From Proteobacteria bacterium UBA6921 (lineage in GTDB: Bacteria; Pseudomonadota; Gammaproteobacteria; SG8-11), in contig DKAR01000036.1 of the NCBI GenBank assembly GCA_002450895.1, positions 236-63,869 on the forward strand: a stretch of DNA of 63,634 bases, in the 5' to 3' direction. The position numbers were made by a program, and so were the translations under genes. Below are positions 1-63,634 of this stretch, one piece after another. The notes beneath the pieces were generated by a model, which saw only the letters and a list, made by a program, of their open reading frames with translations, was not told the origin of the DNA and made no database searches. How positions within the stretch are numbered: the first letter of the stretch is position 1; every line of letters starts with the position of its first letter.

Positions 1-1463
1 TGTATGAATGGCGGGTTCATATCCATGGGCATCGAAGGCGCGAGTTTGACAACGCCAACGAGCATCAGCGGGGCAACTTCGCCCGCGGCACGGGCCACGG
101 CGAGAATCAGACCGGTCATCATCGCAGGGCTGGCCATGGGAAGTACCGTGCGCCATAAGGTTTCGAGTTTGGTCGCACCCAATGCAAGGCTGCCTTCACG
201 AATGGAGCTTGGAATTCGGGCCAGTCCTTCTTCCGTCGCGACGATGACGACCGGGAGCGTAAGAATTGCGAGCGTAAGTGACGACCACAGGATTCCGCCT
301 GTACCAAATGTCGGCTGTGGCAACGCTTCCGGAAAGAACATCCGATCGATACCGCCACCGATGAAATACACGAAGAATCCGAGCCCAAAAACGCCGTAGA
401 CGATCGCCGGAACACCCGCGAGATTATTCACTGCGATCCGAATCAGGCGGGTCAGTGGGCCCTGTTTGGCATACTCGCGCAAATACACCGCAGCAACGAC
501 GCCAAACGGTGTTACCAAAATCGACATGATAAGAACCAGGATGACTGTACCGAAGATGGCTGGAAATACGCCGCCCTCGGTGTTCGCTTCACGCGGTTCA
601 TCGCTCACAAACTCCCAGATCTTTGCTAGATAATGCCCCAATTTTTCAGGCAACGACATGGAATTGGGAAAGAAAACACGCACAATTTTGGCGAGGGGAA
701 TATCGACAACCTTGCCGCTTGAAACCTCGACGTCAATTGAGTCGCGTTTCAGGTCCTTATTTAGTTCAGCCAAATTGCTCTGCAATGTTTCAAAGCTTGT
801 CTTTAATTCATTGCGCCGTTCTTCGATACGCGCGCGTTTGCCTGCGTCAGTATCGCCGGCCAGTTCCAGTCGGCGCTCGGCTAGCCGCAATCGTTCAAAT
901 TCGTAGTTGATCGCGCCGATCTTTCCTTTTTGGATTTCCTGAATTTGATGAAAAATCTGCTGCGCGCGTTCAAGTCGCGCGCGGAGTTCGGATATCGCAG
1001 TCTCTCCGCTCGCAACTGATTTTGACGATTCTTTTACTTCGCGCAGGTATCCGTAGAAATTTCCCCATTCGCGCCGCTCGATCACCATGAGATCGCGCGG
1101 TTCAATCTTGCCTTTGATGCCGTAGCCCAATACCCATCGAAAATCACTTCCGCCCAGTTCCCGGTTCCCGTTTTTGACCAGAAAGCGCTGGACGTCCTCT
1201 ATGCCGGCAGGGACTTCAACGCCGGCTTCCTGAACTCGCTTTGCCGTGACCGTTTCCTGATCGTGAAACTCACCAATTACCTTTTCAGCAATATCGCTCG
1301 CCAGCGGCTGGTATTGGAATTCGAAGACCGTATGCGGCCAAAAATAGCCCATTCCCCGATACGCGATCATGGCGAGCAGACCGAGTACCATGACCAAGCT
1401 CAGGCTGACTGCTGATGCAGTAAACCAGATCCACGGTGCTCCGCTGTTAAACCACTTGCGCAT
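1..1463 (-). CDS. pstA: Phosphate ABC transporter permease PstA (long Pseudomonas-type form); 3' end runs off the left edge of the window
   Basis: Absent from the ORF track because no stop lies in the window. A reverse-strand ATG at 1463-1461 opens an uninterrupted frame down to position 3. Hand translation gives MRKWFNSGAPWIWFTASAVSLSLVMVLG..., then ...MSLPEKLGHYLAK..., then the ABC-permease EAA-type segment ...GATKLETLWRTVLPMASPAM... It follows pstC and pstS on the same strand. Confidence 0.85.
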   Translation of the reverse strand, partial: MRKWFNSGAPWIWFTASAVSLSLVMVLGLLAMIAYRGMGYFWPHTVFEFQYQPLASDIAEKVIGEFHDQETVTAKRVQEAGVEVPAGIEDVQRFLVKNGNRELGGSDFRWVLGYGIKGKIEPRDLMVIERREWGNFYGYLREVKESSKSVASGETAISELRARLERAQQIFHQIQEIQKGKIGAINYEFERLRLAERRLELAGDTDAGKRARIEERRNELKTSFETLQSNLAELNKDLKRDSIDVEVSSGKVVDIPLAKIVRVFFPNSMSLPEKLGHYLAKIWEFVSDEPREANTEGGVFPAIFGTVILVLIMSILVTPFGVVAAVYLREYAKQGPLTRLIRIAVNNLAGVPAIVYGVFGLGFFVYFIGGGIDRMFFPEALPQPTFGTGGILWSSLTLAILTLPVVIVATEEGLARIPSSIREGSLALGATKLETLWRTVLPMASPAMMTGLILAVARAAGEVAPLMLVGVVKLAPSMPMDMNPPFI

Positions 1464-1506
1464 CTGAAATTATTCCATTTCTGCTTAGTTGAAGATTCGT
1501 ACTACG

Positions 1507-3780
1507 TTACAGCGAGCTGTATTTTCGGCGCAGCCGTTGGCGAACTATTTCAGCCGCCGTATTGAAAACAAAAGTGAACATGAACAACACCAGGGCCGCG
1601 AGAAACAGTACGCGGTAGTGCGTGCTAGCAACTTCGGACTCTGGCATTTCGACGGCAATATTCGCCGAAAGTGTACGCATTCCCTGGAACATGGAGAGGT
1701 CCATTACGGGCGTATTTCCAGTAGCCATTAGCACGATCATGGTTTCACCCACGGCGCGTCCCAAGCCGATCATGATCCCTGAAAATATACCGGGGCTTGC
1801 GGTCAATAACACAACGCGCCACAGCGTTTGCCATGGGGTCGCACCGAGCGCGAGAGATCCATTGATGAGTGTGCGAGGAACGCTAAAAATTGCATCCTCG
1901 GCGATAGTGAAGATCGTTGGGGTCACCGCGAATCCCATCGCGATTCCGACAATGATGGAGTTTCGCTGGTCGAATGGAATTCCGAGGTCGTTGGCCAGCC
2001 ATAAACGCATATCGCCGCCAAACCACGTTAACTCCATCCACGGACTGACCGACAATGCGCCCCATGTGAGTAATATGACGACCGGCATTAGCACAAGGCC
2101 GTACCAGCCTTCCGGAATACGCGACCGCACACTGAGAGGAAATTTGTTCCAGCTGTAAGCAAATGCCAAGACACCGATTGGAAGAATTAGGAGCGTTGTA
2201 AATACGCCCGGAAGATATTCTTCAACAAACGGTGCCAACCATAATCCAGCGAGAAAGCCCAATACCACCGTCGGGACGGCACCCATGACCTCAACGGTGG
2301 GTTTAACCAATCCACGCATATAGGGCGACATAAAATGTGCTGTATAAATCGCGCCTAACAAAGACAGTGGCACCGCAAACAGCATTGCGTAAAACGCGGC
2401 TTTCAGTGTTCCGAAAGCCAACGGCATTAAACTGAATTTGGGTTCAAACGTATTGGTCGAAGCGGACGATTGCCACAGCCACTTGGGTTCATCGTAACTC
2501 TCATACCAGACGCGGCCCCATAAAGAAGACCAAGACACTTCAGGATGCTCATTGTTGATGCGCCAAAACGCCAGTTGGCCGTTCGCGTCTTCGGAAAGAA
2601 GGGCGTTAGCACGCGGTGCGATCGCGATTCGTTTCAACTCGCTGCTCGTGGCGGGTGTCACGAGCAGCGTGCGTTCCGCCGTCGTGTGATACAACCCGAG
2701 ATATCCGCTAGCGTCCGCGGCAACGAAACCCTTACGCGCATACTCCGGTGCAATCGAAGTGATTTTTGCGTTCCGTTCATTAAAAGAACGAATCCTTTTT
2801 AGAGATGAATTTCCGCTCGCATCCCGAACCGGAAACCACTGGGCGATCGTTCCATTATTCATTCCAACAAGTAAAGAAATCCCGCCACTCAGAAATTCCA
2901 GTGCAGTAACTTGCGTGCCAGGGTCGGCGACATTGAGTCGCTCTTCAACCGTCGGTTTCTGTTTGTTCTTGATATTGATGCGCGACAAGAATCCCGACTC
3001 TTCGACGACGTATAAGAACTTTTGGTCCGGATCGAGCAACAGCTGTTCCACTGCCTCAGCAGGTGCGGGCAACTCATTCGTCACCGCGATAAGCTTTCCT
3101 TCCTCTCCGAGCAGAGCCTCTTCGCGCTCAAAGGTCGTCAGCAGCAGGCGGCGATCTTCGGTCGCCGCGACCAACGTGATATTCGATCCGTCTGACTGAA
3201 TAGCCAGTTTCGAAAGCGCGCGCCCCTTCTTGTCCATTGAAATGGGCTCATTACCCAGAGGCAATTCGGTTTTCGGCACGATTGTTCGCACACCTTCCGA
3301 AAACTTGGCTTCAAAGCCAGCCCGCGCAGCGACGACCTGCCCATTTGAAAGTCCAAATGCGACAACTCGAGAGGCGGGCGCCGCCGCGGCAAAACTCGCG
3401 ATCTTGGCTTTTGGGGGGAAGGGAATCGGTTGATCCAACAAGATATTGCCGTTGGCGGTACTGAAGAAAACAGCACGGGCGTCCTCGGTATAACGGACGC
3501 CGATTTCTGCCTGCTCATCGATGGCCAGGTGCAGCGTAGCCCCGGTGCCCGGGACAGAAAACCGCTGCACGACGTGCATATCGGCGCCCCGGAAGAGGGG
3601 AATAACGACCCAGACCAGGTAGAAAAATATCAATAAAATCGCGATGATAACGCCGACACCGCCGACGCCGACCAAATGTTTTGCCGCCGCGTCTTTGAAC
3701 ATTCGCCAGCGCCGCAAGCGAGAGGTAGGTTCGTATCGAAGGACGGGTGTACCAGAGGCCGAGTGCGCGGAACTTTCCAT
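1507..3780 (-). CDS. pstC: Phosphate ABC transporter permease PstC (long form with a large periplasmic insert)
   Basis: 757-aa ORF with an N-terminal TM segment and a long soluble insert. The C-terminal polytopic permease core carries ...SLALGATPWQTLWRVVLLTASPGIFSGIMIGLGRAVGETM... It lies between pstS and pstA. Confidence 0.85.
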   Translation of the reverse strand: MESSAHSASGTPVLRYEPTSRLRRWRMFKDAAAKHLVGVGGVGVIIAILLIFFYLVWVVIPLFRGADMHVVQRFSVPGTGATLHLAIDEQAEIGVRYTEDARAVFFSTANGNILLDQPIPFPPKAKIASFAAAAPASRVVAFGLSNGQVVAARAGFEAKFSEGVRTIVPKTELPLGNEPISMDKKGRALSKLAIQSDGSNITLVAATEDRRLLLTTFEREEALLGEEGKLIAVTNELPAPAEAVEQLLLDPDQKFLYVVEESGFLSRINIKNKQKPTVEERLNVADPGTQVTALEFLSGGISLLVGMNNGTIAQWFPVRDASGNSSLKRIRSFNERNAKITSIAPEYARKGFVAADASGYLGLYHTTAERTLLVTPATSSELKRIAIAPRANALLSEDANGQLAFWRINNEHPEVSWSSLWGRVWYESYDEPKWLWQSSASTNTFEPKFSLMPLAFGTLKAAFYAMLFAVPLSLLGAIYTAHFMSPYMRGLVKPTVEVMGAVPTVVLGFLAGLWLAPFVEEYLPGVFTTLLILPIGVLAFAYSWNKFPLSVRSRIPEGWYGLVLMPVVILLTWGALSVSPWMELTWFGGDMRLWLANDLGIPFDQRNSIIVGIAMGFAVTPTIFTIAEDAIFSVPRTLINGSLALGATPWQTLWRVVLLTASPGIFSGIMIGLGRAVGETMIVLMATGNTPVMDLSMFQGMRTLSANIAVEMPESEVASTHYRVLFLAALVLFMFTFVFNTAAEIVRQRLRRKYSSL

Positions 3781-3887
3781 GCGCGCATCGTATGGATGAA
3801 ATATGACAGAAATGTTACAGAGCGCTCAGCGGTGGTATCGCTGAGCGCCCTGAAGACTTCGAACCTTAGAACAGGGTAGTGCTTAAA

Positions 3888-4871
3888 TTACTTCAACTTT
3901 TCCAATTCTTTGTCTGCAATGCTCTTGGGCAATGCAACAAAGCCGTCCTTCACAACGACTTCCTGGCCAACCTTGGCGAGAACCATTTTCAGGAATTCCT
4001 GTTCCAACGGCGGCAACGGCTTGTTGGGAGCCTTGTTGACATAGACGAAGAGGAAGCGTGACAGGGGATAAACACCCTTCAGCGCGTTATCTTCTGTTGC
4101 TTCTTCAAACGCAGCGCCGTCGGCCTTCGCAATCGGAACCGCACGGACCGTTGCGGTCTTGTAGCCGATGCCCGAGTAGCCCACCGCGTTCAGCGAGGCC
4201 GATACGGACTGCACAACGGAAGCGGAGCCAGGCTGTTCATTCACGTTGTTCTTGTAGTCGCCTTTGCAAAGCGCGTGCTCTTTGAAATAACCGTAGGTTC
4301 CAGAAACGGAGTTACGACCATAGAGCTGAATGTCGCGCGTCGCCCAGGCGCCGGTCAGGCCGAGTTGGCCCCAGCGGGTGATGTCTTCCGCCGCGCCGCA
4401 TTTGCGGGTTGACGAAAAGATTGCGTCCACTTGCGGCATCGTCAATCCCTTGATCGGATTGTCCTTGTGGACAAACACGGCCAATGCGTCGATCGCAACG
4501 CGAATCGGGGTCGGTTTATAGCCGAACTTCTTTTCGAAAGCCTCAATTTCCTTGTCCTTCATCTCGCGGCTCATAGGGCCGAGGTTTGAAGTGCCTTCGG
4601 TTAGGGCCGGCGGAGCGGTAGACGAGCCCGCCGCTTGAATCTGAATGTTGACGTTCGGATAAAGGCGCTTGTATTCCTCAGCCCAGAGGGTCATGAGATT
4701 CGCCAACGTGTCCGAGCCGACGCTGGAGAGGTTGCCGGAAACGCCGCTGACTTTTTGATAATCTGGCAATTTCGAGTCAACACCCGCGTGGGTTTGCGCG
4801 GACAGCGCCAGAGCACCGGTGATCATTCCGGCGATAGCGGCGCTTTTGACGATCATCTTGGAAACAGACAT
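3888..4871 (-). CDS. pstS: Periplasmic phosphate-binding protein PstS
   Basis: 327 aa with a signal peptide (...[11 protein letters not shown]). PstS/PBP-like-2 motifs are present: [27 protein letters not shown] and [10 protein letters not shown]. Tandem Pho boxes lie upstream. Confidence 0.9.
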
Positions 4872-4908
4872 TCGAAAACTCCTATCGGTTGTGATTGCGC
4901 GATAGTCT

Positions 4909-4937
4909 GTGAACTTATTGTTACATTTTCATGACAA
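4909..4937 (-). promoter_or_regulatory. Tandem Pho boxes of the pstS promoter
   Basis: The minus strand reads TTGTCAT-GAAA-ATGTAAC-AATA-AGTTCAC, three heptamers at exact 11-bp spacing. The array ends 38 nt upstream of the pstS ATG (4871). It overlaps the last codons and the stop codon (4929-4931) of phoR. Confidence 0.8.
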
Positions 4938-6254
4938 GGTAGAGGCCTGGTCGTTGGCGCGCGGAGGTGCGATTACGCCCGAAACCGGGAATTCACAGCT
5001 GAATTCACTCCCCTCGCCCAAGACGCTATCGATTTTCAATATCCCTTCATGGCGTTGTACGACGTGTTTGACAATGGCGAGACCGAGCCCCGTTCCGCCG
5101 GCTTCACGAGATCGGCCCACATCCACTCGATAGAAGCGTTCTGTTAATCGCGGGATGTGATTTTCAGAAATTCCGATTCCTGTGTCTTTAACTGCAAAGC
5201 GAACCCCGCCGTCCGAAGACTTCCATGTGACGTGGATTTTCCCGTGTGGCGGCGTGTAGCGAATTGCATTGAACACCAAGTTCGAAAACGCACTTCTCAG
5301 TTCTTCGTGATTGCCAAGAAGCCATAGGCTATCGTCTGAGTCGAGAGAAATATCATGTTCTCTCTCTCCGCTGAGCGCGCGGGCCTCGCTGCAGATTGCC
5401 TTCAACATCTCGGGAATGTCCACCGGATTTTTCCGCGGCGGTCCGACATCCGTTTCGAGGCGAGCAAGCAGCAAAAGTTGCTGCACGATCAGTTGCATCC
5501 GGCTGGCTTGCGCTTGCATCAGATCAATTTGATGTGACCAGTCGGAGATCTTTTCGTCCTTGTTATCAGACATGCTTTCAAGAAATCCGGTCAGCACCGT
5601 CAACGGTGTGCGCAACTCGTGCGACACGTTTGCAACGAAATCACGCCGCATTTGCTCGAGTCGCTGCATGCGAGAGACATCGCGTGCAATTAGCAGGCGC
5701 TGATTATCTCCATAGGGCACGACGTGGATTTGCAACGACAGCTGGCTGTCATTGGGTGACTGCACTAGCAAGGGCTGTACGTAGTTGCCTTGCGAGAGAT
5801 ATTTCAAAAAACTGGGATGTCGAAACAGATTGTCGAGTCGCTTTCCGACATCTTGCGCGCGGAGATTGAAGTACCGTGACGCGGCATGATTGAACCATTC
5901 TATTTCGTTGCTCGATTGCAATACGACGGTTGCGTCCGGCATCGCTGCCGTCCCTTTTCGAAACCGACTCAGCAGATCTGTAAGGCGCCGTCGTTGCGCG
6001 CGTCCGCGACGGTAAAACTGATAGACCGAATGATAGAGCTCCTCGTACACCCCGCCGATTTCGGGAAGTTCAGAAATTTTTCGCTGTCGCAGCCATTGAT
6101 CGAGTTGATAGACGTTGTACAGGTGATACGCGAGATAGGGGACGATGCAAATCAATATTCCAAGCGAATAGTATCCAGTGATGGCGCCGATGATGACGCC
6201 AACGACGACCAGTGCGACCAGTCGCCACGCCTCGGAAAGCCAGTGATCGAGCAA
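4929..6254 (-). CDS. phoR: Phosphate regulon sensor histidine kinase PhoR
   Basis: H-box SHELRTPLTVLTGF, G-boxes KDTGIGI and GGTGLGLAIVKH, and two N-terminal TM segments. The track ORF (to 6398) overlaps phoB. I place the start at TTG 6254-6252, 2 nt after the phoB stop; this start is uncertain. Confidence 0.85.
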   Translation of the reverse strand: MLDHWLSEAWRLVALVVVGVIIGAITGYYSLGILICIVPYLAYHLYNVYQLDQWLRQRKISELPEIGGVYEELYHSVYQFYRRGRAQRRRLTDLLSRFRKGTAAMPDATVVLQSSNEIEWFNHAASRYFNLRAQDVGKRLDNLFRHPSFLKYLSQGNYVQPLLVQSPNDSQLSLQIHVVPYGDNQRLLIARDVSRMQRLEQMRRDFVANVSHELRTPLTVLTGFLESMSDNKDEKISDWSHQIDLMQAQASRMQLIVQQLLLLARLETDVGPPRKNPVDIPEMLKAICSEARALSGEREHDISLDSDDSLWLLGNHEELRSAFSNLVFNAIRYTPPHGKIHVTWKSSDGGVRFAVKDTGIGISENHIPRLTERFYRVDVGRSREAGGTGLGLAIVKHVVQRHEGILKIDSVLGEGSEFSCEFPVSGVIAPPRANDQASTLS

Positions 6255-6256
6255 AC

Positions 6257-6946
6257 CTACCCCTTGGACGAGAAGCGGTAACCTGAACCGCGAACCGTTT
6301 GAATATAGCGGTCGTGGCCGTGTACGTCCAAGGCTTTGCGGAGACGGCGGATATGGACGTCGACAGTACGTTCGTCGACGTAAACGTTTTGGCCCCAAAC
6401 CTGATCGAGGAGCTGATCGCGGCTATATACGCGGTCCGGGTGCGTCATGAAGAAATGCAGGAGGCGAAACTCCGTCGGGCCCATATCCAGCACAGCGTCT
6501 TTGGCTGTGACGCGGTGGTTCACCGGATCGAGCGAAAGATCGTCACAGACGACAGCGGCGTCGTCGTCGTGCGGGCGGTAGCGTCGCAATACGGCTTTGA
6601 TTCGGGCAATCAGTTCGCGCGGCGAAAACGGTTTGGTGATGTAGTCGTCGGCACCCGACTCAAGTCCGCGCACGCGATCGTCTTCTTCGCCACGCGCCGT
6701 GAGCATGATCACCGGCAGGCTTCGCGTGGAGTCATTATTTTTCAACCGGCGCGCCAGTTCAACACCACTCATTGACGGCAACATCCAGTCCACTAGAACC
6801 AGATCAGGACGGCGATCGGCGACTTCGACCAGTGCCCGTTCTGCATCGCCTGTTTCAGCGACCGCAAATCCAGCCCTTTCTGCAGCGAAGCGCACCATTT
6901 CGCGAATGGGCGCTTCATCCTCAACTACCAAGATAAGTGAACGCAC
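6257..6946 (-). CDS. phoB: Phosphate regulon response regulator PhoB
   Basis: Receiver domain ([24 protein letters not shown]) and OmpR-type winged helix ([14 protein letters not shown]...[11 protein letters not shown]). The track ORF is N-terminally over-extended. GTG at 6946 gives the canonical 229 aa. Confidence 0.9.
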
Positions 6947-6998
6947 TAAACAAACACTCCCGGCCAAGTACAACGCGGCCGTATCGTAGAGTTGCAAT

Positions 6999-7016
6999 GT
7001 TACATTTCCGTTACAG
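6999..7016 (-). promoter_or_regulatory. Pho box of the phoB promoter (autoregulation)
   Basis: The minus strand reads CTGTAAC-GGAA-ATGTAAC, followed after about 10 nt by TACGAT. It lies 53 nt upstream of the proposed phoB GTG. Confidence 0.7.
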
Positions 7017-7123
7017 CGGGCCCAAGAATTAAGCCGACGGACTCCCGCATTCTTCCTAACACGCGTTTCGCTACCCGAGCGTGCAGTCACATTGTAGTGC
7101 GCTTGCCCGCAATCGTCGTTGCA

Positions 7124-7141
7124 CTGTCACTGAATCTTCAC
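7124..7141 (+). promoter_or_regulatory. Candidate Pho box facing the beta-propeller/tpsB transcription unit
   Basis: The plus strand reads CTGTCAC-TGAA-TCTTCAC, about 90 nt upstream of 7231. It is divergent from the phoB box. Confidence 0.45.
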
Positions 7142-7230
7142 GAACAGTTTCTAGACTTCGCCTGCCTCCAAACGCCGACCACCGTCGTCGGAAACTGAAT
7201 AACTGAAGTATTCCGCAAGGAGCCCGTTCC

Positions 7231-9558
7231 GTGATCCATTTTCATGCCACAAGGATGTCCTGCGCACAGCGAGAAAATCACTCAAAGTCTTTGGTTATTA
7301 TGGTCTTATTGTTCTTTTTGGGGGTTCGCCCGGCGCTGGCGCAATCCCTCATATATATAGGTGTAACGCCGGTCACGGATCCGACGGGCATTTTGGTTAG
7401 CGAAAATCGTGCATCCGTCTACGTTTTGCGGGCTGGGGCGGATGCCATCGATACGTTGCCACGCGATTCGGTCACAGGGGTCTGGGGCGCGCCTCGAACA
7501 ATTGATCGCGAGTCGTCCGGAATCAGCAATCTGCGCAGTCCGTGGAAAATGGCCCTCAGTCCGGACCAGTCGAAACTATATGTCGTCTGTCGTGGCAGTC
7601 TTACCGATGCGACGAATCCGGATGCTTTATTGGTATTCGATCGTGATATTTCCAGCGGTGCGCTTGTGTATCGCGAATCGCACATCAACGGAGTGGCAGG
7701 TGTGTCCGGCATCGGCTTGCCGTCGTCAGTGACAGTAAGTCCCGACGGCACCCATGTTTACGTGACGAGTCAATCTGAGAATGCTGTCGCCCTGTTTGTG
7801 CAGAGTAACAATGGCGGTTTGCAATTTGTTGAGAGCTACAAACAAGGATCCGCGGGAATCAACGCACTGGATCAGCCGTTGAGTGCCCAGGTCAGCCCTG
7901 ACGGAAAACATCTTTACGTCGGCGCGCAGAACTCGAAATCGATTGCAAGATTTTCCCGCGATTCAATATCAGGCAAGCTGACATGGCTTGGTGCCCTCGT
8001 CGACAACAGTAGCGCGAGTTTCGCACTGGCGAAGCCGTTGGCAATTTCGGAAAGCCAGGACGGTCGATTTGTTTATGTCGCCAGTGAATCGGACGGTGCG
8101 GTTTCCGTTTTCGTCAGAGACACAATGACGGGAGATTTGACGCCACGCCAACGGATAAAGCAGGGCGACACCGGTGTCGATCACCTCGACCACGTTACAT
8201 CGATTGTATTGAGCGCCGACGAAACCCGACTTTTTGCAGTAAGCCCGACCGCGAACACATTGAGCGTGTTCACGCGGAATCCGACAACCGGGGAGCTCAT
8301 TCCTCTTGAGGCTCTGGTCGACGCAGGAAACGGCGGGGATTCTCTCGGAGGCGCCGTTGCCGTGACGCGTTCAGCCGATGGGCGATGGGTGGATGTCGCG
8401 GCAACATCGGACGACGCCATCAGCTCGTTCTCTGTGGGAGCCACGAATCTCCATCTTGCAGTCGATTCGCCGGCGGGAGCGCGGCTGGCCAACAAAACGC
8501 TGACGTTGTCGCTCACCGTCCAGAATGCGGCATCAAGCGGCACGGCGACGGGCGTGCGGTTGTTTGCGAATGTGCCGGACGAACTGAATGTCACGGACGT
8601 GCAGCCTGAGAGCGGAAGTTGCTCAAAACGTCCCGCGATGATTGATTGCATGCTGAATACACTTGGCAGCGGTACGTCAACAACCGTGACGATCATCGCT
8701 CTGCCCACACAGAGTCTCGCGAGCGTGCTGCGCTTTTCAGTGGTCGCTGATCAGCACGACGAAATGATCAGCGATAACAATGTTGAGATGATCCTGGAAA
8801 TCGTCGATACCAACCACACACCGCAAGCAGTCGATGACAGCGTCGTCACAACAGTCAATCAGTCATTGGAGATTGATGTATTGGCCAATGATTCCGATCC
8901 CGATCCGAATGACGCATTGACGATCAAGAGTTTCAATTCAACCAGCGTCCAGGGGGGCTCTGTCGTTCGAAATGCAGCGGGCACGCTCACCTACACGCCG
9001 CCGTCGGGGTTCAAGGGTCCGGATTCCTTCAACTACACGGTGAATGACGTCGAGGGGGCGACCGCATCGGCGCAAGTCAACATCTTCGTGAACTCCCCCC
9101 CGATCGCTGTCGACGACGTGTTTACTGTCTTGCCGGGTGCGCCGGCAACGTTGTTGGTGTTGTTGAATGACCACGATCCGGACATCAACGACCCGGTCTG
9201 GGTGGCCGATGTGGACGTTGTTTCAAGTGGCGGGAATTCCGTCACAGTCAGCCCGAATGGCGACGCGGTGAAATATTTCGCCGCGCGTGATTTTCTGGGT
9301 ACTGACGACTTTACCTATACGCTGACTGATTCTCACGGTGCGCTGGTGACGGCCCATGTCACGGTAAAGGTGGTTGCAAGCCTTGCCGCCGCGCAGGATG
9401 ACGGCACACAGGCGACAGCGACGAAAAAGAAGAAACACAGTGGTGCGTTCGATCCTTTGTGGTTGATCGCATTGATGGCTTTGACGTGGAAGCGACGACG
9501 CTGTTTCGCATCACGTCAGGGCGGGCGCCGACATCTCGCTGTAATACTTCCATCATAA
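7231..9558 (+). CDS. Large secreted/surface protein: lactonase-type 7-bladed beta-propeller repeats, a DUF11-like domain, two cadherin/Ig-like domains and a C-terminal TM-plus-basic tail
   Basis: Repeated blades: LYVVCRGS, HVYVTSQSENAVALF, HLYVGAQNSKSIARF, FVYVASESDGAVSVF and LFAVSPTANTLSVF. A DUF11-like segment reads LTLSLTVQNAASSGTATGVRLFANVP. Two units match the pattern AVDD...VLANDSDPD / LLNDHDPD...TYT. The tail is SGAFDPLWLIALMALTWKRRR. The true start may be the internal ATG (MSCAQ...). Confidence 0.6.
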   Translation: MIHFHATRMSCAQRENHSKSLVIMVLLFFLGVRPALAQSLIYIGVTPVTDPTGILVSENRASVYVLRAGADAIDTLPRDSVTGVWGAPRTIDRESSGISNLRSPWKMALSPDQSKLYVVCRGSLTDATNPDALLVFDRDISSGALVYRESHINGVAGVSGIGLPSSVTVSPDGTHVYVTSQSENAVALFVQSNNGGLQFVESYKQGSAGINALDQPLSAQVSPDGKHLYVGAQNSKSIARFSRDSISGKLTWLGALVDNSSASFALAKPLAISESQDGRFVYVASESDGAVSVFVRDTMTGDLTPRQRIKQGDTGVDHLDHVTSIVLSADETRLFAVSPTANTLSVFTRNPTTGELIPLEALVDAGNGGDSLGGAVAVTRSADGRWVDVAATSDDAISSFSVGATNLHLAVDSPAGARLANKTLTLSLTVQNAASSGTATGVRLFANVPDELNVTDVQPESGSCSKRPAMIDCMLNTLGSGTSTTVTIIALPTQSLASVLRFSVVADQHDEMISDNNVEMILEIVDTNHTPQAVDDSVVTTVNQSLEIDVLANDSDPDPNDALTIKSFNSTSVQGGSVVRNAAGTLTYTPPSGFKGPDSFNYTVNDVEGATASAQVNIFVNSPPIAVDDVFTVLPGAPATLLVLLNDHDPDINDPVWVADVDVVSSGGNSVTVSPNGDAVKYFAARDFLGTDDFTYTLTDSHGALVTAHVTVKVVASLAAAQDDGTQATATKKKKHSGAFDPLWLIALMALTWKRRRCFASRQGGRRHLAVILPS

Positions 9559-9598
9559 GGTTCGGCATTTTGCGGCGGGACAGCTCCCGCAGACAGGA

Positions 9599-11284
9599 TT
9601 GTCTGTGCACAACCGGATACTTGTGAACTTAATTCAGAAACATGATCAGGGCGTGATCGGTCAGCGCGCCCGGCATCGCACGGGCGCACTCTTTTCCGCG
9701 ACCGTCATTGTCTGCGCGTCTCTGACATTTTCTATCGCGGGCCAGGCGAATGGTGACGATGCGGTAAACACGCCCGCCGTACCCGCCGGCGAGGCCCGTT
9801 TCGAGGTTTCCGAATTTCGAGTTATTGGCAACACGCTTTTGGATGTCATCGATGTCGAAAGCGTGTTGATGAGGTTTTTGGGCCCTGGAAAGACCGGAGC
9901 GGACGTTGACGCGGCGCGGCAAGTGCTGGAACAACGCTACCGCGAGGCGGGATATCCCACCGTGCTGGTCAATGTGCCCGAGCAGGCGGTCACCGAGGGC
10001 GTGGTGCGCCTTCAGGTCGTCGAAGGAAAAGTAGAACGATTGTCGATTAAAGGCTCGAAGTACTATTCGCTTTCACTCATCAAGAAACAGGTCCCGGGCC
10101 TTGCCGAAGGCGCGATCCTTTATCTTCCCGAAGTACAACGGCAAATGAGTCAGGTCAATGCGGCGTCCGGTGATCGAACCGTGACACCCGTACTCCGCCC
10201 CGGAAAAACGCCAGGAACGGTCGAGGCAGAACTGCGTGTCACAGAAACGTTCCCGCTGCACGGAGATCTCGAACTCAACAACCGCTACAGTGGCGATACG
10301 AGCAAATCACGCCTGAGCGCGGGACTGCGCTATGACAATCTCTGGCAGAGTGCGCACAGCCTCGCTGTGAATTACCAGACCGCGCCGGAGGAGCCCAAGG
10401 AATCCACCGTGTGGTCCGGGACCTACCTGGCGCGTTTTACGACAACCGAGAATGTTCTGGTCGTTTATGGCGTTCAGTCCGACAGTGAAACCGCCGCCGT
10501 GGGCGATCTCAACGTGATTGGTAAGGGCCGCATAATGGGTGTCCGCGGCATTTTACCTCTTGTACCTCCGGAGCATGGGACTCGGACAATAACGCTCGGG
10601 CTCGATTACAAGGATTTTGACGAAACGATTACTGTCCAGGGTTCTGACACGCTCAACACGCCGATTACTTATGTAAGCTGGTTGGCACAATACGGCGGCG
10701 GCGAGCGGACGGAAGACTCGAGCCTGCAGTGGTCGCTGGGAGCTGTCGTTGGAATTCGTGGCATTGAGAACTCGAACCAGGAATTCGCCAACAAGCGCTA
10801 CAACGCGAAAGCGAATTTTCTGATATTGAAATCGGACCTCGACTATCAAACAAAAAATATTCAGTCGTCAACGCTCCGATGGCATGTGGCTGCACAGCTG
10901 TGCGACGCGCCCCTGATCAGCAACGAACAGTTCTTTGCCGGCGGCGCGGACTCGGTGCGCGGATACAAGGAGTCGCAAGCGCCGGGTGATTACGGTGCCG
11001 TGATGAATATTGAATGGTCAACGCCTTCCTATGCCGCCGCAGTGAGCGAGCAGGTTCGCGATCTTCGCGCTCTGTTCTTCATTGACGCGGCGTCACTTCG
11101 GCTTCGCGACGCGCTCCCCGGACAAGATCGGAGTACCGAACTCTATTCCACCGGTATTGGCCTGCGTACCAGCGCGTGGTCAACGCTATCCCTCGATGTC
11201 GATCTCGCCATGGCACTGAAAGAATTTGGTGACACAGACAAGAATGAGTGGCGCGTCCACGGGCGACTTTCCTACTCGTTCTAA
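9599..11284 (+). CDS. Two-partner secretion outer-membrane transporter (TpsB; ShlB/FhaC/HecB family)
   Basis: POTRA region: FEVSEFRVIGNTLL...GKVERLSIKGSKYYS. The Omp85/TpsB loop-6 motif VRGY is present in ADSVRGYKE. The C-terminus is the beta-barrel ending ...RLSYSF. The start is uncertain because the track start is a non-ATG codon. Confidence 0.85.
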   Translation: MSVHNRILVNLIQKHDQGVIGQRARHRTGALFSATVIVCASLTFSIAGQANGDDAVNTPAVPAGEARFEVSEFRVIGNTLLDVIDVESVLMRFLGPGKTGADVDAARQVLEQRYREAGYPTVLVNVPEQAVTEGVVRLQVVEGKVERLSIKGSKYYSLSLIKKQVPGLAEGAILYLPEVQRQMSQVNAASGDRTVTPVLRPGKTPGTVEAELRVTETFPLHGDLELNNRYSGDTSKSRLSAGLRYDNLWQSAHSLAVNYQTAPEEPKESTVWSGTYLARFTTTENVLVVYGVQSDSETAAVGDLNVIGKGRIMGVRGILPLVPPEHGTRTITLGLDYKDFDETITVQGSDTLNTPITYVSWLAQYGGGERTEDSSLQWSLGAVVGIRGIENSNQEFANKRYNAKANFLILKSDLDYQTKNIQSSTLRWHVAAQLCDAPLISNEQFFAGGADSVRGYKESQAPGDYGAVMNIEWSTPSYAAAVSEQVRDLRALFFIDAASLRLRDALPGQDRSTELYSTGIGLRTSAWSTLSLDVDLAMALKEFGDTDKNEWRVHGRLSYSF

Positions 11285-11546
11285 CCTCGGAATTGAAAGT
11301 AAGGCCTGAAATGCTGTGCACGGTGCGGCATTTCTTGCGACGTGCTTACTTTTCAAATCATGGTTTTCAAAACACACGTTCCGATCGGGCGCGGTTCTGT
11401 CGTGTGCGTACGTGAAAACTCGGGCGACGTGACATGTCATCGAATCAAACGTAATACATTTGAATTTCGTTGTTAATTCAACTCGAAATTCATTCGCATC
11501 CCGCCTGTATTTCTTGAAACAAAAGGTTCAAGAGAAATTCAAGCGA

Positions 11547-11564
11547 GAGTCACTCCGTCGTCAC
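11547..11564 (+). promoter_or_regulatory. Candidate Pho box upstream of the VPxP-tail / PstS-fold gene pair
   Basis: GAGTCAC-TCCG-TCGTCAC, with two GTCAC cores 11 bp apart. TGTAAT follows 9-10 nt later. The site is about 180 nt upstream of ATG 11744. Confidence 0.35.
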
Positions 11565-11743
11565 ACACGCCGCGTGTAATAGCGCCCGTTGCTCGGATTG
11601 GGGCGAGAGTGAGTTAGCAATCTCAAAGCCGACGCAATGCCGGATGACTCCGTGCCTCGTCTTTTTCATACATCTCTGCAGAAGGTGTACGGCGGGCGGA
11701 GCAGGGTCGAAGAGGAATCAACGAAACACAAAATGAGGATCCT

Positions 11744-12595
11744 ATGAAAGTTTCGAAACTTGGTTTGAAGCAGAAGATGCTGGTTGCTGCCGTTGCAATG
11801 GCCGCGACGGGTGCAGCGCACGCGATCGATCAAACAAACAATGCCCCTTATGGTAGCGAACTTGTATTCAGCATTTGGGACCCGACCGTCGGTCAGGAAG
11901 CGTCCTTCACGCTTGGCCTGAACGTCGATCTGAATACCTTCTCATCCTCGGTTGCTACCGCTCCCGGCTACTCGGTGAATTTTGGAAACATTTTTTCTGA
12001 CGCCGGTTTCCAGCAGTTTCTGGGGGCCGCAAGTCTGAACGGCGCGAACGACCTCAATTCGCTGCGTTGGAACATTGGCGCCGCCAACACGATTTTGTCA
12101 TTCAACGAAGTCATGGGATTCACCCATGGGCCAGCGGGTCCGCTCAATGATGTAACGAACGCCGAAGTCATTCAGGCGTCTGGTGGCGCCGCCAATTTCT
12201 TCAGCAATTTTGGTTCGGGTAACTCCGGTGGTATCGACGGAACCGGTCCGAAATACGCTGGCAATCCTGTCAACTGGGGCGAAACGATGGTTGGCGGCAT
12301 TTTCCAGGGCACCGCTGGTAGCGTTGGCGACAGTCTCGGATTTTACGTCTTCACGAATAATCAAGAGAGCAGCGGAACGTTCGATGAACAGGCGCTTGCC
12401 GATGGCGGTGCCTATCAAAACCAATACGGTTTCGGCGCGTTCACGCTTAGCGCGAACGGTCAGCTGACGTACTCGATCGCCGATGCTCCGACGAATCCCC
12501 CACCGGTCCCGGTTCCGGCCGCTGTTTGGCTGCTCGGTTCCGCGATGGTTGGTTTGGTCGGCGTCGCACGTCGTCGCGAAAGCGAAAAGGCCTAA
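11744..12595 (+). CDS. Small secreted Gly/Asn/Ser-rich protein with a PEP-CTERM-like (VPLPA-type) C-terminal sorting tail
   Basis: Signal peptide MLVAAVAMAATGAAHA. The C-terminus is PPVPVPAAVWLLGSAMVGLVGVARRRESEKA, that is, a proline motif, a TM helix and an Arg cluster. Confidence 0.65.
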   Translation: MKVSKLGLKQKMLVAAVAMAATGAAHAIDQTNNAPYGSELVFSIWDPTVGQEASFTLGLNVDLNTFSSSVATAPGYSVNFGNIFSDAGFQQFLGAASLNGANDLNSLRWNIGAANTILSFNEVMGFTHGPAGPLNDVTNAEVIQASGGAANFFSNFGSGNSGGIDGTGPKYAGNPVNWGETMVGGIFQGTAGSVGDSLGFYVFTNNQESSGTFDEQALADGGAYQNQYGFGAFTLSANGQLTYSIADAPTNPPPVPVPAAVWLLGSAMVGLVGVARRRESEKA

Positions 12596-12746
12596 CCCTT
12601 TTGGCCGTTGCGGTCGCGGTGAATCGGAATCGTCGACGCCGCGACCGCCTTCACGAAGCAAAGATTTGTTGCCTTTCGCAACGTGAATGTCGGTTGGAAT
12701 TTCGAAGTTGAAGAGTCATCCAACAATCTTGAAACAGGAGTCCATC

Positions 12747-14246
12747 ATGAAATTGAAATCTATCGTCACCGCGACGGCGTCCGCCGTTGCCCTGTTGGCC
12801 GCCGGTCAAGCCGCCGCTGTCAACGTTGAACCATGGCAAATCACCGGCGCAGAAACCTACACGCTGCTCCTGGGCGGCGCGACCGCGCAGGACAAGGGTA
12901 TTGTTCTGCTGATGCGTCGTCTGTGCGCTGCTGGAACGATGACGCAAGTCGCCGGCAACAAGACCAACGTGTTCTTCTGCGATGCGAATGGTGTCGACAG
13001 CCTGCCGATTGCAGCCGGTACGCGTCTGGTGCTGTACAAAAACTCCAGCTCTGGTTCGAGCAGTGGCGTGAATCCGGTGGCCAACTCCACCACGATTCCG
13101 TTCATCAACCTGGCTTCGCTGACGCAAGCGCAGTACACCGACGGCGTGACCTGCCCGATTAGCAACATTGCAGCTACCCCGGACTTCGCGGACGTGAAGG
13201 TGTACAACTGCGGTAACAACGTCGGCGTCGTCAACTCAGTTCCGAACGGCGGTCTGTCGGACGTCGAGCCGCCGCTGCTCGGTTATGTCAAGACCACCGC
13301 ACCGACCAACAACGAACTGCTTTCACAGGCAGGACCGCAAGTAGTTTTCGGCGTTCCGGTTTCGCTGAACTTCTACCGCGCGTTGCAGGCTGCTCAAGGC
13401 AAGGCTTTGGACGATACCGAAGCGAACATGCCAAGTCTGACCAAGGCTCAAATCACGGGAATCTGGACCGGCGGCATTCCGTCTCCGATCTTTTTCTCTG
13501 ACATCACCGGCACCAAGTTGGCCGCCGCTTCGTTTGAACGTTGCCGTCGCAAAAACGGCTCGGGCACATTGGCTTCTACGCGCGCCTATTTCACTGCGGA
13601 AGGTTGCTCGATCTATCCGACCAAGTTGATGTCACCCGGTAATGACGGCGATGCAACTGCGCCGGCGCTTCCCGCTGGCGTTGTTGCTGAATACGGCGGA
13701 ACGACGGGTGTTCTCGGTTGCTTGAATGCATCGAATGCCGGCGGCAAATACGGCATTGGCATGGCGAGCATGGAGACTGTGCCCGGTAGCGCTTACACGT
13801 CTGATGCGGTGTGGGGCACGGATGCAGGCAACTGGCGTTATATCAAAGTCTCTGGTTACGCTCCGACGCTGTTGAACGTCGCGCAGTCCAAGTATGACTT
13901 CGTGATGGAAGCGAGCTGGAACTACCGCGGTGGCGCCAACACCACATCCGGTGGTCCGTTGGCCGGCGATGCCAAGACCTTCTTTGACAAGATGGTTGCT
14001 ACGAACAGCACGCAGCTCGTCATCAAGGAGCTGAACACGCAGTTCATCCATTCGTTCGGTCAGTCTGGCCTGATGGGCAAGCCGGGTACCCCGACAGCAC
14101 CTTCCGCCGCTCCGGCGGGTGTCCTGACGGCGGCCGAAGTCACCGCAAATCCGATCAGCACCTGGACGCGCGCCGTCGCCGGCACGCCGAACTCGTGCAA
14201 CCCGATCTCGGTGACCAAGGAAACCGGCCTCGACATGCTGCAGTAA
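12747..14246 (+). CDS. Secreted protein with a PstS-like periplasmic-binding-protein fold (tentative)
   Basis: ATG 12747 is preceded by CAGGAG, and the signal peptide is MKLKSIVTATASAVALLAAGQAAA. PstS-family-like landmarks appear in order: LLLGGATAQDKG, GGLSDVEPPLL, LTKAQITGIWTGGI and RRKNGSGTLAS. The family call rests on pattern recognition only. Confidence 0.4.
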   Translation: MKLKSIVTATASAVALLAAGQAAAVNVEPWQITGAETYTLLLGGATAQDKGIVLLMRRLCAAGTMTQVAGNKTNVFFCDANGVDSLPIAAGTRLVLYKNSSSGSSSGVNPVANSTTIPFINLASLTQAQYTDGVTCPISNIAATPDFADVKVYNCGNNVGVVNSVPNGGLSDVEPPLLGYVKTTAPTNNELLSQAGPQVVFGVPVSLNFYRALQAAQGKALDDTEANMPSLTKAQITGIWTGGIPSPIFFSDITGTKLAAASFERCRRKNGSGTLASTRAYFTAEGCSIYPTKLMSPGNDGDATAPALPAGVVAEYGGTTGVLGCLNASNAGGKYGIGMASMETVPGSAYTSDAVWGTDAGNWRYIKVSGYAPTLLNVAQSKYDFVMEASWNYRGGANTTSGGPLAGDAKTFFDKMVATNSTQLVIKELNTQFIHSFGQSGLMGKPGTPTAPSAAPAGVLTAAEVTANPISTWTRAVAGTPNSCNPISVTKETGLDMLQ

Positions 14247-14313
14247 TCATGTCGCAATCGCTGTAACTCGCCCGGCGGCGCAGGTTGCCGCCGGGTCCTG
14301 CCAGAAAATAAAT

Positions 14314-14346
14314 GCGGGCCCCGATCTGGGGCCCGCTTCTTTTTTT
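14314..14346 (+). terminator. Rho-independent terminator after the 12747..14246 gene
   Basis: GCGGGCCCC-gatct-GGGGCCCGC followed by TTCTTTTTTT. A second hairpin (CCCGGCGGC...GCCGCCGGG) lies just upstream. Confidence 0.8.
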
Positions 14347-14495
14347 CGCCATGCCGAGGTGGCAGGGTGGACTTCTGCGGGCGGTATTTACTCGTCGAAA
14401 GTCCCTTTCCGACTGTCTCCGCGTGCGCCTAACGCGTATCATTCGGACTGGCCCTTTATTGAGCCGGGTCATCGTTAAATTGCGGGTAATTCTTT

Positions 14496-15185
14496 ATGAG
14501 CCATTCAATGTCACACCGGTTGTTGTCAGAAGCCTTTGGAACGTTTTGGATTGTATTCGCGGGTACCGGAGCCGTGATTGTCAGCAGCGCGACCGGCGCT
14601 TTTCCCCACCTGGGCGTTGCGATTGTGTTTGGTTTGGTTGTGTTTGTGATGATCTCTGCGCTCGGCGATGTGTCCGGCGCGCATTTCAATCCGGCGGTCA
14701 CGATTGGTTTCTATCTCGCAAAACGCTTCCCGGGTCGCGGCGTAGCGCCGTACGTATTGAGTCAGTGCGCAGGGGCACTATTGGCGAGCCTCGTTCTGCA
14801 TCTGTTGTTTCCGTTCAACGAGACGCTCGGCGCAACCAATCCGGCCGGAACTTTTCTTCAGTCGTGGATTTTGGAGTTGATCCTGACGTTGGGACTGATG
14901 TTTGTCATCTTGAGTGTATCGACCGGTGCCAGTGAAAAAGGCATTACCGCCGGATTGGCCATCGGCGGGTTGATTGGTCTCGAAGCGCTTTTTGCGGGTC
15001 CGATCAGCGGCGCGTCGATGAACCCGGCACGGTCGCTGGGGCCTGCGCTGGTTTCGGGGCATCTCGAAAATATTCTTTTGTATCTGTCTGCACCGGTCGT
15101 CGGTGCGGCACTCGCCGTCTTGATGTGTGTATGCACCCGCGATAAAGACTGTTGCTCAAGTCGCGCGATGGAGAATTTTTCATGA
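14496..15185 (+). CDS. MIP-family channel (aquaporin/aquaglyceroporin), probable arsenite channel
   Basis: Two NPA boxes (GAHFNPAVT and GASMNPARS) and six TM segments. The C-terminal tail is Cys-rich (LMCVCTRDKDCCSS). Its stop overlaps the arsC start. Confidence 0.85.
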   Translation: MSHSMSHRLLSEAFGTFWIVFAGTGAVIVSSATGAFPHLGVAIVFGLVVFVMISALGDVSGAHFNPAVTIGFYLAKRFPGRGVAPYVLSQCAGALLASLVLHLLFPFNETLGATNPAGTFLQSWILELILTLGLMFVILSVSTGASEKGITAGLAIGGLIGLEALFAGPISGASMNPARSLGPALVSGHLENILLYLSAPVVGAALAVLMCVCTRDKDCCSSRAMENFS

Positions 15186-15601
15186 GCGATTCGGTCAAGC
15201 GCGTGTTGTTCGTTTGCGTCGAAAACTCCAATCGCAGCCAGATGGCGCAAGCGTTTGCGCGGTTGCTCGGTGGCGCTGCGGTGGAAGCCTACAGCGCCGG
15301 TTCAAAACCGTCGGGGGTGATCAATCCAAAGGCCATCGCCGCCATGAAGGAATTGGGTTACGACCTGACATCCCACCAATCCAAGTCACTGGACGACTTG
15401 CCCAACGTCGAATTCGATTTTGTCGCTACGATGGGATGCGGAGACAATTGCCCTTACGTCAAGGCGCGCACGCGGACGGACTGGGCGTTGCCGGATCCCA
15501 AACACATGGGCCCCGAAGAGTACCGCCTTGTACGGGACGACATTCGCGATCGCGTCGCAACGATGTTGCGCAAACTGGGTGTTCCGGTTGCTGAGTACTA
15601 A
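15182..15601 (+). CDS. arsC: Arsenate reductase, low-molecular-weight phosphatase family
   Basis: CX5R P-loop in VLFVCVENSNRSQMAQA and a downstream Cys pair in MGCGDNCPY. ATG 15182 overlaps the aquaporin TGA (ATGA). The track ORF start at 15152 is probably over-extended. Confidence 0.8.
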   Translation: MSDSVKRVLFVCVENSNRSQMAQAFARLLGGAAVEAYSAGSKPSGVINPKAIAAMKELGYDLTSHQSKSLDDLPNVEFDFVATMGCGDNCPYVKARTRTDWALPDPKHMGPEEYRLVRDDIRDRVATMLRKLGVPVAEY

Positions 15602-15619
15602 AGCCGCGCATTGGGATTG

Positions 15620-15657
15620 AATGGCGGCCGGGAAATTTTACAGCGCGCCATTTCTTT
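15620..15657 (+). terminator. Probable terminator of arsC
   Basis: AATGGCG-(19 nt)-CGCCATT stem followed by TTCTTTG. Confidence 0.45.
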
Positions 15658-15730
15658 GCGAATCCGTGGGGGCAATCTGAAAAAGAGATGTACTCGGCGC
15701 GAGACGGCGGGCGATTTCCGGACGTTCTGA

Positions 15731-15765
15731 ATAAAGACGCCCCCACGCAACGGCGCGGGGGCGTC
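15731..15765 (-). terminator. Rho-independent terminator of the metallophosphoesterase gene
   Basis: GACGCCCCC-(12 nt)-GGGGGCGTC stem. On the minus strand it is followed by TTTATT. Confidence 0.7.
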
Positions 15766-15772
15766 CTGTCGA

Positions 15773-16855
15773 TCAATTTCCGGGCACAATCATCGGTTCA
15801 AAATCGAACACATTGGGATTGGTCGGGTCTACCGTCACTTTGATCCAGTGAATGTTCGGGCTGCCGAACGTTTCCACGCGCGTGAAATTTTTCACGAGGT
15901 GGGCTTGGTCAACGAGCGGCTTGTCAACCTTGAAGAAGTGCGTATCGCCGTGCACCAGCACGACCTGGCCTGAATATGAATTGGTCTCTTCAACGATCGC
16001 GTTGAGAAAATCCGTATAACCGTTGACGGCCGCGTCTGCACGCTCGTTGATATCTTCGGTTTCTGGCAGATCAAACCAGGGATCACCCTGAATCACGACC
16101 ATGACGCCTTTGGCTTTTTTGGCCTTCGCCATTTCAAACGCGTCATGCAGCCAGATCAGGTTGTGCGCGTTGCGATCAGCGTACTCGGCGTTGTCTGCAT
16201 CACAGTCCGCCTGGGTGCGCGCGCTCTTTGAACTGGCGCAGGCGCCGTCGTTCACCTTGTTGTTATTGCTGCCCGGGACGTTCATGCCAACGAAGACAAT
16301 GCCTTTGTACATCCAGCGGGTGTTTTCACTGAACGGCCTGCCCGGTTCACCCTGGCGATTCAGCACCATCTTTTTCTGGCCGAAGCTGGTTGCGGAATTA
16401 AACATGTTCTGGCGCAGGAAGGTGAGACGTTCCAACGCATTGTATCCACCGTTGTTGGTGCGATGGCAGTCGGTCCACTCGTTGTCTCCGGGGACATAGA
16501 CCAGCGGCGCACGCAGCGAATTGAACATATCGGCGGCCTTGGTGCTGATGGTTTCATCGTCACACACGGAGCTGCCATCCTTCGTGTCGCCGTCATAGAT
16601 ACTGAAGGCAATACGAGCGGCATTGATGTCTGCAATCAGTGCAGGAATCTTCGGTTGGTCGCCGCTTTTGGCATAGGGCATGTCGCCCCACAGGCCGAAC
16701 GAGAACCGACCGCGGTCACCGTCGTCCGAATGCTCATCCATCTCGTGAGCCGACGCGTAGGCGCTGCAAAGCAATGTGCCGGAAAAAATCAAAGCTGATG
16801 TCAAACGAACCGCTCTTTGACGGGTAGTCATTTCCTTTCCCCCTGGTTTTTGCAA
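15773..16855 (-). CDS. Secreted calcineurin-like metallophosphoesterase
   Basis: Signal peptide LIFSGTLLCSAYASA. Metallophosphoesterase motifs are GDMPY, YDGDTKDG, VPGDNEW and VLVHGDTH. A near-consensus Pho box lies upstream. Confidence 0.7.
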   Translation of the reverse strand: MQKPGGKEMTTRQRAVRLTSALIFSGTLLCSAYASAHEMDEHSDDGDRGRFSFGLWGDMPYAKSGDQPKIPALIADINAARIAFSIYDGDTKDGSSVCDDETISTKAADMFNSLRAPLVYVPGDNEWTDCHRTNNGGYNALERLTFLRQNMFNSATSFGQKKMVLNRQGEPGRPFSENTRWMYKGIVFVGMNVPGSNNNKVNDGACASSKSARTQADCDADNAEYADRNAHNLIWLHDAFEMAKAKKAKGVMVVIQGDPWFDLPETEDINERADAAVNGYTDFLNAIVEETNSYSGQVVLVHGDTHFFKVDKPLVDQAHLVKNFTRVETFGSPNIHWIKVTVDPTNPNVFDFEPMIVPGN

Positions 16856-16910
16856 TGGAAGGTTGCTGGTTGCGACGGAGGGTTATTTTTCTTCGCCGCT
16901 GAAGAATCTT

Positions 16911-16939
16911 GTTACTGAAACGTGACAGAACGATGACAG
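16911..16939 (-). promoter_or_regulatory. Pho box of the metallophosphoesterase promoter
   Basis: The minus strand reads CTGTCAT-CGTT-CTGTCAC-GTTT-CAGTAAC. The first 18 nt match the E. coli consensus CTGTCAT-N4-CTGTCAY exactly in both heptamers. The array ends about 55 nt upstream of ATG 16855. Confidence 0.8.
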
Positions 16940-17038
16940 CACGATCGCGCGCGAGAGTCAGGGCCAATCCTGTCGATAGTAAATGCCATATCTTTTGTCA
17001 CGAGCATTGCGACTTCAGTGTATGTTTCGCAATCGTTT

Positions 17039-17638
17039 CTATTGCGTGAGTGATGTAAATTCATCCAGGATGCTGCGCGCATGATCAGCGACGTCGGGAT
17101 CAGGATCGTGTGTCGCCGAACTGACAAGGGTGCGCAACGTGCCATCAGGATCCCCCGTGTTCCACGCCATGGTGCGAATGGAATCGAGCGTCAAATACCG
17201 GTTGGTGGATTGCTCATCGCGTAGCGACTCACTGAGCGCCAGACGCGCTTCTGCATTGTTGGCAGAGGCCAGAGTCTGGATGGCGGACGCGCGCCGCGCC
17301 GGGTCCTGGTCCAGCGTCGCCTGCCGAATCGCTTCGCGGGTCATGTCTTCAGGTCCCGGGGCAGCAACGGTTTCTTCGTTCGTGGCTGCACGGCGAATAG
17401 ATCCGGGAACACCTGTTGCTGGTGACGCGGAGCGCGGTACGGAAACAAGCGTATTTGAATGGAGCGGCACTGAATCCGGATTGGAACGTGCGGCCGTAGA
17501 AATCGGCGCCACCGAAATGTCATCGACAATATTTGGAAGTGTAATTCGGCTGACAAATTCGACGAGCGTGTAGGAAGCGAAAACGACTCCCGCGAGGGGA
17601 AGCGCAATCAGCCACTTCCAATGGTCGTTACGTTTCAT
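17039..17638 (-). CDS. Membrane-anchored protein with a HEAT-like repeat C-terminal domain
   Basis: N-terminal TM segment (WLIALPLAGVVFASYTLV), a Pro/Ser-rich linker, and helical repeats (DPARRASAIQTLA and HDPDPDVADHARSIL). It is divergent from the TPR-TpsA operon. Confidence 0.45.
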   Translation of the reverse strand: MKRNDHWKWLIALPLAGVVFASYTLVEFVSRITLPNIVDDISVAPISTAARSNPDSVPLHSNTLVSVPRSASPATGVPGSIRRAATNEETVAAPGPEDMTREAIRQATLDQDPARRASAIQTLASANNAEARLALSESLRDEQSTNRYLTLDSIRTMAWNTGDPDGTLRTLVSSATHDPDPDVADHARSILDEFTSLTQ

Positions 17639-17686
17639 TTTCTCTCAATTACAACTTTCGTTTTGTTTGCACGGTACAGCGACTTC

Positions 17687-17704
17687 GTGACGCGAAAATG
17701 ACGC
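17687..17704 (-). promoter_or_regulatory. Candidate Pho box facing the HEAT-like gene
   Basis: The minus strand reads GCGTCAT-TTTC-GCGTCAC, 49 nt upstream of ATG 17638. Confidence 0.4.
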
Positions 17705-17720
17705 GGCGCGCGCCGATGCC

Positions 17721-17738
17721 GTGTCATGCAAGCGTCAC
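17721..17738 (+). promoter_or_regulatory. Candidate Pho box facing the TPR-TpsA operon
   Basis: The plus strand reads GTGTCAT-GCAA-GCGTCAC. After an 11-nt gap comes TAAGCT (17750-17755). The box ends 45 nt upstream of ATG 17783. Confidence 0.45.
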
Positions 17739-17782
17739 AATTCCCGGTGTAAGCTGCGCGGCATTTCCGGAAGGGGCCCGAC

Positions 17783-18391
17783 ATGGCGACAGAATTCAGC
17801 GCGGATACACAGCCGTTCGCAACAGCAGTGTCATTGCATGAGCGGGGCGAGTGGGAAGCGGCGGCGCAGGCGTATCATCACGCCTTGGCGGTCGATCCAT
17901 CCAATATCGAAGTGTTGCACGGCGCGGGCATCCTCGCGTTACAAGTCGGTGATTTTTCGACCTCCGCTGAATTGCTCCGTCGTGCCGTCGTAAACGGTTC
18001 CCACGAACCGGACACCTATATGTTGCTGGGCCGTGCATTGAAGTCCGGCGGTGATCTTGATGCGGCGCTGGAAAACTTTTTTCACGCAATCTCGCGAGCC
18101 CCGGATTGGGCCGACGCCTATGTGCAGATCGGAATCGTGTTTCGGATGCAGAATCGCATGGCGGAAGCCGAAGTCGCGTATCGACAGGCTCTCGCGCTGA
18201 ATGCGAATTCCGTTGAAGCGCATATCAATCTGGGCAATGTGTTGCATCTGCGTGGTGATCTCGAAGCCGCCGTGCGTCATTACGAAATCGCGTTGGAGTT
18301 ATCACCCCAGTCCGAAACCGCGGCCACCAATCGCGACATCACCCTCAATGCGCAAGCCTATGCGCGCGGCGTGAATCCCGTACCGGCATGA
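17783..18391 (+). CDS. Tetratricopeptide-repeat protein, translationally coupled to tpsA
   Basis: Several 34-residue TPR units (for example AYVQIGIVFRMQNRMAEAEVAYRQALALNANSVE and AHINLGNVLHLRGDLEAAVRHYEIALELSP). Its TGA (18389-18391) overlaps the TpsA ATG (18388) as ATGA. Confidence 0.7.
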   Translation: MATEFSADTQPFATAVSLHERGEWEAAAQAYHHALAVDPSNIEVLHGAGILALQVGDFSTSAELLRRAVVNGSHEPDTYMLLGRALKSGGDLDAALENFFHAISRAPDWADAYVQIGIVFRMQNRMAEAEVAYRQALALNANSVEAHINLGNVLHLRGDLEAAVRHYEIALELSPQSETAATNRDITLNAQAYARGVNPVPA

Positions 18392-21300
18392 GTCATTCCG
18401 TGGTTAACCAATCTCTGACTGCACGCGCGCAAGCGCGACCCGGAAAGCGAAGGCTCCCGCCCGAGTTTCGGATGCGCCGGTGTTTTGCGCTGACCCTCAG
18501 CGCGATGGCAGCAATCGCCTGTGCGCCATCGCACGTCTCCGCGGAGCCGGCGAACACGGCGCTACCGACGGCATGTGGCAATGGTAACTGCGGCGGAAAG
18601 CAGTGGGTCACGCTCGGGTCCGCCAGCGCCAGCGTTCAGAACAATCAGATGAACGTGGTTGTTCAGGGGCAAACGGCGGTACTCAACTGGAGCAGCTTCA
18701 ACATCGGTGCGGATGCCGCCGTCAATTTTCAGCAGGACAACGCAACGGCCGTCGCGATCAACAAGATCGTCACCGAAAATCCCACCGAGATCTTCGGCCA
18801 GCTCACGGCCAACGGACAGATCTACCTGATCAATCCGAACCGGATTGTGTTTGGAAAGACAGCAAAAGTCGACGTCGGCGGACTCGTCGCGTCGACGCTC
18901 GAACTCACAGATGAAGCGCTCAAGGATGGTATCGCGGGCGCCATTCATAACTTGGGTCCCGACGGGAAGCCCGTTCCGGCATTCGTGGCGACGTATGATT
19001 CCTCCGGTCATGTCGTCAATGGCGATATCGAAATCCAGCAGGGCGCGTCGCTGAAAAGCGCCGATGGCGGCCGCATTCTCGTTTTTGCGCCGAACGTCGT
19101 GAACCGCGGTGACATCAACACGCCGAACGGTCAAACCATTCTCGCCGCGGGTAGCAAGATTTATCTCGCTGCTGCGCAAGCCGACGGGAATCGTGAGGAC
19201 AGCGATGTCGCCGGTCTGGTCGTTGAGGTCGATGTCAGTGAAATCAACAATGATGAGCTCACGAAATTTCTGCACGGTGAAACAACCCAGCTTCTGTTGG
19301 GCAGCGTCAACAACTACGGCTCGATCAATGCCGACGTCGGCAATATTTCTCTGGTCGGTCTGGCGGTAAATCAGTCCGGGCGCGTTACGGCAAAAACGTC
19401 CGTTCGTCGCAACGGAACAATTTTATTGCGTGCCGGTGACGGGATTGCCGCTGGAAACGTCGGCGCCAACGGTGGAAATCTTTCAAACTACTCCCCACGC
19501 GGCGGATTGGTCACGCTCGGTGCGGGGAGTGTTACGGAAATTATTCCGGACTCTGCGGACACCTCCGCAACGGCCGATGTCGTCGAGCAACCGAAGTCGC
19601 GCATAGATCTGCGCGGACATAGCGTGCACCTGCTGGGTGACGCACATGTCACAGCCACCAGCGGTGATGTGACGATCACTGCCCAACAGGATCCATCGCA
19701 GACGCTGGCGACCCAGGCCGACAACGATAGCCGCGTATTCATCGACGATGGCGCGGTCATTGACGTGTCCGGGGCCGCGGTGTCGCTATCGGCTGACCGA
19801 GCCACAGTAACGGTGCAGCTGCAGAGCGAGCAGCTCAAGGACAGCCCCGAGCAGCGGGACTCCGTCGTGAAGGGCGAATATGTCACGGTGGATATACGCC
19901 AGACCGGAGTCAATGCGGACGGTTCAACCTGGGTCGGTACGCCGCTGGCGGATATCACCGGTGCCATTCAGGCCGTGAATCGAACCGTGGATGAACGCAG
20001 CGTCGAAGGCGGAACCATCACGATTCGTTCGCAGGGCGACGTTATCGTCAGCGCCGGTGCCACGCTCGACATTTCCGGCGGACGAAAAGACTACGAAGCG
20101 GGTGTCATTCATACCACCAAGCTGGTCTCCGACGGAAAGTTGTACGACATTGGCGCCGCGGACCCGAACCGCCACTACGACGGCATTGCTGGACAGTACA
20201 CCCAGTCCTCGGCGAAGTGGGGCCAATCGAAGACCTGGAGCATGCTGGGCGAAGTCGGCACCTACTCCGCCGCGTTTACGCAGGGTGCCGACGCCGGCCA
20301 ACTGAACATCGATACGTCGCGCATGATTCTTGACGGAAAGGTGCGCGCCGACGTTGTCAAAGGCGACTATCAGAACGATTCGCAGTCGCGACCCGGCAAC
20401 GTCAGCGAAGATGTGTGGAGCGAATTGCCCAGCTCGATGGCGGCCCAGGGCACGTTTGTGTTTGGCAACACCGCGCAGGACACCGAGCCTGTGCATCGCT
20501 ATCGTGGCGATGATGTTGTCATTGAAGAACAGCAACTGCTTTCTCAATTGAAAGACTCCGGATTTGATCCGACACGCGATGCGCTACCCGAAACGCTGGA
20601 TCACATCACGATCCGGCCATCCCTGTTTTCCAGTGACGGAGTCGGAAGTGCCAGCATTCGCAGCAGCGAAACCGTGACGGTTGCGGCAGGCGCCAACGTA
20701 CAGATGAACGCGGGCAGTTCTCTGCAACTGATCGGCAGCACAGTAACTATTGACGGAAACGTCAGTGCGACTGGCGGCAACGTATCGGCACTCGCCGTAA
20801 AGACCGGAACGAACTCATTGAACGAAGGTCACGACGTCACACTGAGTCATGGGGCGTCGATCGACGTATCGGGAAGTTGGGTGAATGACGATCCGTTAAT
20901 TGCAGGCAGCACACGAGATCAGCGCTGGATCAATGGCGGCAGTGTTCAGCTCGAGGCCAAGCTCGGCAACATTGTAATGGAAAGCGATTCGAGCATTGAT
21001 GCATCTGGTTCCGCCTGGCTGAAGAGCGACGGAAAGATCAAGGCGGGCAGCGGTGGAAAGATCGACATAGTCACCGAGAGTGACGGAACATCCGTGACGC
21101 TCGATGGCGAATTGAGCGCGTATGGAATGTCACGCGGCGGCAGCCTCTCTATCACCACCGCGAATTCGATTTGTATCTCGACCGGAGTCTGCGACGGGTT
21201 GGCGAAAGAATCTGTACTGACATTGGTCCCGGATTTCTTCCAGCAGGGCGGGTTTGGTTCTTATTCCCTGACCAGCAAGTTTGGTGGACTGGTGGTTGCC

Positions 21301-24300
21301 GCGGGTACCGAGCTGAGCCCGCGCCAGCAAAATCTGGTACTCGACAGCGGCTATCGTTCCAGTGCCAGCGGCGCGGATCTCCGGACATTCAGCCATCTCG
21401 AAGAGCGTCCTGCGGAATCACGACGTGCGACGGATCTCACACTCAAGAGCAAATCTGAATTGCGCATTGAGTCAGGTGCGGTGATCGAAGCGGATGCGGG
21501 TAGCAAAGTCAGCCTCAGTTCAACCGACCGCATCTATGTTGACGGCACGGTACAGACGCACGGCGGAAGTATCGCACTCACCGTCAGTGACTATGCCGGG
21601 GGCGATGATGTCGTCGCCAATCAAGCGATCTGGCTGGGACAGAATGCGCGTCTTGATGTCAGCGGTACGACGCTGTTGCAACCCAGTCCCATCGGTCTGC
21701 GCGCCGGCACCGTTTACGACGGCGGAACAGTCAGTCTCACCGCCAACGCCGGATATGTGATCGCCGAAAGCGGATCGCTAATTAACGTGCCCGGGACGCA
21801 GGCCACGCTGGATCTTCCGGATGGCAACGGCGGATACACCGCGGTTGACGTGGGCAGCAATGCAGGAACGGTGCGAATCAAAAGCGCCGAGGGTGCGGTG
21901 CTGGAAGGTTCCATGGAGGGCCACGCCGGATCGGCGACGGCGCTCGGTGGCACGCTCGCGGTCACCATTGATGCCAACAATCGCGGCGAGCCGGGCGAAT
22001 TCACGCTCACCGCGGACAAGAACCACTTCTCTCACGACGATCGCGTGATCGAGGTAATTGACGATGTCGCCCAAAGCGCACTGAGCGGAACGACCTATGA
22101 AACATTCGGCGCCGCGTTCAGTGCACCGGACGCCGGCCACGCCGGTGTGTCGACGGTTCGCACGACAATGCTCGATCAAGGCGGGTTCGACGCACTGGAA
22201 CTTACTGCAAAAAATTTGCGTACGATTCCGGATCAATCGAACGACAATCAGGTGGATCTGCGCGCGTACGGTATTGTTCGAGTAGAAAGCGATCTGAATC
22301 TGGACCGACGCCTGGTTATCGATGCGCCCACGCTGGATGTCGCCGCCGACAGCGTCGTACTCGGTGCAGCCTATGTGGCCATCGGCTCACGGGAGGGACT
22401 GCTGACCGAGAGCGCTCCGACCACCACGTCGGATCATTCACTCACGGTCAATGCGCAGTGGTTGGATGTTGTCGGTCACAGTTCAATCATCAATACCAAC
22501 GACATCGCGCTGCACGCCGAAAGTGATTTGCGCCTGCGCCCGGTACCGTCGACAAATCTGGAAGACAATGCGCTTGCAATGACTGGTTCGTTGACGGTCG
22601 CGGGCCATCTCGAGTTGCAGGCCGACGTTGTCTACCCGGCCACGTTCACCGACCTTACGATCACCGCCAAGGACACGGCCGCGCCCGGTTCGATTACCGT
22701 ACTTCCCGGCGACGAAACGCACGGCGTCCTGTCGGCCGGTGGCGCGCTGCATCTCGTCGCCAATCAGATTGATCAGCGTGGTGTTTTGAAAGCACCGCTC
22801 GGCGTGATTGACCTGCAGGCGCACGGAACTGAGGCTGTGCCCGGAAATTTGGTGCTTGCCGAAGGAAGCGTAACGTCCACGTCGGCCGAGGGTCAGGTGA
22901 TTCCGGCCGGGCAGTCCGAAGGTGGCTTTGACTGGGTGTACAATATCAACAGCCAGACAAAACTTTTGTTCGGAGGCGAATTTGATCCCGTGCCGCAACA
23001 AAGCATTCAGTTGGGCGGCGACAACGTCGCGCTGAACGATGGCGCCAAACTTGATGCGTCCGGCGGCGGTGACCTGCAGTTGTACGAGTGGGTCAATGGC
23101 CTCGGTGGGTCGCGCGATATTCTCGATCCCGCGGTTTCGCCGCTCAGCTTTGCGGTCCTTCCGACCTTCGGCGAGACGATTGCGCCCTGGGATGAGCACG
23201 AGTCCGGTGCGTTTACTTCCAAATCTGTCGGGACGACGGTTTACCTCGAGGGTGTCGCCGGATTGCCAAGCGGTGAATATGCGGTACTGCCACCGCGTTA
23301 CGCGTTAATGCCCGGCGCCTATCTCATCACCGAGTTGCCGAATCTGCGCGATCGACCGGCCGGTCAGACCGGCATGCTGATCAACGGAACGCCGATCACC
23401 ACCGGTTACTTCGGCGTCGCCGGGACCGAGCAGCGCGAAGATCGCACGCGCGGATTCTCCGTAGTTTCGAGTGAATTATTGCGTGATGCCAACGATCCAC
23501 ATCGTCCGGCAGAGTACACCCTGACGCTCGCCAGTGAGTTCCTGGCGCAGCAGGCCGCCGACGGCGCGGTGGTCGGACGAATGCCGAACGATGCCGGCGT
23601 GGTTTCGATCGCCGCCGAGGATTCGCTGAATTTGCAGGCGCAGCTCATCGGCAATGCGGCCAACGGTGGTCGCGGTGCCGGCGTCGATATCGCCAGCGCC
23701 AATCTGGTGGTGACTGCCGATGGCGCCGGCGCTGCGGACGGCGGAATTCCAATATCCGCTGATGTATTAAATGGCCTGGGTGCGGAAAGCATTTTCCTCG
23801 GTGGCCGACGCAGCGAAGGCGCTGAAGGAACCGAACTGAATGTCATCAGCAACAACGTCACGATTGCCAGCGGTGCGAATCTAGTCGCACCCGAACTGAT
23901 CCTCGCTGCACGCGACACCGTCGTGCTTGCCGACGGCGCGACCGTCTCCGGCGCAGGCGAATCAAATCAGGAAGGTTCGAACTACGTTGTCAATGGCGAC
24001 GCAGCCATCATGCGTGTCAGCGGTGGTGCGCAAAGCGAACTGGTGCGCCATGCCGCATCCGGAAACGCCGGGTCGATCGATGTCGCGAGCGGCGCAACCG
24101 TAGCGGCGGACGGATCCGCGCTGTTCGACGTCAGCAAGAATCTGAGTTTCGCTGGAAACATCGATGTGCAAGGGGCTTCGCTGGCCGTCGGCGCTGCGCA
24201 GATCAATCTGGGAGATGTGCCGGCGAATACCGAAGGCTTTAACCTGGCATCGTCGACGTTGATCGGAATCAATGCCGACGAATTGCGGCTCAACGGACGT

Positions 24301-27300
24301 CAGTCGATCAACGTGTTCAGCGCCCCGATTATCGAGGCGCAGCGGCTGGTTCTGGATACGCCATTGCTTGAAGCGCGTGCCGGTAGCAGCGATGCAGTGA
24401 CCCAGGTTCACGCCGATGAAGTGATCCTGCGGAATTCGACCGGCAGTGCGGTCAGCTCGAATCCATCGGCACAAACGCACGGTTCGTTGCAGATCAGTGC
24501 GGGCAATGCGGACGCGGCGGGCGAGATCGAACAGGGTCAGGGCACAGTCACGGTTGCCGGATTCGATGCGGTTAAGCTGACTTCGACCGGCGCGATCTAC
24601 GGGCGCGATACCGGCACACTCAATACCGGCGCCGCCGATGTCACGCTGGATGCCGGCGTGATCAGCGGTCATCGTGGCTCGGAAACGACGATCACCACGC
24701 AAGGGCGCGTCGACATCGCCGCGTCGAACACGGCGTCGTCCGCGCTGGCGGACGACGCAATCGGCGCGACGCTGTCCATCAATGCGGACACAATCCATGA
24801 CGACGGCCGAATCGTCATGGCGTCGGGTGCTGTGAATCTGCATGCCACAGGTGCCTACGGTGTGACACTCGACCCGAACGGCGTCATCGATGTGAGCGGT
24901 GTCGTGCGCGACTTCACCGTAACGACGCGCCCTTCACCGGGCGGTAACGTTGAGATCGTCGCAGACTCCGGCAATATCACGCTCAACGCAGGCTCGAGTA
25001 TTTCCGTCGCCGGTGCGGTGACTGCCGACGGTCTCGGTGCCGATGCCGGAAGCCTGACGCTGCGCGCACCGCAAGGAACAGTAAAAGTTGAAAGCGATCT
25101 GGACGGCAGCGCGCAAAGCGATCAGCGCCAGGGACGCGCAACGATCGACGCGCGTCGTATCGACAACCTCGCCGCATTGAATCTCGCGCTGAACAATGCG
25201 GCATTCAATGACGAACGCGTATTGCGAATCCGGGAAGGTGACGTCGACCTGGATACGGACATCACCGCGCATCGCATCGACATCACAGTTGATGGCGGCG
25301 CACTGACAGTGGGAAATCAAAACGCAAACGTCACCCTCGACGCCAGCGGCAACGAAGGCGGACACGTGCGTCTCGCTGCGCGCGACGACGTGCAGGTGAG
25401 TTCCGGCGTGACCATCGATGCCAGCGGTAGTGAAGGCGACGGTGGCAATGTTGAGCTGATGAGTTCGGAAGGCGTGGTGCAAACGGAGCAGGGCAGCACC
25501 ATCGACGTGTCGCACGGTTCCGAAGGTGACGCACAAGACGGCGAAGTTCACGCGCGCGTCAACGAGAGCGTGTTGCTTCCGCTGGCCAGCGGTGGCACGT
25601 CAGCAATGGAATTGAAGGGAACCGTGATCGGTTCGCCGGTGATCGTCGAAGGCGTGCATGTCACCAGTCTCGACAGCGTCGGCGGTGTCATTGGCGATGC
25701 TGAAATTGCCAACGCGCGCGGCAGCGCGGATGCGTTTATGGCCAATGCGACACCGATCGAAGCGGCGCTGGAGAAATACGGCACCGATGTCGAACTTCGT
25801 CCTGGCGTGGAACTGGTTTCCAGCACCGACCTGACACTGAATACGCCATGGGATCTGATCGATTGGCGCTATGGCGGCGCGCCTGGTGTTTTAACACTGC
25901 GTGCCGCCGGCGATGTGAATATCAATCAAACGTTGTCCGACGGAATGATGTTCGACTGGATTGCGTATGCGTCGCTGCCAGCGGCGGGACCCTCGTGGAG
26001 CTACAGGATCGCCGCCGGCGCGGATCTGGCCAGTGCATCTCCGTTCGGTCTTGCGGCGTCGAGCGAACGCACCCGGACGGGAAGCATCGCCATTGCACCC
26101 GGCTATGTTGGCACGAGTATTTACGATCCGACGGTGCAAACCGCGGTGCGCACCGGAACGGGCGATGTCGAAATGGCGGCGGCGGGGAATGTCGAACTCG
26201 GCAATGCCGCCTCGGTGATCTACACCGCCGGGACTCCGGTCAGCGGAATCAGTGCGTCCATGCGTGAATCGCTGGACTACATCTGGGGATTCACCGCCGC
26301 ATTTCCCGAAAACGGCGGCGATATCATCGTGCGCGCGGGCGGTGACATGACGGGCGCATCAAGCCACCATCTCGTGACCGAGTGGCTATGGCGCATGGGA
26401 TCCGATGCTGCGACGACCGGCGAAATGCCCACGGCCTGGGGAATACAGTTCGATCAATTCACCGACGGCATCGGTGCATTGGGTGGCGGCAACGTCACAC
26501 TTGTTGCCGCGCGCGACATTGACAACGTCTCCGCCGCCATTCCGACGGTGGGCGTTCCATTGGGAGCAACGCCTGCGGACAATGAGCTGCACGTCACCGG
26601 CGGTGGCATACTGCGCGTCGAAGCCGGACGGGATATCTACGGCGGGATGTACTTTGTCGGTGCTGGTCAGGGAATGTTGGCGGCCGGCGGTGACATTGCG
26701 CGTGCCGCGGGCGACAGCAACGGCGCGTCGTATTTGAAAATCGCCCTCGGCGATGCGGAAGTCGGCGTCAGTGCGCGGGGCTCCATTGATGTGGGGTCAG
26801 TGTTTAATCCCACGATCATTCCGCAAAGCCAGTCGGCGGGTGCCTATGGTTTCGATCCAACCATCGACTTTCTGACCTACCAACCCGACAGTCGTGCCGA
26901 TTTCACGGCGATTGCTGGCGCCGTCCACTATCACGACAGTGCCGATGCGACGGTCAATGATGCCAGGGACGGGCTTTACGGCGTCAACGACTATACCGTT
27001 CAGGCAGAATTGCTGCGCATGTTGCCACCGACGCTTACGATGCAGGCGCTCGGCGGTGATATTGTCGTTGGCGGAACCGGCGCGGACAACGGATCGGGCA
27101 AGATTCTGAAACTTGCACCCGCCGTGTCCGGACAACTCGAGCTGCTTGCCGAGGGTGACGTGCGCTTGTACGACGGGATCCTGCTGTCAGATACGAATCC
27201 GGAAAATCTTCCCACGCCGGAGGCGCCGGGCCGATTTTTCCCGGCGTCCAGCGATTCGCTGCTGACACAACTCTTTGCAGAGTATTCGCCGCAGTTTCGA

Positions 27301-28818
27301 TCGCTCGATGCACCATTGCACGCGAACGATGCCGGCGATCCGGTGTTCGTCGTCGCGCAGCACGGCGATCTGGACATGACGACGTGGACGAAGCAATCCT
27401 TTAAATCCGGATTGTGGCTTGCGAAGTCTGCCGAGATCGTGGCGGGACGAGACATTCTTGATCCGGACATCGCGATTCAACACGCCAATGTCGGCGATGT
27501 GAGCCAGATCGTGGCCGGACGCGATATTCGTTATGAGACCGAACGTGACTCGAAAACGCGGCGCATCGTTCCCAAAGGAATTGCCAGCCAGAAAAGCATC
27601 GTCGTTGATGGTCCCGGCGAGGTACTGGTTTCCGCCGGTCGCGATGTCGATCTGGGGGCGTCCAGTGCCGGTATCCTGACCCGCGGTGATGTCGTCAATC
27701 CGGCCTTGGCGGATAACGGAGCCAACCTGACGGTGCTTGCCGGTATTGGAACAGGCGCCGACTACGCCACGTTCATCGATACATACATCAACGGTCGTGA
27801 CGATTACCACGATGCATTGATCGCCTACATGCAGTCGCGCGGCGCGCTTGTCTATACCTACACCGACGCCGTTGCCCAATTCGATGTGTTGAGTCGATCC
27901 GAGCAAATGCCGTTTCTCGAACGCATCTTGTTCACGGAAATGCGTATTGCCGGGCGGGATGCGGCGACGAGCGGCAGCGGCGATTACTCGCGTGGGTACA
28001 CGGCGATCAGCGCATTGTTCCCGGATCCCGATGCACAAGGCCGACTCGCGCTGTATTTCAGTCGCGTCTATACCCTCGACGGTGGCGATATCAATCTGAT
28101 GGTGCCCGGTGGGGAAGTGAACGTGGGATTGGCCGCGCTCCCGACGTCGTTCGGTATCACCAAGAAGCCCGAAGAACTGGGTATCGTGACGCAGAGCACC
28201 GGCAGCGTGAATATCCTCGCGCGTGACGATGTGCTGGTGAACACGTCGCGCGTCTTCGCCGGGGATGGCGGGTCCATTCTGATCTGGTCATCCGAAGGTG
28301 ACATTGATGCGGGTCGCGGCGCCAAGACGGCCATCTCCGCGCCGCCGCCGGAAATCACTGTGGATCCGGCCACCGGACAAGCCAAGATTGTCTACAAGGC
28401 CGCGTTGAACGGCAGCGGCATTCGCGCGTTCGTTACCACGGAAGGTCGCGCTGCTGGTGATGTCGATTTGTTCGCACCGAGCGGCGTCATCAATGTGAAC
28501 GATGCCGGCATTGGTTCGGCCGGCAACATCACCATAGGCGCCACCGAAGTGATCGGGTCCGACAACATCGACGTCGGTGGCGTCGCAGTCGGTATTCCGT
28601 CCGTCGATACGAGCAGCCTGTCGTCCTCGTTGTCCGGCGTTGCCGCCGCGGGCGCGACCAAGAGCGCTGAACAAAATGCGAGCGACAGCGCAGGCGCTTC
28701 CGACAAATCGACAACGCCTATCGCAGACGCCGCCGTCAGCTTCCTTGAAGTGGAGGTGCTCGGTTTCGGCGAAGACGACGAAGAAGAAAAGAAAAAACGC
28801 GAGCAGGAATCCAAGTAG
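18388..28818 (+). CDS. Giant TpsA exoprotein (filamentous haemagglutinin family, 3476 aa)
   Basis: An extended N-terminal signal region is followed by a TPS domain (VLNWSSFNIGADAAVNF...AINKIV...ANGQIYLINPNRIVFG...GGLVASTLEL). Thousands of residues of Gly/Ala/Ser/Asp-rich beta-helix repeat follow. A conserved C-terminal region reads GGDINLMVPGGEVNVG...GGSILIWSSEGDIDAGRGAKT...GDVDLFAPSGVINVNDAGI. The tail is charged (GEDDEEEKKKREQESK). Confidence 0.9.
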   Translation: MSHSVVNQSLTARAQARPGKRRLPPEFRMRRCFALTLSAMAAIACAPSHVSAEPANTALPTACGNGNCGGKQWVTLGSASASVQNNQMNVVVQGQTAVLNWSSFNIGADAAVNFQQDNATAVAINKIVTENPTEIFGQLTANGQIYLINPNRIVFGKTAKVDVGGLVASTLELTDEALKDGIAGAIHNLGPDGKPVPAFVATYDSSGHVVNGDIEIQQGASLKSADGGRILVFAPNVVNRGDINTPNGQTILAAGSKIYLAAAQADGNREDSDVAGLVVEVDVSEINNDELTKFLHGETTQLLLGSVNNYGSINADVGNISLVGLAVNQSGRVTAKTSVRRNGTILLRAGDGIAAGNVGANGGNLSNYSPRGGLVTLGAGSVTEIIPDSADTSATADVVEQPKSRIDLRGHSVHLLGDAHVTATSGDVTITAQQDPSQTLATQADNDSRVFIDDGAVIDVSGAAVSLSADRATVTVQLQSEQLKDSPEQRDSVVKGEYVTVDIRQTGVNADGSTWVGTPLADITGAIQAVNRTVDERSVEGGTITIRSQGDVIVSAGATLDISGGRKDYEAGVIHTTKLVSDGKLYDIGAADPNRHYDGIAGQYTQSSAKWGQSKTWSMLGEVGTYSAAFTQGADAGQLNIDTSRMILDGKVRADVVKGDYQNDSQSRPGNVSEDVWSELPSSMAAQGTFVFGNTAQDTEPVHRYRGDDVVIEEQQLLSQLKDSGFDPTRDALPETLDHITIRPSLFSSDGVGSASIRSSETVTVAAGANVQMNAGSSLQLIGSTVTIDGNVSATGGNVSALAVKTGTNSLNEGHDVTLSHGASIDVSGSWVNDDPLIAGSTRDQRWINGGSVQLEAKLGNIVMESDSSIDASGSAWLKSDGKIKAGSGGKIDIVTESDGTSVTLDGELSAYGMSRGGSLSITTANSICISTGVCDGLAKESVLTLVPDFFQQGGFGSYSLTSKFGGLVVAAGTELSPRQQNLVLDSGYRSSASGADLRTFSHLEERPAESRRATDLTLKSKSELRIESGAVIEADAGSKVSLSSTDRIYVDGTVQTHGGSIALTVSDYAGGDDVVANQAIWLGQNARLDVSGTTLLQPSPIGLRAGTVYDGGTVSLTANAGYVIAESGSLINVPGTQATLDLPDGNGGYTAVDVGSNAGTVRIKSAEGAVLEGSMEGHAGSATALGGTLAVTIDANNRGEPGEFTLTADKNHFSHDDRVIEVIDDVAQSALSGTTYETFGAAFSAPDAGHAGVSTVRTTMLDQGGFDALELTAKNLRTIPDQSNDNQVDLRAYGIVRVESDLNLDRRLVIDAPTLDVAADSVVLGAAYVAIGSREGLLTESAPTTTSDHSLTVNAQWLDVVGHSSIINTNDIALHAESDLRLRPVPSTNLEDNALAMTGSLTVAGHLELQADVVYPATFTDLTITAKDTAAPGSITVLPGDETHGVLSAGGALHLVANQIDQRGVLKAPLGVIDLQAHGTEAVPGNLVLAEGSVTSTSAEGQVIPAGQSEGGFDWVYNINSQTKLLFGGEFDPVPQQSIQLGGDNVALNDGAKLDASGGGDLQLYEWVNGLGGSRDILDPAVSPLSFAVLPTFGETIAPWDEHESGAFTSKSVGTTVYLEGVAGLPSGEYAVLPPRYALMPGAYLITELPNLRDRPAGQTGMLINGTPITTGYFGVAGTEQREDRTRGFSVVSSELLRDANDPHRPAEYTLTLASEFLAQQAADGAVVGRMPNDAGVVSIAAEDSLNLQAQLIGNAANGGRGAGVDIASANLVVTADGAGAADGGIPISADVLNGLGAESIFLGGRRSEGAEGTELNVISNNVTIASGANLVAPELILAARDTVVLADGATVSGAGESNQEGSNYVVNGDAAIMRVSGGAQSELVRHAASGNAGSIDVASGATVAADGSALFDVSKNLSFAGNIDVQGASLAVGAAQINLGDVPANTEGFNLASSTLIGINADELRLNGRQSINVFSAPIIEAQRLVLDTPLLEARAGSSDAVTQVHADEVILRNSTGSAVSSNPSAQTHGSLQISAGNADAAGEIEQGQGTVTVAGFDAVKLTSTGAIYGRDTGTLNTGAADVTLDAGVISGHRGSETTITTQGRVDIAASNTASSALADDAIGATLSINADTIHDDGRIVMASGAVNLHATGAYGVTLDPNGVIDVSGVVRDFTVTTRPSPGGNVEIVADSGNITLNAGSSISVAGAVTADGLGADAGSLTLRAPQGTVKVESDLDGSAQSDQRQGRATIDARRIDNLAALNLALNNAAFNDERVLRIREGDVDLDTDITAHRIDITVDGGALTVGNQNANVTLDASGNEGGHVRLAARDDVQVSSGVTIDASGSEGDGGNVELMSSEGVVQTEQGSTIDVSHGSEGDAQDGEVHARVNESVLLPLASGGTSAMELKGTVIGSPVIVEGVHVTSLDSVGGVIGDAEIANARGSADAFMANATPIEAALEKYGTDVELRPGVELVSSTDLTLNTPWDLIDWRYGGAPGVLTLRAAGDVNINQTLSDGMMFDWIAYASLPAAGPSWSYRIAAGADLASASPFGLAASSERTRTGSIAIAPGYVGTSIYDPTVQTAVRTGTGDVEMAAAGNVELGNAASVIYTAGTPVSGISASMRESLDYIWGFTAAFPENGGDIIVRAGGDMTGASSHHLVTEWLWRMGSDAATTGEMPTAWGIQFDQFTDGIGALGGGNVTLVAARDIDNVSAAIPTVGVPLGATPADNELHVTGGGILRVEAGRDIYGGMYFVGAGQGMLAAGGDIARAAGDSNGASYLKIALGDAEVGVSARGSIDVGSVFNPTIIPQSQSAGAYGFDPTIDFLTYQPDSRADFTAIAGAVHYHDSADATVNDARDGLYGVNDYTVQAELLRMLPPTLTMQALGGDIVVGGTGADNGSGKILKLAPAVSGQLELLAEGDVRLYDGILLSDTNPENLPTPEAPGRFFPASSDSLLTQLFAEYSPQFRSLDAPLHANDAGDPVFVVAQHGDLDMTTWTKQSFKSGLWLAKSAEIVAGRDILDPDIAIQHANVGDVSQIVAGRDIRYETERDSKTRRIVPKGIASQKSIVVDGPGEVLVSAGRDVDLGASSAGILTRGDVVNPALADNGANLTVLAGIGTGADYATFIDTYINGRDDYHDALIAYMQSRGALVYTYTDAVAQFDVLSRSEQMPFLERILFTEMRIAGRDAATSGSGDYSRGYTAISALFPDPDAQGRLALYFSRVYTLDGGDINLMVPGGEVNVGLAALPTSFGITKKPEELGIVTQSTGSVNILARDDVLVNTSRVFAGDGGSILIWSSEGDIDAGRGAKTAISAPPPEITVDPATGQAKIVYKAALNGSGIRAFVTTEGRAAGDVDLFAPSGVINVNDAGIGSAGNITIGATEVIGSDNIDVGGVAVGIPSVDTSSLSSSLSGVAAAGATKSAEQNASDSAGASDKSTTPIADAAVSFLEVEVLGFGEDDEEEKKKREQESK

Positions 28819-28836
28819 TCCGTATCGCGGGGTGTC

Positions 28837-29376
28837 GTGGTGCGCAGTCCTTACTCAACCGGTCGCGAAGTCGCGTCGTTCGTCCTGATATTCGCAGGAT
28901 GTTTCGTCGCGATGCAGCTCACGTACACACTGGCACGCGAGTATGACGTCGTCGAGCGCGCGGTGGTTGATATTGCGACCGTGTTGCCGAGTGCCCACAT
29001 CATTTCCGCGCTTACGCCTGACGAGCAGGTGCGTGCTGAAGGCGCGCGACTGATTTCTCCCAACGTGCGCCTGTCCGTGCTCAACGGATGTGAAGGCACC
29101 GAGTGCCTGCTGTTGTTGTTCGCAGCAATCATTGCGCATCGCGCCGCCGCTCGCGACAAGGCAGCGGCTCTCGCGGCGGGATTTCTGCTCGTGTATGGCA
29201 TCAATCAGATGCGCATCGTCACGCTGTTCTATGTGGTCCGTTATCGACACGACTGGTTTCCGATATTGCATGGATATATCGCGCCGCTGTTCGTCACGGG
29301 TGTCGCCGCGGTATTTTTCTACGTCTGGGTTGCCTGGGTCGCGCGACGGTCTTCGTTTTCACGGAATGTGTCATGA
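28837..29376 (+). CDS. Short exosortase/archaeosortase-family protein (XrtH-like size class)
   Basis: 179 aa with about 5 TM segments. The family catalytic landmarks appear in order: Cys in VLNGCEGTECLLLLFAAII, Arg in YGINQMRIVTLFYV and His in PILHGYIAPLF. The gene starts 19 nt after the TpsA stop. Confidence 0.55.
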   Translation: MVRSPYSTGREVASFVLIFAGCFVAMQLTYTLAREYDVVERAVVDIATVLPSAHIISALTPDEQVRAEGARLISPNVRLSVLNGCEGTECLLLLFAAIIAHRAAARDKAAALAAGFLLVYGINQMRIVTLFYVVRYRHDWFPILHGYIAPLFVTGVAAVFFYVWVAWVARRSSFSRNVS

Positions 29377-30032
29377 AGCCGGTGCTGATCCGGGGAATCT
29401 GCGCGCTGGTTGTGCTGTTGTCCGCGGGGTATTGGTCGGCCGGAACTGTGGCGGCGCATCTGCTTCCATTGATGCAGTTTTCCATTCACCTGCTATTGCC
29501 GGATTTTGACGTTGTCCATCTTGGCGTCGAGCAGCCTGCGGGAGAAGCGTTCGTTGTTTTGACGGTTGAAAACGTGCGCCCGCTCTTTGTTGGTCGTTTC
29601 ATGCCGGCCGGAAATCTGTTTGATAGCTCTACGCTCGCCGCCCACGTCATGCTGCCGGCGATTGTGTGTTTCACCCTGTTAGTCACATGGCCAGTCAAAA
29701 CCGCAAGCATCTTGATGGCGCGATTGCTCTGTGGTTTGGCTGTATTGATTCTGGAGATTCCACTGGATGTTCCCGTGGTGTTGTCCGGAGCGATTGTCGA
29801 TTTTTTGACCGCGGCAAATCCCTACGCGAGCGGCGCCCCGCCCGCGGTGGTATTGGCGATGAACGTCCTCAATGGCGGTGGTCGCCTGCTGTTGGGTGTT
29901 GTGGCGGCGGCGAGCGCTGTCGTGCTGGTCCATGGGGACTCCTCGCCTGTCGCGAAAGATTCATCAAATCTTCACGAATCTTTTAAGAAAACACGCCATA
30001 GTCCGGATCGCAGTCGCCCTTCGCAGGGATAA
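29373..30032 (+). CDS. Polytopic membrane protein coupled to the exosortase-like gene (possible exosortase-associated partner)
   Basis: ATG 29373 overlaps the upstream TGA (ATGA). The product is 219 aa with 4-5 hydrophobic helices and begins MKPVLIRGICALVVLLSAGYW. The track ORF start at 29103 is over-extended into the upstream gene. Confidence 0.45.
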   Translation: MKPVLIRGICALVVLLSAGYWSAGTVAAHLLPLMQFSIHLLLPDFDVVHLGVEQPAGEAFVVLTVENVRPLFVGRFMPAGNLFDSSTLAAHVMLPAIVCFTLLVTWPVKTASILMARLLCGLAVLILEIPLDVPVVLSGAIVDFLTAANPYASGAPPAVVLAMNVLNGGGRLLLGVVAAASAVVLVHGDSSPVAKDSSNLHESFKKTRHSPDRSRPSQG

Positions 30033-30277
30033 ACGGCGGCCGCATGCGAGCGGGATGCTCGCTCCATATGCCTAAGGCACTGTTGGCTGTACCTCCCATA
30101 AGAAAGCGCGGGCGGCGTGAGCGCGCCGCCCGCCGAATAACACCTTCCCGGGCCCTCCCGTCGCTGTCACGGAACTGCAATACGTCCCGCCGATAATTCG
30201 TCCGCGCCGCGCGTTACAACCCGATGCGATGTTCCGCGGACGTTGCAGGCTGGCCCGAATCAACCAAGGACACTTTC

Positions 30278-32092
30278 ATGGCAAAACGACTCGCCGCGAC
30301 ACTCTTCCTGTTTTGCCTGGTTCCCTCGCTGGCACAGGCCTGGTGGAATGACAGCTGGGATTTTCGAAAACAGATCAGTATCGATACCAGTGTGACCGGC
30401 GCCGACATCAAGGGCGCGGTCAGCAATGTTCCGGTGCTCGTGCGCCTGCATACCGGAAACTTTCCGTATTTCAAGGACGCAAAGCCCGACGGTTCCGACC
30501 TGCGTTTTGTCGCCGGCGATGACAAAACGCCTTTGAAGTTTCATGTTGAAAGCTATGACTCGGTCAATGAGATCGCATTGATCTGGGTCAAGGTGCCCGG
30601 CGTACAGGGTAACAGCACCAGCGAAAAATTCTGGATGTACTACGGAAACGCGGATGCGCCGGCGGCGCCTGATGCCGGTGGCACCTGGGATACCCAACAA
30701 GCGCTGGCGCTTCATTTCGATGCGGACGCGGGTGCGCCGCAGGATCGCACCGCGTACGGCAATCACCCCGCCAGTTCGACGGCCGTGCGCAATCCCAATT
30801 CGCTCATCGGCGGCGGTGTGCGTTTCAGCGGCAGCGAGTCGATTGCCATCAATCCGTCGCCTTCGCTGTTGATGAAACCGGAATCGGGCTGGACTTTCGC
30901 GGCATGGATCAAGCCCCAGGGACCGCAACAGGAAACTGCCTTGCTGTACAGCCGCGACGGCAATGCCTCGCTGATGTTCGGAATCAAGGACGCGCGTCTG
31001 TTCGCACGCTATCGCAACGCGGACGGAAAGGTCGCAGAGATTCCGGCGGATGGAACGCTGAATCTCGGAACCTGGACCCACGTCGCGATGACGCTGGGCG
31101 CGGGACGCATTGCCATCTTCATTAATGGAAACGAAACAGCGTCGGCGAACGCGGTCCTTACCGAGAAGGGCGGCAAAATTATTATCGGCGCCAGCGAAGG
31201 CGCCAACTTCTTCATCGGCGAAATGGATGAAGTGGAAATTTCGAATATTGCGCGCAGCGCGGACTGGATCAAGCTCGCCGCGCGGGGTCAGGGTGCGGAA
31301 GGCACGCTGCTGCATTACGCGGAAGACGAGCAGAACAAGGGCGGTGGCGGAACGTCGTACTTCTCGGTCATTCTCCAGAACGTCACGATCGACGGTTGGG
31401 TGGTGATCGTTCTGCTGGCCGTCATGGCGGTCATAAGCTGGGTGGTGATGTTCGGCAAGGGCGTCGTGATCAATCGCGTGCGCCGCGACAATCGCGCGTT
31501 CCTGGATCAGTTCAAGAAGCTCGGCGCGCGTGATCCAGATGCGCTGGATGCAAAAGACTCCGAGGACGACAAGGAACTCGCCGGATCTCCGCTTTCGCAG
31601 GCGCTGTTTGGAAAGCATGATCATTTCCAGAGCTCGGCGCTCTATCACATCTATCACACTGGCATTCAGGAACTGCACTATCGCGTTGGCAAGGCGGTCG
31701 GAGCGCAGGCCGCCGGACTGTCACATCAGGCCGTGGATGCAATCCGTGCGTCGCTGGATGCCGCGGTCGTGCGTGAAACACAGAAGCTGAACAGCCAGAT
31801 GGTGTTGCTCACGATCGCCATTTCCGGGGGGCCGTTTCTCGGACTGTTGGGCACGGTCGTGGGCGTCATGATCACGTTCGCCGCGATTGCGGCCAGCGGT
31901 GACGTCAACATCAATGCCATCGCGCCAGGCATCGCGGCAGCTCTCGTTGCCACGGTCGCCGGACTCGCCGTCGCGATTCCTGCACTGTTTGGTTACAACT
32001 ACCTGTTGTCGCGGGTCAAGGAATGCGTCGCCGACATGCAGGTGTTCGTGGATGAGTTCGTAACGAAACTGGCGGAACACTACGGGCGCTAA
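30278..32092 (+). CDS. exbB: Fusion protein: signal peptide, DUF2341-like and LamG/concanavalin-like domains, then a C-terminal MotA/TolQ/ExbB proton-channel domain
   Basis: Signal peptide MAKRLAATLFLFCLVPSLAQA. The DUF2341-like N-terminus reads WWNDSWDFRKQISID...VPVLVRLH...GSDLRFV...LKFHVESYD. The LamG-like segment reads WTFAAWIKPQG...LFGIKD...WTHVAMT...IFINGNE. The ExbB core reads LLTIAISGGPFLGLLGTVVGVMITFAAIA...IAPGIAAALVATVAGLAVAIPALFGYNYL. Confidence 0.8.
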   Translation: MAKRLAATLFLFCLVPSLAQAWWNDSWDFRKQISIDTSVTGADIKGAVSNVPVLVRLHTGNFPYFKDAKPDGSDLRFVAGDDKTPLKFHVESYDSVNEIALIWVKVPGVQGNSTSEKFWMYYGNADAPAAPDAGGTWDTQQALALHFDADAGAPQDRTAYGNHPASSTAVRNPNSLIGGGVRFSGSESIAINPSPSLLMKPESGWTFAAWIKPQGPQQETALLYSRDGNASLMFGIKDARLFARYRNADGKVAEIPADGTLNLGTWTHVAMTLGAGRIAIFINGNETASANAVLTEKGGKIIIGASEGANFFIGEMDEVEISNIARSADWIKLAARGQGAEGTLLHYAEDEQNKGGGGTSYFSVILQNVTIDGWVVIVLLAVMAVISWVVMFGKGVVINRVRRDNRAFLDQFKKLGARDPDALDAKDSEDDKELAGSPLSQALFGKHDHFQSSALYHIYHTGIQELHYRVGKAVGAQAAGLSHQAVDAIRASLDAAVVRETQKLNSQMVLLTIAISGGPFLGLLGTVVGVMITFAAIAASGDVNINAIAPGIAAALVATVAGLAVAIPALFGYNYLLSRVKECVADMQVFVDEFVTKLAEHYGR

Positions 32093-32134
32093 CGCGCTCG
32101 CCTGACTCCCGTCAACGCATATCAGGACCCGACA

Positions 32135-32539
32135 ATGCGCGCGCAAACCGAAGCCAATCTTTACGACGACATCAACATCACGCCGATGCTGGATCTGGCG
32201 TATGTGTTGTTGGTGATCTTCATCATCATGACGACTGCCACCGTGCAGGGAATCAAAGTCAATCTGCCGAAGGCCAGCGCGACGCCGAGCCTGCACAAGC
32301 CGCAGACCAAGGCGATCACCATTTCTCAGGACGGAACCATCTTTCTCGATACATACCCGGTGACGCTGAACGAGCTTGAGGCGCGACTGCAGAGTTACAA
32401 GGCGGTGAACCCGGATCTACCGGTCATTGTGAAAGGCGACGCGTCGATTCAATACCAGCGCGTTATCGAAGTCCTGGATTTGCTCGGTCGCCTGGAGATC
32501 ACGCAGCTCGGACTCGTGACCCAGCGCGTTGTTAAATAG
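32135..32539 (+). CDS. exbD: Biopolymer transport protein ExbD/TolR
   Basis: 134 aa. N-terminal TM motif INITPMLDLAYVLLVIFIIM and a periplasmic domain with ...ITISQDGTIFLD...VIVKGDASIQYQRVIEVLDLL. Confidence 0.85.
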   Translation: MRAQTEANLYDDINITPMLDLAYVLLVIFIIMTTATVQGIKVNLPKASATPSLHKPQTKAITISQDGTIFLDTYPVTLNELEARLQSYKAVNPDLPVIVKGDASIQYQRVIEVLDLLGRLEITQLGLVTQRVVK

Positions 32540-32559
32540 TTGATGATCGGCCGCGTCTC

Positions 32560-33219
32560 ATGACCACGCGCGCGCATTACAAAAAATACCTGCCCCAAAT
32601 AGCAGGCGGGACACTGGTCGTTGCGGTGCTTGCCGGTCTGATTGCGTTCATCCAGCACATGCTGAATTCATCGACACCGATCGGTAAAAAAGCCGTTCAA
32701 CAAATCACGCTGCTGCAGCCGCCACCGCCGCCGCCACCCCCGCCGAAAGTTGAGGAACCGCCGCCGGAGCCTGAAGTCGTCGAAGACAAAACGCCCGATC
32801 CAGATCCACAACAGACAGACAACACGGCGGATGACGTCCCGCCGGGCACGGATCTTGGTCTCGACGCTGACGGAGGTGCCGGCGGCGATCTGTTCGGTCT
32901 GGTCGGGCGCAAGGGCGGTCGTGATCTGATCGGCAGCCGCGGCAGCATGGAGGCGTGGTATGCGAACGTCATCAAGTCTGACGTGCAGGATCTTCTTTAC
33001 GAAGATCCCGCCGTGCGCAAAAAACGTTACGCCGTCGATGTGCGTTTCTGGATCGATCCGGAAGGACACGTAAAACGTTTTGAGTTGCTGCGAACGAGCG
33101 GCGACCGCGATATGGATGGCGCGCTGAAAACCGCGCTGCGAAATTTTTCCAAGGTGCGTGAACGTCCGCCGGAGGAATTGCCACGTTCCTTCACGATCCG
33201 CATCACATCACGTCTTTAG
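32560..33219 (+). CDS. tonB: TonB-family energy transducer
   Basis: N-terminal TM anchor (GGTLVVAVLAGLIAFI), a proline-rich spacer (PPPPPPPPPPKVEEPPPEPE) and a TonB-C-like domain (YAVDVRFWIDPEGHVKRFELLRTSGDRDMDGALKTAL). Confidence 0.7.
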   Translation: MTTRAHYKKYLPQIAGGTLVVAVLAGLIAFIQHMLNSSTPIGKKAVQQITLLQPPPPPPPPPKVEEPPPEPEVVEDKTPDPDPQQTDNTADDVPPGTDLGLDADGGAGGDLFGLVGRKGGRDLIGSRGSMEAWYANVIKSDVQDLLYEDPAVRKKRYAVDVRFWIDPEGHVKRFELLRTSGDRDMDGALKTALRNFSKVRERPPEELPRSFTIRITSRL

Positions 33220-33228
33220 GAATTCGCC

Positions 33229-35037
33229 GTGCAGGCACGATTTCTGGAAACACAAAAAAAGGAACGACTTGTGATTTCAAAAGGGCATACAACGAAAATA
33301 ATACTGGCCGCATTTTGTATGGGGTCGTGGTCGCTGCTCTCGAGTGCCGCAGAAATCACCACGCCGCCGCCTGCGCCCGAACCGGGCGTGACGCCGGAAC
33401 AACCCAAGCCGGAGGCGTCGCCCGCCGACCAAGCCATGCCCGATGTTTCGCCGGAAACCCAGCGCGAGGCGGAGTCACTGGTGAATGCGGTGAAAAAACG
33501 CGTTGCGAACGAAAACCAGCAGGCGCCGCTGCCGCCGGCGGAAACCAATGCGATCCGCGTGACGCATGTTCCGGAAACCATCAAGAACGAGATTCGCGAA
33601 CAGGTCAAAGCGGAGTTGCACGATCAGATCGTGCAGGATGTCTTCACGCAGGCGCGCAATGAACAGTGGGGTTTGCCGCAGGCGCTGCCATCGTGGGTGA
33701 ACAAGTTTTCGCTGAAGGGTGATATGCGCCTGCGCGAGCAGGGGGACTATTTCGACAGCGGGAACATCGGTTGCAACATCAGCGACGGGTATGTTGACTT
33801 TAATGTCGTAAACGCCAAGGGTGGCGTCGGTAAAGCCGGCCTGGATCGCTGTATCAACACAACAGAAGATCGCCAGCGTCTGCGCACCCGTGCCCGGCTC
33901 GGGGCGGATGCAAAAGTGAACGACACGTTGAAAGCGGTGCTGCGAATAAGCACCGGCAACACACGCGATCCGGTATCCACCAATCAGACGCTTGGCAATT
34001 ATGGTGGCCGGTACGGTGTGGTGTGGGATGAAGCCTATTTGCGCTACGACGGTATGGACCTGGATCGCTTTCCCTGGCTGACGCTCTATGGCGGGCGCAT
34101 GGCGAATCCCTGGCTGTCGACTGATCTCGTTTGGGACAACGACCTGGCGTTCGAAGGCCTTGCCGGGACGATGCGCTTCAATTTGCGCGGGTCGGGAAAT
34201 TTGCTCGACATGAATGAACGGGACCGAATTCTGTTCCTCACTGTCGGTGCATTCCCGTTGCAGGAAGTCGAGCTATCAAAACGGGACAAGTGGCTTTATG
34301 GCGTTCAGCTGGGGACGGATTTGATCTTTCTTAACCAGTCTACGCTGCGAATTGGTCTCGCGTACTACCACTACGAAAACATTACCGGAGTGCGCAATTC
34401 ACTCGATTCCGTGGACTATGACTTTACCGCACCGGGGTATGTGCAAAAAGGCAATGGCCTGTTCGATATCCGCAACGACGACTCAACGTCGGATCCTCTG
34501 GGGAATTCGGATTATTGGGCGCTGGCCGCGGACTACAAACTTGCGGACCTCACCATTCAGTACGACAGTCTCGCACTCGCGCCACATCACATTGTTACAA
34601 CGATCGACGTGGTCAAGAACATCGGGTATGACAAGGGTGAAATCTGGAAGCGCACCAACGGCAATGGCGTGCAGTATGCCGGCGGATTTGCGACCAATGT
34701 GGGCGCGAGCGATTCCGAAAAAGCCGCCGCGTCCGTCAAGGAACGCTCGCTCGGATATCAGGTGATGCTCAGCTATGGATGGCCGATTGTCGCGGAGCGC
34801 TATACGTGGCGGGTGCACGGTGAATATCGTTACCTGCAACGCGACGCGGTGCTGGATGCGTTTACCGATTCAGACTTTCATCTGGGCGGCACGGATGCCA
34901 AGGGGTGGATCATCGGCGGCGACTACGCCATCGACGAGAACACTGTATTGTCATTCCGATATTTGACTTCCGATTCGATCGACGCCGCGCCGTTGTCGAT
35001 CGATTCCGTTCAGCTGGATCTTTCCGCCAAATTCTGA
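33229..35037 (+). CDS. Outer-membrane beta-barrel (putative porin family) with a Pro-rich, helical N-terminal extension
   Basis: Signal peptide ...SWSLLSSAAE, then a PAPEPGVTPEQPKPE linker. Alternating beta-strand sequence follows (FSLKGDMRLREQGDY..., LRTRARLGADAKVN, VLRISTGN, GYQVMLSYGW, WRVHGEYRYLQRD). The C-terminal residue is aromatic (...LDLSAKF). The exact start is uncertain (GTG 33229). Confidence 0.5.
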   Translation: MQARFLETQKKERLVISKGHTTKIILAAFCMGSWSLLSSAAEITTPPPAPEPGVTPEQPKPEASPADQAMPDVSPETQREAESLVNAVKKRVANENQQAPLPPAETNAIRVTHVPETIKNEIREQVKAELHDQIVQDVFTQARNEQWGLPQALPSWVNKFSLKGDMRLREQGDYFDSGNIGCNISDGYVDFNVVNAKGGVGKAGLDRCINTTEDRQRLRTRARLGADAKVNDTLKAVLRISTGNTRDPVSTNQTLGNYGGRYGVVWDEAYLRYDGMDLDRFPWLTLYGGRMANPWLSTDLVWDNDLAFEGLAGTMRFNLRGSGNLLDMNERDRILFLTVGAFPLQEVELSKRDKWLYGVQLGTDLIFLNQSTLRIGLAYYHYENITGVRNSLDSVDYDFTAPGYVQKGNGLFDIRNDDSTSDPLGNSDYWALAADYKLADLTIQYDSLALAPHHIVTTIDVVKNIGYDKGEIWKRTNGNGVQYAGGFATNVGASDSEKAAASVKERSLGYQVMLSYGWPIVAERYTWRVHGEYRYLQRDAVLDAFTDSDFHLGGTDAKGWIIGGDYAIDENTVLSFRYLTSDSIDAAPLSIDSVQLDLSAKF

Positions 35038-35048
35038 GGAGGCCCGTT

Positions 35049-35717
35049 ATGCAAACTCAACTTGTCTATCTTGCCGCTGCTTTGATCATGCTGGTATCCA
35101 CGGCCGGAAACGCCGAGACAGCGCGTCGCGAATCGGGTGGCGCCGATAGCGCCGCATTGCTTCGTGCACAAGGGCAGGTACGCGAAATGGCGGCGCAGCG
35201 CGACGCCCTCGCCGCCGAGAATGAAAAGCTCAAGGATGAAATGAAGAAGAAGTTGGAGGAAAAAGACGCAAAGATTGCATCGATGAACAAACGAATGGAT
35301 GCAATGCAAAACAGTTCAGAGCGATCGGACGCCGTCGCTGAAAAAACACGGGAAGTGAATCAGGCCATGCGCGACCGGATCCTCGAAACCCAGGAAAAGA
35401 TGCAGAAGCTGGTGGACAAATACAAGGAATTGGTTGCCGCGCTGCGGGTAATTGAAGACGAGCGTACGAACCTGCAAAAGACGGTTGCGCAAAAGAACTC
35501 CGAAATCGACAGCTGCGCCAACAACAACGTGACGCTCTACAACACCAGCCTGGAACTGATCGACCGTTACGAAAACAAGGGCGTATGGGATGCGATGCTG
35601 GAGAAGGAGCCGGTGACCCAGCTCAAGCGCGTTGCAATGGAAAACGCCGTACAGGATTACCGAAACCGCGTTGAATCAGCAAAGGTTGAAGTTCCGGACA
35701 GTCGCCTTTCCAACTGA
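35049..35717 (+). CDS. Secreted coiled-coil protein
   Basis: ATG 35049 with signal peptide LAAALIMLVSTAGNAE, then about 150 residues of heptad-like, charged sequence (AAENEKLKDEMKKKLEEKDAKIASMNKRMDAMQ...). It starts 11 nt after the porin stop. The track ORF start at 34905 is over-extended. Confidence 0.55.
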   Translation: MQTQLVYLAAALIMLVSTAGNAETARRESGGADSAALLRAQGQVREMAAQRDALAAENEKLKDEMKKKLEEKDAKIASMNKRMDAMQNSSERSDAVAEKTREVNQAMRDRILETQEKMQKLVDKYKELVAALRVIEDERTNLQKTVAQKNSEIDSCANNNVTLYNTSLELIDRYENKGVWDAMLEKEPVTQLKRVAMENAVQDYRNRVESAKVEVPDSRLSN

Positions 35718-36152
35718 CCGCTCTCGAAATGCGAGTGTGGGATATTTAAAGGTCGCCGGACCACCTGTCGGCAAGAAATGCGTCGGATGCTATTGGCATC
35801 GTAGGTGCCGATGTGATCGGACCGTATTACGTTGCTCAATGCATTTCGAAATGCCCTCGTAGTTCAAATGCAGGACCCCTCCCGGGTTTGGTCACACTTG
35901 ATTCAAAGAAGCGTCATTGACACCCCGTAAAACATCGCGTGCCGGGTGGGACGAGAATGCGCCGATCCAACCTCGCGCGATAGTCGCAAAACCGTTCGCG
36001 CGCACAAGTTTCCACCGGCAGGTCTTTTGCGCCGCACGATTCTGCAGATCGGGCGCTGCGATGGGCGAAGGAGTGTGGGCGATGATGTTTGTGGTGCCCT
36101 GCAAGGCACCACGTCGCATGTGCGGACGCAGGGTAAACATGGAGAAGGCACT

Positions 36153-36842
36153 ATGCTCCGAAAAAAAATCATCCCGGTCTTGTTGTGCGCAGGAATGGGT
36201 CCAGTCGGCGTTGCTCAAGCAACGGCGGTGTCGTATTACATGGATCAATCCAATGTTGCCAACGCGCCCGCGATCGCTGACGGCACCGCGAATTTTCTGC
36301 AGGTGACGATCGACGACGAAGGTGCAGCCGGTTACATCAATTTCACCGTCAGTGTGCTTCCTGCGCTGGGCAGTCTGGCAGGCAGCAATTTTGGTATTGA
36401 AAAGTTTTCGTTCAACGTGACCAGTGCAGGCGTGTTACCGTCGGATTCGGGCTGTACGCCCGGGCCGTCGTGTACCGACTGGTTGCTGCCCGCCGGGTGG
36501 TCGGCAAATACGCCGCCGCCACCCAACCAGAACGATGGTTTCGGAAAATTCGACGTTGAAGTTTCCGATGGTGGCACGGCGCGGCAAACGACGTTGCAGT
36601 TTTCGTTTGCCTCGACGAACACGTTGGCGATGTTGCTGGATCCGTCGGCAAATCCCGCCGCTGAAGGCAATGCGTATTTTGCCGCTCATGTCGCAGGATT
36701 CAGCACGACAGACACGTCGAACAACATTGTGACGAGTGCTTATTTCGGAGCTACCGACTTGTTGTCGGTTCCCGTTCCGGCACCGTTGCTGTTGCTGGGT
36801 TCGGCGTTGTTGTCGCTGATTCGGTTCCGTAAAAAACAATAG
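36153..36842 (+). CDS. Small secreted protein with a PEP-CTERM-like (VPxP) C-terminal sorting tail
   Basis: ATG 36153 with signal peptide MLRKKIIPVLLCAGMGPVGVAQA. The C-terminus is LLSVPVPAPLLLLGSALLSLIRFRKKQ. The track ORF start at 35946 is over-extended. Confidence 0.65.
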   Translation: MLRKKIIPVLLCAGMGPVGVAQATAVSYYMDQSNVANAPAIADGTANFLQVTIDDEGAAGYINFTVSVLPALGSLAGSNFGIEKFSFNVTSAGVLPSDSGCTPGPSCTDWLLPAGWSANTPPPPNQNDGFGKFDVEVSDGGTARQTTLQFSFASTNTLAMLLDPSANPAAEGNAYFAAHVAGFSTTDTSNNIVTSAYFGATDLLSVPVPAPLLLLGSALLSLIRFRKKQ

Positions 36843-36959
36843 TGACGCTGTTGGTGATTCGCGGTCGGGTGGAAACGCCTAGGCCGCGCCTTCTTTTCGC
36901 GCAATCCCGCCGAACTTTTCCAGAGATAGTGAAAAGTCCTATTCGAACCGGACTTCGCG

Positions 36960-36999
36960 GTGTCACATCGCTGTCTCTTCTGTTTCATGAATCCGTCAT
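36960..36999 (+). promoter_or_regulatory. Two tandem Pho boxes upstream of the PhoX-like gene
   Basis: GTGTCAC-ATCG-CTGTCTC-TTCT-GTTTCAT-GAAT-CCGTCAT, four heptamers at exact 11-bp spacing. The array ends about 100 nt upstream of ATG 37101. Confidence 0.65.
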
Positions 37000-37100
37000 C
37001 GCCACGTACTAGCTTCGCACTGCTCGAATGATTGAGCAGAAAGAAGACGGAAACAACTTTGGGAAATCATCCCTAACACAACATAACCAGGAGATTTCAA

Positions 37101-38501
37101 ATGTTCCGACAGACGATCATAACCGCAGCCGCTGCCGTCGCAATGATTCCCGCGGCAGCCTGTGCAACGACCGGCCCAAGCAGCTCGCAAACACCTTACC
37201 TCACGCCGTCTGCAGCGGGTGTTGAATTCACTTCGATCCTGACCGTTGGCGATACCGTGAAGAAGAAAAACAAGGGCAGTGAAACGTATCGCATGGTCGG
37301 CATCCCCGATGGGCTGGGAGCCTATGATAACGGCGATGGCACAATCACCGTTTTGATGAATCAGGAACTCGGCAGCTCACTTGGTGCGGTTCGTGCGCAT
37401 GGTTCGAAGGGTGCTTTTGTCTCGCAATGGACGGTTCGCAAGAGCGACCTCGCCGTTCTCAAAGGCAAAGACCTGATGGAGAACGTTGTCCTCACTTCCG
37501 GTGGCTCGACGGCGTTCAACCGCTTCTGTTCCGCGGATCTCGCCGCAACGACGGCCTACTTCAACAGCACCAGCGGCAAAGGCTTCAACGAAGGCCGTAT
37601 CTTCCTGAACGGTGAAGAAACCTCCGGCGGCCGCGCCATGGCGCACATGGCATCAGGTCGCGATCAGGGCACCAGCTATGAGTTGGCGGCGCTGGGCACC
37701 GCGGCGTGGGAAAACCTGGTGGCCAGCCCGTTCGAACAGGACAAGACCGTCGTCGCGGGAATGGATGACGGTTCGATCGGCGCCAGCAAGGTTTACATCT
37801 ACGTCGGGCAAAAGCAGGAAGAAGGCAGCCCGATCGAAATGGCCGGCCTGACCAATGGGACGAGCTTCCAGGTGCTCGTGCAAGGTGCGGCGACTGAAGC
37901 TTCGATTGGTAATGACTTCTCCGGCGCGTTCTCGCTGGTCACCACCGGCGGCACCGGCCTGAACCGCGTGGAAGACGGCGCATGGGATACTGTGAATCCG
38001 AACCGCTTCTACTTCGTGACCACCGACAGCTTCAACGGTAACACCCGGCTGTGGCGCATGACGTTCAGCGACATCACCAACCCGACCGCGGGCGGCATGA
38101 TTGAGGTGCTCGTCAACGGTGTGGTGGACGGACAGAAGATGATGGACAACATCACCGTGGATGCGGCCGGCAACGTCTACATGCAGGAAGACGTCGGCAA
38201 CAACGTTCGTCTGGGCAAGATCTGGAAGTACGACACCACCGGCGCGCTGACGGAACTTGCCGAGCATGACGCCAACCGCTTTATCAACGGCGCCCCCGGA
38301 GACATCGACGGCAGCGCAACCAAGGCGGAAGACGAAGAGTCCTCCGGCATCATCGAAGTTACGAGCATGTTCGAAGGCGTCGACGGCTATGACACCGCGA
38401 ACAACCGCTACTTCCTGCTCGACGTCCAGGCGCACTACGCGACCGGCGACGCCGAAACGGTGGAAGGCGGCCAGTTCCTGATGATGAAGGCGCCCAAGTA
38501 G
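37101..38501 (+). CDS. Secreted beta-propeller protein, PhoX/DUF839-like putative phosphatase (tentative)
   Basis: Signal peptide MFRQTIITAAAAVAMIPAAACA. YRMVGIPDGLGAYDNGDGTITVLMNQELG...GAVRAHGSKGAFVSQWTV resembles the N-terminal signature I associate with DUF839/PhoX proteins. The Pho boxes upstream support a phosphate-scavenging role. Confidence 0.45.
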   Translation: MFRQTIITAAAAVAMIPAAACATTGPSSSQTPYLTPSAAGVEFTSILTVGDTVKKKNKGSETYRMVGIPDGLGAYDNGDGTITVLMNQELGSSLGAVRAHGSKGAFVSQWTVRKSDLAVLKGKDLMENVVLTSGGSTAFNRFCSADLAATTAYFNSTSGKGFNEGRIFLNGEETSGGRAMAHMASGRDQGTSYELAALGTAAWENLVASPFEQDKTVVAGMDDGSIGASKVYIYVGQKQEEGSPIEMAGLTNGTSFQVLVQGAATEASIGNDFSGAFSLVTTGGTGLNRVEDGAWDTVNPNRFYFVTTDSFNGNTRLWRMTFSDITNPTAGGMIEVLVNGVVDGQKMMDNITVDAAGNVYMQEDVGNNVRLGKIWKYDTTGALTELAEHDANRFINGAPGDIDGSATKAEDEESSGIIEVTSMFEGVDGYDTANNRYFLLDVQAHYATGDAETVEGGQFLMMKAPK

Positions 38502-38535
38502 TCACAACACGAGTTGGTTCGTTTCATCGCAACAA

Positions 38536-38565
38536 GCGGCCCGCGGACGAAAGTTCGCGGGCCGT
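38536..38565 (+). terminator. Probable terminator hairpin after the PhoX-like gene
   Basis: GCGGCCCGCG-(10 nt)-CGCGGGCCGT stem. The downstream U-tract is weak (CTCATT). Confidence 0.5.
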
Positions 38566-38660
38566 CTCATTGAGGGCCCCGGACATTGCAGGACCGTTCG
38601 TCTAAAAAATTTTTGCGTGTCGCAGTATCAGAAAAAAAGAAATTAGGAAATCGCGTTTTG

Positions 38661-39029
38661 CTAGCCACCACGAGAACTACGCAGGCGCTTGGCAAGCGAT
38701 CGCATCACCTGCAGCGAGAACATCGGTGTGTTTTGGGACAAATAGACAAACCGTTTTTCGTCAACCGGAAGGACTCGGCAGGCCGTCTTTGCAACGGCGC
38801 TTGCTGTACGCGGGCTGTTTTCAATCAATCCCACTTCTCCGAGAAACGAACCGGGACCTATCGTGTCAATTGTTGTCCCGTTATGAACAATATCAACCTC
38901 GCCTTGTTGCACGATGTACATCAAACCGCCGGCGGCGTCGCCTTGGGAAAAGATCGTTATGCCGGCAGCAACGTCGGTTCCGCCCTCGGCATGTGCGAAA
39001 ATCATCGTGGTCATATATGAGTTGTCCAA
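38661..39029 (-). CDS. Stand-alone cyclic-nucleotide-binding (CAP effector) domain protein
   Basis: 122 aa containing IFSQGDAAGGLMYIVQQGEVDI and the phosphate-binding-cassette-like GSFLGEVGLIENSPRTASAVAKT. No DNA-binding or other output domain is present. Confidence 0.75.
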   Translation of the reverse strand: MDNSYMTTMIFAHAEGGTDVAAGITIFSQGDAAGGLMYIVQQGEVDIVHNGTTIDTIGPGSFLGEVGLIENSPRTASAVAKTACRVLPVDEKRFVYLSQNTPMFSLQVMRSLAKRLRSSRGG

Positions 39030-39321
39030 TCGGCGTCGGGCCTGTTGTTCAAGCGGTTCACTATCACGCGTTCAAAACAGGCGAATTCAAAACTTCACCG
39101 TTCCCATGAGCAGGGTGCGGTGAAAACCTCAGTCATTGTTTTGCAGTTTTGTTACAGCCTTATTAAGGGCGGTCTCGGAATTGCTCCGCTGCGGCTTGAT
39201 GCAGCAGATTCCATGATTACAGACGGTTCCTGAAGAACAGTTATTTCCAGGCCACCGATGTTTGACCCGCGTCGCGCCGGCCGACCAGGCCCGTATCCGA
39301 TCGAGTACTCCATCTCGAGCT

Positions 39322-39361
39322 TGGTCACAATTTGGTCATGTTAGTGTCACCGTCCCGTTAC
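39322..39361 (+). promoter_or_regulatory. Two tandem Pho boxes upstream of the PAP2-GT4 pair
   Basis: TGGTCAC-AATT-TGGTCAT-GTTA-GTGTCAC-CGTC-CCGTTAC, four heptamers at exact 11-bp spacing. After about 10 nt comes GATATTAT. The array ends 54 nt upstream of ATG 39415. Confidence 0.7.
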
Positions 39362-39414
39362 CTTCGCGGCCGATATTATGTTCAATTTTTACGGCCGTCC
39401 CACGGGAGGCGACC

Positions 39415-39948
39415 ATGCGGATTCAAAGTCTGTTTCAGCGCATGGATGTGTATGAGCTGAGAATGTGCGAAGTCCTGAACCGGATCAGTCGTCTGGATTC
39501 AGTACGAAAGTTCTTCGTCGCAATCAGCCGTCTTGGCAACGGAGTGTTCTGGTATGTTTTGATCGCTTTGCTTCCCTTGATGCAGGGGGACGGGGCGATG
39601 ACTGCGTCTGTTCACATGACCGCGGTCGGGTTAGTCGGAGTCGCGATTTACAAATTTCTGAAGTCACGTTTGGTGCGCGAGCGGCCGTACATCAATCGAT
39701 CGACAATTTCCCTCGGCACCGCGCCGCTCGATGTTTATAGCTTTCCCTCGGGGCACACGTTGCACGCGGTTTCGTTTTCCGTCGTCGCTTTGTCGTATTT
39801 CCCGCATCTGTCGCTGCTGTTGATTCCATTTACTGCCTTGGTCGCGATGTCGCGAGTGGTTCTTGGGCTTCACTATCCCACCGATGTTGTCGCCGGCGCC
39901 GTGATCGGTTTATCCCTGGCCTACTCGAGTTTTCTGTTTGTCGGATGA
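39415..39948 (+). CDS. PAP2-family (type 2 phosphatidic acid phosphatase superfamily) membrane phosphatase
   Basis: ATG 39415 is preceded by GGGAGG. All three PAP2 motifs are present: KSRLVRERP, FPSGHT and SRVVLGLHYPTDV. The track ORF start at 39262 is over-extended. Confidence 0.85.
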   Translation: MRIQSLFQRMDVYELRMCEVLNRISRLDSVRKFFVAISRLGNGVFWYVLIALLPLMQGDGAMTASVHMTAVGLVGVAIYKFLKSRLVRERPYINRSTISLGTAPLDVYSFPSGHTLHAVSFSVVALSYFPHLSLLLIPFTALVAMSRVVLGLHYPTDVVAGAVIGLSLAYSSFLFVG

Positions 39949-39985
39949 TCCATTGAAGTCCGAAGAAAAAGACAAGCGCAGGACA

Positions 39986-41170
39986 ATGCGAATACTTTTC
40001 ATTTCAGATGTCTATTTTCCTCGGGTGAATGGCGTGTCGACGTCGATCAAGACGTTCATGGCGGCGCTGGAGCGTCTGGGTCACGAAGTATTTCTGATCG
40101 CGCCGGACTATGGAAACAATGGTCCGGATGATGCGCGCATCATGCGCATTCCGGCACGGGTTGTGCCCTTTGACCCGGAAGATCGATTCATGTCCAGCGC
40201 CGAAATCGGAAAGCGATTCGACGCGCTAAAGTCACACGGGTTTGATTTGGTGCATATCCATACACCGTTCGTCGCGCATTATTCAGGCCTTTCAATTGCG
40301 CGCGCGCTGGATATTCCGGTATTCGAAACGTATCACACGTTTTTCGAAGAGTATCTCTACCACTACGTGCCGTTCGTCCCGAAAACATGGATGCGCGCCC
40401 TGGCGCGTCGTTTCAGCCGATCGCAGTGCATGGCGGTGGATGCCGTTGTCGTTCCATCACGACCGATGCTGGATGTGTTGTTCAAGTATGGCATCCGCGC
40501 GCATATGGAAATTATTCCCACCGGACTCGAGCTGGACCGTTTCAAAGGCGGTGATGGTGCACGTTTTCGTGCAAAGCACGGAATTTCGCAAGATCGGCCG
40601 GTACTTTTGCATGTGGGTCGTGTTGCTCATGAAAAAAACATCGAGTTTCTAATGCAGGTCGTTTCACGGATACGTTCATCGGTGCGGAACATTATGTTTG
40701 TAATTGCTGGCGAAGGCCCCGCGCTTCCCAGCCTGCGTGCGATGGCGAGCGATCTGGCCCTCGACTCTAATGTGATGTTCATTGGATACATGGATCGTGA
40801 ATCTGAACTTCTGGACTGCTATTGCGCGGCGGACCTCAAGATCTTTGCGTCACGTACAGAGACTCAGGGGCTGGTACTTCTTGAAGCTATGGCGCTGGGT
40901 GTTCCGGTCGTGTCGACAGCGATAATGGGTACGCAGGATGTATTGGCTCCGGGTTGTGGCGCCGCCATCGTCAGTGAGGATGTGCAGTCCTTTGCAGACG
41001 TTGTGACTCGACTCCTGGGCAGCCCGGAAGTGCGGACCCGAATGAGCGAAGAAGGTAAAGACTACGTGCACGAATGGTCGGCCGATGCGATGGCGCAGCG
41101 CCTCTCCGGCGTTTACGCGGACGGCATCAAGTCTTCCATCGCCGCCTCGGTCGGTGTGCTTCGGTCGTGA
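39986..41170 (+). CDS. Family-4 (GT-B) glycosyltransferase
   Basis: N-terminus MRILFISDVYFPRVNGVSTSI and the EX7E region ETQGLVLLEAMALGVPVV. It starts 38 nt after the PAP2 stop. The track start at 39938 is a TTG that overlaps the PAP2 gene. Confidence 0.8.
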   Translation: MRILFISDVYFPRVNGVSTSIKTFMAALERLGHEVFLIAPDYGNNGPDDARIMRIPARVVPFDPEDRFMSSAEIGKRFDALKSHGFDLVHIHTPFVAHYSGLSIARALDIPVFETYHTFFEEYLYHYVPFVPKTWMRALARRFSRSQCMAVDAVVVPSRPMLDVLFKYGIRAHMEIIPTGLELDRFKGGDGARFRAKHGISQDRPVLLHVGRVAHEKNIEFLMQVVSRIRSSVRNIMFVIAGEGPALPSLRAMASDLALDSNVMFIGYMDRESELLDCYCAADLKIFASRTETQGLVLLEAMALGVPVVSTAIMGTQDVLAPGCGAAIVSEDVQSFADVVTRLLGSPEVRTRMSEEGKDYVHEWSADAMAQRLSGVYADGIKSSIAASVGVLRS

Positions 41171-41242
41171 GAAGAATCATCTCGGCACTAAGGCCGTTTC
41201 AAACGCCTGTGACCGGGTTGTCGAAGATAGAAACCGTGAACG

Positions 41243-41282
41243 TTGTCATCTAAACGCCATGCAGCTGTCATTATTGCGACAC
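41243..41282 (+). promoter_or_regulatory. Candidate Pho boxes upstream of the first PilZ gene
   Basis: TTGTCAT-CTAA-ACGCCAT-GCAG-CTGTCAT-TATT-GCGACAC. The two strong heptamers are 22 bp apart, in register with two weaker ones. An AT-rich candidate -10 (CACTATTTAT) follows. Confidence 0.45.
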
Positions 41283-41334
41283 GCTCACTATTTATTGTGG
41301 TCGCAGAACGGCAATCGACGAGGAGCTCCTGACG

Positions 41335-41667
41335 ATGGAACACCGCTACAACAAGCGATTCAATGTCGAGTTTAGCGTCCTGGTGGTTGTGCGCGACAAG
41401 GGTGTTCGTATCGGCACGGCCCGCAACCTGTCTCTCGAGGGCATGTTCGTCTCTCTTCCGGATTGGTCTTTGGCGCTCGGGACAATGCTCACGTTGAAGC
41501 TGCGCGTGAATGGTGTGCTGGAAACGATGCGGGCGATGGTCGTGCATAGCGGTGATGGAGGTGTTGGCGTTTTTTTTCGCGACATGGAGCCGATGCGGCG
41601 TGCCGGATGGCATCGGGTTCCTGCGCTGCTCGACGAGGACGGCACGTACTGGATGGATGTCGGTTGA
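41335..41667 (+). CDS. Single-domain PilZ (c-di-GMP-binding) protein
   Basis: RxxxR (RYNKR) at the N-terminus and D/NxSxxG (NLSLEG) about 25 residues later. 110 aa. Confidence 0.7.
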   Translation: MEHRYNKRFNVEFSVLVVVRDKGVRIGTARNLSLEGMFVSLPDWSLALGTMLTLKLRVNGVLETMRAMVVHSGDGGVGVFFRDMEPMRRAGWHRVPALLDEDGTYWMDVG

Positions 41668-41719
41668 CTCCGGGAACAACAAAACGGTTTTGCATTAATC
41701 AACTCACGAGAAAGACTCT

Positions 41720-42106
41720 ATGGATACTTACGAATTCCTGACTGCGACCGATCGAGCCTTAATTCAGGCAACTCAGCCCCTGCGACGCTCCAACCGTCGG
41801 GCTTGCGAACGCCTCAATACGGATCTGTACGTTGCTTTGCGACTGTCCGGCAAATTGATTGTTCAAGGTCGAGTAAGCAATATTTCCCGGCACGGAATTT
41901 TTGTTGAAGTGCCGGTGGATCTGTTGCCGGAGTCGGGTCAAGTTGAATTACGCTCCTACCAGGGCGACGTCATGTTGTCCGCGTCTGGCGATATCGTGCA
42001 CAAGACAGCCGAAGGTGTCGGGATCAGTCTGCGCGGGCCGATCATGATGTATGAAATGATTGAGGGCGCGCAGTATGCACTCGATCCGGTCGCGATCGCG
42101 GTGTAA
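41720..42106 (+). CDS. Single-domain PilZ (c-di-GMP-binding) protein
   Basis: RRSNRR followed by NISRHG. 128 aa. Confidence 0.7.
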   Translation: MDTYEFLTATDRALIQATQPLRRSNRRACERLNTDLYVALRLSGKLIVQGRVSNISRHGIFVEVPVDLLPESGQVELRSYQGDVMLSASGDIVHKTAEGVGISLRGPIMMYEMIEGAQYALDPVAIAV

Positions 42107-42178
42107 CAACATACCAAGTTTCTCTCCCCCCACGAAGACAAACAGAAGTATCCCCCCCACTGTTCAGATTGAACGCGA

Positions 42179-42206
42179 GGCGCCCCAAAAGGGCGCCTTA
42201 TTTTTT
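42179..42206 (+). terminator. Rho-independent terminator of the PilZ pair
   Basis: GGCGCC-ccaaaag-GGCGCC followed by TTATTTTTT. Confidence 0.75.
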
Positions 42207-42420
42207 GAAACAAATTCGTCAATTCGGATTCAACACAGTGTCACTCCTCGCAGTTACAACTGTCGCCGCGGAGTGATGTGAAACCCGCGTTCACCCTCGG
42301 CGCTCCAGCCAACAGGAAACGCACGCGCAAAAGGCGCAACACGAGGCATTACGACGTACTACAAGGATCTTCGCACCGGAAATTGGTGCGAATCGGCCAG
42401 GGATCTCTGGGCCTGTAAAA

Positions 42421-42458
42421 CGGACTGTCGCGTTGCAGCGCGGCAGTCCGTTTTTTTT
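42421..42458 (+). terminator. Strong orphan rho-independent terminator with no plus-strand CDS upstream
   Basis: CGGACTGtCGCG-ttgcag-CGCGgCAGTCCG followed by T8. Confidence 0.75.
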
Positions 42459-42718
42459 GGCGCGGCTAGTGCCAATACCGTTTATGCGGTGAGGGTGCAG
42501 CGCTCTTCCGCCACTTCACGCTTTTTTCGATCGTTCGCTGTTTCAGTCCAGTTCCTTTAAGAATGTTCCCGGTTTGGGCCACAACTGTGTATGACAGTGT
42601 CATCTCTCCGCCATCTCTTCGAAATGCTTGTTTCATTTCTCTGTCATGCATTGCGGCGAAATTTCGCAACGTAGATTGAGTTTGTTCGCATCACCCATTG
42701 AGCAAAGGCGGAAATACG

Positions 42719-43189
42719 ATGGAACTTAAAAAGCAGAACATTTCGCTACGCATGAACACTTCAGACCTGCGCAAGATCAAGCAGATTGCGCAACGTCTCG
42801 GAGCGCGTGAATCGGATGTCTTTCGGTTCGCGATCAAATCGACACTGGCCAAACTTTCGCCGCTATGCGAACTGCAAGCGCACGGCAGCGACCTGGTTCC
42901 GGTGTTTATGGAGGTGGGACCGGAATTGGCGAAGTACTTCGATCTGGATTCGTCCCGGCTGGATCGGATTATCAATGACGGAGTTCTGGATCCCACAAAA
43001 CGAGTCGACCGCGATGATCTGGAGCTCCTCGCGCTGTCGGGTCTCGAGGCGAACTACATGGTCCTGAAGTTGCGGGAGCGCGGTGCGCGGCCCGCGACGG
43101 CGACCGACGGCCCCGCAACGGTTTTGCGCGAGTACTTACTGCAAAAGTACCTGGCGCGCGCCGTTGCTGCGGAACGCCAGATTGCTTAA
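42719..43189 (+). CDS. Hypothetical protein with an N-terminal ribbon-helix-helix-like segment
   Basis: MELKKQNISLRMNTSDLRKIKQIAQRLGARESDVFRFAIKSTL has a strand-helix-helix pattern typical of CopG/Arc-type regulators. ATG 42719 has an AGGCGGA Shine-Dalgarno-like sequence; the track start at 42698 is a TTG. Confidence 0.45.
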   Translation: MELKKQNISLRMNTSDLRKIKQIAQRLGARESDVFRFAIKSTLAKLSPLCELQAHGSDLVPVFMEVGPELAKYFDLDSSRLDRIINDGVLDPTKRVDRDDLELLALSGLEANYMVLKLRERGARPATATDGPATVLREYLLQKYLARAVAAERQIA

Positions 43190-43223
43190 CCAAAAGAACG
43201 AATACACCAAGGAGGAGCACGCC

Positions 43224-43730
43224 ATGAATTCAGTATCCGGTTGCCGGAATGTGCTGAGCAGTGCTGTCGCAGCACTGACTCTGACTTTTTCCGCCGTCGC
43301 ATCTGCGAACAATGTTGTTTACGAAGACGTCGATTTTTTTGAAGGGAAAGGGTCCAGCAGTGAATCGTTCCATATTGATACCACGGGACTCTATCAGGCC
43401 ACGTTGACGGACTTTCAGTTTCCCAGTTCTTTCTCCGGCAACTTCGCACTCGGGGTCGCGACGGGTGGAAATTCAATGGTGGGCACCACGAACGGAAGTG
43501 GCAGTTTCACCTTTCAGGCCGCCCCGGGGACGTATTGGGCGAACGTTTATGGTGTAACTGCAGGACCGCTTGATCTCGGTTTGTATGGCATTCGTATTGA
43601 ACAAATCATGGCAACGCCACTCCCGACTGCAATGCTTTTGTTGTTCTCCGGACTGGTTGCTTTGGTCGGTGTCGGGCGCGGGGGAGCGCGCCTGACCCCA
43701 CCAATGTTCCCTTTGCAGGCAACGGCTTAG
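43224..43730 (+). CDS. Small secreted protein with a PEP-CTERM-like C-terminal tail
   Basis: ATG 43224 is preceded by AGGAGG, and the signal peptide is ...AALTLTFSAVASA. The C-terminus is ATPLPTAMLLLFSGLVALVGVGRGGAR plus a 14-aa extension. The track ORF start at 43083 is over-extended. Confidence 0.6.
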   Translation: MNSVSGCRNVLSSAVAALTLTFSAVASANNVVYEDVDFFEGKGSSSESFHIDTTGLYQATLTDFQFPSSFSGNFALGVATGGNSMVGTTNGSGSFTFQAAPGTYWANVYGVTAGPLDLGLYGIRIEQIMATPLPTAMLLLFSGLVALVGVGRGGARLTPPMFPLQATA

Positions 43731-43821
43731 TGATGCGGACTGTGGCTGAAATAATTCGGTCACAGTCCTCGCGTAGCCTAATTACTCGTTAACAAACAGA
43801 CGGTTGTAGGCGGATTGAAGT

Positions 43822-44439
43822 ATGAGAATTCTTGCGAGTCGTTTCAAACGCGCGTGCATTCGGGCCCTTGTGCCGACAGCGATCTGGTCGGCGATCGTGC
43901 TCGCCGTGGTGGCCGGATCCGCCGCCAGTGCTGATGCGGAGTCCGCCGCGGTTTCGGCGTCGTACCTTGTGCAGCCGGGAGACATCCTGCTCGTTTCGGT
44001 CTGGCGCGAGCCGGACATGCAAAGCGAAGTTGCAGTGCGCCCGGACGGCCGAATTTCTCTGCCACTGGTCGGCGAGATTGATGTTGCGAATCACGATGTC
44101 GCGCAGATCCGCGCCGATCTGACGTCGCGATTGCAACCGTTCATGCCGGATGCCGCGGTGAACGTTGCTGTCAAACAGCCGTTGGGGAACAAGATCTATG
44201 TCCTCGGTCAGGTGAACCGTCCCGGAGAATTTATTCTGAACCGGGACGTGGACGTCCTGCAGGCGTTGAGCCTGGCGCAAGGCGCAACCCGCTTCGCCGA
44301 ACTGGATGAAATAAAAGTATTGCGTCGCGAAGGGGTGAGTCAGACCGCCATCCCGTTTAACTATGACGAAGTGGTTGGCGGAAAACATCTGGAACAAAAC
44401 ATCGTGCTGCGCAGCGGCGACGTCGTTGTGGTGCCGTGA
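43822..44439 (+). CDS. Polysaccharide export protein (Wza/Poly_export plus SLBB; short PEP-CTERM-locus type)
   Basis: YLVQPGDILLVSVWREPDMQSEVAVRPDGRISLPLVGEIDVAN...DLTSRL and the SLBB-like KIYVLGQVNRPGEF...VDVLQALSLAQG. Confidence 0.8.
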   Translation: MRILASRFKRACIRALVPTAIWSAIVLAVVAGSAASADAESAAVSASYLVQPGDILLVSVWREPDMQSEVAVRPDGRISLPLVGEIDVANHDVAQIRADLTSRLQPFMPDAAVNVAVKQPLGNKIYVLGQVNRPGEFILNRDVDVLQALSLAQGATRFAELDEIKVLRREGVSQTAIPFNYDEVVGGKHLEQNIVLRSGDVVVVP

Positions 44440-44447
44440 GCCCGTGA

Positions 44448-45602
44448 ATGCGTCGACTCCTGGTGTGCGGCATCGTCGCACTGGTTTCAGCCTTGCCCGG
44501 TAATTCCGCAATGAGCGCCTCCTGGACAGCAAACTCGGCGATAAGCGCGGACGCGCGTTATGTCGACAATCCGCGCCTGATTCCGGACTCCGATGACCGT
44601 GATGTTGTCGAAGTCCTGGACGTTCGGAGCAGCGTTGTTCGCGAAACACCCACTAGTTTGTTCAGCATCGCCCCCCGATTGCGCGGCACGCGTGCGGTAG
44701 AGGATGAGTCTCTGGATCGCGATGAGTACTTTGTGGATATGAGGTTGGCCAATGAAGCCCAGCGCCGCAAATGGTCGATCGACACCAACGTAACGCACGA
44801 TACGACGCTGACCAGCGAATGGGGCGGCACCTTTTTCAGTGAAGCGCGCAAATGGCGTAACTACCGGTCGATTTATCCGAGCGTGAGCGAGGCAATTAGC
44901 GAAAGACTGACGGCCGGCGCAGGGTTTGGATATTCCGATGTCCGATATGAAGACGCACGACTGACGCCACTGGCCGGATATCGATATCGCTGGGTGGATG
45001 CAAATCTGTCTCGTGTTCAAAGCGATCGATCCACACTGACATTCAGTTCGTATCTTTCGCGATACGATGCCGCGCAGTTTGGCGTCCAATCCGACGACGG
45101 CGGATTGAGAGTTTCCTTTCGTTCGGAGTTGACGCCAACACTGAGGGGGTCCGCCGATTTCGGTAGTCACCGTACGCATAGTTCGAATCTTGCGGGTTCG
45201 CGCTGGACGACTTCGGGCCTGTTTTCCGCGCGCCTCGATGGAACGAATGAGCGATCGTCCTGGAGCCTGTCGGTTGGGCGTGTTGTCGACCCCAGCGGTT
45301 TTGGTGTCCTGGTGCACCGCGATACGGTCAGCACGGTGTTGAATTGGCAGTTATCTCCTCGATGGTCGACCAATCTCGCGGCGACCGTTGCGCGCGACAA
45401 GGCCGTGCAATCGCAGGCCAGTTCCGCGAATCGACGTCGCCAGAACGCTGAGGCGCGCGTGGCGTGGCAAGTGGCGCCCGCCTGGTCCCTTTCGAGCTCT
45501 GCACTTTATTCGCACTATCACTACGACGTGACGGACCGTGAAGCCGCAAGCGCCAGCTTTTTGCTTCGCGCGACTTACAACAGCGGTGATTGGTTTTTTT
45601 AG
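44448..45602 (+). CDS. Predicted outer-membrane beta-barrel protein of the EPS locus
   Basis: Signal peptide, alternating-strand composition, and an aromatic C-terminus (...YNSGDWFF). Its position between the export protein and Wzz matches PEP-CTERM-associated EPS loci. Confidence 0.45.
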   Translation: MRRLLVCGIVALVSALPGNSAMSASWTANSAISADARYVDNPRLIPDSDDRDVVEVLDVRSSVVRETPTSLFSIAPRLRGTRAVEDESLDRDEYFVDMRLANEAQRRKWSIDTNVTHDTTLTSEWGGTFFSEARKWRNYRSIYPSVSEAISERLTAGAGFGYSDVRYEDARLTPLAGYRYRWVDANLSRVQSDRSTLTFSSYLSRYDAAQFGVQSDDGGLRVSFRSELTPTLRGSADFGSHRTHSSNLAGSRWTTSGLFSARLDGTNERSSWSLSVGRVVDPSGFGVLVHRDTVSTVLNWQLSPRWSTNLAATVARDKAVQSQASSANRRRQNAEARVAWQVAPAWSLSSSALYSHYHYDVTDREAASASFLLRATYNSGDWFF

Positions 45603-45617
45603 CGAGGGAAGGCGGCA

Positions 45618-47375
45618 ATGGATCGGAATGAAAACGAAAAAACATTGGCCGACTATCTGGGCGCTCTGAAGCGCTATCGCGGCCGAATGGGAATGGTCAT
45701 CGTTGCAATGATCGTCGCAAGCATCGGCGTGGCCTTCGGACTGCCACCCGTGTATCGCTCCAGCGCGACAATCCTGATCGAGCAGCAGGAAATCCCCACC
45801 GATCTGGTTCGTTCGACCATCACAAGTTTCGCGGATCAGCGCATTCAGGTGATCAGTCAGCGCGTGATGACTCGCGCGAATCTCATGGACATCATCAAGA
45901 AATACAACCTCTATCCCGACGATCAGAAAACGGAACCGACGGAGGTCCTTGTCGAGAATATGCACAAGGACATCAAGATGAATACGATCAGCGCGGACGT
46001 CGTCGATCCGCGCAGCGGACGGCCCACTCAGGCGACCATTGCATTTACGGTGTCGTACGACAGTGAATCGCCTGGATTGGCTCAAAAGGTCGCGAACGAA
46101 CTCGTTTCGCTTTACCTCAATGAGAATCTCAAGAGCCGAACCGAGGCGACGGAACAGACGTCCGATTTTCTGAGCGATGAGGCTCGCAAGCTGAGTGAAC
46201 TGATCACGGACTCGGAAAAAAAGCTGGCTGAATTCAAAACAGCAAACGCTGACGAGTTGCCTGAACTTTCGGGCCTCAACATGCAAGTGCTTGATCGTGC
46301 CGAGCGGGACATGCTCGATGTGGATCGCGACATGCGATCGCTGCGCGAACGCAAGGCCTATCTGGAAGCGCAAATTGCGCAAGTGAGTGAGACCACCAGT
46401 CTGTACGCGAAAACCGGAGAACGGCTTCTCGGTCCGGAGGACCGTTTAAAGCAATTGCAGACAAGCTATGTCAGCCTGCTTTCTAACTACGGTGCGGATC
46501 ACCCGGACGTTGTGCGCGCGCGCAAGGAAATCGACGCACTCAAAAAAGAAGTCGGCGGTGTTGATACGGCAGACAGTCTGCGTGATCGCCGCAAGATTCT
46601 TGAAGATGATCTGGAGGCGGCCCGAAAAAAATACGGCGCTGAACATCCCGACGTAAAGCGACTCCAGCGTGAGCTCTCCGTTCTGGACGACAACATCGCG
46701 CAGGCGACAATTAACAAGAGCGTTGCGAGCACGGAAGAGCCGAACAATCCTGCATTCATTCAACTGCAATCACAAATCAAAAGCGCTGAAATCGAGCTCG
46801 CCGCGTTGTCGGCCAAGAAAGACGCGCTTTCGCAAAAGATGCAGGACTATGAAGGGCGTCTCGCGCGTACGCCGCAGGTCGAGCGGCAGTTCCGGGCGCT
46901 CACGCGTGACTATGAAAATGCGTGGGGAAAGTACAAGGAGCTGAAGGCGAAGCAGATGGAAGCTCAGCTCGCTCAGGTCATGGAAACCGAACGCAAGGGC
47001 GAGCGCTTCACGCTCATTGAGCCACCCGAGTTGCCCGAAAAACCGCTCAAGCCGAACCGCATGGCTGTACTGGTTCTGGGCGTGGTGTTTTCGTTTGCGG
47101 GGGGTGTTGGCACGGTTGCCGTGAGCGAGACAACGGATGCCACAGTGCGCGGGGTCCGTGGAGTATCGCTGCTGTTGAACTCGCCGCCGCTTGCGGCCAT
47201 TCCGCGAATTGATACCGAGGCGGATCGCCAGCGCCGCAGGCGCAGGCGGATCGGATTCGCCGTCGCGATCGTTGCGCTAATTGGCATGGGAGTCGCGGCG
47301 TTTCACTTCTTTTTCATGCCGCTGGATGTGTTTTGGTACGCCGTACAGCGGCGCCTGGGTTTGCAAGTTATCTGA
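45618..47375 (+). CDS. Polysaccharide chain-length determinant (Wzz/PCP family)
   Basis: N-terminal Wzz segment with TM (LADYLGALKRYRGRMGMVIVAMIVASIGVAFGLPPVYRSSATILIE), a long coiled-coil periplasmic region, and a second TM near the C-terminus (IGFAVAIVALIGMGVAAF). Confidence 0.75.
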   Translation: MDRNENEKTLADYLGALKRYRGRMGMVIVAMIVASIGVAFGLPPVYRSSATILIEQQEIPTDLVRSTITSFADQRIQVISQRVMTRANLMDIIKKYNLYPDDQKTEPTEVLVENMHKDIKMNTISADVVDPRSGRPTQATIAFTVSYDSESPGLAQKVANELVSLYLNENLKSRTEATEQTSDFLSDEARKLSELITDSEKKLAEFKTANADELPELSGLNMQVLDRAERDMLDVDRDMRSLRERKAYLEAQIAQVSETTSLYAKTGERLLGPEDRLKQLQTSYVSLLSNYGADHPDVVRARKEIDALKKEVGGVDTADSLRDRRKILEDDLEAARKKYGAEHPDVKRLQRELSVLDDNIAQATINKSVASTEEPNNPAFIQLQSQIKSAEIELAALSAKKDALSQKMQDYEGRLARTPQVERQFRALTRDYENAWGKYKELKAKQMEAQLAQVMETERKGERFTLIEPPELPEKPLKPNRMAVLVLGVVFSFAGGVGTVAVSETTDATVRGVRGVSLLLNSPPLAAIPRIDTEADRQRRRRRRIGFAVAIVALIGMGVAAFHFFFMPLDVFWYAVQRRLGLQVI

Positions 47376-47403
47376 CCGAATTTATTTGCTGAGACTGCTT
47401 TTT

Positions 47404-48207
47404 ATGGAACGAATTGCAAAAGTTGCCGAGTCAAATCCAGCCTTGGGAATCGTGCGCGAGGCGGAGGGCACAACACAGCTTCCGTCGCCGCGCCTTGGCC
47501 AGGAAATCAGCGTGAATTACACCCAGACGCGCACGGTGCAGACTCCCCGGCAAATGCTCGAACGAAATCGAATCGTTGCGGGTGTTTCGGATCCAGCCGT
47601 TGCCGGGGCCTACAAGATGTTACGGACGCAAGTGTTGCAACGCATGAAAGCAAACGGCTGGAGCAGCCTGGCCGTTGCCAGTGCGAGCAGTGGCGAGGGA
47701 AAAAGCGTTACCGCCATCAACCTCGCAATCAGCATCGCGAAAGAGGTCAATCACACGGTGCTGCTGGTCGATCTGGATTTGCGGCGGCCGGTGATCGCGA
47801 ATTATTTCGGATACGAGGCGCCATTCGGATTGCGTGACTATCTGCTTGATGATGTTCCGTTGACCGAAATGCTGTTTACGCCGGGGATCAACAGGCTCGT
47901 GATCCTGCCCGGTGGCAAGGCTTTGGCGGATTCATCCGAATTCCTGACGGCACCGAAAATGACGCGTCTGGCGCATGAACTGAAGGACCGCTATGCGCGG
48001 CGCATCGTTATCTATGACATGCCACCACTCTTGCTGGCTGACGACATGCTCGCATTTTCGCCGAACTTTGATGCGGCGCTGCTGGTCGTTCAGGAAGGCA
48101 AGACTCGCAAGGATCAGCTTCAACAGGCAATGGAAATGCTTTCTGGAATCAATGTCGTCGGTACCGTGCTGAATCAGGCGGACGAAGGCAGTACCCCTTA
48201 TTACTAG
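47404..48207 (+). CDS. BY-kinase-like ATPase (separate cytoplasmic partner of Wzz)
   Basis: Walker A SASSGEGKSVTAINLA, Walker A' LLVDLDLRRP and Walker B RIVIYDMPP, with C-terminal ...STPYY. The track start at 47281 overlaps wzz; I prefer ATG 47404 (MERIAKV...). Confidence 0.7.
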   Translation: MERIAKVAESNPALGIVREAEGTTQLPSPRLGQEISVNYTQTRTVQTPRQMLERNRIVAGVSDPAVAGAYKMLRTQVLQRMKANGWSSLAVASASSGEGKSVTAINLAISIAKEVNHTVLLVDLDLRRPVIANYFGYEAPFGLRDYLLDDVPLTEMLFTPGINRLVILPGGKALADSSEFLTAPKMTRLAHELKDRYARRIVIYDMPPLLLADDMLAFSPNFDAALLVVQEGKTRKDQLQQAMEMLSGINVVGTVLNQADEGSTPYY

Positions 48208-48264
48208 CCGTCCGATTGACAGAACGTCAACGGAAGCAAATGTAGAAAAACCTACGGTGATCAT

Positions 48265-50151
48265 GTGTTCCAGACGACCCGGGACAAAGGGAGAGTGTTT
48301 TGTTTCGCGGTCTTCGGCTGGATGCTTGTCATCGCATTGGGCGCCGCAGAAGCAGCTTCTGCAGTTCCAGCCCCCGTATTCGAGTTCGGCAAACGGAGTC
48401 TGGGTGCGTCGACCGTCCCGCAGCTGATTGATGGGGCCCGTGTCGTGTCGGATGAACGTGTTGGGACGCACTGGCGATTGGCGGACCGAAGTCATGTCGA
48501 GATCTCCGGAATTCAACTTTCAACAGACGAGGGCTCGATCGATTTTTGGCTGAAACCGCAGTGGGGCGATCGTGACCCGCAATCGCATGTCTTACTGACA
48601 GCACGATGGAATGATGGTCGACAAGGTTATCTCGCCGCAAGTTACGGTTGGTGGGAACCGCAGGGTTCGCGGCGGCTTTACTTCGTGGTCAACAACCAAC
48701 AAGAAGCGCATTGCGGCGCACCGTTCCTGCCGACACCGGATGAGTGGGTTCACGTGTCGCTGGTGTGGAGAAGTGGCGCGTCTGGCTACTGTGCAATCTA
48801 TCTTGGAACGGAGCGGATCGCGGAAAGCCGGCCGGCACTCGCAGGTCACCAACGTTCAACGGGGCCGCTCTTTGTCGGGAGTGATCTCGGATCTACCGAT
48901 CCACGCAAACGCCCGGCGGAATTTTCGCTTGCGGACTTTCGGGTCTTCGACCGCGCGCTCGGTGAATCTGAAATCCGCGTGTTATCGCATTCGGCCGGCA
49001 CACTCCGGTTCTCAAGCGAATTCGGTGATCCGGCCTGGATGAAATCAACATTGGCCAGACCGGCGGCGGAGGTGCGTGCGCCTGACGGACAATTGCGCGA
49101 AATACGCGCGCTGTTTGATGAAGATATCCATTGGGCATATTCGAGGGAAAGCACCGATCAAATACTGAAGAAGATTCAGTCCGCAGGATTCAATGTCTAC
49201 GTTCCATGCGTTTGGCATGGTCGTGGCGCGTACTTCCCCACAACAATCGCCGCAATCGATTCTCGTTTGCCGAATATCGTCAGGAATGGAGACGATCCGC
49301 TGCGCTACCTGATTCAGCGTGCGCACGAAATGGGAATAGAAATTCATCCGTGGTTTACCGTTGCGTTACGCGAAAATGAAGAGTATCCGGATTTCCATCC
49401 GGACGGCACGCCCGACGGGGCGTTCGACGTTCACAACCCGGACTTTCGCGATTTTATCGTTCGGCTGATGCTCGATGTCGTTTCCCGATACGACATCGAC
49501 GGTATCAATCTCGACTACATCCGGGCCATGGGAATTTGTACGTCCAGTCCATGCAAGGCGAGCTACGAAGCCCGTTACAAGACATCGCTCATCGCGGACA
49601 ACATTCAAAGGGTCTTCAGCGCCGATGCACGCCGGCGGGTCGAGGCCTGGCAGGATGATGCGGTTTCCGACATCGTGGAACGCCTTTCTGACGGAACTCG
49701 CAAGCTCAAACCGAACGCGATCATCAGCGTGGACAGCCATCCCGTTCCCCGAAGTGAAAAGCGCCCGCTGGAAGGTCGTAACGATATTGCCTGGGCCGAC
49801 CGCGACTGGATCGATGTCATCTTCGCGATGGATTACCGAAAGCGGATTGACGACGCACGTATTGATGCGGTCCGTGACAGCCTGAAGAATCCAAAGAAAC
49901 TGCTTCCCCTGTTCGGTAACTACGAACGCGTCGACGGACGAACGGTTCCGCGCTCCGCGGCGCTGGTCAGCCGCTACATCGATTTCGCACGGCGCAAATG
50001 GCCGGGAAACGGTTTTGGTTTTTACATTTACAGCATGCTGAGTGCGGAACAGATCCGCGCACTTCAAGCCGGGCCGTTTCGGGAAGCGGCAGCTCCGTTT
50101 TGGTCGCGAGCCGAACAAGTTGAAATACCCAACGCGGTGGCACAACCATGA
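48265..50151 (+). CDS. Secreted LamG-like lectin domain fused to a glycosyl-hydrolase-like (GHL10/TIM-barrel) domain
   Basis: Signal peptide ...LVIALGAAEAASA. The LamG-like segment reads GSIDFWLKPQW...WVHVSLVW...LFVGSD...DFRVFDRAL. The GHL10-like segment reads AGFNVYVPCVWHGRGAYFPT...MGIEIHPWF...IDGINLDYIR. GTG start. Confidence 0.5.
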   Translation: MFQTTRDKGRVFCFAVFGWMLVIALGAAEAASAVPAPVFEFGKRSLGASTVPQLIDGARVVSDERVGTHWRLADRSHVEISGIQLSTDEGSIDFWLKPQWGDRDPQSHVLLTARWNDGRQGYLAASYGWWEPQGSRRLYFVVNNQQEAHCGAPFLPTPDEWVHVSLVWRSGASGYCAIYLGTERIAESRPALAGHQRSTGPLFVGSDLGSTDPRKRPAEFSLADFRVFDRALGESEIRVLSHSAGTLRFSSEFGDPAWMKSTLARPAAEVRAPDGQLREIRALFDEDIHWAYSRESTDQILKKIQSAGFNVYVPCVWHGRGAYFPTTIAAIDSRLPNIVRNGDDPLRYLIQRAHEMGIEIHPWFTVALRENEEYPDFHPDGTPDGAFDVHNPDFRDFIVRLMLDVVSRYDIDGINLDYIRAMGICTSSPCKASYEARYKTSLIADNIQRVFSADARRRVEAWQDDAVSDIVERLSDGTRKLKPNAIISVDSHPVPRSEKRPLEGRNDIAWADRDWIDVIFAMDYRKRIDDARIDAVRDSLKNPKKLLPLFGNYERVDGRTVPRSAALVSRYIDFARRKWPGNGFGFYIYSMLSAEQIRALQAGPFREAAAPFWSRAEQVEIPNAVAQP

Positions 50152-51488
50152 GCCTACCGTTTCTGATCGAAATTGCCTTGTTGCTGTCTATCGCCATGGC
50201 GGCGTTGTTCGTGCAACGCGGGTTGATCGTTCTGCTGATGTTGTTGCCGGCGACGGAAGTGGGCGGGTGGGTGGATCCGATGACCATTGCGGTCAAAGGC
50301 GTGTTTGACACCCATGCCTTGCTCGGCCTGCTGATTCTTGGCGGCATCGTGGTGTCCATCACGCGATTGTCGGATCTGGGCGGCGCTCTGATGTTAAAAC
50401 CCATGTTGGTCTGGATCGGATTCTGGCTCTATGGCGTCACCTATCCGGTCTTCATGGACTATTCGTCTTTTTTCTACGCGCTGAAGGGTTCAAAAGAGTT
50501 TTTGACGGTCTTCGCGTATTTCGCAGTTTTTCTCTTTGTCCGCACAGAAACTGAAATCAAGTGGGGTTGGCGCATCGTCATGGGATTCGGCATCTATTTC
50601 TCTCTGCTCGAGCTGGCCGCGCAAGCATTTGGGACCACGTTGCTATCTCATCTCGGATATTCGTTTCGCAAAGAGATTTCTTTCATGTGGAAAGTGTATC
50701 CCCAGTTCTGGCCTGTGTTGTTGATCGCGCTTTTGCATTCGTATTTCGAATACGCGCTCAGCGTGGGGCGACCATTCGCCCGAATCTGGATCGGGAGCAT
50801 TGGACTGTTGCTAACATTCTATCGATCCTATCTGCTTGCGACCGTGACGACGGCGCCGCTGTTCTCGTTGTTTGGCCGACAGAAACTGTCGCGGGTCATG
50901 GTGCAGGGCATCGCCATGACGCTCGTGGTTGTGGTGGGAATCGCCGGTGTATGGGTGATCACGGTGAATCGCGGTGGCGACATGGCCACGTTGACCGACC
51001 ATTTCGTGTCATCCGGTATCACTGAATTCGACACACAAACTGGCGGCGCCATCGTCGGTCGCGAAGCGGTCTCCAAGGAGCGTCGTGCGATTGTTGAACG
51101 CAGTCCATGGTTCGGATATGGATTTATCGACAAGGATTCACAGTTTGGCCACCAGGTCCGCCATTACGTTCGCGGTGACACGCTCGGCTTTATCGACAAG
51201 GGCGACGTCGACGTTGCGCTGAAATTTGGATACGCAGGCCGTGCGTTACTGTATGCGACGACGCTTTGGATGGCCTGGTTGCTCGTGCGTCTGGCACGGG
51301 CGTCGAAATCAAACCTTTTGAACGTGCGTGCATTGTCTATAGCAACTTTGCTCGTGATCTTTCTGATTGTTCAGCCCGTACATGCCCCGTTGACCTACAG
51401 TTTTGCCTTGCTGCCACTGGGCATCGCGCTGGGGTTGCTTGAACGTGAACGCTATCTTGAAGCGCGGAAGCCGGTGCCAAGCCAATGA
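50148..51488 (+). CDS. O-antigen polymerase/ligase-like (Wzy) membrane protein
   Basis: About 10 TM segments with a periplasmic loop (...ERSPWFGYGFIDKD...). ATGA overlaps link it to both neighbours. Confidence 0.5.
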   Translation: MSLPFLIEIALLLSIAMAALFVQRGLIVLLMLLPATEVGGWVDPMTIAVKGVFDTHALLGLLILGGIVVSITRLSDLGGALMLKPMLVWIGFWLYGVTYPVFMDYSSFFYALKGSKEFLTVFAYFAVFLFVRTETEIKWGWRIVMGFGIYFSLLELAAQAFGTTLLSHLGYSFRKEISFMWKVYPQFWPVLLIALLHSYFEYALSVGRPFARIWIGSIGLLLTFYRSYLLATVTTAPLFSLFGRQKLSRVMVQGIAMTLVVVVGIAGVWVITVNRGGDMATLTDHFVSSGITEFDTQTGGAIVGREAVSKERRAIVERSPWFGYGFIDKDSQFGHQVRHYVRGDTLGFIDKGDVDVALKFGYAGRALLYATTLWMAWLLVRLARASKSNLLNVRALSIATLLVIFLIVQPVHAPLTYSFALLPLGIALGLLERERYLEARKPVPSQ

Positions 51489-52624
51489 GAACAGTGCTCC
51501 ATATCATCGAGCGATTGGCGGATTTCGGCGGAACACCGCGCAAGATGCTCTATCTCGCCGCGCACAATAACTATCAAACAAGCCAGCTGGTTTTTGTACC
51601 TTATTTGCCTCCGCCGCGGGACGCAACGCTCGAGCCCCGGTTTCGCGACCATGGTGCGAAAGTGCGGAATCTGGATACGTTGTCATTGCCGCGCCTGGTG
51701 CGTGGCATCGCCGCAACGGCGCGCGCCGAGCGCGCGGACGTGATCTGCACGCACTTCACTCGGCCGCTGATTGTCGGATTCCTCGTATCGCGCTGGTTGA
51801 GACTTCCCCTGATCCATAACGAACACAGCAGCGCGTCGCACCGCAAAGGGGTGGGGCGTCGCCTGGCGCAACTCAGCCTCCCGTTTGCTGACGCCGTGGT
51901 TTGCAATTCTCAGGATACGGCGGAATCCATCGCACGTGACTATCGGGTGTCGCGTGACAAATTGCGCGTCCTCTACAACCCGGTGGTGCAACGCGCTACG
52001 GCAGGAACTCGCATGGAGTTCCGCGCGACACTGAACATTCGGCCCGATGAAGTTTTGATTGGTAACGTCGGTGGGCTGCTGGAATGGAGGGATCAGGCCA
52101 CATTATTACGTGCCTTCGCTGAACTGCGATCCCATTGCCGCGCTGTGCGATTGGTGATCATTGGCGACGGCCCGCTGCGACGGGAGCTGGCGAGATTGGC
52201 GGCGGAATTGAAAATTTCCGACGCCGTGGAATTTGTCGGGTACACCGATCGCATTGGAGATTATCTCTCTGCCATGGATATCTACGTGAATCCTGCGCTC
52301 GATGAAGGATTTGGCATCGCCGTTGTTGAGGCAATGCTCTCCGGGTTGCCGGTTCTGCTCGCAAATGCTGGTGCTCATCCCGAACTGATTGCAGACGACA
52401 CTCACGGTTTGTTGTTTCCGGGGCGCAACGATCAAACGCTCGCTCGGCAGTTGCGCGAGCTGGTCATGCATCCGGAGCGGCGTGAAAGACTGGGTCATGC
52501 GGCGCGCGATGCGGCGCGCACCCGGTTTGCTCCGGAACTCTATGCCTCGGGATATGACGCGATTGTCCGCGATGTATTGGGGCGAAAATTGTCGCCCAAG
52601 AATGCAGGGAGCGCGGTTCAATGA
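51485..52624 (+). CDS. Family-4 glycosyltransferase
   Basis: GT-B EX7E region EGFGIAVVEAMLSGLPVL. ATGA coupling at both ends. Confidence 0.8.
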   Translation: MRTVLHIIERLADFGGTPRKMLYLAAHNNYQTSQLVFVPYLPPPRDATLEPRFRDHGAKVRNLDTLSLPRLVRGIAATARAERADVICTHFTRPLIVGFLVSRWLRLPLIHNEHSSASHRKGVGRRLAQLSLPFADAVVCNSQDTAESIARDYRVSRDKLRVLYNPVVQRATAGTRMEFRATLNIRPDEVLIGNVGGLLEWRDQATLLRAFAELRSHCRAVRLVIIGDGPLRRELARLAAELKISDAVEFVGYTDRIGDYLSAMDIYVNPALDEGFGIAVVEAMLSGLPVLLANAGAHPELIADDTHGLLFPGRNDQTLARQLRELVMHPERRERLGHAARDAARTRFAPELYASGYDAIVRDVLGRKLSPKNAGSAVQ

Positions 52625-54108
52625 ACCTGCTTGACCTCAAGCGGCGGTTCGCGGCGGGGTCCCTGACGGGCCTTGCGCGCGTCGCGCTGGCAATTCCGCT
52701 TTACTTCATTCTCACGCCGTACGTACTTCATGCGCTCGGTACGGAGCGCTTCGGGCTTTGGGCGTTTGGAACGCTGGTCATCAGTGTCATGACGCTCACT
52801 GACTTCGGTTTCAAGAATGCGCTGGTCTACTACGTGGCGCGCAATCTCGAAGACACAGCGCGCATCAATCGATATTTTAATGTCGCATTCCTGCTGTTCG
52901 TTGCTATGACGATGTTGGTTTTTGCGATTGCGTACGCGGCAGGACCTCTGATCGTGCGCGAGTTGCTGAACGTCAAAATCGAATTGCGCGATGAAGCGGC
53001 GTTCGTGCTGTGGGTGACCGCGCTTGGTTTCGGACTGCGCTTCGTTGCGCTTCCTTTTCAAGCCGTCGTCGAGGCGCATCAGCGCCATGCTGTGTCGCAG
53101 GCAATCCTGTTGTTGTGGTTGGTCGTCAATTTTGTCGGAACGTTGATCGCACTGAACATACGTCCGGACATTTACGCACTGGGGGCGATTAGCATCTTGT
53201 CCAATCTTGTTGTACTGGCCGCCTTCATTACCTACACGAAGATTCAATTCAGGTTTCTGGGTGTCGATCCTCGCCGCGTCTCGGCGTCCGAAGCAAAGGA
53301 CATGGTTATCTATGGGGGCGGGATTCACGCGGCAACGCTGCTGATCGCTTCGCGCGAGCCGGTTCTCAAGGTCCTGATCGCCCGAACTCAGGATCTGGCC
53401 GGTGTAGCGACATTCGAGATTGTCTTTCGGTTGTGCACGCAGCTGGTGTCATTCGTTGCAACGCCGTTGCTAGGAACCTTTTCCGCCGCGGCGCTTCTGG
53501 CGCGCGATCGCACCGACGAATTGGGACACGTACTGCGACCCATGCTAGGTTTTTGTCTGGCGACGTTTGTCCCGGCGATTCTGTTCTTCGCCTCGTTCTC
53601 GGAGTCTCTGGTTTCATTGTGGTTGGGTCCGGACTTTCCGCAGGTGTCCGCGATGCTTCCCGGTGCGTTTACCGCGTTTTCGGTCTACTACACGACCGAA
53701 GTTCTGTACAAGTCAATTGAGGGTTCCGGGTGGTCCGTGTACAGCGCGCTCGTGCAGTCCATTGTGCTTTCTTTGATGGTTGGGACATTTCTGGCGTGGG
53801 ACGGCCCGGCGGGTGCGGCGGTGCCGGCGGCACTGCTGAGCGGATTCGTATTTTTCAGTCTCTCCAACGTGGCGGTATTTCGCGTGCGCTTCCCGACGCT
53901 CCGGCTTGTCACATCCGCCCAATTAGGTTGGCTTCTGGCCCCGGCGTGTGCCTATCTGCTGGTGCTGCGGTGGTTGCCGCCTGCAGTGCTTCCGGTCGCG
54001 TTTTTCGTTTATTCGATTCTCCATATCGTGTGTGTCAGGCGCGCAAACCTGTTTGACGTTTTCAATGTTGCCAGGCGTGTCGTGAAAATGGTCACGGTGA
54101 AGCAATGA
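52621..54108 (+). CDS. Polysaccharide flippase (Wzx/MOP superfamily)
   Basis: 495 aa with about 12-14 TM segments. The position and operon coupling are typical of Wzx. Confidence 0.6.
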   Translation: MNLLDLKRRFAAGSLTGLARVALAIPLYFILTPYVLHALGTERFGLWAFGTLVISVMTLTDFGFKNALVYYVARNLEDTARINRYFNVAFLLFVAMTMLVFAIAYAAGPLIVRELLNVKIELRDEAAFVLWVTALGFGLRFVALPFQAVVEAHQRHAVSQAILLLWLVVNFVGTLIALNIRPDIYALGAISILSNLVVLAAFITYTKIQFRFLGVDPRRVSASEAKDMVIYGGGIHAATLLIASREPVLKVLIARTQDLAGVATFEIVFRLCTQLVSFVATPLLGTFSAAALLARDRTDELGHVLRPMLGFCLATFVPAILFFASFSESLVSLWLGPDFPQVSAMLPGAFTAFSVYYTTEVLYKSIEGSGWSVYSALVQSIVLSLMVGTFLAWDGPAGAAVPAALLSGFVFFSLSNVAVFRVRFPTLRLVTSAQLGWLLAPACAYLLVLRWLPPAVLPVAFFVYSILHIVCVRRANLFDVFNVARRVVKMVTVKQ

Positions 54109-55271
54109 AACTTGTCGTGTTGACCAACATCCTGACGCCGTACCGGATCCCTTTGTTTGCAGAGATGCAGCGCCACGTCGATGACTTTACCGTGCTCCTG
54201 ATGAGCGAGCACGAGGAGAATCGGCAATGGCGACTTGAGCGTGCTCCATTCAAGGTCACCACACTTCCCGGAATTCATCTGCGGCCACCGGGGGCGGAAG
54301 TGTCGCTGCACGTAAATTACGGTGTGATCCGTGCCCTGCGCCGACTCAATCCCGATGTCGTTCTCAGCGGTGGTTTTACGCCCGCCAACATTGCTGCGGC
54401 CGTGTATTGTCGTGTGTTCAACAAGCGCTACATGGGTTGGGGAGAAGTCACGCGCCGCGATGCAACGGGACGTTCTGCGATACGAACCCTTTTGCGGCGA
54501 TTCATCGTGCGCCATGCGGCGGGTTGCGTTGCGTCGTCCAGCGAAGCGCGCGACGCATTCGTGTCGTACGGAATCGAAGCACAGAAAGTTTTGCTCGCGC
54601 CGATGCCGATCGACGTCGATTTTTTTCGCGATCGCACGCGTGAAGCGAAAAACTCTGCGGCCGTCGCAGCGATGCGATCGGGTTATTCGTCGCCGGTCCT
54701 TCTATCGGTCGGCCGTTTGACGGGTATAAAAGGTTACCCGGAGTTGTTTGCAATCTATCGCCGGATTCTCGAAGCCAAACCCGAAGCCACCTTGCTGATC
54801 GTCGGCGACGGCCCACAGCGAAAGGAATACGAACAACAAGTTGCGGAAGCAGGATGGAGCCGAGTGCATTTTGTTGGCTTCGTTCAGGCGGAAGACCTGC
54901 CGCGATATCTCGCATTGGCGGACGGTTTCATTTTCCACACGCTGTTTGACCCGTTTGGTGCGGTGTCGGTCGAAGCCATGGCTGCGGGTGTGCCCGTCGC
55001 AGCTTCTGTTTATGCCGCGTCGACCCACGATTTCGTCGAAGAATGCGTGACTGGCGTGCGGATCGATCCCAGAGATGCGCAGGGATCGGCGGCAGCGATC
55101 CTTCGTCTGCTGGATCTCGCCGAAAATCAGCGCGCCGCCATGCTCGCCGCCGCGTATCAGCGGGCGAAGCGCCACGACATTGCATCGACTGCCCTGGCGA
55201 TGCTTGAGTTCATGAGCGCGCCGAATTCCGCAAACGGGGTTGCTTCTGCGGAGACAGGCCATGGCCGCTAA
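54105..55271 (+). CDS. Family-4 glycosyltransferase
   Basis: GT-B C-terminal region LLSVGRLTGIKG and DPFGAVSVEAMAAGVPV. Confidence 0.75.
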   Translation: MKLVVLTNILTPYRIPLFAEMQRHVDDFTVLLMSEHEENRQWRLERAPFKVTTLPGIHLRPPGAEVSLHVNYGVIRALRRLNPDVVLSGGFTPANIAAAVYCRVFNKRYMGWGEVTRRDATGRSAIRTLLRRFIVRHAAGCVASSSEARDAFVSYGIEAQKVLLAPMPIDVDFFRDRTREAKNSAAVAAMRSGYSSPVLLSVGRLTGIKGYPELFAIYRRILEAKPEATLLIVGDGPQRKEYEQQVAEAGWSRVHFVGFVQAEDLPRYLALADGFIFHTLFDPFGAVSVEAMAAGVPVAASVYAASTHDFVEECVTGVRIDPRDAQGSAAAILRLLDLAENQRAAMLAAAYQRAKRHDIASTALAMLEFMSAPNSANGVASAETGHGR

Positions 55272-56430
55272 ACCGAAACTCCTTGTCATCGGTCCGGTGC
55301 CGCCGCCGTTGTCCGGTCCGGAGATTGTCACTCGCAATCTGATTCAAGCGCCTGCATTGCGCGAGCGGTACGAAGTGATTCACCTCAACACCACCGTGCG
55401 AAAATCGAATCATGCGAAAGGAAAACTCGATTTCATGATGATCTGGGCGTTCGTCAGCTACCTGTATCGCTTTGTACGCTGTTTGATCACAGAGCGCCCG
55501 GACTTCGTGCTGTACCTGCCCACGTCGGCAACGCTGAAAGGATGGACACGTGATGGTATGACGATGCTTCTCAGTCGCCCGTTTGGCGCGAAACTGATCG
55601 TTCTGTTCCAGGGCGGGCATTTCCGATATTTCTATGACTCATTGCGCGGCTGGATCCGAAGTGTAGTCGGTTGGTTGATCCGCCGATCTCATCTCGTTCT
55701 TGCACAGGCCGACACGCTGCACCGCCAATTCAAGGGAATCGTTCCGGACGCACGTGTCGCCACACTATACAATTCCATCGACAAGCAATTCTTCGATCAA
55801 TTTGACGGTGTAAGTCCACGCAATGGCCAGCCGGTCAAAGTTCTATTTGTTGGTCACCTTTCACTCGCGAAGGGCTACTGCGATTTGATGAAAGTTGTTC
55901 CGGCACTCACTGCGGTTGGCGGCGTGCGCGTTCAGTGCATGGGCGTTCCAATGCCTGTCGAGCGCAACGTGTTTTTCAATCAGTTGACCGGTGAACGGCT
56001 GCGACACGAAGATCCGCAGGAATGTTACGAGCGGTACATCGAATACGCCGGACTGGATCCGCACGTCGAATTCCTGGGCGGCCAGGTTCACGGCGAAGAC
56101 AAGATCCGCGTATTTCGTGAAGCCGATATTTTTGTGCTGCCGAGTTATTCGGAAGGTTTCTCTACGGCGATTCTTGAAGCGATGGCGGCGGGTCTTCCGG
56201 TGGTCGTAACGCGCGTGGGCGCGGCACCCGACGTGATCGCGGAAGGCGTCAATGGATTTGTGATTAATCCCGGAGATACCGATGCGCTGCGTGATCGCCT
56301 GCAACGCCTGATCGGCGATCCCGAACTGCGGCAGCGGATTGGATCTGCCAACCGGGAGAAATGCCGGAACGAATTTCTTGTCGACGTCGGGGCGCGCCGC
56401 CTGTCGAAGTTGCTGGACTCTTTAACTTAG
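55261..56430 (+). CDS. Family-4 glycosyltransferase
   Basis: ATG 55261 (MAAKPKLLVIGPVPPP) overlaps the upstream stop. EGFSTAILEAMAAGLPVV is present. Confidence 0.75.
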   Translation: MAAKPKLLVIGPVPPPLSGPEIVTRNLIQAPALRERYEVIHLNTTVRKSNHAKGKLDFMMIWAFVSYLYRFVRCLITERPDFVLYLPTSATLKGWTRDGMTMLLSRPFGAKLIVLFQGGHFRYFYDSLRGWIRSVVGWLIRRSHLVLAQADTLHRQFKGIVPDARVATLYNSIDKQFFDQFDGVSPRNGQPVKVLFVGHLSLAKGYCDLMKVVPALTAVGGVRVQCMGVPMPVERNVFFNQLTGERLRHEDPQECYERYIEYAGLDPHVEFLGGQVHGEDKIRVFREADIFVLPSYSEGFSTAILEAMAAGLPVVVTRVGAAPDVIAEGVNGFVINPGDTDALRDRLQRLIGDPELRQRIGSANREKCRNEFLVDVGARRLSKLLDSLT

Positions 56431-56570
56431 TTTTCTTCGATCGTTCAGCGAGTTCCGGGTTTGTACATCGCGCTGTCACAAAAAATACTTACGATCCGCC
56501 CGGAAGACTGGATCCGATCCCGTTCATGGTGCGCTCAGCGCTCGCAAAGACTTCTTTGCTTTGGTGATTA

Positions 56571-58730
56571 ATGCTGCAACTGACTCAGAAACTTAAAAAC
56601 GGAGCAATGGACGTTCTGGACGTTGCTGTTCCGCATGTCGCGCGTGGATTCATTCTGGTCAGAAATCACTGCTCTTTGATCAGTGCCGGGACGGAAGCGA
56701 GCACAGTGACCGCCGCGCGCAAGGGATTGGTCGGCAAAGCGATGGAGCGCCCGCAACAGGTCAAGCAAGTCATCGATACATTCATCCAACAAGGTCCGGT
56801 GCAGACCTACCGCGCCGTCATGAAAAAACTCGACGCCTATTCGCCGCTGGGTTACAGCGCCGCAGGCGAGGTGATTGATGTTGCGCCCGACGTCAGTGGA
56901 TTTGCGGTCGGTGATCGCGTCGCCTGCGCGGGTGCCGGTTACGCAAGTCATGCCGAAGTCATCGCTGTGCCCGCGAATCTGTGTGTGAAGTTACCCGCAC
57001 ACGCTGACCTGGGTCGCGCGTCTTACAACACGCTGGGTGCTATCGCGCTGCAGGGCATTCGCCAGGCGGATCTGAAGCTGGGTGAATCTTGCGTTGTCGT
57101 CGGGCTCGGATTGCTGGGGCAGCTGACTTGCCTGATGTTGCGCGCGAGCGGTGTGCGCGTGGTCGGAATGGATATCGATGCGGCGATGGTCGAACTGGCG
57201 CGCAAACATAGTGCAGACCTGGCGCTCGTATCCGGCGCGCCGGGGTCCGGCGAAGCGATCATGGAATTCAGCGGTGGCCTTGGCGCCGACGCCGTCATCA
57301 TCACGGCGGCGACGAGCAGCCTGGAGCCCATTAATTTTGCCGGTCGCGTATTGCGCAAGCGCGGTACTGTGGTCATCGTCGGCAGTGTGCCAACCGGTTT
57401 TGATCGCGATCCCTATTTTTACCGCAAGGAATTGCAGTTGAAGATGTCGTGCTCGTATGGTCCGGGTCGTTACGACCTGAACTACGAAGAGAAAGGGCAC
57501 GACTATCCCGCCGCCTATGTGCGCTGGACCGAGAACCGCAACATGAGCGCGTTCCAGGACCTGGTTCATTCGGGAAGGATCAATCTGGATTATCTGACAA
57601 CGCATCGGTTCAAACTCGAAAATGCGCCGAACGCCTATGACCTGATCACCCAACGCTCGCAGCCGTTCCTTGGCATTCTGATTGAATACGACACCAGCAA
57701 ACCGGTGCGCCGCGAGAGTCTGGAAATCAATGTGGGTTCCGCTGCGAACGGAAAAGCCAACATTGCTTTCGTTGGCGCCGGCAGCTACGCGATGAGCAAC
57801 TTGCTACCGAACATTCCAAAGGGTAGCGATGTTCGCCTGACGGGCGTTCTGACCTCGTCCGGAACGAGTGCGCGAACTGTCGCCGAGAAATTCGGATTCG
57901 AATTCTGCGCGGGGTCGGCGGACGATATTTTCAATTCGCCGAGGGTCGACACGGTCTTCGTCGCCACGCGCCACAACAGTCACGCGAAATACGTGCAACA
58001 CGCGTTGGCGGCGCGCAAGAACGTGTTCGTCGAAAAGCCGCTGTGCCTCAACGAAGACGAACTGGAAGAGATCAGCGCGTTGTACCGCACTCTGTCCGAT
58101 CAGCAATCCGCACCGTTGCTCATGGTCGGATTCAATCGCCGTTTTTCGCCACTGGTCGCGGAGATTAAAAAACAGCTCGGCACCGGTTCGATGGCCATGT
58201 TGTATCGGGTGAACGCCGGCGCAATTCCGGCGGATTCCTGGATTCAGGACGCCGAAATCGGCGGCGGCCGGATCATCGGCGAAGTCTGCCACTTTGTCGA
58301 TTTGCTGATCTGTCTCAACGGCTCGTTGCCGACGCGTGTTTCGGCAACGGCGCTCGAATCCGCCGATGCACTGATGGATACGGTCAACATCGCGCTGCAG
58401 TTTGCAAACGGTTCGACCGGAACGATTGCGTATTACGCCAATGGGGCCAAGTCACTTCCGAAGGAACATCTCGAAGTGTATCGCGCGGGTGCCGTTGCCG
58501 TACTTCGTGACTTCAAGGAGCTGGAAATTCACGGCGCTCGGAAGCCGTACAAGACGCGATTGATGAATCAGAACAAGGGCCAGGCCGAAATGGTAAACGC
58601 GTTTATCACAGCGATCACCGGCGGCAACGGCAACCCGATTCCGTTTTCTGAAATTCACGCGGCAACGCTGACCACGTTCCGAATCCTGCAGGCGATCCGT
58701 TCGAGGGCCTCGGTTGAACTGGCTCCATGA
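56571..58730 (+). CDS. Bi-domain oxidoreductase (MDR/zinc-ADH-like N-terminal half, Gfo/Idh/MocA-like C-terminal half)
   Basis: The N-terminal half has GDRVACAGAGYASHAEV and Rossmann motif VVVGLGLLGQL. The C-terminal half has IAFVGAGSYAMSNLLPN and VFVEKPL. Confidence 0.75.
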   Translation: MLQLTQKLKNGAMDVLDVAVPHVARGFILVRNHCSLISAGTEASTVTAARKGLVGKAMERPQQVKQVIDTFIQQGPVQTYRAVMKKLDAYSPLGYSAAGEVIDVAPDVSGFAVGDRVACAGAGYASHAEVIAVPANLCVKLPAHADLGRASYNTLGAIALQGIRQADLKLGESCVVVGLGLLGQLTCLMLRASGVRVVGMDIDAAMVELARKHSADLALVSGAPGSGEAIMEFSGGLGADAVIITAATSSLEPINFAGRVLRKRGTVVIVGSVPTGFDRDPYFYRKELQLKMSCSYGPGRYDLNYEEKGHDYPAAYVRWTENRNMSAFQDLVHSGRINLDYLTTHRFKLENAPNAYDLITQRSQPFLGILIEYDTSKPVRRESLEINVGSAANGKANIAFVGAGSYAMSNLLPNIPKGSDVRLTGVLTSSGTSARTVAEKFGFEFCAGSADDIFNSPRVDTVFVATRHNSHAKYVQHALAARKNVFVEKPLCLNEDELEEISALYRTLSDQQSAPLLMVGFNRRFSPLVAEIKKQLGTGSMAMLYRVNAGAIPADSWIQDAEIGGGRIIGEVCHFVDLLICLNGSLPTRVSATALESADALMDTVNIALQFANGSTGTIAYYANGAKSLPKEHLEVYRAGAVAVLRDFKELEIHGARKPYKTRLMNQNKGQAEMVNAFITAITGGNGNPIPFSEIHAATLTTFRILQAIRSRASVELAP

Positions 58731-58760
58731 CGGCACACTGAACTTGGCGAGTTAAAGGTA

Positions 58761-60668
58761 ATGCGCAGTCTGAGCTGGTACGCCAAGCGGCTTCGTGTCA
58801 TGCAGCCGCGTGAAATCGCGCATCGCGTCAGCGAGCAGGTGACGTTGGGGGGAATGCGGTTTCGCCATTGGCGCGGAGCATCATCGATCGTTCCGCGCAT
58901 AGACTTGCCGCGTTTCTGCACGGCGCAGTCCCGCCAACTGCCGGCACTCCAGTGGGAATTCAAGCCAACAACTCGCGAGATCGACTCCTTGTTGGCCGGA
59001 CACTATCCGGCTTTGGGTCACGATTGGCGTTGGAGTCCCGCGGACGCTATTTGGCGCCAGGCGCCGGATACAGGTCGACATTGGCCGCAAAAATTTTTCA
59101 ACAGTATCCATTTTCGTGAAGGCAATCCGCACGGGGACATCCGCATTGCGTGGGAGCCGAGTCGGCTTCAACAGTTGGTCACGCTGGCTCTGTTGGCGGA
59201 ACGGTCCGATCCGCATATCCGGCTCAAGGCGGTGGTGCTCATTGAATCCCAGTTGGCGTCCTGGGTTCGGTTGAACCCGCCGCTGGCCGGTATTCATTAC
59301 ATCTCGGCAATGGAATGCGCCTTGCGCGTTATTTCGGTGTGCCACGCACTGGATCGGGTTCGCGAACACCTGCTGAACGCCGAAGAGACCTGGGCCGCAC
59401 TCACCACTCTGGTTGAATTTCATGCCGGATTTATTGCGCGGCGATTGTCGCTGCATTCGTCGACCGGCAATCACACGGTTGCTGAAGCGGCGGGACTTGT
59501 TTACGCGGCTGTGCTGTTTCCGCATCTGCCCAATGCGCATCATTGGAAGAAGCGTGGATTGGAGCTTCTGGAACGCGAAGCGGACCGCCAAATCCTTGCG
59601 GATGGCAGTGGACTCGAGCAGGCATTCTGGTACTTGCTGTTCATCGCTGACCTGTTCGGAATGGTGGCGGAGCTGTTGCGGCACTACAACGAGCCGGTAC
59701 CCGCTGCGATCGACGCGGCGGTCCAGCGTGCACGGTCGTTCCTGAACGCCGTCGCGGACTCGCTCGAATCATTGCCGCCAATCGGTGATGCCGACGGCGG
59801 TTTCGCGCTTTCGCCAGCGCTTCGTATCAGCTGGATGCCCAATCCAACGCGGCCACGGATGCGCTCTTTTCCTGACGGCGGATATACCGTGCTCAATGCG
59901 GGTGGGAAGGAAGGTTGCTCGGTTCTGTTCGATCATGGTCCCTTGGGCATGCCTCCTTCGTGCGGGCATGGTCACGCGGATGCGCTGGCCGTTTGTGTCG
60001 CAATCAATGGCGCGCCGTTGTTGATCGACAGCGGTACTTACCTATACACCGGAGCGCCGAAATGGCGGAGCTACTTTCGCGGTACACGAGCCCACAATAC
60101 CGTGATGGTCAATGGTCTGGATCAGGCGCGACAGGAAACCGCATTTCTCTGGTCAAAATTCTTTCACAGTAGTCTCGTACGCTCTGAGGAAACCAGCGCC
60201 GGAACAGTGCGATTGCTCGCAAGGCACGATGGCTATGCGGACGTCGACGCAATTCACTGGAGGGGGGTTGTACAGCGCGCGGGCGGTGAACTGATCGTGT
60301 TGGACCGGTTGGAAGGTGGCGGGACACACGCGCTTGAATTGAACTGGCATCTCGCAATCCCGCCAGCGACTACAGAAGGCGAAGCGTTACATTTCAACGG
60401 GTATTCGCGTCCGGTCTCGATGAGAATTTGGGGTGGAACTTCGACCGTCGTGTCCGGGCAAACGGATCCGCTGCACGGCTGGAAAAGCCAAAGTTACGGC
60501 AAGAAAGAAATTGGCGCTGTGTGTTGCACAAGATATCTGGGCGAGTTGCACCACGAGTTCCTGACGGTGGTCACATTTCAGGCCGATGGCAACAGAGAAT
60601 CGATCGAAGACTTGACTGAAGAGCTGGTGCTCTTGCGAGGGTGGATTGATGAGGCCAAAGCGGATTGA
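58761..60668 (+). CDS. Heparinase II/III-family protein
   Basis: SCGHGHADALAVCVAINGAPLLIDSGTYLYTG...YFRGTRAHNTVMVNGLDQ. Confidence 0.75.
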   Translation: MRSLSWYAKRLRVMQPREIAHRVSEQVTLGGMRFRHWRGASSIVPRIDLPRFCTAQSRQLPALQWEFKPTTREIDSLLAGHYPALGHDWRWSPADAIWRQAPDTGRHWPQKFFNSIHFREGNPHGDIRIAWEPSRLQQLVTLALLAERSDPHIRLKAVVLIESQLASWVRLNPPLAGIHYISAMECALRVISVCHALDRVREHLLNAEETWAALTTLVEFHAGFIARRLSLHSSTGNHTVAEAAGLVYAAVLFPHLPNAHHWKKRGLELLEREADRQILADGSGLEQAFWYLLFIADLFGMVAELLRHYNEPVPAAIDAAVQRARSFLNAVADSLESLPPIGDADGGFALSPALRISWMPNPTRPRMRSFPDGGYTVLNAGGKEGCSVLFDHGPLGMPPSCGHGHADALAVCVAINGAPLLIDSGTYLYTGAPKWRSYFRGTRAHNTVMVNGLDQARQETAFLWSKFFHSSLVRSEETSAGTVRLLARHDGYADVDAIHWRGVVQRAGGELIVLDRLEGGGTHALELNWHLAIPPATTEGEALHFNGYSRPVSMRIWGGTSTVVSGQTDPLHGWKSQSYGKKEIGAVCCTRYLGELHHEFLTVVTFQADGNRESIEDLTEELVLLRGWIDEAKAD

Positions 60669-61383
60669 AGTGCTCGGGGTTCCCGTGGACTGCGTTGACA
60701 TGTCTACCGCGGTACAGCGCGTCGACGACGCGATTCGCGCCCGTCAGACCTTGTCGGTTTTGGCCGTGAATCCCGAAAAGGTTATCAAGGCCCAGAGTGA
60801 TGTCACCGTCATGCGTCTGCTGACCAACGCCGGATTATTGATTCCTGATGGCATCGGCGTCGTGTTGGCCGCGCGTATTTTCGGGCTGGGCAAGATGGGC
60901 CGCGTGCCGGGTGCCGAACTGATGCCGAAACTTTGCGAACTCGCCAAGGTACGCGGCTATAAGGTATTTCTCTTTGGTGCGAGCCCCGAGGTGAATGAGC
61001 GCGCCGCGCAGAAACTGCGCGAGACGTATCGTGGATTGAATATTGTGGGTCGGCAGCACGGTTTTGTTCGCGACGATGAAATACCGGAACTGCTGGATCG
61101 CATCAATGCGTCCGGAGCGCAGATTATGTTCGTCGCCCTCGGCAGTCCGCGCCAGGAATTGTGGATTGAAAAGTATGCCCCAATCCTGAACGTCAAAATT
61201 TTCCAGGGGGTGGGTGGCACGTTCGACGTGATCGCGGGCTCGGTGAAGCGCGCGCCATGGGTATTCCGCAAGATGCATCTTGAATGGTTCTACCGACTGG
61301 CGGTGCAGCCCAGGCGTTTGTTACGCCAAACGGCGCTTCCACGGTTTGCATATCAAGTGCTGCGACGCCGGTTTGCCGGTTGA
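60649..61383 (+). CDS. WecB/TagA/CpsF-family (GT26) glycosyltransferase
   Basis: IEVLGVPVD, LAVNPEKV, LLIPDGIGVV, ALGSPRQELWI and GVGGTFDVIAG...LEWFYRL. ATG 60649 overlaps the heparinase 3' end. Confidence 0.85.
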   Translation: MRPKRIEVLGVPVDCVDMSTAVQRVDDAIRARQTLSVLAVNPEKVIKAQSDVTVMRLLTNAGLLIPDGIGVVLAARIFGLGKMGRVPGAELMPKLCELAKVRGYKVFLFGASPEVNERAAQKLRETYRGLNIVGRQHGFVRDDEIPELLDRINASGAQIMFVALGSPRQELWIEKYAPILNVKIFQGVGGTFDVIAGSVKRAPWVFRKMHLEWFYRLAVQPRRLLRQTALPRFAYQVLRRRFAG

Positions 61384-61426
61384 AGAGAAATTTCTAACGC
61401 AGTGTTGGAGTGAGGTTATTGTTTCG

Positions 61427-62122
61427 ATGAATGACGCAGTCGCGTGGCATTCCAGGAATGCCGTTCAGTTCGATGGAAATTACGCGCGACAACGTGCGTT
61501 CGATGAACGACGCAAGATTTGGTTCGATATTCTGGATCGATTCGGCGGCCCGGATCATTTTGTCGTTGATGTGGGGTGCGGCAGCGGAGTGTTCTCACTC
61601 TACGCAGCCCAACGCAATGCAACCGTGCTCGGCGTGGACGGCAGCCGCGAAATGATCGATTTGTGCGAGCGCCGACGGAAGGAAACCAGCCAGAATAACG
61701 TGACATTTACGCAAACCGATATCGCCACGTTAACCGACGTCGTCCGCGCTCGACCGAATCTGATCATTTGTTCCAGCGTGCTGGAGTACGTAACCGACTT
61801 TGAGCGCGTGTTGCAAACATTTTCCAGCCTTATTGCTCCCGGCGGAATCGTGGCGATCTCGATGCCGAATCCTGCCAGCCTGTTTCGGCGAATCGAGCCG
61901 ATCGTGTACAAACTGACCGGCCGCCCGAAGTATTTCGGCTTCGTCCGGAATATTGTTTCTGTAAATCGAATGGCTCAATTGTTGAGCCAAGCTGGGTTGG
62001 AGCCGATCGAATCCCGCTACTTTGCAGGCATGCGCGGGCTTGCTTCGTTCTTTCGCCCGATGGGTTTGTCAAAGTACTCCGACAATCTTTACGTTGTCGT
62101 CGCACGGCGCGCCGCGAAATAG
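61427..62122 (+). CDS. Class I SAM-dependent methyltransferase
   Basis: ATG 61427 (MNDAVAWH...), motif I VVDVGCGSGVFSL and motif post-I VLGVDGS. The track start at 61280 is over-extended into the GT26 gene. Confidence 0.75.
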   Translation: MNDAVAWHSRNAVQFDGNYARQRAFDERRKIWFDILDRFGGPDHFVVDVGCGSGVFSLYAAQRNATVLGVDGSREMIDLCERRRKETSQNNVTFTQTDIATLTDVVRARPNLIICSSVLEYVTDFERVLQTFSSLIAPGGIVAISMPNPASLFRRIEPIVYKLTGRPKYFGFVRNIVSVNRMAQLLSQAGLEPIESRYFAGMRGLASFFRPMGLSKYSDNLYVVVARRAAK

Positions 62123-62134
62123 GAACGGATTCGA

Positions 62135-63634
62135 ATGATGATGGAGGCGGGCGGTGGTGCGCGTTCGCGCCTGATTTCTAGGTATTCCCTGACGACGCTT
62201 CTTGGAGCCATAGTATGCGTGCCGATCTTCGCAGCCGCGGTGCCTACGGTAGATGCCTTCCTCGATTCATTCAGCGTGGTGCAAGGTGGTGAGCTGAAGG
62301 TTTTCGTTTCGAGTGACGCGCCGACCCTTGACCTGCATGTGTTTCGTATCGGAAATCCCGACCAGGAAGTTCTAACCCAACGTGCCGTGCCCGCCGCAGG
62401 GTATGCCGTGCCGACGAATGGGTGGACGGTGGGCGCCGATTGGCCGAAGTTTTCCGTCGTGCCGGTGTCGGCAGATTGGGTCAGTGGCCTGTATCAGATC
62501 GAATTCGTTGCCGGCGGACAATCTTTGCGCACACTCAACTTTGTGGTTCGCGAGGACCAGCCAGGATCACAGGCCAACATTCTGGTATTGGACAACGCGC
62601 CGACTCAGATTGCGTACAACAATTGGGGAGGTAAATCTCTTTACACGTTCAATTCGACAGACAAGATCGCCGCGGTCGCGGTCTCGCTGCGGCGCCCGGG
62701 AAATCAGACCGGAATACCTCAGGAATCCGAATTTCTTCATTGGGCAAACGCGATGGGCGTTCCGGTCGAGTATGCGTCGATGTTCGATCTTCATTCGGAT
62801 CCGCAATTACTCAGCCACTACAAAGTCGTCGTGCTGGTGGGCCACAGCGAATACTGGACCCGGGAAATGCGTGACTGTCTCGAAGCATTTCTGGCCGGCG
62901 GGGGAAATGCCGCAATTCTCGGCGGCGATACGATGTGGTGGCAGGTTCGAATCGAGAACGACCAGCTGGTTGGCTACAAAGAGACTGCCTCCAATGATCC
63001 ATTGAAAGGTATCGATGACACGCGGGTTACCACCAACTGGTACGCGGCCCCGGTGTTGAGACCGGAAAACGCCGTGACAGTAGTCAGCTGGCGCCACGGC
63101 GGCTACGTGAATGCCTCCGGATTCTATTTGGCGTCGGACGGGTGGGGTGGTTATACCGTTACCGCGGCGGATCATTGGTTGTTCAGCGCGACCGGCTTGC
63201 ACAACGGGGACGTATTTGGGCAAGAACAAACGATTGCGGGTTATGAAACCGACGGCGCGGTATTCAGCTGGATCAATGGAAACCCGGTTGTCACGGGCGC
63301 GGGCGGGACGCCGCAGAACTATCAGATCCTCGCGTACACGCCAGCTAAGACCAATGCCGTGAGCAATGGCAATGCCACGATGGGGCTCTACCAAACTGCC
63401 GGAGATGGGTACGTCTTTAATGCGGCGACAGTCGATTGGGCCGACGGACTTTGGTCCATTCGCGATTCGAAGATATCGAACACGCAAGTCAGCACGATTA
63501 CCTACAACGCCTTTTCGTCGTTTGCTGTACTTGCTCCCTTGATTCCCGAAACGCCTTTGCAGATTCTCGTTCCGTCAGAAGCAACTTCCGAATCCCTTGT
63601 CATCGTCTGGTCCGGTGCAATCGCGAAAGCGCCG
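62135..63634 (+). CDS. N,N-dimethylformamidase-large-subunit-like domain protein; 3' end runs off the right edge of the window
   Basis: Absent from the ORF track because no stop lies in the window. ATG 62135 opens an uninterrupted frame to the window end. Hand translation gives MMMEAGGGARSRLISRYSLTTLLGAIVCVPIFAAA..., then LVLDNAPTQIAYNNWGGKSLY..., VVLVGHSEYWTREMRD... and GGNAAILGGDTMWWQVR. This is the motif triplet I associate with this family. Confidence 0.55.
   Translation, partial: MMMEAGGGARSRLISRYSLTTLLGAIVCVPIFAAAVPTVDAFLDSFSVVQGGELKVFVSSDAPTLDLHVFRIGNPDQEVLTQRAVPAAGYAVPTNGWTVGADWPKFSVVPVSADWVSGLYQIEFVAGGQSLRTLNFVVREDQPGSQANILVLDNAPTQIAYNNWGGKSLYTFNSTDKIAAVAVSLRRPGNQTGIPQESEFLHWANAMGVPVEYASMFDLHSDPQLLSHYKVVVLVGHSEYWTREMRDCLEAFLAGGGNAAILGGDTMWWQVRIENDQLVGYKETASNDPLKGIDDTRVTTNWYAAPVLRPENAVTVVSWRHGGYVNASGFYLASDGWGGYTVTAADHWLFSATGLHNGDVFGQEQTIAGYETDGAVFSWINGNPVVTGAGGTPQNYQILAYTPAKTNAVSNGNATMGLYQTAGDGYVFNAATVDWADGLWSIRDSKISNTQVSTITYNAFSSFAVLAPLIPETPLQILVPSEATSESLVIVWSGAIAKAP

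Follow-up and report, generated by a model that had tools for sequence, protein, structure and literature searches.

The window, a 63,634-nucleotide stretch from an organism known from metagenomes only, carries on its minus strand the genes phoB (6257..6946) and phoR (4929..6263), the latter encoding a sensor kinase. Both products pass the equivalog cut-offs of their NCBIfam models (PhoB: TIGR02154, 360.5 bits vs a cut-off of 296.2; PhoR: TIGR02966, 447.6 bits vs 334.2), and PhoR also matches the Pfam models PhoR, HisKA and HATPase_c. The DNA-binding domain of PhoB aligns to that of E. coli PhoB with 156 bits over 96 residues, and the 14-residue recognition helix is identical, which makes this protein the predicted binder of a set of repeat arrays found upstream of many genes in the window. 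Each array consists of two to four direct repeats of the heptamer (C/G)(T/C)GTCA(C/T) with an 11-bp period. We scored the arrays by leaving one out at a time and expressed chance expectations per 150-bp gene-facing upstream region.

Three of these sites, all on the minus strand, belong to the pst and pho genes themselves. A three-heptamer array (4909..4937, score 15.1), overlapping the 3' end of phoR, precedes pstS, which was identified by Pfam PBP_like_2 and NCBIfam TIGR02136. The box before phoB-phoR (6999..7016), followed after 10 bp by TACGAT, would allow autoregulation. The pstC box (3803..3820; CTGTAAC-attt-CTGTCAT, then TACGAT after 10 bp) has a leave-one-out dimer score of 17.9, a value reached at none of 117,354 coding positions; this strong site is missing from the list given in the preliminary description.

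A second group of arrays precedes genes for predicted phosphatases, lipid enzymes and surface proteins. The highest-scoring (19.4) is a three-heptamer array at 16911..16939 (minus strand) before the gene for a secreted 360-aa protein (15773-16855). In this family, 25 of 70 metagenomic homologues have a gene-facing box no more than 200 bp upstream, compared with 0.4% of shuffles and 0/70 coding controls, with a motif density of 2.16 per kb upstream vs 0.057 per kb elsewhere and TANNNT at exactly +10 in 17 of the 25 boxed promoters. On the plus strand, four heptamers (36960..36999, score 15.0, then TAGCTT after 10 bp) precede a PhoX-like beta-propeller gene (37101-38501). The sites of this gene are conserved in other genomes (L002, L090 and L092), the L002 orthologue carrying CTGTCAC-taac-CTGTAAC-ggtc-TTTTCAC; with this matrix no box was found at the homologues in L003-L006 and L091, and in Methylomagnum the surroundings of the genes for PhoX and alkaline phosphatase lack one as well. 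The names 'metallophosphoesterase' and 'PhoX-like' given to these two products at the outset fail at the level of Pfam and hold at the level of fold.

Four heptamers also precede the PAP2-GT4 pair (array 39322..39361, plus strand; genes 39415-41170; score 14.9, then GATATT after 10 bp), and the same arrangement of four heptamers, a 10-bp gap and GATAGT recurs at three orthologous promoters (L100-L102), making four genomes with the window. The GT4 enzyme is closest to monoglucosyl-diacylglycerol synthase, and its homologues are named 1,2-diacylglycerol 3-alpha-glucosyltransferase. Immediately beyond, a four-heptamer array (41243..41282, plus strand; score 11.7, expectation 0.012; TATTGT after 10 bp) faces two PilZ genes (41335-42106). 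A box at 11547..11564 (plus strand; score 13.6, TGTAAT after 10 bp) precedes a VPLPA-CTERM protein gene (11744-12595) and a 519-aa gene; the syntenic VPLPA-CTERM gene in L002 has a three-heptamer array upstream as well. Two candidates of this group are weak: the array at 35889..35917 (plus strand; score 7.8, expectation 0.07) before a second PEP-CTERM-type (VPxP) gene (36153-36842), whose sole support is a syntenic array in L002, and CCTTAAT-aagg-CTGTAAC-aaaa-CTGCAAA at 39140..39168 (minus strand; score 8.1, expectation 0.06, register uncertain) before a cNMP-binding gene.

The remaining arrays lie at genes for two-partner secretion and a TonB-type system. The box at 7124..7141 (plus strand; score 14.8, TAGACT after 10 bp) precedes a beta-propeller/Big_9 gene and tpsB (7231-11284). 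A HEAT-repeat gene has its box at 17687..17704 (minus strand; score 15.1, TACCGT after 10 bp), one half of a back-to-back divergent pair, and the TPR-TpsA-exosortase-like operon (17783-30032) has one at 17721..17738 (plus strand; score 17.0, TAAGCT after 11 bp). TpsA combines a TPS domain with a C-terminal DUF3739 domain. Finally, a box at 30164..30181 (plus strand; score 13.7, GATAAT after 10 bp) precedes a DUF2341-LamG-ExbB / ExbD / TonB / Porin_5 / coiled-coil operon (30224-35717). This box, with its odd second heptamer yTGCAAy and its N10 gap to the -10 hexamer, is kept across three genomes: the window's own, L002 and that of L094, a Methylomagnum plasmid.

All 13 arrays of the preliminary description read as quoted, at their given coordinates and strands, and for 11 of the 13 the leave-one-out chance expectation is at or below 0.012. 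This holds for each of the sites it had called strong (pstS, phoB, 16911, PhoX-like and PAP2-GT4) and intermediate (7124, 17687, 17721, 41243 and 11547); the cNMP site (listed as 39140-39157) and the second VPxP site do not rise above chance. A matrix trained on the pstS, pstC and phoB sites alone (cut-off score >= 11) found, with the training sites left out, 11 intergenic vs 4 coding matches. Intergenic density exceeded coding density 33-fold (Fisher p 6e-10) and shuffled intergenic DNA gave 0.53 matches vs 14 observed. The period emerges without any matrix: across the 4,940 intergenic bp, GTMAY pairs sharing a strand are spaced by 11 in nine cases, by 22 in four and by 33 in one, no other spacing between 4 and 14 is represented, and the spectrum of the 58.7 kb of coding DNA has no peak. 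GTMAY-N6-GTMAY has 12 matches vs 1.45 +/- 1.1 expected (0/100 shuffles get to 12), 10 of them in intergenic DNA, which makes up 7.8% of the window.

As originally described, every array faces a gene, with 22-179 bp from the last heptamer to the start codon. Spacers are 67% A/T vs a background of 43% (p 1e-5). TANNNT begins 10-12 bp past the last heptamer in 8/13 arrays, against a background of 0.7% per position; at pstS and the 360-aa gene there is no TANNNT at +10 after the third heptamer, and the hexamers at +10 after the second are CAGACT and CAAGAT, respectively. Could a motivated reader have picked such arrays as chance matches from GC-moderate intergenic DNA? Two of the 13 do score at background level, and coding DNA does have a few matches scoring 12-14.5. 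Nonetheless, chance is contradicted for the whole set by the spacing spectrum and the shuffles, by the intergenic-to-coding ratio, the orientation and the make-up of the spacers, and by the -10 geometry and the conservation across genomes; for the set we regard it as refuted, its probability being close to nil. With expectations of 0.06-0.07, the sites at the cNMP and second VPxP genes are each, taken alone, compatible with chance, and it is just for these two that chance is a workable account.

The architecture is that of E. coli phoA, phoB and pstS: CTGTCAY 7-bp direct repeats, an 11-bp period, an A/T-rich 4-bp spacer, two to four repeats per promoter and a box in place of the -35 element, with 10 bp between its end and the -10 hexamer, read by a regulator with the same recognition helix. 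The N10 gap is identical at the three E. coli promoters, and the window-derived matrix ranks their Pho boxes at the top in 30 kb of K-12 sequence. The E. coli-type assignment made beforehand is borne out by period, spacers, gap and helix. The window differs from E. coli in that heptamer positions 1-2 are less strict, with G/C and C/T frequent there, and in that about 15 promoters lie within roughly 40 kb rather than scattered round the chromosome.

OmpR-family regulators in general recognise direct repeats that recur about every 10-11 bp. The GCGTCAY/TGGTCAY variants (HEAT, TPR, VPxP and PAP2 arrays) might be bound by another OmpR/PhoB-family protein with a similar half-site, giving two overlapping regulons; positions 1-2 are indeed C/A-T at the pst and phoB sites vs G-C and T-G at the variants. 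We consider this very improbable, since in metagenomic promoters of the 360-aa family a single dimer can combine both heptamer types (e.g. GCGTCAC-ggcg-CTGTCAC), the variant sites score far above coding background when left out and keep the same N10 gap, and the window encodes no response regulator other than PhoB.

Much of the Pho-boxed gene set has already been described in Pseudomonas aeruginosa. There, pdtA and the phdA-pdtB-exbB2D2-tonB4-PA0696-0701 operon (gene list in PMC7035377) are PhoB-dependent, with pho boxes proven by EMSA (PMC4971064). By gene kinds the window resembles this PUMA3 cluster, namely a giant TpsA, TpsB, ExbB, ExbD, TonB, a putative porin and then a hypothetical protein, all induced by phosphate starvation via PhoB and pho boxes in P. 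aeruginosa; PhoB control of such a cluster has been published before (PMC4971064, PMC7035377). Modules of this type, in the same gene order and encoding proteins homologous to those of the window, occur on Klebsiella, Cupriavidus, Methylosinus, Aquabacterium and Burkholderia replicons. In contrast to PUMA3, the window lacks YbjN, PPIase and LysR genes and divides the module among three units, each with a promoter of its own (bprop-tpsB, TPR-tpsA-exosortase-like and exbB-cc).

The pdtA and phdA promoters need sigma-VreI in addition to PhoB (PMC4971064), and a Methylosinus plasmid module (L096) has ECF sigma, FecR and TonB-N-terminal genes beside tpsB-exbB. By analogy, PhoB could bind the window arrays while the adhesin and ExbB promoters require, in addition, an ECF sigma factor of their own whose gene lies in another part of the genome. 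This strikes us as improbable: the window has no vreAIR-type system, with no sigma or anti-sigma gene among its annotated genes, and its boxes occupy the -35 position, followed after 10-11 bp by the sigma70-like hexamers TAAGCT, GATAAT and TAGACT, whereas P. aeruginosa has a distinct -35 element with the box upstream of it (PMC4971064).

Two further parts of the set have counterparts under Pho control. A GT4 glycosyltransferase and a phosphatase under a Pho box recall PlcP-Agt lipid remodelling (PMC8528852, PMC4796936, PMC9239053), except that the partner here is a PAP2-family phosphatase instead of the metallophosphoesterase PlcP; for this pair the lipid role is a prediction. PhoB control of glycolipid remodelling has been published (PMC8528852), as has that of c-di-GMP/adhesin circuits: the P. 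fluorescens RapA-LapD-LapA system likewise ties phosphate limitation to c-di-GMP signalling and a giant surface protein (PMC3032545). In the window, the Pho-boxed genes encode PilZ receptors rather than a phosphodiesterase, and the large protein, which belongs to two-partner secretion, would be induced, in contrast to a type I-secreted adhesin, which is released.

Motif, statistics, geometry, regulator identity and cross-genome conservation, the last for the exbB, PAP2-GT4, PhoX-like, 360-aa and 42630 sites, are direct observations. On their strength we put at roughly 0.87 the probability that the heptamer arrays are Pho boxes, sites for the phosphorylated form of the PhoB encoded at 6257-6946. 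PhoB binding, phosphate-dependent induction and the operon extents are what we infer from sequence. By the textbook mechanism, low phosphate would cause PhoR to phosphorylate PhoB, dimers of which would occupy the repeats head-to-tail and bring in sigma70 RNA polymerase, the array standing in for the -35 element and ending 10 bp before a sigma70-type -10 hexamer. Since the repeated heptamer is almost certainly a PhoB site, about 15 clustered, adjacent promoters would probably turn on together when phosphate runs out. The adjacent transcription units switched on in this way would number at least 13, probably 15-17 (about 3.8-43.8 kb). These would include pstS, pstCA and phoBR; the secreted esterase, whose fold is that of a metallophosphoesterase, and the PhoX-like phosphatase; the PAP2/diacylglycerol-glycosyltransferase pair, which would serve to make lipids free of phosphorus; a giant protein of the PdtA/PdtB-like two-partner-secreted kind and its partner operon, DUF2341-ExbB / ExbD / TonB / Porin_5; VPLPA/PEP-CTERM surface proteins; and two PilZ proteins. 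The proposal of a Pho-regulon island has the support of every sequence-level test that we ran.

The head of the EPS cluster would probably be co-induced too. The statement that the EPS operons have no arrays upstream is probably wrong: this region opens with a 156-aa gene (42719-43189), which a strong site precedes, GTTTCAT-ttct-CTGTCAT (42630..42647, plus strand; score 16.3), followed by N10 and GAAATT, and both site and -10 hexamer are conserved in the syntenic contig L100 (TCTTCAT-tctt-TTGTCAC-N10-GAAAGT), before a 70%-identical gene. A weaker candidate box (43746..43763, plus strand; score 10.7, TAGCCT after 10 bp) precedes the Poly_export gene (43822), with an analogous one in L100, where TATCGT follows at the same distance of 10 bp. 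A weak candidate (56462..56479, plus strand; score 9.3, TACGAT after 10 bp) lies before the gene at 56571. All three sites are additions to the original list.

The preliminary description listed 13 arrays of heptamers related to CTGTCAY, repeated with an 11-bp period, and read them as Pho boxes. All 13 are present exactly as described in letters, coordinates and strands, and the relation to CTGTCAY at an 11-bp period is borne out by spacing counts and shuffles. When all spacings between same-strand GTMAY pairs were counted, independently of the earlier choice of sites, the 4,940 bp of intergenic DNA held nine pairs at a spacing of 11, four at 22 and one at 33, with none at the other spacings from 4 to 14; in the 58.7 kb of coding DNA the pair spacings showed no peak. 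The pattern GTMAY-N6-GTMAY matched 12 times, ten of them in intergenic DNA, versus 1.45 ± 1.1 matches expected from shuffles. A weight matrix trained solely on the sites of the canonical Pho genes pstS, pstC and phoB gave, with these training sites left out of the counts, 11 intergenic versus 4 coding matches at a score of at least 11, i.e. a 33-fold ratio of densities (Fisher p = 6e-10), and dinucleotide-shuffled intergenic DNA gave a mean of 0.53 matrix matches versus 14 observed. The matrix therefore clearly does not match coding or shuffled DNA as often as it matches upstream regions, the outcome that the preliminary description had set against its own reading. Under leave-one-array-out scoring, the chance expectation per 150-bp gene-facing upstream region was at most 0.012 for 11 of the 13 arrays. 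For the cNMP site (39140-39157 (-)) and the second VPxP site (35889-35917 (+)) it was 0.06-0.07; since the window has about 25 upstream regions, these two are at the level expected by chance. An origin of the motif in a repeat or mobile element was considered and rejected, as the heptamers alone recur and their flanks differ.

The 30 heptamers yield the consensus (C/G)(T/C)GTCA(C/T), with near-invariant G3 (27/30), T4 (28/30), A6 (29/30) and Y7 (30/30), and with C5 in 24/30. The 4-bp spacers are A/T at 56 of 84 bases (67% versus a background of 43%, p = 1.2e-5), the excess lying chiefly in the last two positions. Every array faces its gene, as had been claimed, with 22-179 bp between the last heptamer and the start codon. 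In eight of the 13 arrays a TANNNT hexamer begins 10-12 bp past the last heptamer, against an intergenic background of 0.7% per position; the instances are TACGAT (pstC and phoB), TAGCTT, TAGACT, TACCGT, TAAGCT, TATTGT and TATTAT, and two more arrays carry the near-consensus hexamers TGTAAT and GATAAT at +10. This geometry is that of promoters whose -35 element is replaced by the site of an activator.

Run on 30 kb of E. coli K-12 sequence, a matrix built from the window heptamers ranked the phoA (19.3), phoB (16.2) and pstS (19.3) boxes first. The top matches were CTGTCAT-aaag-TTGTCAC at phoA, TTTTCAT-aaat-CTGTCAT at phoB, and CTGTCAT-aaaa-CTGTCAT and CTTACAT-ataa-CTGTCAC at pstS, the classical, experimentally defined Pho boxes of these genes. 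Exactly 10 bp separate these boxes from TATAGT, CATAAT or TATTTT; both the N10 gap to the -10 element and the placement of the box at the -35 position are shared with the window. The window arrays also fit the published description of the E. coli-type Pho box (PMC4971064), in which two 7-bp direct repeats come with a 4-bp stretch rich in A/T and, in E. coli, usually occupy the place of the -35 element. The window PhoB is a TIGR02154 equivalog (360.5 bits versus the NCBIfam cut-off of 296.2), the adjacent kinase clears the NCBIfam PhoR cut-off, and the PhoB DNA-binding domain, which aligns over 96 residues with E. coli PhoB (PDB 3t72, 1gxp; 156 bits), has a recognition helix identical to that of these chains. 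Apart from the site of the gene for a 360-aa secreted protein, the three top-scoring sites are those before pstS, pstC and phoB. At the sequence level, the Pho-box reading of the arrays is supported.

The labels of the genes after which the arrays had been named were confirmed by Pfam and NCBIfam, with the exception of the 360-aa protein and of a 466-aa protein. The map so obtained comprises pstA, pstC, pstS, phoR and phoB (1-6946 (-)); a beta-propeller/Big_9 protein and a ShlB-type TpsB (7231-11284); a VPLPA-CTERM protein (11744-12595); a HEAT-repeat protein (17039-17638 (-)); a TPR protein and a 3,476-aa TpsA (17783-28818); a small exosortase-family protein (28837-29376); DUF2341-LamG-ExbB, ExbD, TonB and Porin_5 (30224-35037); and, within 38661-42106, a cNMP-binding protein (38661-39029 (-)), PAP2, GT4 and two PilZ proteins. 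A 519-aa protein, for which the preliminary description had suggested a PstS fold, has no PDB, Pfam or NCBIfam sequence match, and an Rfam scan of the whole window found no RNA family.

Several sites can be added to the earlier list. A strong box at 3803-3820 precedes pstC. The statement that no arrays lie upstream of the EPS operons is probably wrong in view of GTTTCAT-ttct-CTGTCAT-N10-GAAATT at 42630-42647, before a 156-aa gene (42719-43189) at the head of the EPS region: the syntenic contig L100 has TCTTCAT-tctt-TTGTCAC-N10-GAAAGT before a gene 70% identical to it. Weaker boxes stand at 43746-43763, before the Poly_export gene (TAGCCT at +10; L100 has an analogous box), and at 56462-56479, before the gene at 56571 (TACGAT at +10). 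The 156-aa gene itself is unannotated, and an inverted heptamer pair, ATGACAgTGTCAT, lies at 42593-42605, just upstream of its box. Inside the 3' end of the Wzz/GNVR gene, close to where the following ORF (47281-48207) may begin, there is a good dimer, GTTTCAC-ttct-TTTTCAT (47300-47317 (+), score 13.6), which may act as an internal promoter or have arisen by chance.

Outside the family of the 360-aa protein, conservation was assessed at 3-10 loci per gene family. The exbB box (30164-30181 (+)), rated weak in the preliminary description, is conserved in three genomes together with its odd second heptamer and the -10 hexamer: CTGTCAC-ggaa-CTGCAAT-N10-GATAAT in the window, TCGTAAC-agaa-TTGCAAC-N10-CATACT in a gammaproteobacterial MAG (L002) and CCGTAAC-ctga-TTGCAAT-N10-CATACT on a Methylomagnum plasmid (L094). 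On L094 this box, with a score of 9.6, is the only one; no box of at least 11 was found there, including near its annotated PhoX gene (whose upstream region is incomplete at the locus end) and alkaline phosphatase genes. The orthologues of the PAP2-GT4 promoter (array 39322-39361 (+)) in L100-L102 all have four in-register heptamers, followed after 10 bp by GATAGT or GATATT (three promoters). Among the PhoX-like homologues, that of L002 has a three-heptamer array (scores 18.3 and 15.1), those of L090 and L092 have modest boxes (11.6-11.7), and those of L003-L006 and L091 have no box reaching a threshold of 11.5-12. In L002 the exbB operon is followed by a VPLPA-CTERM gene, which likewise has its own array of three heptamers. 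Box matches in the high-GC plasmid modules L095-L099 are ambiguous, and the sole intergenic match in the Klebsiella module (L098) points the wrong way. At the loci of homologues of the 360-aa protein (80 metagenome loci and L087-L089), the neighbouring HEAT, TPR and TpsA genes do not recur, and these loci therefore offer no comparators for those promoters. In L002, a related MAG, a phoR fragment consisting of the C-terminal half only lies before the PhoX-like gene (7465-8802); ORFs beside the fragment are found again at the end of the contig and resemble remnants of transposases. As at phoR-pstS in the window, the array of L002 comes directly after this piece of phoR.

The 360-aa protein (gene at 15773-16855 (-), array at 16911-16939 (-)) has more than 4,700 homologues, every one of them annotated as hypothetical, and Pfam and NCBIfam offer no model for this unnamed family. 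From 80 metagenomic loci (L007-L086) we obtained 70 non-redundant homologues with enough upstream sequence, and a gene-facing dimer scoring at least 12 lies within 200 bp upstream in 25 of these. The corresponding figures for the controls are 0.4% of shuffles, 0/70 coding segments and 6/70 on the opposite strand. In 17 of the 25 boxed homologues TANNNT stands at exactly +10. The motif might alternatively be a general promoter element; this was rejected on the grounds that it occurs at 2.16 per kb before genes of the 360-aa family versus 0.057 per kb elsewhere (540 kb). As for the 360-aa protein itself, the earlier label 'metallophosphoesterase' is putative, resting on a predicted fold, and fails as a sequence match: the window protein has no match in Pfam (PF00149 was tested), NCBIfam or, by sequence, the PDB, and PF00149 is found on 1 of 120 homologues among the matches listed. 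In an AlphaFold2 model (pLDDT 82), built like that of the 466-aa protein on an alignment of homologues, the fold is that of calcineurin-like metallophosphoesterases; the top PDB fold matches are Rv0805, GAP50, acid sphingomyelinase and Mre11 (E 1.6e-7, TM 0.44/0.63). The invariant residues D50, Y53, G81-D82, D116-N117-E118, H123, G295-D296 and H298 match the canonical metallophosphoesterase motifs, as we infer them, only partly. The family is a candidate for an unrecognised phosphate-starvation esterase family.

Similarly, for the 466-aa 'PhoX-like' protein (37101-38501, array at 36960-36999 (+)) the predicted beta-propeller fold upholds the label and the Pfam PF05787/DUF839 profile does not. 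The window protein has no Pfam, NCBIfam or PDB sequence match, PF05787 is found on homologues at 57-69% identity, and the AlphaFold2 model (pLDDT 89) has P. fluorescens PhoX (3zwu) as its best PDB match (E 2e-12, TM 0.59). In NCBIfam the window GT4 matches alpha-monoglucosyldiacylglycerol synthase best, at 157 bits where the cut-off is 400, and homologues at 57-64% identity bear the JGI name '1,2-diacylglycerol 3-alpha-glucosyltransferase'. This putative assignment agrees with what is known of phosphate stress, during which glycolipids take the place of phospholipids (PMC8528852, PMC4796936). The partner differs: in PlcP-Agt remodelling it is the metallophosphoesterase PlcP, whereas in the window it is a PAP2 phosphatase, a pairing conserved in L100-L102.

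The most striking gene set has a published precedent. Pfam identifies TPS, ShlB/POTRA_2, MotA_ExbB, ExbD, TonB and Porin_5 in the window, and a single contiguous module, present on five plasmids or chromids (Klebsiella, Cupriavidus, Methylosinus, Aquabacterium and Burkholderia), encodes homologues of the window TpsA, TpsB, DUF2341-ExbB, ExbD, TonB, Porin_5 and coiled-coil proteins. The order of this module (TpsA, TpsB, ExbB, ExbD, TonB, putative porin, hypothetical, YbjN, PPIase, LysR) is that of the P. aeruginosa PA0690-PA0701 gene list (PMC7035377). The window shares with the PdtA/PdtB-ExbB2D2-TonB4-PA0696 module of the P. aeruginosa PUMA3 regulon, as judged from the published PAO1 gene list, a giant TpsA, TpsB, ExbB, ExbD, TonB, a putative porin and, after it, a hypothetical protein. 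Phosphate starvation induces the P. aeruginosa cluster, PhoB being required, and the pho boxes of the cluster are verified by EMSA (PMC4971064); PdtA, PA0696 and PA0698 are among the proteins most enriched under phosphate limitation (PMC9769906). The two systems differ in three respects. P. aeruginosa has the VreA/VreI/VreR ECF sigma system, whereas no sigma or anti-sigma genes are found among the annotated window genes; its pho box lies upstream of a separate -35 element (PMC4971064), whereas the window box is at -35 with a sigma70-like -10; and its tpsB-exbB-exbD-tonB-porin genes form one operon, whereas the TPS/ExbB module of the window is split into three units, each with a box (tpsB 9599-11284, tpsA 18388-28818 and exbB-cc 30224-35717). 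On the Methylosinus sp. C49 plasmid pMSC49a (L096, 2661-17779), genes for an ECF sigma factor, FecR and a TonB N-terminal domain lie directly upstream of tpsB-exbB-exbD-tonB-porin-PPIase-YbjN-tpsA, so that this alphaproteobacterial methanotroph has, by gene content, the full equivalent of vreAIR/PUMA3 in P. aeruginosa.

The explanation that we favour is that, at each array, PhoB~P would directly activate a sigma70 promoter. In a bolder reading, a whole surface programme would thereby switch on along with phosphate scavenging. Its members would be the two-partner-secreted giant protein, exosortase-sorted VPLPA/PEP-CTERM proteins, the PilZ c-di-GMP receptors and the head of the EPS export cluster. 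We give odds of about one in three to this reading as a whole, in which PhoB acts on the surface programme directly at sigma70 promoters, with no ECF layer, and the 360-aa family, with Pho boxes conserved in many bacteria, is an unrecognised class of phosphate-starvation phosphoesterases. The regulatory mechanism is textbook; the newer leads are the 360-aa family, with its predicted metallophosphoesterase fold and conserved Pho boxes, and a possible connection of exosortase, EPS and PilZ genes with the Pho regulon. Compared with the published Pho regulons that we found, the VPLPA/PEP-CTERM proteins, the small exosortase-family gene and the two PilZ proteins appear to be additions, as probably does the head of the EPS cluster. 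The analysis provides a confident Pho regulon map, drawn from the DNA alone, for an organism known only from metagenomes, and suggests that a compact ~40 kb can contain most of a Pho regulon. The still-uncharacterised PdtA/ExbB2-TonB4/PA0696 module appears to have homologues in environmental proteobacteria, some with Pho boxes. Candidate new members of the Pho regulon are the very widespread 360-aa family, a divergent PhoX-like subfamily, the PAP2/GT4 lipid pair, PEP-CTERM proteins, PilZ receptors and, possibly, EPS export.

Other genes of the window have features of their own. PstC (1507-3780 (-)) is 757 aa long, with a long N-terminal extension that gives faint WD40-like matches, and falls narrowly under the NCBIfam PstC cut-off (191.7 versus 196.45 bits). 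A gene for a MIP-family channel and an overlapping gene for an ArsC-like arsenate reductase (14496-15601 (+)) lie in the middle of the Pho cluster without a Pho box of their own; this placement may be functional because arsenate enters cells via phosphate transporters. After tpsA, and in the same operon, are genes for an exosortase-family protein of 179 aa and for an unnamed membrane protein (28837-30032 (+)); the former comes closest to XrtM, with 89.8 bits where the cut-off is 125. Finally, the beta-propeller/Big_9 protein encoded upstream of tpsB (7231-9558 (+)) has at its end a hydrophobic stretch and then KRRR, which resembles a C-terminal sorting signal.

Follow-up and report, generated by a model that had tools for sequence, protein, structure and literature searches.

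A TPR gene of SPINDLY/OGT-like descent and a divergent pair of predicted Pho boxes at the PdtA-type tpsA locus of a gammaproteobacterium

The DNA that we analysed, here called the window, is a stretch of 63,634 nucleotides from Proteobacteria bacterium UBA6921 (GCA_002450895.1, DKAR01000036.1:236-63869), an organism represented by metagenomes only. Within it, two divergent genes flank a 144-bp intergenic region (17639-17782). On the minus strand lies the gene for a HEAT-repeat protein of 199 amino acids with an N-terminal membrane anchor (17039-17638; Pfam HEAT_2). On the plus strand lies the gene for a cytoplasmic, TPR-only protein of 202 amino acids with about five repeats that match Pfam TPR families (17783-18391), preceded by the ribosome-binding site GAAGGGG (17770-17776). 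It is followed on the same strand by a giant tpsA gene (18388-28818), which encodes 3476 amino acids, or 3448 if read from 18472. The next gene after tpsA encodes an XrtM-like exosortase. The TpsB transporter gene (9599-11284, plus strand; Pfam POTRA_2, ShlB and Omp85) is displaced to 7 kb upstream of tpsA; relatives usually have it immediately before tpsA. Genes for LamG/DUF2341-ExbB, ExbD, TonB and Porin_5 proteins (30224-35037, plus strand; Pfam) complete the predicted cluster.

Pho boxes consist of two 7-bp direct repeats separated by a 4-bp spacer, and at pst and phoB promoters they take the place of the −35 element. The intergenic region holds two 18-nt elements of this structure, with heptamers at an 11-bp phase. 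One, GCGTCAT-TTTC-GCGTCAC (17687-17704, minus strand; GTGACGCGAAAATGACGC on the plus strand), faces the HEAT gene, and the other, GTGTCAT-GCAA-GCGTCAC (17721-17738, plus strand), faces the TPR-tpsA operon. They stand back to back, 16 nt apart, each directed toward its divergent gene. On both strands the box sits where a −35 would be, ahead of a TAnnnT hexamer that could serve as the −10: TAAGCT (17750-17755, plus strand) follows the plus-strand box after 11 nt (17739-17749), and TACCGT (17671-17676, minus strand) lies 10 nt downstream of the minus-strand box. No sigma-70 −35/−10 pair was found across the region. The two elements, the 11-nt spacing, TAAGCT and the length of the region had all been given in a preliminary description of this DNA, and reading the sequence again places each of them at the same coordinates. 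The pair differs from the boxes of pst and phoB promoters in that GCGTCAY, not CTGTCAT, is the prevailing heptamer, and in its back-to-back arrangement for divergent genes.

The motif GTCAYN6GTCAY has seven matches in the window where 0.81 would be expected; none of 100 shuffles reached seven, and six of the seven matches lie in gene-facing intergenic regions. When 127,234 positions were ranked with a heptamer matrix trained only on other sites of the window, the plus-strand element scored 17.1 bits (rank 3) and the minus-strand element 15.7 bits (rank 7). Both are on a level with the window's own boxes at pstS (16.4 bits) and phoB (15.0 bits). The pstS, pstC and phoB promoters of the window use the same box-for-−35 design as the divergent pair; those of phoB and pstC (box, 10 nt, TACGAT) are laid out like the minus-strand promoter. 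Furthermore, the locus is carried by a Pho island with phoB-phoR-pstSCA, in which the cognate phoB (6257 to about 6946, minus strand) and phoR (4929-6398, minus strand) adjoin pstSCA.

The promoter design recurs in several related loci. In L001, the orthologue of the minus-strand site, CTGTCATGCGGCTTTCAT, scores 18.0 bits, the leftward promoter reads box, 10 nt, TAACGT, and both boxes are kept in register even though the spacers have diverged. The plus-strand box has counterparts in L001 (GTGTAAC-GCAA-GCGTCAC) and L091 (GTGTCAC-GCAA-ACGTCAC), and the −10 is TAAGCT, unchanged, in the former and TAAAGT in the latter. A rightward core of box, 11 nt and −10, with identical spacing, is common to the window and these two loci. 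L090 and L092 have a box, 10 nt and TACAAT or TAAGAT upstream of their HEAT and TPR-GT41 genes. Could the elements instead be sites of another OmpR-family regulator, or chance direct repeats? CGTCAY takes the place of the commoner, canonical TGTCAY in three of the four heptamers, and no strong Pho box is present at the equivalent place in L003 and L084, in which a full TPR-GT41 gene adjoins tpsA; the promoter is therefore not universal within the clade. However, relatives have canonical CTGTCAT or GTGTAAC at the positions where CGTCAY stands here, and CGTCAY heptamers are also present in further Pho-island promoters of the window. With the enrichment, rank, −10 spacing, missing −35 and retention in relatives all fitting a Pho box, we regard such non-PhoB readings as very improbable. 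The earlier description of the sites as Pho-box-like thus holds, given their resemblance to the window's pstS, pstC and phoB boxes, the fitting −10 spacing and their preservation in relatives. Because of box ranks, enrichment and conservation, the two elements are well supported as predicted Pho boxes, although this reading is not new, and we infer that PhoB would bind both. A separate Pho-box-like site, CTGTCACGGAACTGCAAT (30164-30181, plus strand; 14.8 bits), lies 42 nt upstream of the LamG-ExbB gene, and Pho-like boxes occur at the same position in eight related loci.

TpsA has a TPS domain (PF05860, residues 81-261) and a C-terminal DUF3739 domain (PF12545, residues 3294-3404), which are its only Pfam matches; TIGR01901 matches too. 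With this TpsA, a TpsB, and a downstream ExbB-ExbD-TonB set and porin, domain content and gene order identify the locus as a PdtA-type cluster. A CdiA-type toxin was rejected: the protein ends in DUF3739, it contains no VENN, VDNN or ELYN string, Pfam finds no toxin domain, and there is no immunity ORF. String search and Pfam agree here with the preliminary description, which had noted neither a VENN boundary nor an immunity-like ORF and had set CdiA aside. It had also named PdtA/PdtB as a precedent; by gene content the relation goes further, to the same type of cluster.

The Pseudomonas aeruginosa PdtA/PdtB locus (PA0690-PA0697) comprises pdtA, phdA, pdtB, exbB2, exbD2, tonB4 and a porin gene (PMC7035377). 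It is induced by phosphate limitation via a pho box, and mutagenesis and EMSA demonstrated that this box binds PhoB (PMC4971064, PMC7035377, PMC5422565). The window likewise encodes a giant TPS exoprotein, a TpsB, and then ExbB-ExbD-TonB and a porin, in an order that agrees with PA0693-PA0696 (PMC7035377). The P. aeruginosa locus, however, has phdA separating pdtA from pdtB, and its descriptions mention neither a HEAT nor a TPR nor a GT41 gene. The promoters differ as well: the P. aeruginosa pho box is upstream of a −35/−10 pair recognised by the ECF sigma factor VreI, whereas the window's box stands in for the −35, like the boxes of pst-type promoters in E. coli. No ECF sigma gene was recognised among the scanned ORFs of the window, and no Pseudomonas locus was among the 80 best loci of our contig scan. 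Since phosphate control of a PdtA-type system is established in P. aeruginosa, our findings on this point only extend the rule to an uncultured gammaproteobacterium.

The new point of our analysis is the SPINDLY/OGT origin of the 202-aa TPR protein, which the first description missed, together with the place of the HEAT gene as its conserved partner. The best natural PDB matches of the protein are the TPR domain of human OGT (E-values of about 1e-52 to 1e-44) and SPINDLY (4e-31); it has the TPR superhelix of a SPINDLY/OGT-like GT41 enzyme. It shares 46.5% identity with residues 31-189 of the TPR-GT41 protein of L003, which has 719 amino acids; this full-length relative matches SPINDLY (1e-96), OGT and the Xanthomonas enzyme XcOGT across the catalytic domain. 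Unlike such enzymes, the protein of the window ends after some five repeats. It has no Pfam match to the GT41 catalytic domain (PF13844), and tblastn found no GT41 part anywhere in the 63.6-kb window. Among 5.8 billion proteins, the sole other close TPR-only homologue is that of L001; after it come the N-terminal parts of TPR-GT41 proteins. Judged by these alignments, the TPR gene descends from a SPINDLY/OGT-like TPR-GT41 gene whose catalytic domain was lost in the window and in one relative (L001); it is a derivative rather than a member of the enzyme family.

With the catalytic domain gone and a single other TPR-only homologue to be found in so large a collection, one might suspect a functionless remnant of a deleted glycosyltransferase gene, either recently truncated or kept for the passage of ribosomes to tpsA. 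Yet the window and L001 proteins are 59% identical, both ORFs are intact at 200-202 amino acids, and even the C-terminal tails align. Substitutions between the two genes are strongly biased (pN 0.24, pS 0.71, Fisher p = 6e-24), with dN at 0.30, dS at 2.2 (saturated) and dN/dS at about 0.14, the same level of constraint as in the TpsA N-terminus. By these rates the TPR-only gene is under purifying selection, and we find it hard to credit that it is a mere remnant. The protein might otherwise be one half of a split enzyme that brings substrate to a GT41 protein encoded elsewhere in the genome. At least two TPR-GT41 copies often lie near these clusters (L003, L013, L052, L058, L065), and the homologues include a GT41-domain-only protein of 483 amino acids (P0165). 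Against this, GT41 is absent from the window, and no split OGT of such a kind was found in the literature that we consulted; we consider a split enzyme unlikely, though somewhat less so than a remnant.

The ancestry of the TPR gene is mirrored in its neighbourhood among relatives. TPR coupling is not a trait of the TpsA family: among the 68 family loci with enough upstream DNA, the gene directly upstream of tpsA is tpsB in 48, a PstS-like gene in eight and a TPR-bearing gene in one. In the TpsA tree, however, the window falls into a clade (SH-aLRT 100) with L083, L003 and L084, all three of which have a GT41 gene directly upstream of tpsA. When the search was begun from the GT41 side, three of the four nearest homologues were in operons of the order TpsB-HEAT-TPR-GT41-p283-p519(-TpsA). 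HEAT homologues adjoin a TPR or TPR-GT41 gene in L001, L003 and L084, and L090 and L092 have a HEAT_2-annotated gene directly upstream of TPR-GT41. As far as gene neighbourhood can tell, the HEAT protein is a conserved partner of the TPR(-GT41) gene, and HEAT plus SPINDLY/OGT-like TPR-GT41 form an accessory module inside the PdtA-type clusters of this clade. A direct complex of the two proteins is not obvious, since they probably reside in different compartments, the HEAT domain in the periplasm and the TPR protein in the cytoplasm.

Two-partner secretion with a cytoplasmic GT41 enzyme as a third partner is known from HMW1A/HMW1B/HMW1C of Haemophilus influenzae and EtpBAC of E. coli, and HMW1C glycosylates its adhesin prior to export (PMC5422565, PMC3012730, PMC3983070). 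Like these systems, the closest relatives of the window encode a GT41-family enzyme tight against tpsA. Their enzyme nevertheless falls in the SPINDLY/OGT branch and has canonical TPRs, while the literature that we found gives only the HMW1C type in such a role; it is encoded upstream of tpsA and has a HEAT protein as its partner. The window itself lacks the GT41 domain, and a glycosylation role cannot therefore be assigned to its TPR gene.

The TPR ORF (17783-18391) and the 3476-aa ORF (18388-28818) share an ATGA at 18388-18391. Contigs from a second sample (run X2) cover 17976-18407 and 18395-18700 with zero differences, and the junction is therefore not an assembly artefact. The preliminary description held that the two genes are almost certainly co-translated. 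The ATGA is indeed present, but this wording is too strong because the start codon of tpsA is ambiguous: the overlap exists only if the start is taken as ATG 18388. The corresponding entry in a public protein collection, P0022, has 3448 amino acids, which is the gene caller's choice of Met29 (ATG 18472) and would leave an untranslated gap of 80 nt after the TPR gene, with co-transcription only and no coupling. From Met29, MRRCFALTLSAMAAIACAPSHVSA|E is a textbook Sec signal, and the L001 codon aligned with Met29 is TTG, which could initiate. Nor is the overlap, for which homologous loci had been proposed as a check, kept there: hardly any has a TPR-bearing gene in this place, the gap between the TPR-only gene and tpsA in L001 is 17 nt, and gaps upstream of tpsA in relatives are 13-20 nt. 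In L083, GT41 and tpsA do overlap, as TGATG.

On the other hand, a start at Met29 would make the signal peptide an outlier at 24 amino acids, compared with 41-54 in all five relatives of the clade; the 52 amino acids from the upstream start fit. The reading frame is open from the TPR stop onward in both the window and L001, and both N-terminal extensions carry P-x-E-F-basic-x-R-R, with lengths that differ by 6 amino acids (18 nt), that is, by whole codons. No GGAG-like motif precedes 18388, and a good ribosome-binding site is missing from both candidate starts, a point in favour of reinitiation at the overlap; no terminator was found between the two genes. We thus think it quite likely that tpsA begins at ATG 18388 and that the ATGA overlap is real, with Met29 a possible but doubtful start; ribosomes leaving the TPR gene may then reinitiate on tpsA.

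Together, we consider it probable that divergent PhoB promoters precede a catalytic-domain-less descendant of a TPR-GT41 gene that overlaps the most likely start of tpsA and is maintained by selection. The 144-bp region would be a back-to-back pair of PhoB-activated promoters. Upon phosphate starvation, the left one would drive the membrane-anchored HEAT protein, and the right one an operon of the TPR protein and then the giant PdtA-type exoprotein. In the closest relatives, the type of gene from which the TPR gene descends forms, with the HEAT gene, a Pho-box-preceded module inside such a cluster, in several of them tight against tpsA. In the window's lineage, about five TPR repeats would have survived, kept by purifying selection. 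Their stop overlaps the most likely start of tpsA, which lacks a separate ribosome-binding site, and ribosomes that complete the TPR gene would reinitiate there. The TPR protein may retain the substrate-binding role of its ancestor, and would hold or guide unfolded TpsA, or another protein of the cluster, before export.

More tentatively, our findings open the prospect that HEAT plus TPR-GT41 is a phosphate-starvation-controlled O-glycosylation module for PdtA-type exoproteins, and that the window is a domain deletion in which the TPR part alone is active and coupled. If so, TpsA would be O-glycosylated in the cytoplasm before Sec/TpsB export by a GT41 branch other than HMW1C, and the TPR superhelix alone would have a glycosylation-independent role, for instance to hold or pilot the precursor of 3476 amino acids, beside which it would be made via translational coupling. 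OGT-like enzymes are widespread in bacteria, but to our knowledge a substrate has been assigned to few of them. The link between PdtA-type clusters and an OGT/SPINDLY-like module is new and useful here, as its tight and repeated association with one giant exoprotein gene offers a concrete candidate substrate. We know of no function for PdtA-type clusters, on which a dedicated accessory factor would give a handle. With the TPR part kept and the enzyme lost, the window is also a natural experiment on the question of whether TPR domains of the OGT type can function alone.

A further parallel is with small TPR chaperones of secretion substrates, the class II chaperones of type III secretion (LcrH/SycD type). 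The window's protein is similarly a free-standing TPR protein of the cytoplasm, about 200 amino acids long and encoded directly before its presumed client. The analogy is one of function only, as its ancestry is OGT-like, and its weak match to the NCBIfam LcrH_SycD family (45.9 bits) is far under the family cut-off of 104.8 bits.

The TPR gene directly upstream of tpsA in this genome is a conserved relic of a HEAT/TPR-GT41 module accessory to PdtA-type clusters; its catalytic domain has been lost. We found no report of such a module among the papers searched, where HMW1C-type work alone turned up. The 202-aa TPR protein (17783-18391, plus strand) matches many TPR families in Pfam/NCBIfam, and the natural proteins it matches best in the PDB are the TPR domain of OGT and SPINDLY. 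A search of 5.8 billion proteins returned a single close TPR-only homologue, at 59% identity, on the related contig L001. In another relative, L003, the position directly upstream of tpsA is held by a 719-aa protein that combines N-terminal TPRs with a GT41 domain, preceded by a divergent HEAT gene. The closest solved relatives of this protein are SPINDLY (1e-96), human OGT and XcOGT, and its residues 31-189 are 46.5% identical to the window TPR protein. No GT41 sequence occurs in the 63.6-kb window.

The same module recurs in other relatives. Locus L084 is syntenic with the window, in the order TpsB, p283, p519 (PstS-like), HEAT-like (minus strand), TPR-GT41 and TpsA, then ExbB-ExbD-TonB-porin. 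In L083, the stop of the GT41 gene and the start of tpsA share a TGATG overlap. When a tree is built from TpsA residues 61-1500, the window groups with L083, L003 and L084 (SH-aLRT 100). This clade also takes in L085, where p519 precedes tpsA; in the sister groups the upstream gene is tpsB. When the search was started from GT41 instead, three of the four closest homologues examined proved to belong to the series TpsB, a gene of ~220-240 aa, TPR-GT41, p283 and p519, with TpsA next where the contig extends that far. The ~220-240-aa product matches HEAT_2 (Pfam) in L090 and L092 and has no Pfam match on a JGI contig; the fourth homologue is preceded by a p519 gene. On the simplest history, a HEAT and TPR-GT41 module would have joined a PdtA-type cluster, and the catalytic domain would then have been lost in the lineage leading to the window and L001. 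Derivation of the TPR-only C-terminal tail from that of TPR-GT41 by internal in-frame deletion was not supported (local alignments versus shuffled controls, p = 0.05-0.87).

Two further contigs carry related genes in other settings. L002 (9992-12148) encodes a 260-aa TPR protein (P0004), 41% identical to the window TPR protein, that looks like the front end of a disrupted TPR-GT41 gene. Pieces resembling GT41 come next, at 10888-11514 and 11537-12106, running in the same direction without forming a single ORF. Nearby are a second TPR-GT41 gene, which is intact, two genes for sulfotransferases, one TPS gene and one POTRA gene. In L091 (5419-9399), a Pho-box-preceded TPR-GT41 gene is followed by one for a 1326-aa RHS/YD-repeat and He_PIG protein. 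TpsA is absent from that contig, and therefore the enzyme's client may not always be TpsA.

We scanned genome contigs with an alignment of TpsA N-termini, mapped the window proteins onto the 80 best-matching loci, and counted the gene directly upstream of tpsA in the 68 where the upstream DNA extends for 2 kb or more. This gene was tpsB at 48 loci, the PstS-like 519-aa gene at eight, a TPR-bearing gene at one (L003) and another gene at 11. In more remote TpsA homologues, with 43-45% identity over the N-terminal region, tpsB is again the immediate upstream neighbour. Conservation of the TPR-tpsA arrangement and its overlap across homologous loci, raised in the preliminary description, thus did not hold: a TPR-bearing gene stands there at 1/68 loci, and the gap from the TPR or TPR-GT41 gene to tpsA differs among relatives (17 nt in L001, 13 nt in L084 and 20 nt in L003). 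The TPR coupling is lineage-specific and no family trait, and the ATGA overlap is particular to the window genome.

The remnant is nevertheless under selection. Comparison of the TPR gene of the window with that of L001 gives pN 0.24 and pS 0.71 (Fisher p = 6e-24), with dN 0.30 and dS saturated near 2.2. The TpsA N-terminus is constrained to the same degree, and the TPR ORF is intact in both genomes at 200-202 aa. The window TPR protein has no signal peptide and is therefore taken to be cytoplasmic, like OGT-type enzymes. From the ancestry and position of its gene, we infer that it may hold or pilot TpsA.

The overlap itself was read as described, with ATGA at 18388-18391 joining the 202-aa ORF to the 3476-aa tpsA ORF (18388-28818, plus strand; TPS domain and C-terminal DUF3739, Pfam/NCBIfam), and the TPR-tpsA junction was reproduced without differences in contigs of an independent sample. 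All sequencing runs found to contain the stretch are DNA metagenomes; a search for RNA-seq runs listed none. Co-translation, previously called almost certain, is weakened by an alternative tpsA start at Met29. This start is the one chosen in a public protein collection (3448 aa) and gives a classical 24-aa signal peptide; the upstream start gives a signal region of 52 aa. However, the signal regions of clade relatives span 41-54 aa, a range that includes the long window form, and the window and L001 proteins both carry P-x-E-F-basic-x-R-R in an N-terminal extension whose length differs between them by 6 aa, a whole number of codons. A good ribosome-binding site is found at neither candidate start, whereas the TPR gene has GAAGGGG. 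Judged from sequence, tpsA probably starts upstream, at the ATGA overlap. Under either start, co-transcription of the TPR gene and tpsA is likely, because no terminator-like hairpin lies between them.

The 144-bp region between the TPR gene and the HEAT gene (17039-17638, minus strand; HEAT_2, Pfam/NCBIfam) holds the two 18-nt elements noted earlier, and their sequences were confirmed: GCGTCAT-TTTC-GCGTCAC on the minus strand (17687-17704) and GTGTCAT-GCAA-GCGTCAC on the plus strand (17721-17738). The plus-strand element is followed after 11 nt by TAAGCT (17750-17755), and the minus-strand element after 10 nt by a promoter-like TACCGT (17676-17671). The window is a Pho island, with pstA, pstC, pstS, phoR and phoB filling 3-6946 on the minus strand, and we used its pstS, phoB and pstC promoters as the organism's own standard for the box. 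These carry TTGTCAT-GAAA-ATGTAAC (pstS), CTGTAAC-GGAA-ATGTAAC (phoB) and CTGTAAC-ATTT-CTGTCAT (pstC), the latter two followed after 10 nt by TACGAT. The pattern GTCAYN6GTCAY occurs seven times in the window versus 0.81 expected, nearly always before genes. A matrix of 30 heptamers from other sites, with the two elements under test left out, ranked the plus-strand element third and the minus-strand element seventh among 127,234 positions. Most training sites had themselves been chosen by this loose pattern, but the anchors at pstS, pstC and phoB, being defined by gene identity, do not depend on it. A sigma-70 consensus scan of the 144-bp region found no -35/-10 pair, which fits activator-dependent promoters but does not prove them. 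Enrichment, matrix rank, the missing -35/-10 pair and conservation together make the predicted Pho-box identity of both elements well supported.

Both sites are conserved in L001, where HEAT on the minus strand is likewise followed by TPR and tpsA on the plus strand. Its only three high-scoring sites all lie inside the HEAT-TPR intergenic region, in register with the window elements; the spacers have diverged, and the heptamers at the window positions are more canonical (minus, CTGTCAT-GCGG-CTTTCAT; plus, CTGTCAT-CCCG-GTGTAAC-GCAA-GCGTCAC). In L091, GTGTCAC-GCAA-ACGTCAC, 11 nt and TAAAGT precede the full-length TPR-GT41 gene, and in L090 and L092 a box, 10 nt and TACAAT or TAAGAT precede a co-directional HEAT-TPR-GT41 pair. 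A matrix scan of the HEAT/TPR-GT41 junctions of L003 and L084 found no Pho box of at least 12.5 bits. Among the 80 best-matching family loci, strong boxes lie just upstream of tpsB (9), exbB (8) and tpsA (7), as raw counts without a shuffle control.

Pho control is already known for PdtA-type clusters and is not new here. Phosphate limitation induces the Pseudomonas aeruginosa pdtA locus via PhoB, and mutagenesis and EMSA have both confirmed its pho box (PMC4971064; review PMC5422565). By cluster content, the pdtA-phdA-pdtB-exbB2-exbD2-tonB4-PA0696 locus (PMC7035377) is matched by the window's TPS-DUF3739 exoprotein, TpsB (9599-11284, plus strand; POTRA_2, ShlB and Omp85) and ExbB, ExbD, TonB and porin genes (30224-35037, plus strand; LamG/DUF2341-ExbB, ExbD, TonB and Porin_5; all Pfam/NCBIfam). 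In P. aeruginosa, the box acts jointly with the ECF sigma factor VreI, whereas in the window it occupies the -35 position, and no ECF sigma gene was recognized among the ORFs scanned. TpsA has no VENN-type boundary, so the earlier view that it is not a CdiA stands. A literature search for DUF3739 returned one unrelated paper and nothing relevant.

The TpsA C-terminus (28740-28818) reads ...VSFLEVEVLGFGEDDEEEKKKREQESK, a short hydrophobic motif and then an acidic-then-basic charge block. The slot between tpsA and exbB holds an XrtM-like exosortase gene (28837-29376, plus strand; Pfam/NCBIfam) and its 309-aa partner in the window, and genes for a DsbC-like thioredoxin and a He_PIG-domain protein in the syntenic L084 (20200-22021); the slot therefore appears open to variable accessory genes. 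A separate Pho-box-like site, CTGTCACGGAACTGCAAT (30164-30181, 14.8 bits), precedes the LamG-ExbB gene by 42 nt, and thus the motor genes may have a phosphate-controlled promoter of their own; eight related loci also carry boxes at this position. Compared with the relatives' order TpsB-[HEAT-TPR-GT41]-p283-p519-TpsA, the window (9599-17638) has an inverted HEAT gene and, between p519 and HEAT, extra genes for an aquaporin-like protein, an ArsC-like protein and a 360-aa secreted phosphoesterase, the last of which owns the best Pho box of the window (16922-16939, 20.5 bits). In two Methylomonas loci (L036, 9579-9623; L037, 9580-9624), a palindromic, AT-rich box variant readable on both strands is found ~250 nt before tpsA, where TTGTAATAAATATGTAAT on the minus strand overlaps CTGTAATAAATATGTAAT on the plus strand.

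Follow-up and report, generated by a model that had tools for sequence, protein, structure and literature searches.

An XrtM-like miniature exosortase and its coupled membrane partner between a giant TpsA gene and an ExbB-TonB module

Exosortases are widespread, and few of their aspects have been tested experimentally. The full-length enzymes of the XrtA/EpsH-PEP-CTERM and XrtD-VPLPA-CTERM systems (486 positions in the XrtD model TIGR04152, 486-522 across the XrtD, XrtW and XrtJ models) often carry an EpsI domain. The conserved Cys and Arg of the archaeal enzyme ArtA are reportedly essential, in work said to have appeared in Molecular Microbiology in 2018. ArtA of Haloferax volcanii, which has been studied experimentally, cuts a tripartite signal at the C-terminus of its substrates and has a link to lipid anchoring (PMC7157517). 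In the Bacteroidota, deletion of either XrtF or its adjacent partner (Fjoh_1448/1449) in Flavobacterium johnsoniae causes the same defect in surface colonisation and biofilm formation (PMC10936215; PMC12188702). The route of exosortase cargo across the outer membrane is stated to be unclear (PMC12188702). Miniature exosortases also include XrtH, covered together with its IPTL-CTERM cargo by the models TIGR04177, TIGR04174 and NF033207 ('midcut-by-XrtH'), and XrtM (TIGR04300, 150 model positions). Our literature search found no paper mentioning XrtM and nothing on IPTL.

The two genes considered here lie within a 63.6-kb stretch of DNA, hereafter the window. Like XrtF and its 'exosortase F system-associated protein', they encode a miniature exosortase beside a membrane partner:

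28837-29376, + strand: XrtM-like miniature exosortase, 179 aa (TIGR04178 and TIGR04300 matches, invariant residues, AlphaFold2 model)
29089-29091, 29212-29214 and 29269-29271, + strand: its catalytic-type codons C85, R126 and H145, invariant in homologues
29373-30032, + strand: translationally coupled partner, 219 aa (ATGA overlap with the exosortase stop)

The enzyme gene starts with GTG 19 nt past the end of the TpsA stop codon (28818), as given in the original prediction, which leaves a spacing of 18 nt. The public gene call begins at an internal ATG and yields 154 aa; because the invariant F19 and F23, like the first helix, which is modelled with confidence, precede that ATG, the 179-aa form is to be preferred. 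The protein passes the NCBIfam exosortase/archaeosortase signature TIGR04178 (46.4 bits, cut-off 23, E 3.6e-12), a catalytic core signature common to XrtA/EpsH and XrtD, and carries LNGCEGTEC (C85), INQMRIV (R126) and ILHGYI (H145) in the predicted order. These three residues are invariant among 17 aligned sequences, and the window enzyme keeps every residue that is invariant in the family. Pfam Exosortase_EpsH (PF09721) reaches 19.3 bits, short of its threshold of 25.7, by a match to the last 100 positions of the model only. The AlphaFold2 model (pLDDT 92.5) has five helices and a beta-hairpin, and C85 lies at the start of the helix spanning 86-100. We read four of the helices as transmembrane and one as lying at the membrane interface, with the beta-hairpin in the periplasm; Cys85, Arg126 and His145 would then lie at the inner-membrane surface that faces the periplasm. 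A comparison with solved structures gave no sequence match in the PDB, and no fold matched at E below 1.

The small size of the enzyme had been taken as a sign of the XrtH class, an assignment that did not hold. XrtM is the top-scoring subfamily (89.8 bits, E 2.3e-25, under the curated cut-off of 125), against 56.5 bits for XrtH, which also lies below its cut-off (86). The XrtF model gives 52.9 bits (cut-off 90) and that of ArtA, an archaeal and larger member of the same superfamily with a PGF-CTERM signal, merely 21.4, while XrtA and XrtD are absent from the NCBIfam matches. XrtM is likewise the top match of six representative homologues (58-116 bits), and its model is similar in size to the window protein. 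Judged by its sequence, the ORF of 179 aa encodes an intact miniature exosortase of the XrtM type. Its XrtM score below the cut-off and its long branch in the homologue tree may reflect an altered specificity. It is the sole exosortase-like ORF of the window, which holds no second exosortase or partner.

The stop codon of the enzyme gene overlaps the ATG of the partner gene as ATGA, and the proposed pairing with a 219-aa membrane protein extends far beyond this locus. Within an enzyme-anchored sample of 76 related species loci, tblastn placed the partner directly downstream of the enzyme in 41 and blastp clustering grouped 61 with the window partner; the family is thus directly downstream in at least 61 of the 76. 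An ORF of about 200-230 aa follows the enzyme in about 70 of the 72 loci with room for one, and a possible partner start falls between -41 and +23 nt from the enzyme stop in 61 of 61 loci, with the 4-nt overlap in 15. The partner family counts 264 clusters at 50% identity and shows the conserved motifs STLxGH, AWP, LDxPxVL and GGGR; every near-invariant residue is kept in the window protein, which is predicted to have about four transmembrane helices and a beta-rich stretch after the first. Unlike the XrtF partner, it matches no associated-protein model, nor any other Pfam or NCBIfam model. The enzyme family is already known and the partner family is undescribed. The XrtM-like clade (at least 76 species) forms, nearly everywhere, a fixed two-gene unit with this unnamed family; the best functional precedent for an obligate unit of this kind is the F. 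johnsoniae XrtF pair.

Two other identities were considered for the partner. That it might be a distant paralogue of the exosortase, or one half of a split one, gained no support from the comparison of partner and enzyme profiles by hhalign (1.2% probability). Partner and enzyme do resemble each other in the order of their secondary-structure elements, but the partner model, built from a single sequence (pLDDT 48.5), is unusable. A family of about 202 aa (P0062 and others) that weakly matches the partner profile is not the partner, since its neighbour is an aminotransferase gene and no exosortase adjoins it.

The relatives also point to a substrate. Their adjacent cargo, usually one dedicated gene for an S8 protease, a leucine-rich repeat (LRR) protein, a nuclease/phosphatase or a DNRLRE protein, ends in an IPTL-CTERM-like signal, hereafter I-type: the motif D-[VI]-P-x-(L)-P-x-W-[GA], or more narrowly D-[VI]-P-[TFL]-(L)-P-x-W-[GA], followed by a helix and a basic cluster. 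Such a signal (at least 15 bits) occurs in 56 of the 76 loci and, in 48 of the 55 where distance could be measured, within 500 bp of the pair. The model TIGR04174 (IPTL_CTERM, cut-off 20.5) recognises two of these cargo proteins at 33.2 and 21.8 bits, in keeping with the predicted pairing of IPTL signals with enzymes of this size class, and which variant of the motif is present follows the clade of the enzyme. In some relatives the signal lies mid-protein, resembling the midcut proteins of XrtH. A locus labelled XrtM by JGI (L106) consists of the enzyme, a partner 33% identical to that of the window (E 9e-26) and a gene for an S8 protease whose tail is DVPTLPQWGVLLL..KR; the partner family is common to L106 and the window, but the window has no counterpart to the adjacent IPTL-like cargo. 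IPTL-CTERM-like proteins are likely the substrate class of the XrtM-like family. About a quarter of relatives have no local I-type cargo, and their scatter over the tree, in no clade, argues against a clade with switched specificity.

In the window itself, an HMM built from 53 I-type tails of relatives, on which true members score at least 38.9 bits, reaches at most 7.7 bits in any of the six frames, which, in agreement with a regular-expression scan, confirms the reported lack of an IPTL-type tail, a difference from XrtH systems. The four sorting-like tails that had been noted, three of the form V/T-P-x-P and one DPLW, are all present:

7231-9558, + strand: 775-aa adhesin-like protein with the DPLW tail SGAFDPLWLIALMALTWKRRR (GlyGly-CTERM 14.9 bits, cut-off 15.5)
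11744-12595, + strand: VPLPA-CTERM protein with a VPVP tail (TIGR03370 29.2 bits, cut-off 25.35)
35946-36842, + strand: protein with a VPVP tail, PEP-CTERM/VPLPA-like cargo of the module described below (PEP-CTERM 13.7 bits, THxN family 21.3 bits)
43083-43730, + strand: protein with a TPLP tail, seen in the translation, and no family match

The DPLW tail is the only match of a regular-expression scan for IPTL-like tails in the window and could be taken for a shortened signal (P-L-W, helix, KRRR) that would make the adhesin-like protein a local substrate; P-L-W does end some I-type tails (e.g. L017, L025, L038 and L040). Yet the I-tail HMM does not match it, only about 11 hydrophobic residues separate W from KRRR, and the gene is 19 kb distant, where true cargo typically lies within 500 bp. 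Its top model is GlyGly-CTERM, the rhombosortase signal, which would fit this loosely IPTL-like tail better, and we consider it very unlikely to be a substrate of the pair.

The three VPxP tails are of the VPLPA/PEP-CTERM type, and the window also contains, at 44-63 kb, an exopolysaccharide (EPS) locus with a chain-length determinant and a tyrosine kinase of the XrtA system. As had been observed, this locus includes no exosortase within the window: a GHL10/LamG gene follows the tyrosine kinase where L085, the sole contig extending past that gene, has a full-length XrtA/XrtW/XrtD-like exosortase. Since the EPS locus has no full-length XrtA or XrtD here, recruitment of the miniature enzyme to the VPxP cargo of the island might follow. 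Three VPxP-tail genes are at hand, nine relatives have VPLPA-type cargo no more than 7 kb from the pair, directly beside it in two (L024 and L034), and three loci (L009, L010 and L013) have VPLPA-type but no I-type cargo nearby and no other tail type found. Both motifs have the skeleton [VI]-P-x-(x)-P-x(1-3)-W in common. Against this, the V-type tails reach no more than 7.7 bits when scored with the I-tail HMM, the name of NCBIfam TIGR04152 assigns VPLPA-CTERM to XrtD, which is not among the matches of the enzyme, and loci without I-type cargo form no clade. V-type cargo travels with the module in loci devoid of the enzyme (L084, L087, L090, L094 and L095), and in L084, L085, L094 and L095 the module has an XrtA-type EPS locus next to it. 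As the EPS locus of the window continues past the window end, an XrtA gene may follow shortly after. On this evidence it is rather unlikely that the pair processes the VPxP proteins, as originally suggested.

Around the pair lie the following further genes, of which those for TpsA, ExbB, ExbD, TonB and Porin_5 make up the module:

9599-11284, + strand: TpsB, ShlB/FhaC-type Omp85 transporter (POTRA_2 56.6 bits, ShlB 56.5 bits)
18388-28818, + strand: giant TpsA-type exoprotein, 3476 aa (Pfam TPS 71.8 bits, DUF3739 115.1 bits)
30224-32092, + strand: ExbB/TolQ-type proton channel with N-terminal DUF2341 and LamG (TolQ and ExbB models match)
32135-32539, + strand: ExbD/TolR
32560-33219, + strand: TonB-family protein
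33229-35037, + strand: Porin_5 (PF16930) outer-membrane protein (523 bits)
34905-35717, + strand: conserved module protein, start probably about 35040 (weak family matches to coiled-coil proteins)

Homologues of the last protein follow Porin_5 in all module loci, and a homologue of the VPVP protein at 35946-36842 follows TpsA in L022. The position of the enzyme gene directly after tpsA, with no terminator-like site between them, suits the earlier idea that enzyme and partner act on or with the two-partner secretion (TPS) exoprotein, for example in the maturation or anchoring of TpsA, which would explain the short spacing and the likely co-transcription. TpsA, however, ends in an acidic/basic tail without a helix, and has no C-terminal sorting tail, no tripartite signal and, by the I-tail HMM, no IPTL-like motif, terminal or internal. 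TPS substrates are exported through the inner membrane via Sec and then leave through the TpsB protein in the outer membrane; they are not known to need a sortase.

The proposed genetic link to TPS survives in part. The module occurs within 10 kb, the search radius, of the enzyme in six of the 76 loci, from three classes, a proximity that by our estimate exceeds chance; all six have other arrangements than that of the window, none with the enzyme between tpsA and exbB. The remaining 70 have no TpsA within this distance, and in 23 module-anchored metagenome loci neither enzyme nor partner nor any I-type tail occurs. TpsA directly abuts ExbB in L012, L024, L089, L092, L094 and L095, and the enzyme is missing from the tpsA-exbB junctions of these as well as of L052, L073 and L090. 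The link is real but facultative and a minority arrangement, and an action of the pair on the TPS exoprotein is extremely unlikely. We regard the tpsA-exbB placement, unique among the loci examined, as a local rearrangement in a recurrent cell-surface gene island, with no sign of mechanistic TPS coupling.

The reading that we hold to be probable is that the XrtM-type enzyme and its partner form a sorting unit for IPTL-like cargo encoded elsewhere in the genome. The two proteins would act as one sorting enzyme: cargo exported by Sec would stay in the inner membrane through the motif, helix and basic cluster of its tripartite C-terminal signal, the enzyme Cys would attack it at the motif, and the mature protein would then be freed or passed to an acceptor. 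The conserved residues of the partner, predicted to lie at the periplasmic membrane face, may aid signal binding or acceptor presentation. Because the window has no IPTL-like cargo, the substrate is probably encoded elsewhere, a location that we assume, as the search for cognate cargo in this genome covered these 63.6 kb.

The same lack of I-type cargo, together with the unique placement and the long branch, would also suit an orphaned remnant, whose adjacent cargo gene was lost in a rearrangement and whose enzyme is now without substrate. This is very improbable, as both ORFs are intact, the family-invariant residues are all kept and the ATGA coupling is preserved, and local cargo is missing from about a quarter of relatives too. 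A more speculative proposal, which we find quite unlikely, is that in this lineage the pair was drawn into the tpsA operon as part of a surface-protein pathway spanning the envelope, and releases tail-anchored cargo at the inner membrane, perhaps including the VPLPA/PEP-CTERM-like proteins that regularly accompany the module, whose passage through the outer membrane would be powered by DUF2341/LamG-ExbB, ExbD, TonB and Porin_5, perhaps onto the TpsA fibre; if true, this pathway would be the first candidate for the outer-membrane step of exosortase cargo export.

Under the sorting-unit reading, most relatives, with a single neighbouring IPTL-like cargo gene, would offer clean and testable enzyme-substrate pairs, joined by a partner family without a model that is fixed to XrtM-like enzymes across at least 76 species. 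For annotation, the comparison guards against assigning local VPxP proteins or TpsA to the miniature exosortase. It also brings out a conserved, uncharacterised module of TpsA (DUF3739), ExbB (DUF2341/LamG), ExbD, TonB, Porin_5 and VPLPA cargo, which may bear on the passage of exosortase cargo across the outer membrane.

Insertion of the pair as a mobile element was rejected, as no flanking repeats were found. The xrt-partner-exbB order recurs in three independent assemblies, of which the longest (L078) also has tpsA upstream, and their agreement shows that it is no assembly artefact. The 191-nt spacer between partner and exbB contains one further feature:

30108-30133, no strand assigned: GC-rich hairpin with 10 G-C pairs

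This hairpin may mark the end of a tpsA-xrt-partner transcription unit.

The pair considered here, a miniature exosortase-like enzyme (xrt) and a membrane partner, follows tpsA in the ORF list and in the raw sequence:

18388-28818, forward strand, TpsA of 3476 aa with TPS and DUF3739 domains
28837-29376, forward strand, enzyme of 179 aa with a GTG start
29373-30032, forward strand, hydrophobic partner of 219 aa

The enzyme starts 19 nt past the last base of the tpsA stop codon, carries the motifs LNGCEGTEC, INQMRIV and ILHGYI in that order, and its TGA overlaps the partner ATG as ATGA. The order xrt-partner-exbB is repeated in independent metagenome assemblies, with tpsA also upstream in the longest of them (L078), and is therefore no assembly artefact. 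No flanking repeats pointing to mobile insertion of the pair were found. The public gene call begins at an internal ATG at 28912 and yields 154 aa; it leaves out 28837-28911 and so cuts away the greater part of the conserved first transmembrane helix. The 179-aa reading is preferred because the invariant phenylalanines F19 and F23 and the confidently modelled first helix precede this ATG. The partner-exbB spacer holds a hairpin with a perfect 10-bp G+C stem (GCGGGCGGCG..CGCCGCCCGC) at 30108-30133; its T-rich run is confined to the minus strand, which has no gene there that it could terminate.

The original prediction of an XrtH-class exosortase was right in kind, the enzyme exceeding the cut-off of the general signature, but XrtM fits it better than XrtH.

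NCBIfam models matched by the enzyme, in bits
TIGR04178, exosortase/archaeosortase signature: 46.4, curated cut-off 23
TIGR04300, XrtM: 89.8, curated cut-off 125
TIGR04177, XrtH: 56.5, curated cut-off 86
XrtX: 55.2, curated cut-off 170
XrtF: 52.9, curated cut-off 90

Pfam Exosortase_EpsH stayed below threshold, matching over its last ~100 model positions only. Close homologues in the protein database number only 17, four of them labelled XrtM by JGI, and across this set the proposed Cys, Arg and His align as the invariant residues C85, R126 and H145. An AlphaFold2 model (pLDDT 92.5) predicts a three-strand hairpin at residues 66-80 and helices at 9-34, 37-59, 86-100, 105-136 and 138-178. Read with the positive-inside rule, the sequence suggests four transmembrane helices with the N- and C-termini inside, a topology that would place C85, R126 and H145 at the periplasmic face. 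No solved structure was found to resemble the enzyme by sequence or fold. The enzyme is a genuine XrtM-like miniature exosortase, and its partner is conserved but undescribed.

A scan with one genome per GTDB species gave 76 loci of relatives, none from the window's own organism, spanning Gamma- and Betaproteobacteria and two Desulfobulbus (best match 53% identical). XrtM was the best model for all six representative enzymes (58-116 bits), every one of which fell under both the XrtM and the XrtH cut-offs. An ORF of ~200-230 aa lies downstream of the enzyme in about 70 of the 72 loci with room for one; tblastn placed the partner directly downstream in 41 loci and blastp single linkage grouped 61 with the window partner, which bears out its predicted coupling to the enzyme. 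A possible partner start lies between -41 and +23 nt from the enzyme stop in all 61, with a 4-nt overlap in 15. Neither Pfam nor NCBIfam has a model for the family, and its named homologues are all 'hypothetical'; exhaustive phmmer (E up to 0.001) collected 264 clusters at 50% identity, nearly all ~200-220 aa long, with the conserved motifs STLxGH, AWP, LDxPxVL and GGGR. Homology between partner and enzyme was not detected (hhalign probability 1.2%), and the partner structure modelled from a single sequence was too poor for use. Another membrane-protein family of ~202 aa, weakly matching the partner profile, adjoins a gene for a 550-aa class-III aminotransferase (loci L081, 6001-6609; L082, 5341-5949; L042, 6220-6855); in L042 it lies directly 3' of the mini-exosortase, where the usual partner would be. 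Two copies of the system occur in some genomes: in L010 (2292-3180 and 9956-11168) a further partner gene is accompanied by a fragmentary enzyme ORF, and Methylocaldum sp. GT1BB carries the system at two distinct loci (L006 and L032), both with IPTL-like cargo of their own.

Exosortases process Sec-exported proteins whose signal combines motif, helix and basic tail; the way their cargo passes the outer membrane is described as unclear (PMC12188702). Their archaeal relative ArtA cleaves tripartite-type signals and has been linked to lipid anchoring (PMC7157517). For the window's pair, the nearest functional precedent is XrtF with its adjacent 'system-associated protein', deletion of either giving the same phenotype (PMC10936215). 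By analogy, we infer that the enzyme would be catalytic and would interact with its partner, following the two-subunit logic of XrtF.

Among the C-terminal tails encoded in the 76 loci one signal recurs, D-[VI]-P-[TFL]-(L)-P-x-W-[GA] followed by a hydrophobic helix and basic residues. A regular expression finds this I-type (IPTL-CTERM-like) signal in 48 of 75 loci, its median distance to the pair being ~125 bp. An HMM built from 53 tails finds it in 56 of 76, and of the 55 loci where the distance could be measured, 48 have it within 500 bp. The 20.5-bit cut-off of TIGR04174 IPTL-CTERM is reached by two cargo proteins (33.2 and 21.8), with others falling just under it. The cargo comprises S8 proteases, LRR proteins, prenyltransferase-like repeats, DNRLRE domains, metallophosphatase/5'-nucleotidase and LTD/endonuclease types. 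The motif variant tracks the enzyme clade, being IPTLPEWG or IPFLPxWA in gammaproteobacterial clades and DVPLPxWAL in many of the betaproteobacterial clades, and a JGI-labelled XrtM locus contains the same three genes. Enzyme, partner and adjacent cargo thus behave in this family like a dedicated system with an IPTL-like signal. Five loci have the signal mid-protein, with 77 to about 1900 residues after it, recalling the NCBI 'midcut-by-XrtH' proteins (L057, 11169-14747; L076, 5998-11031; L068, 2283-4526 and 5033-9835; L067, 11233-17463; L077).

The window itself has no such tail, as originally noted: over its six-frame translation the HMM reaches at most 7.7 bits, against at least 38.9 for true members. 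A loose regular expression retrieved only the DPLW tail of the following protein:

7231-9558, adhesin-like protein of 775 aa with a lactonase-type beta-propeller, DUF11 and Big_9/cadherin repeats

Its C-terminus is SGAFDPLWLIALMALTWKRRR plus 18 further residues, and it was rejected as an I-type signal, the hydrophobic stretch after the Trp being too short. GlyGly-CTERM is its best model, at 14.9 bits just below the cut-off of 15.5, which hints at a possible rhombosortase substrate. Local I-type cargo is also absent in about a quarter of the relatives, scattered over the enzyme tree, and a search for an alternative tail type in three of these found none. Every conserved residue is kept in the enzyme and partner ORFs of the window. 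The simplest reading is that the enzyme would be functional, with its substrate encoded in another part of the genome.

The mini-enzyme might instead process the local V-type (VPxP) cargo, as the original prediction entertained. The best I-tail HMM match in the window is the VPLPA tail at 11744-12595, which passes the VPLPA-CTERM cut-off (29.2 against 25.35 bits); that at 35946-36842 is PEP-CTERM-like and below threshold. Nine relatives also have V-type tails no more than 7 kb from the pair. They accompany the TpsA-ExbB module in the absence of a mini-exosortase in L084, L087, L090, L094 and L095, however, and in L084, L085, L094 and L095 the module leads directly into an XrtA-type EPS locus (Wza-like protein, chain-length determinant, tyrosine kinase). 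In L085, the only contig extending past the kinase, a full-length XrtA/XrtW/XrtD-like exosortase gene follows it. The VPxP proteins are therefore assigned to a full-length exosortase, probably encoded outside the window, and a switch of the mini-enzyme to these tails appears unlikely. The window shares this EPS gene set (XrtA-system chain-length determinant, tyrosine kinase, Wzy, Wzx and glycosyltransferases), with no XrtA before the right end, as originally noted. A secreted protein of 519 aa (12687-14246), matched by no Pfam or NCBIfam model, recurs in L026-L028, L009, L002 and L087; in Thiobacillus loci it is a neighbour of the enzyme pair, and in L009, L087 and the window it comes directly 3' of a VPLPA-tail gene.

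The flanking module (18388-36842) joins TpsA to ExbB (DUF2341 and LamG domains), ExbD, TonB, a Porin_5 protein and a small conserved protein with weak coiled-coil-type matches. It is conserved and uncharacterised, is found also in L084, L085, L087, L089, L090, L092, L094 and L095, and is often followed by a VPLPA/PEP-CTERM-tail gene; the function of DUF2341 is noted as unknown (PMC12505986). Six relatives have the module within 10 kb of the pair (L012 and L073, Desulfobulbus; L024, L034 and L022, Gammaproteobacteria; L052, Hydrogenophilaceae), and L009 has TpsB and TpsA 7 kb from it. Since chance would give an estimated ~0.6 of 76 such flanking regions with a module even if every genome had one, this co-location points to a real enrichment. 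The proposed tpsA-xrt-partner-exbB order is another matter: arrangements vary among the six, and in none of them do tpsA and exbB flank the pair on either side. The enzyme's adjacency to tpsA is unusual, not general. The reverse direction gave the opposite picture, as enzyme, partner and I-type tail were found in none of 23 ExbB-anchored metagenome loci. Of the originally proposed substrates, neither the VPxP cargo nor the TPS system is supported. TpsA abuts ExbB directly in L089, L092, L094 and L095, and in L090 a VPVP-tail gene lies between them. The association is not obligate; the TPS link thus amounts to co-location in a cell-surface island, which a minority of genomes show. What the locus adds is an unnamed partner family and an uncharacterised neighbouring module.

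Putative housekeeping phosphate genes (by sequence, a long PstC-like permease, PstS, PhoR and PhoB) occupy the minus strand at the left end (1507-7090), so the surface-protein island would begin at ~7.2 kb. The TpsB gene stands apart from tpsA:

9599-11284, TpsB with POTRA_2/ShlB domains

It lies 7 kb upstream of TpsA, the interval holding the VPLPA-tail gene, the 519-aa protein, a TPR protein and several ORFs without family matches (two on the opposite strand). TpsB immediately precedes TpsA in L009, and ExbB in L087, with no TpsA between.
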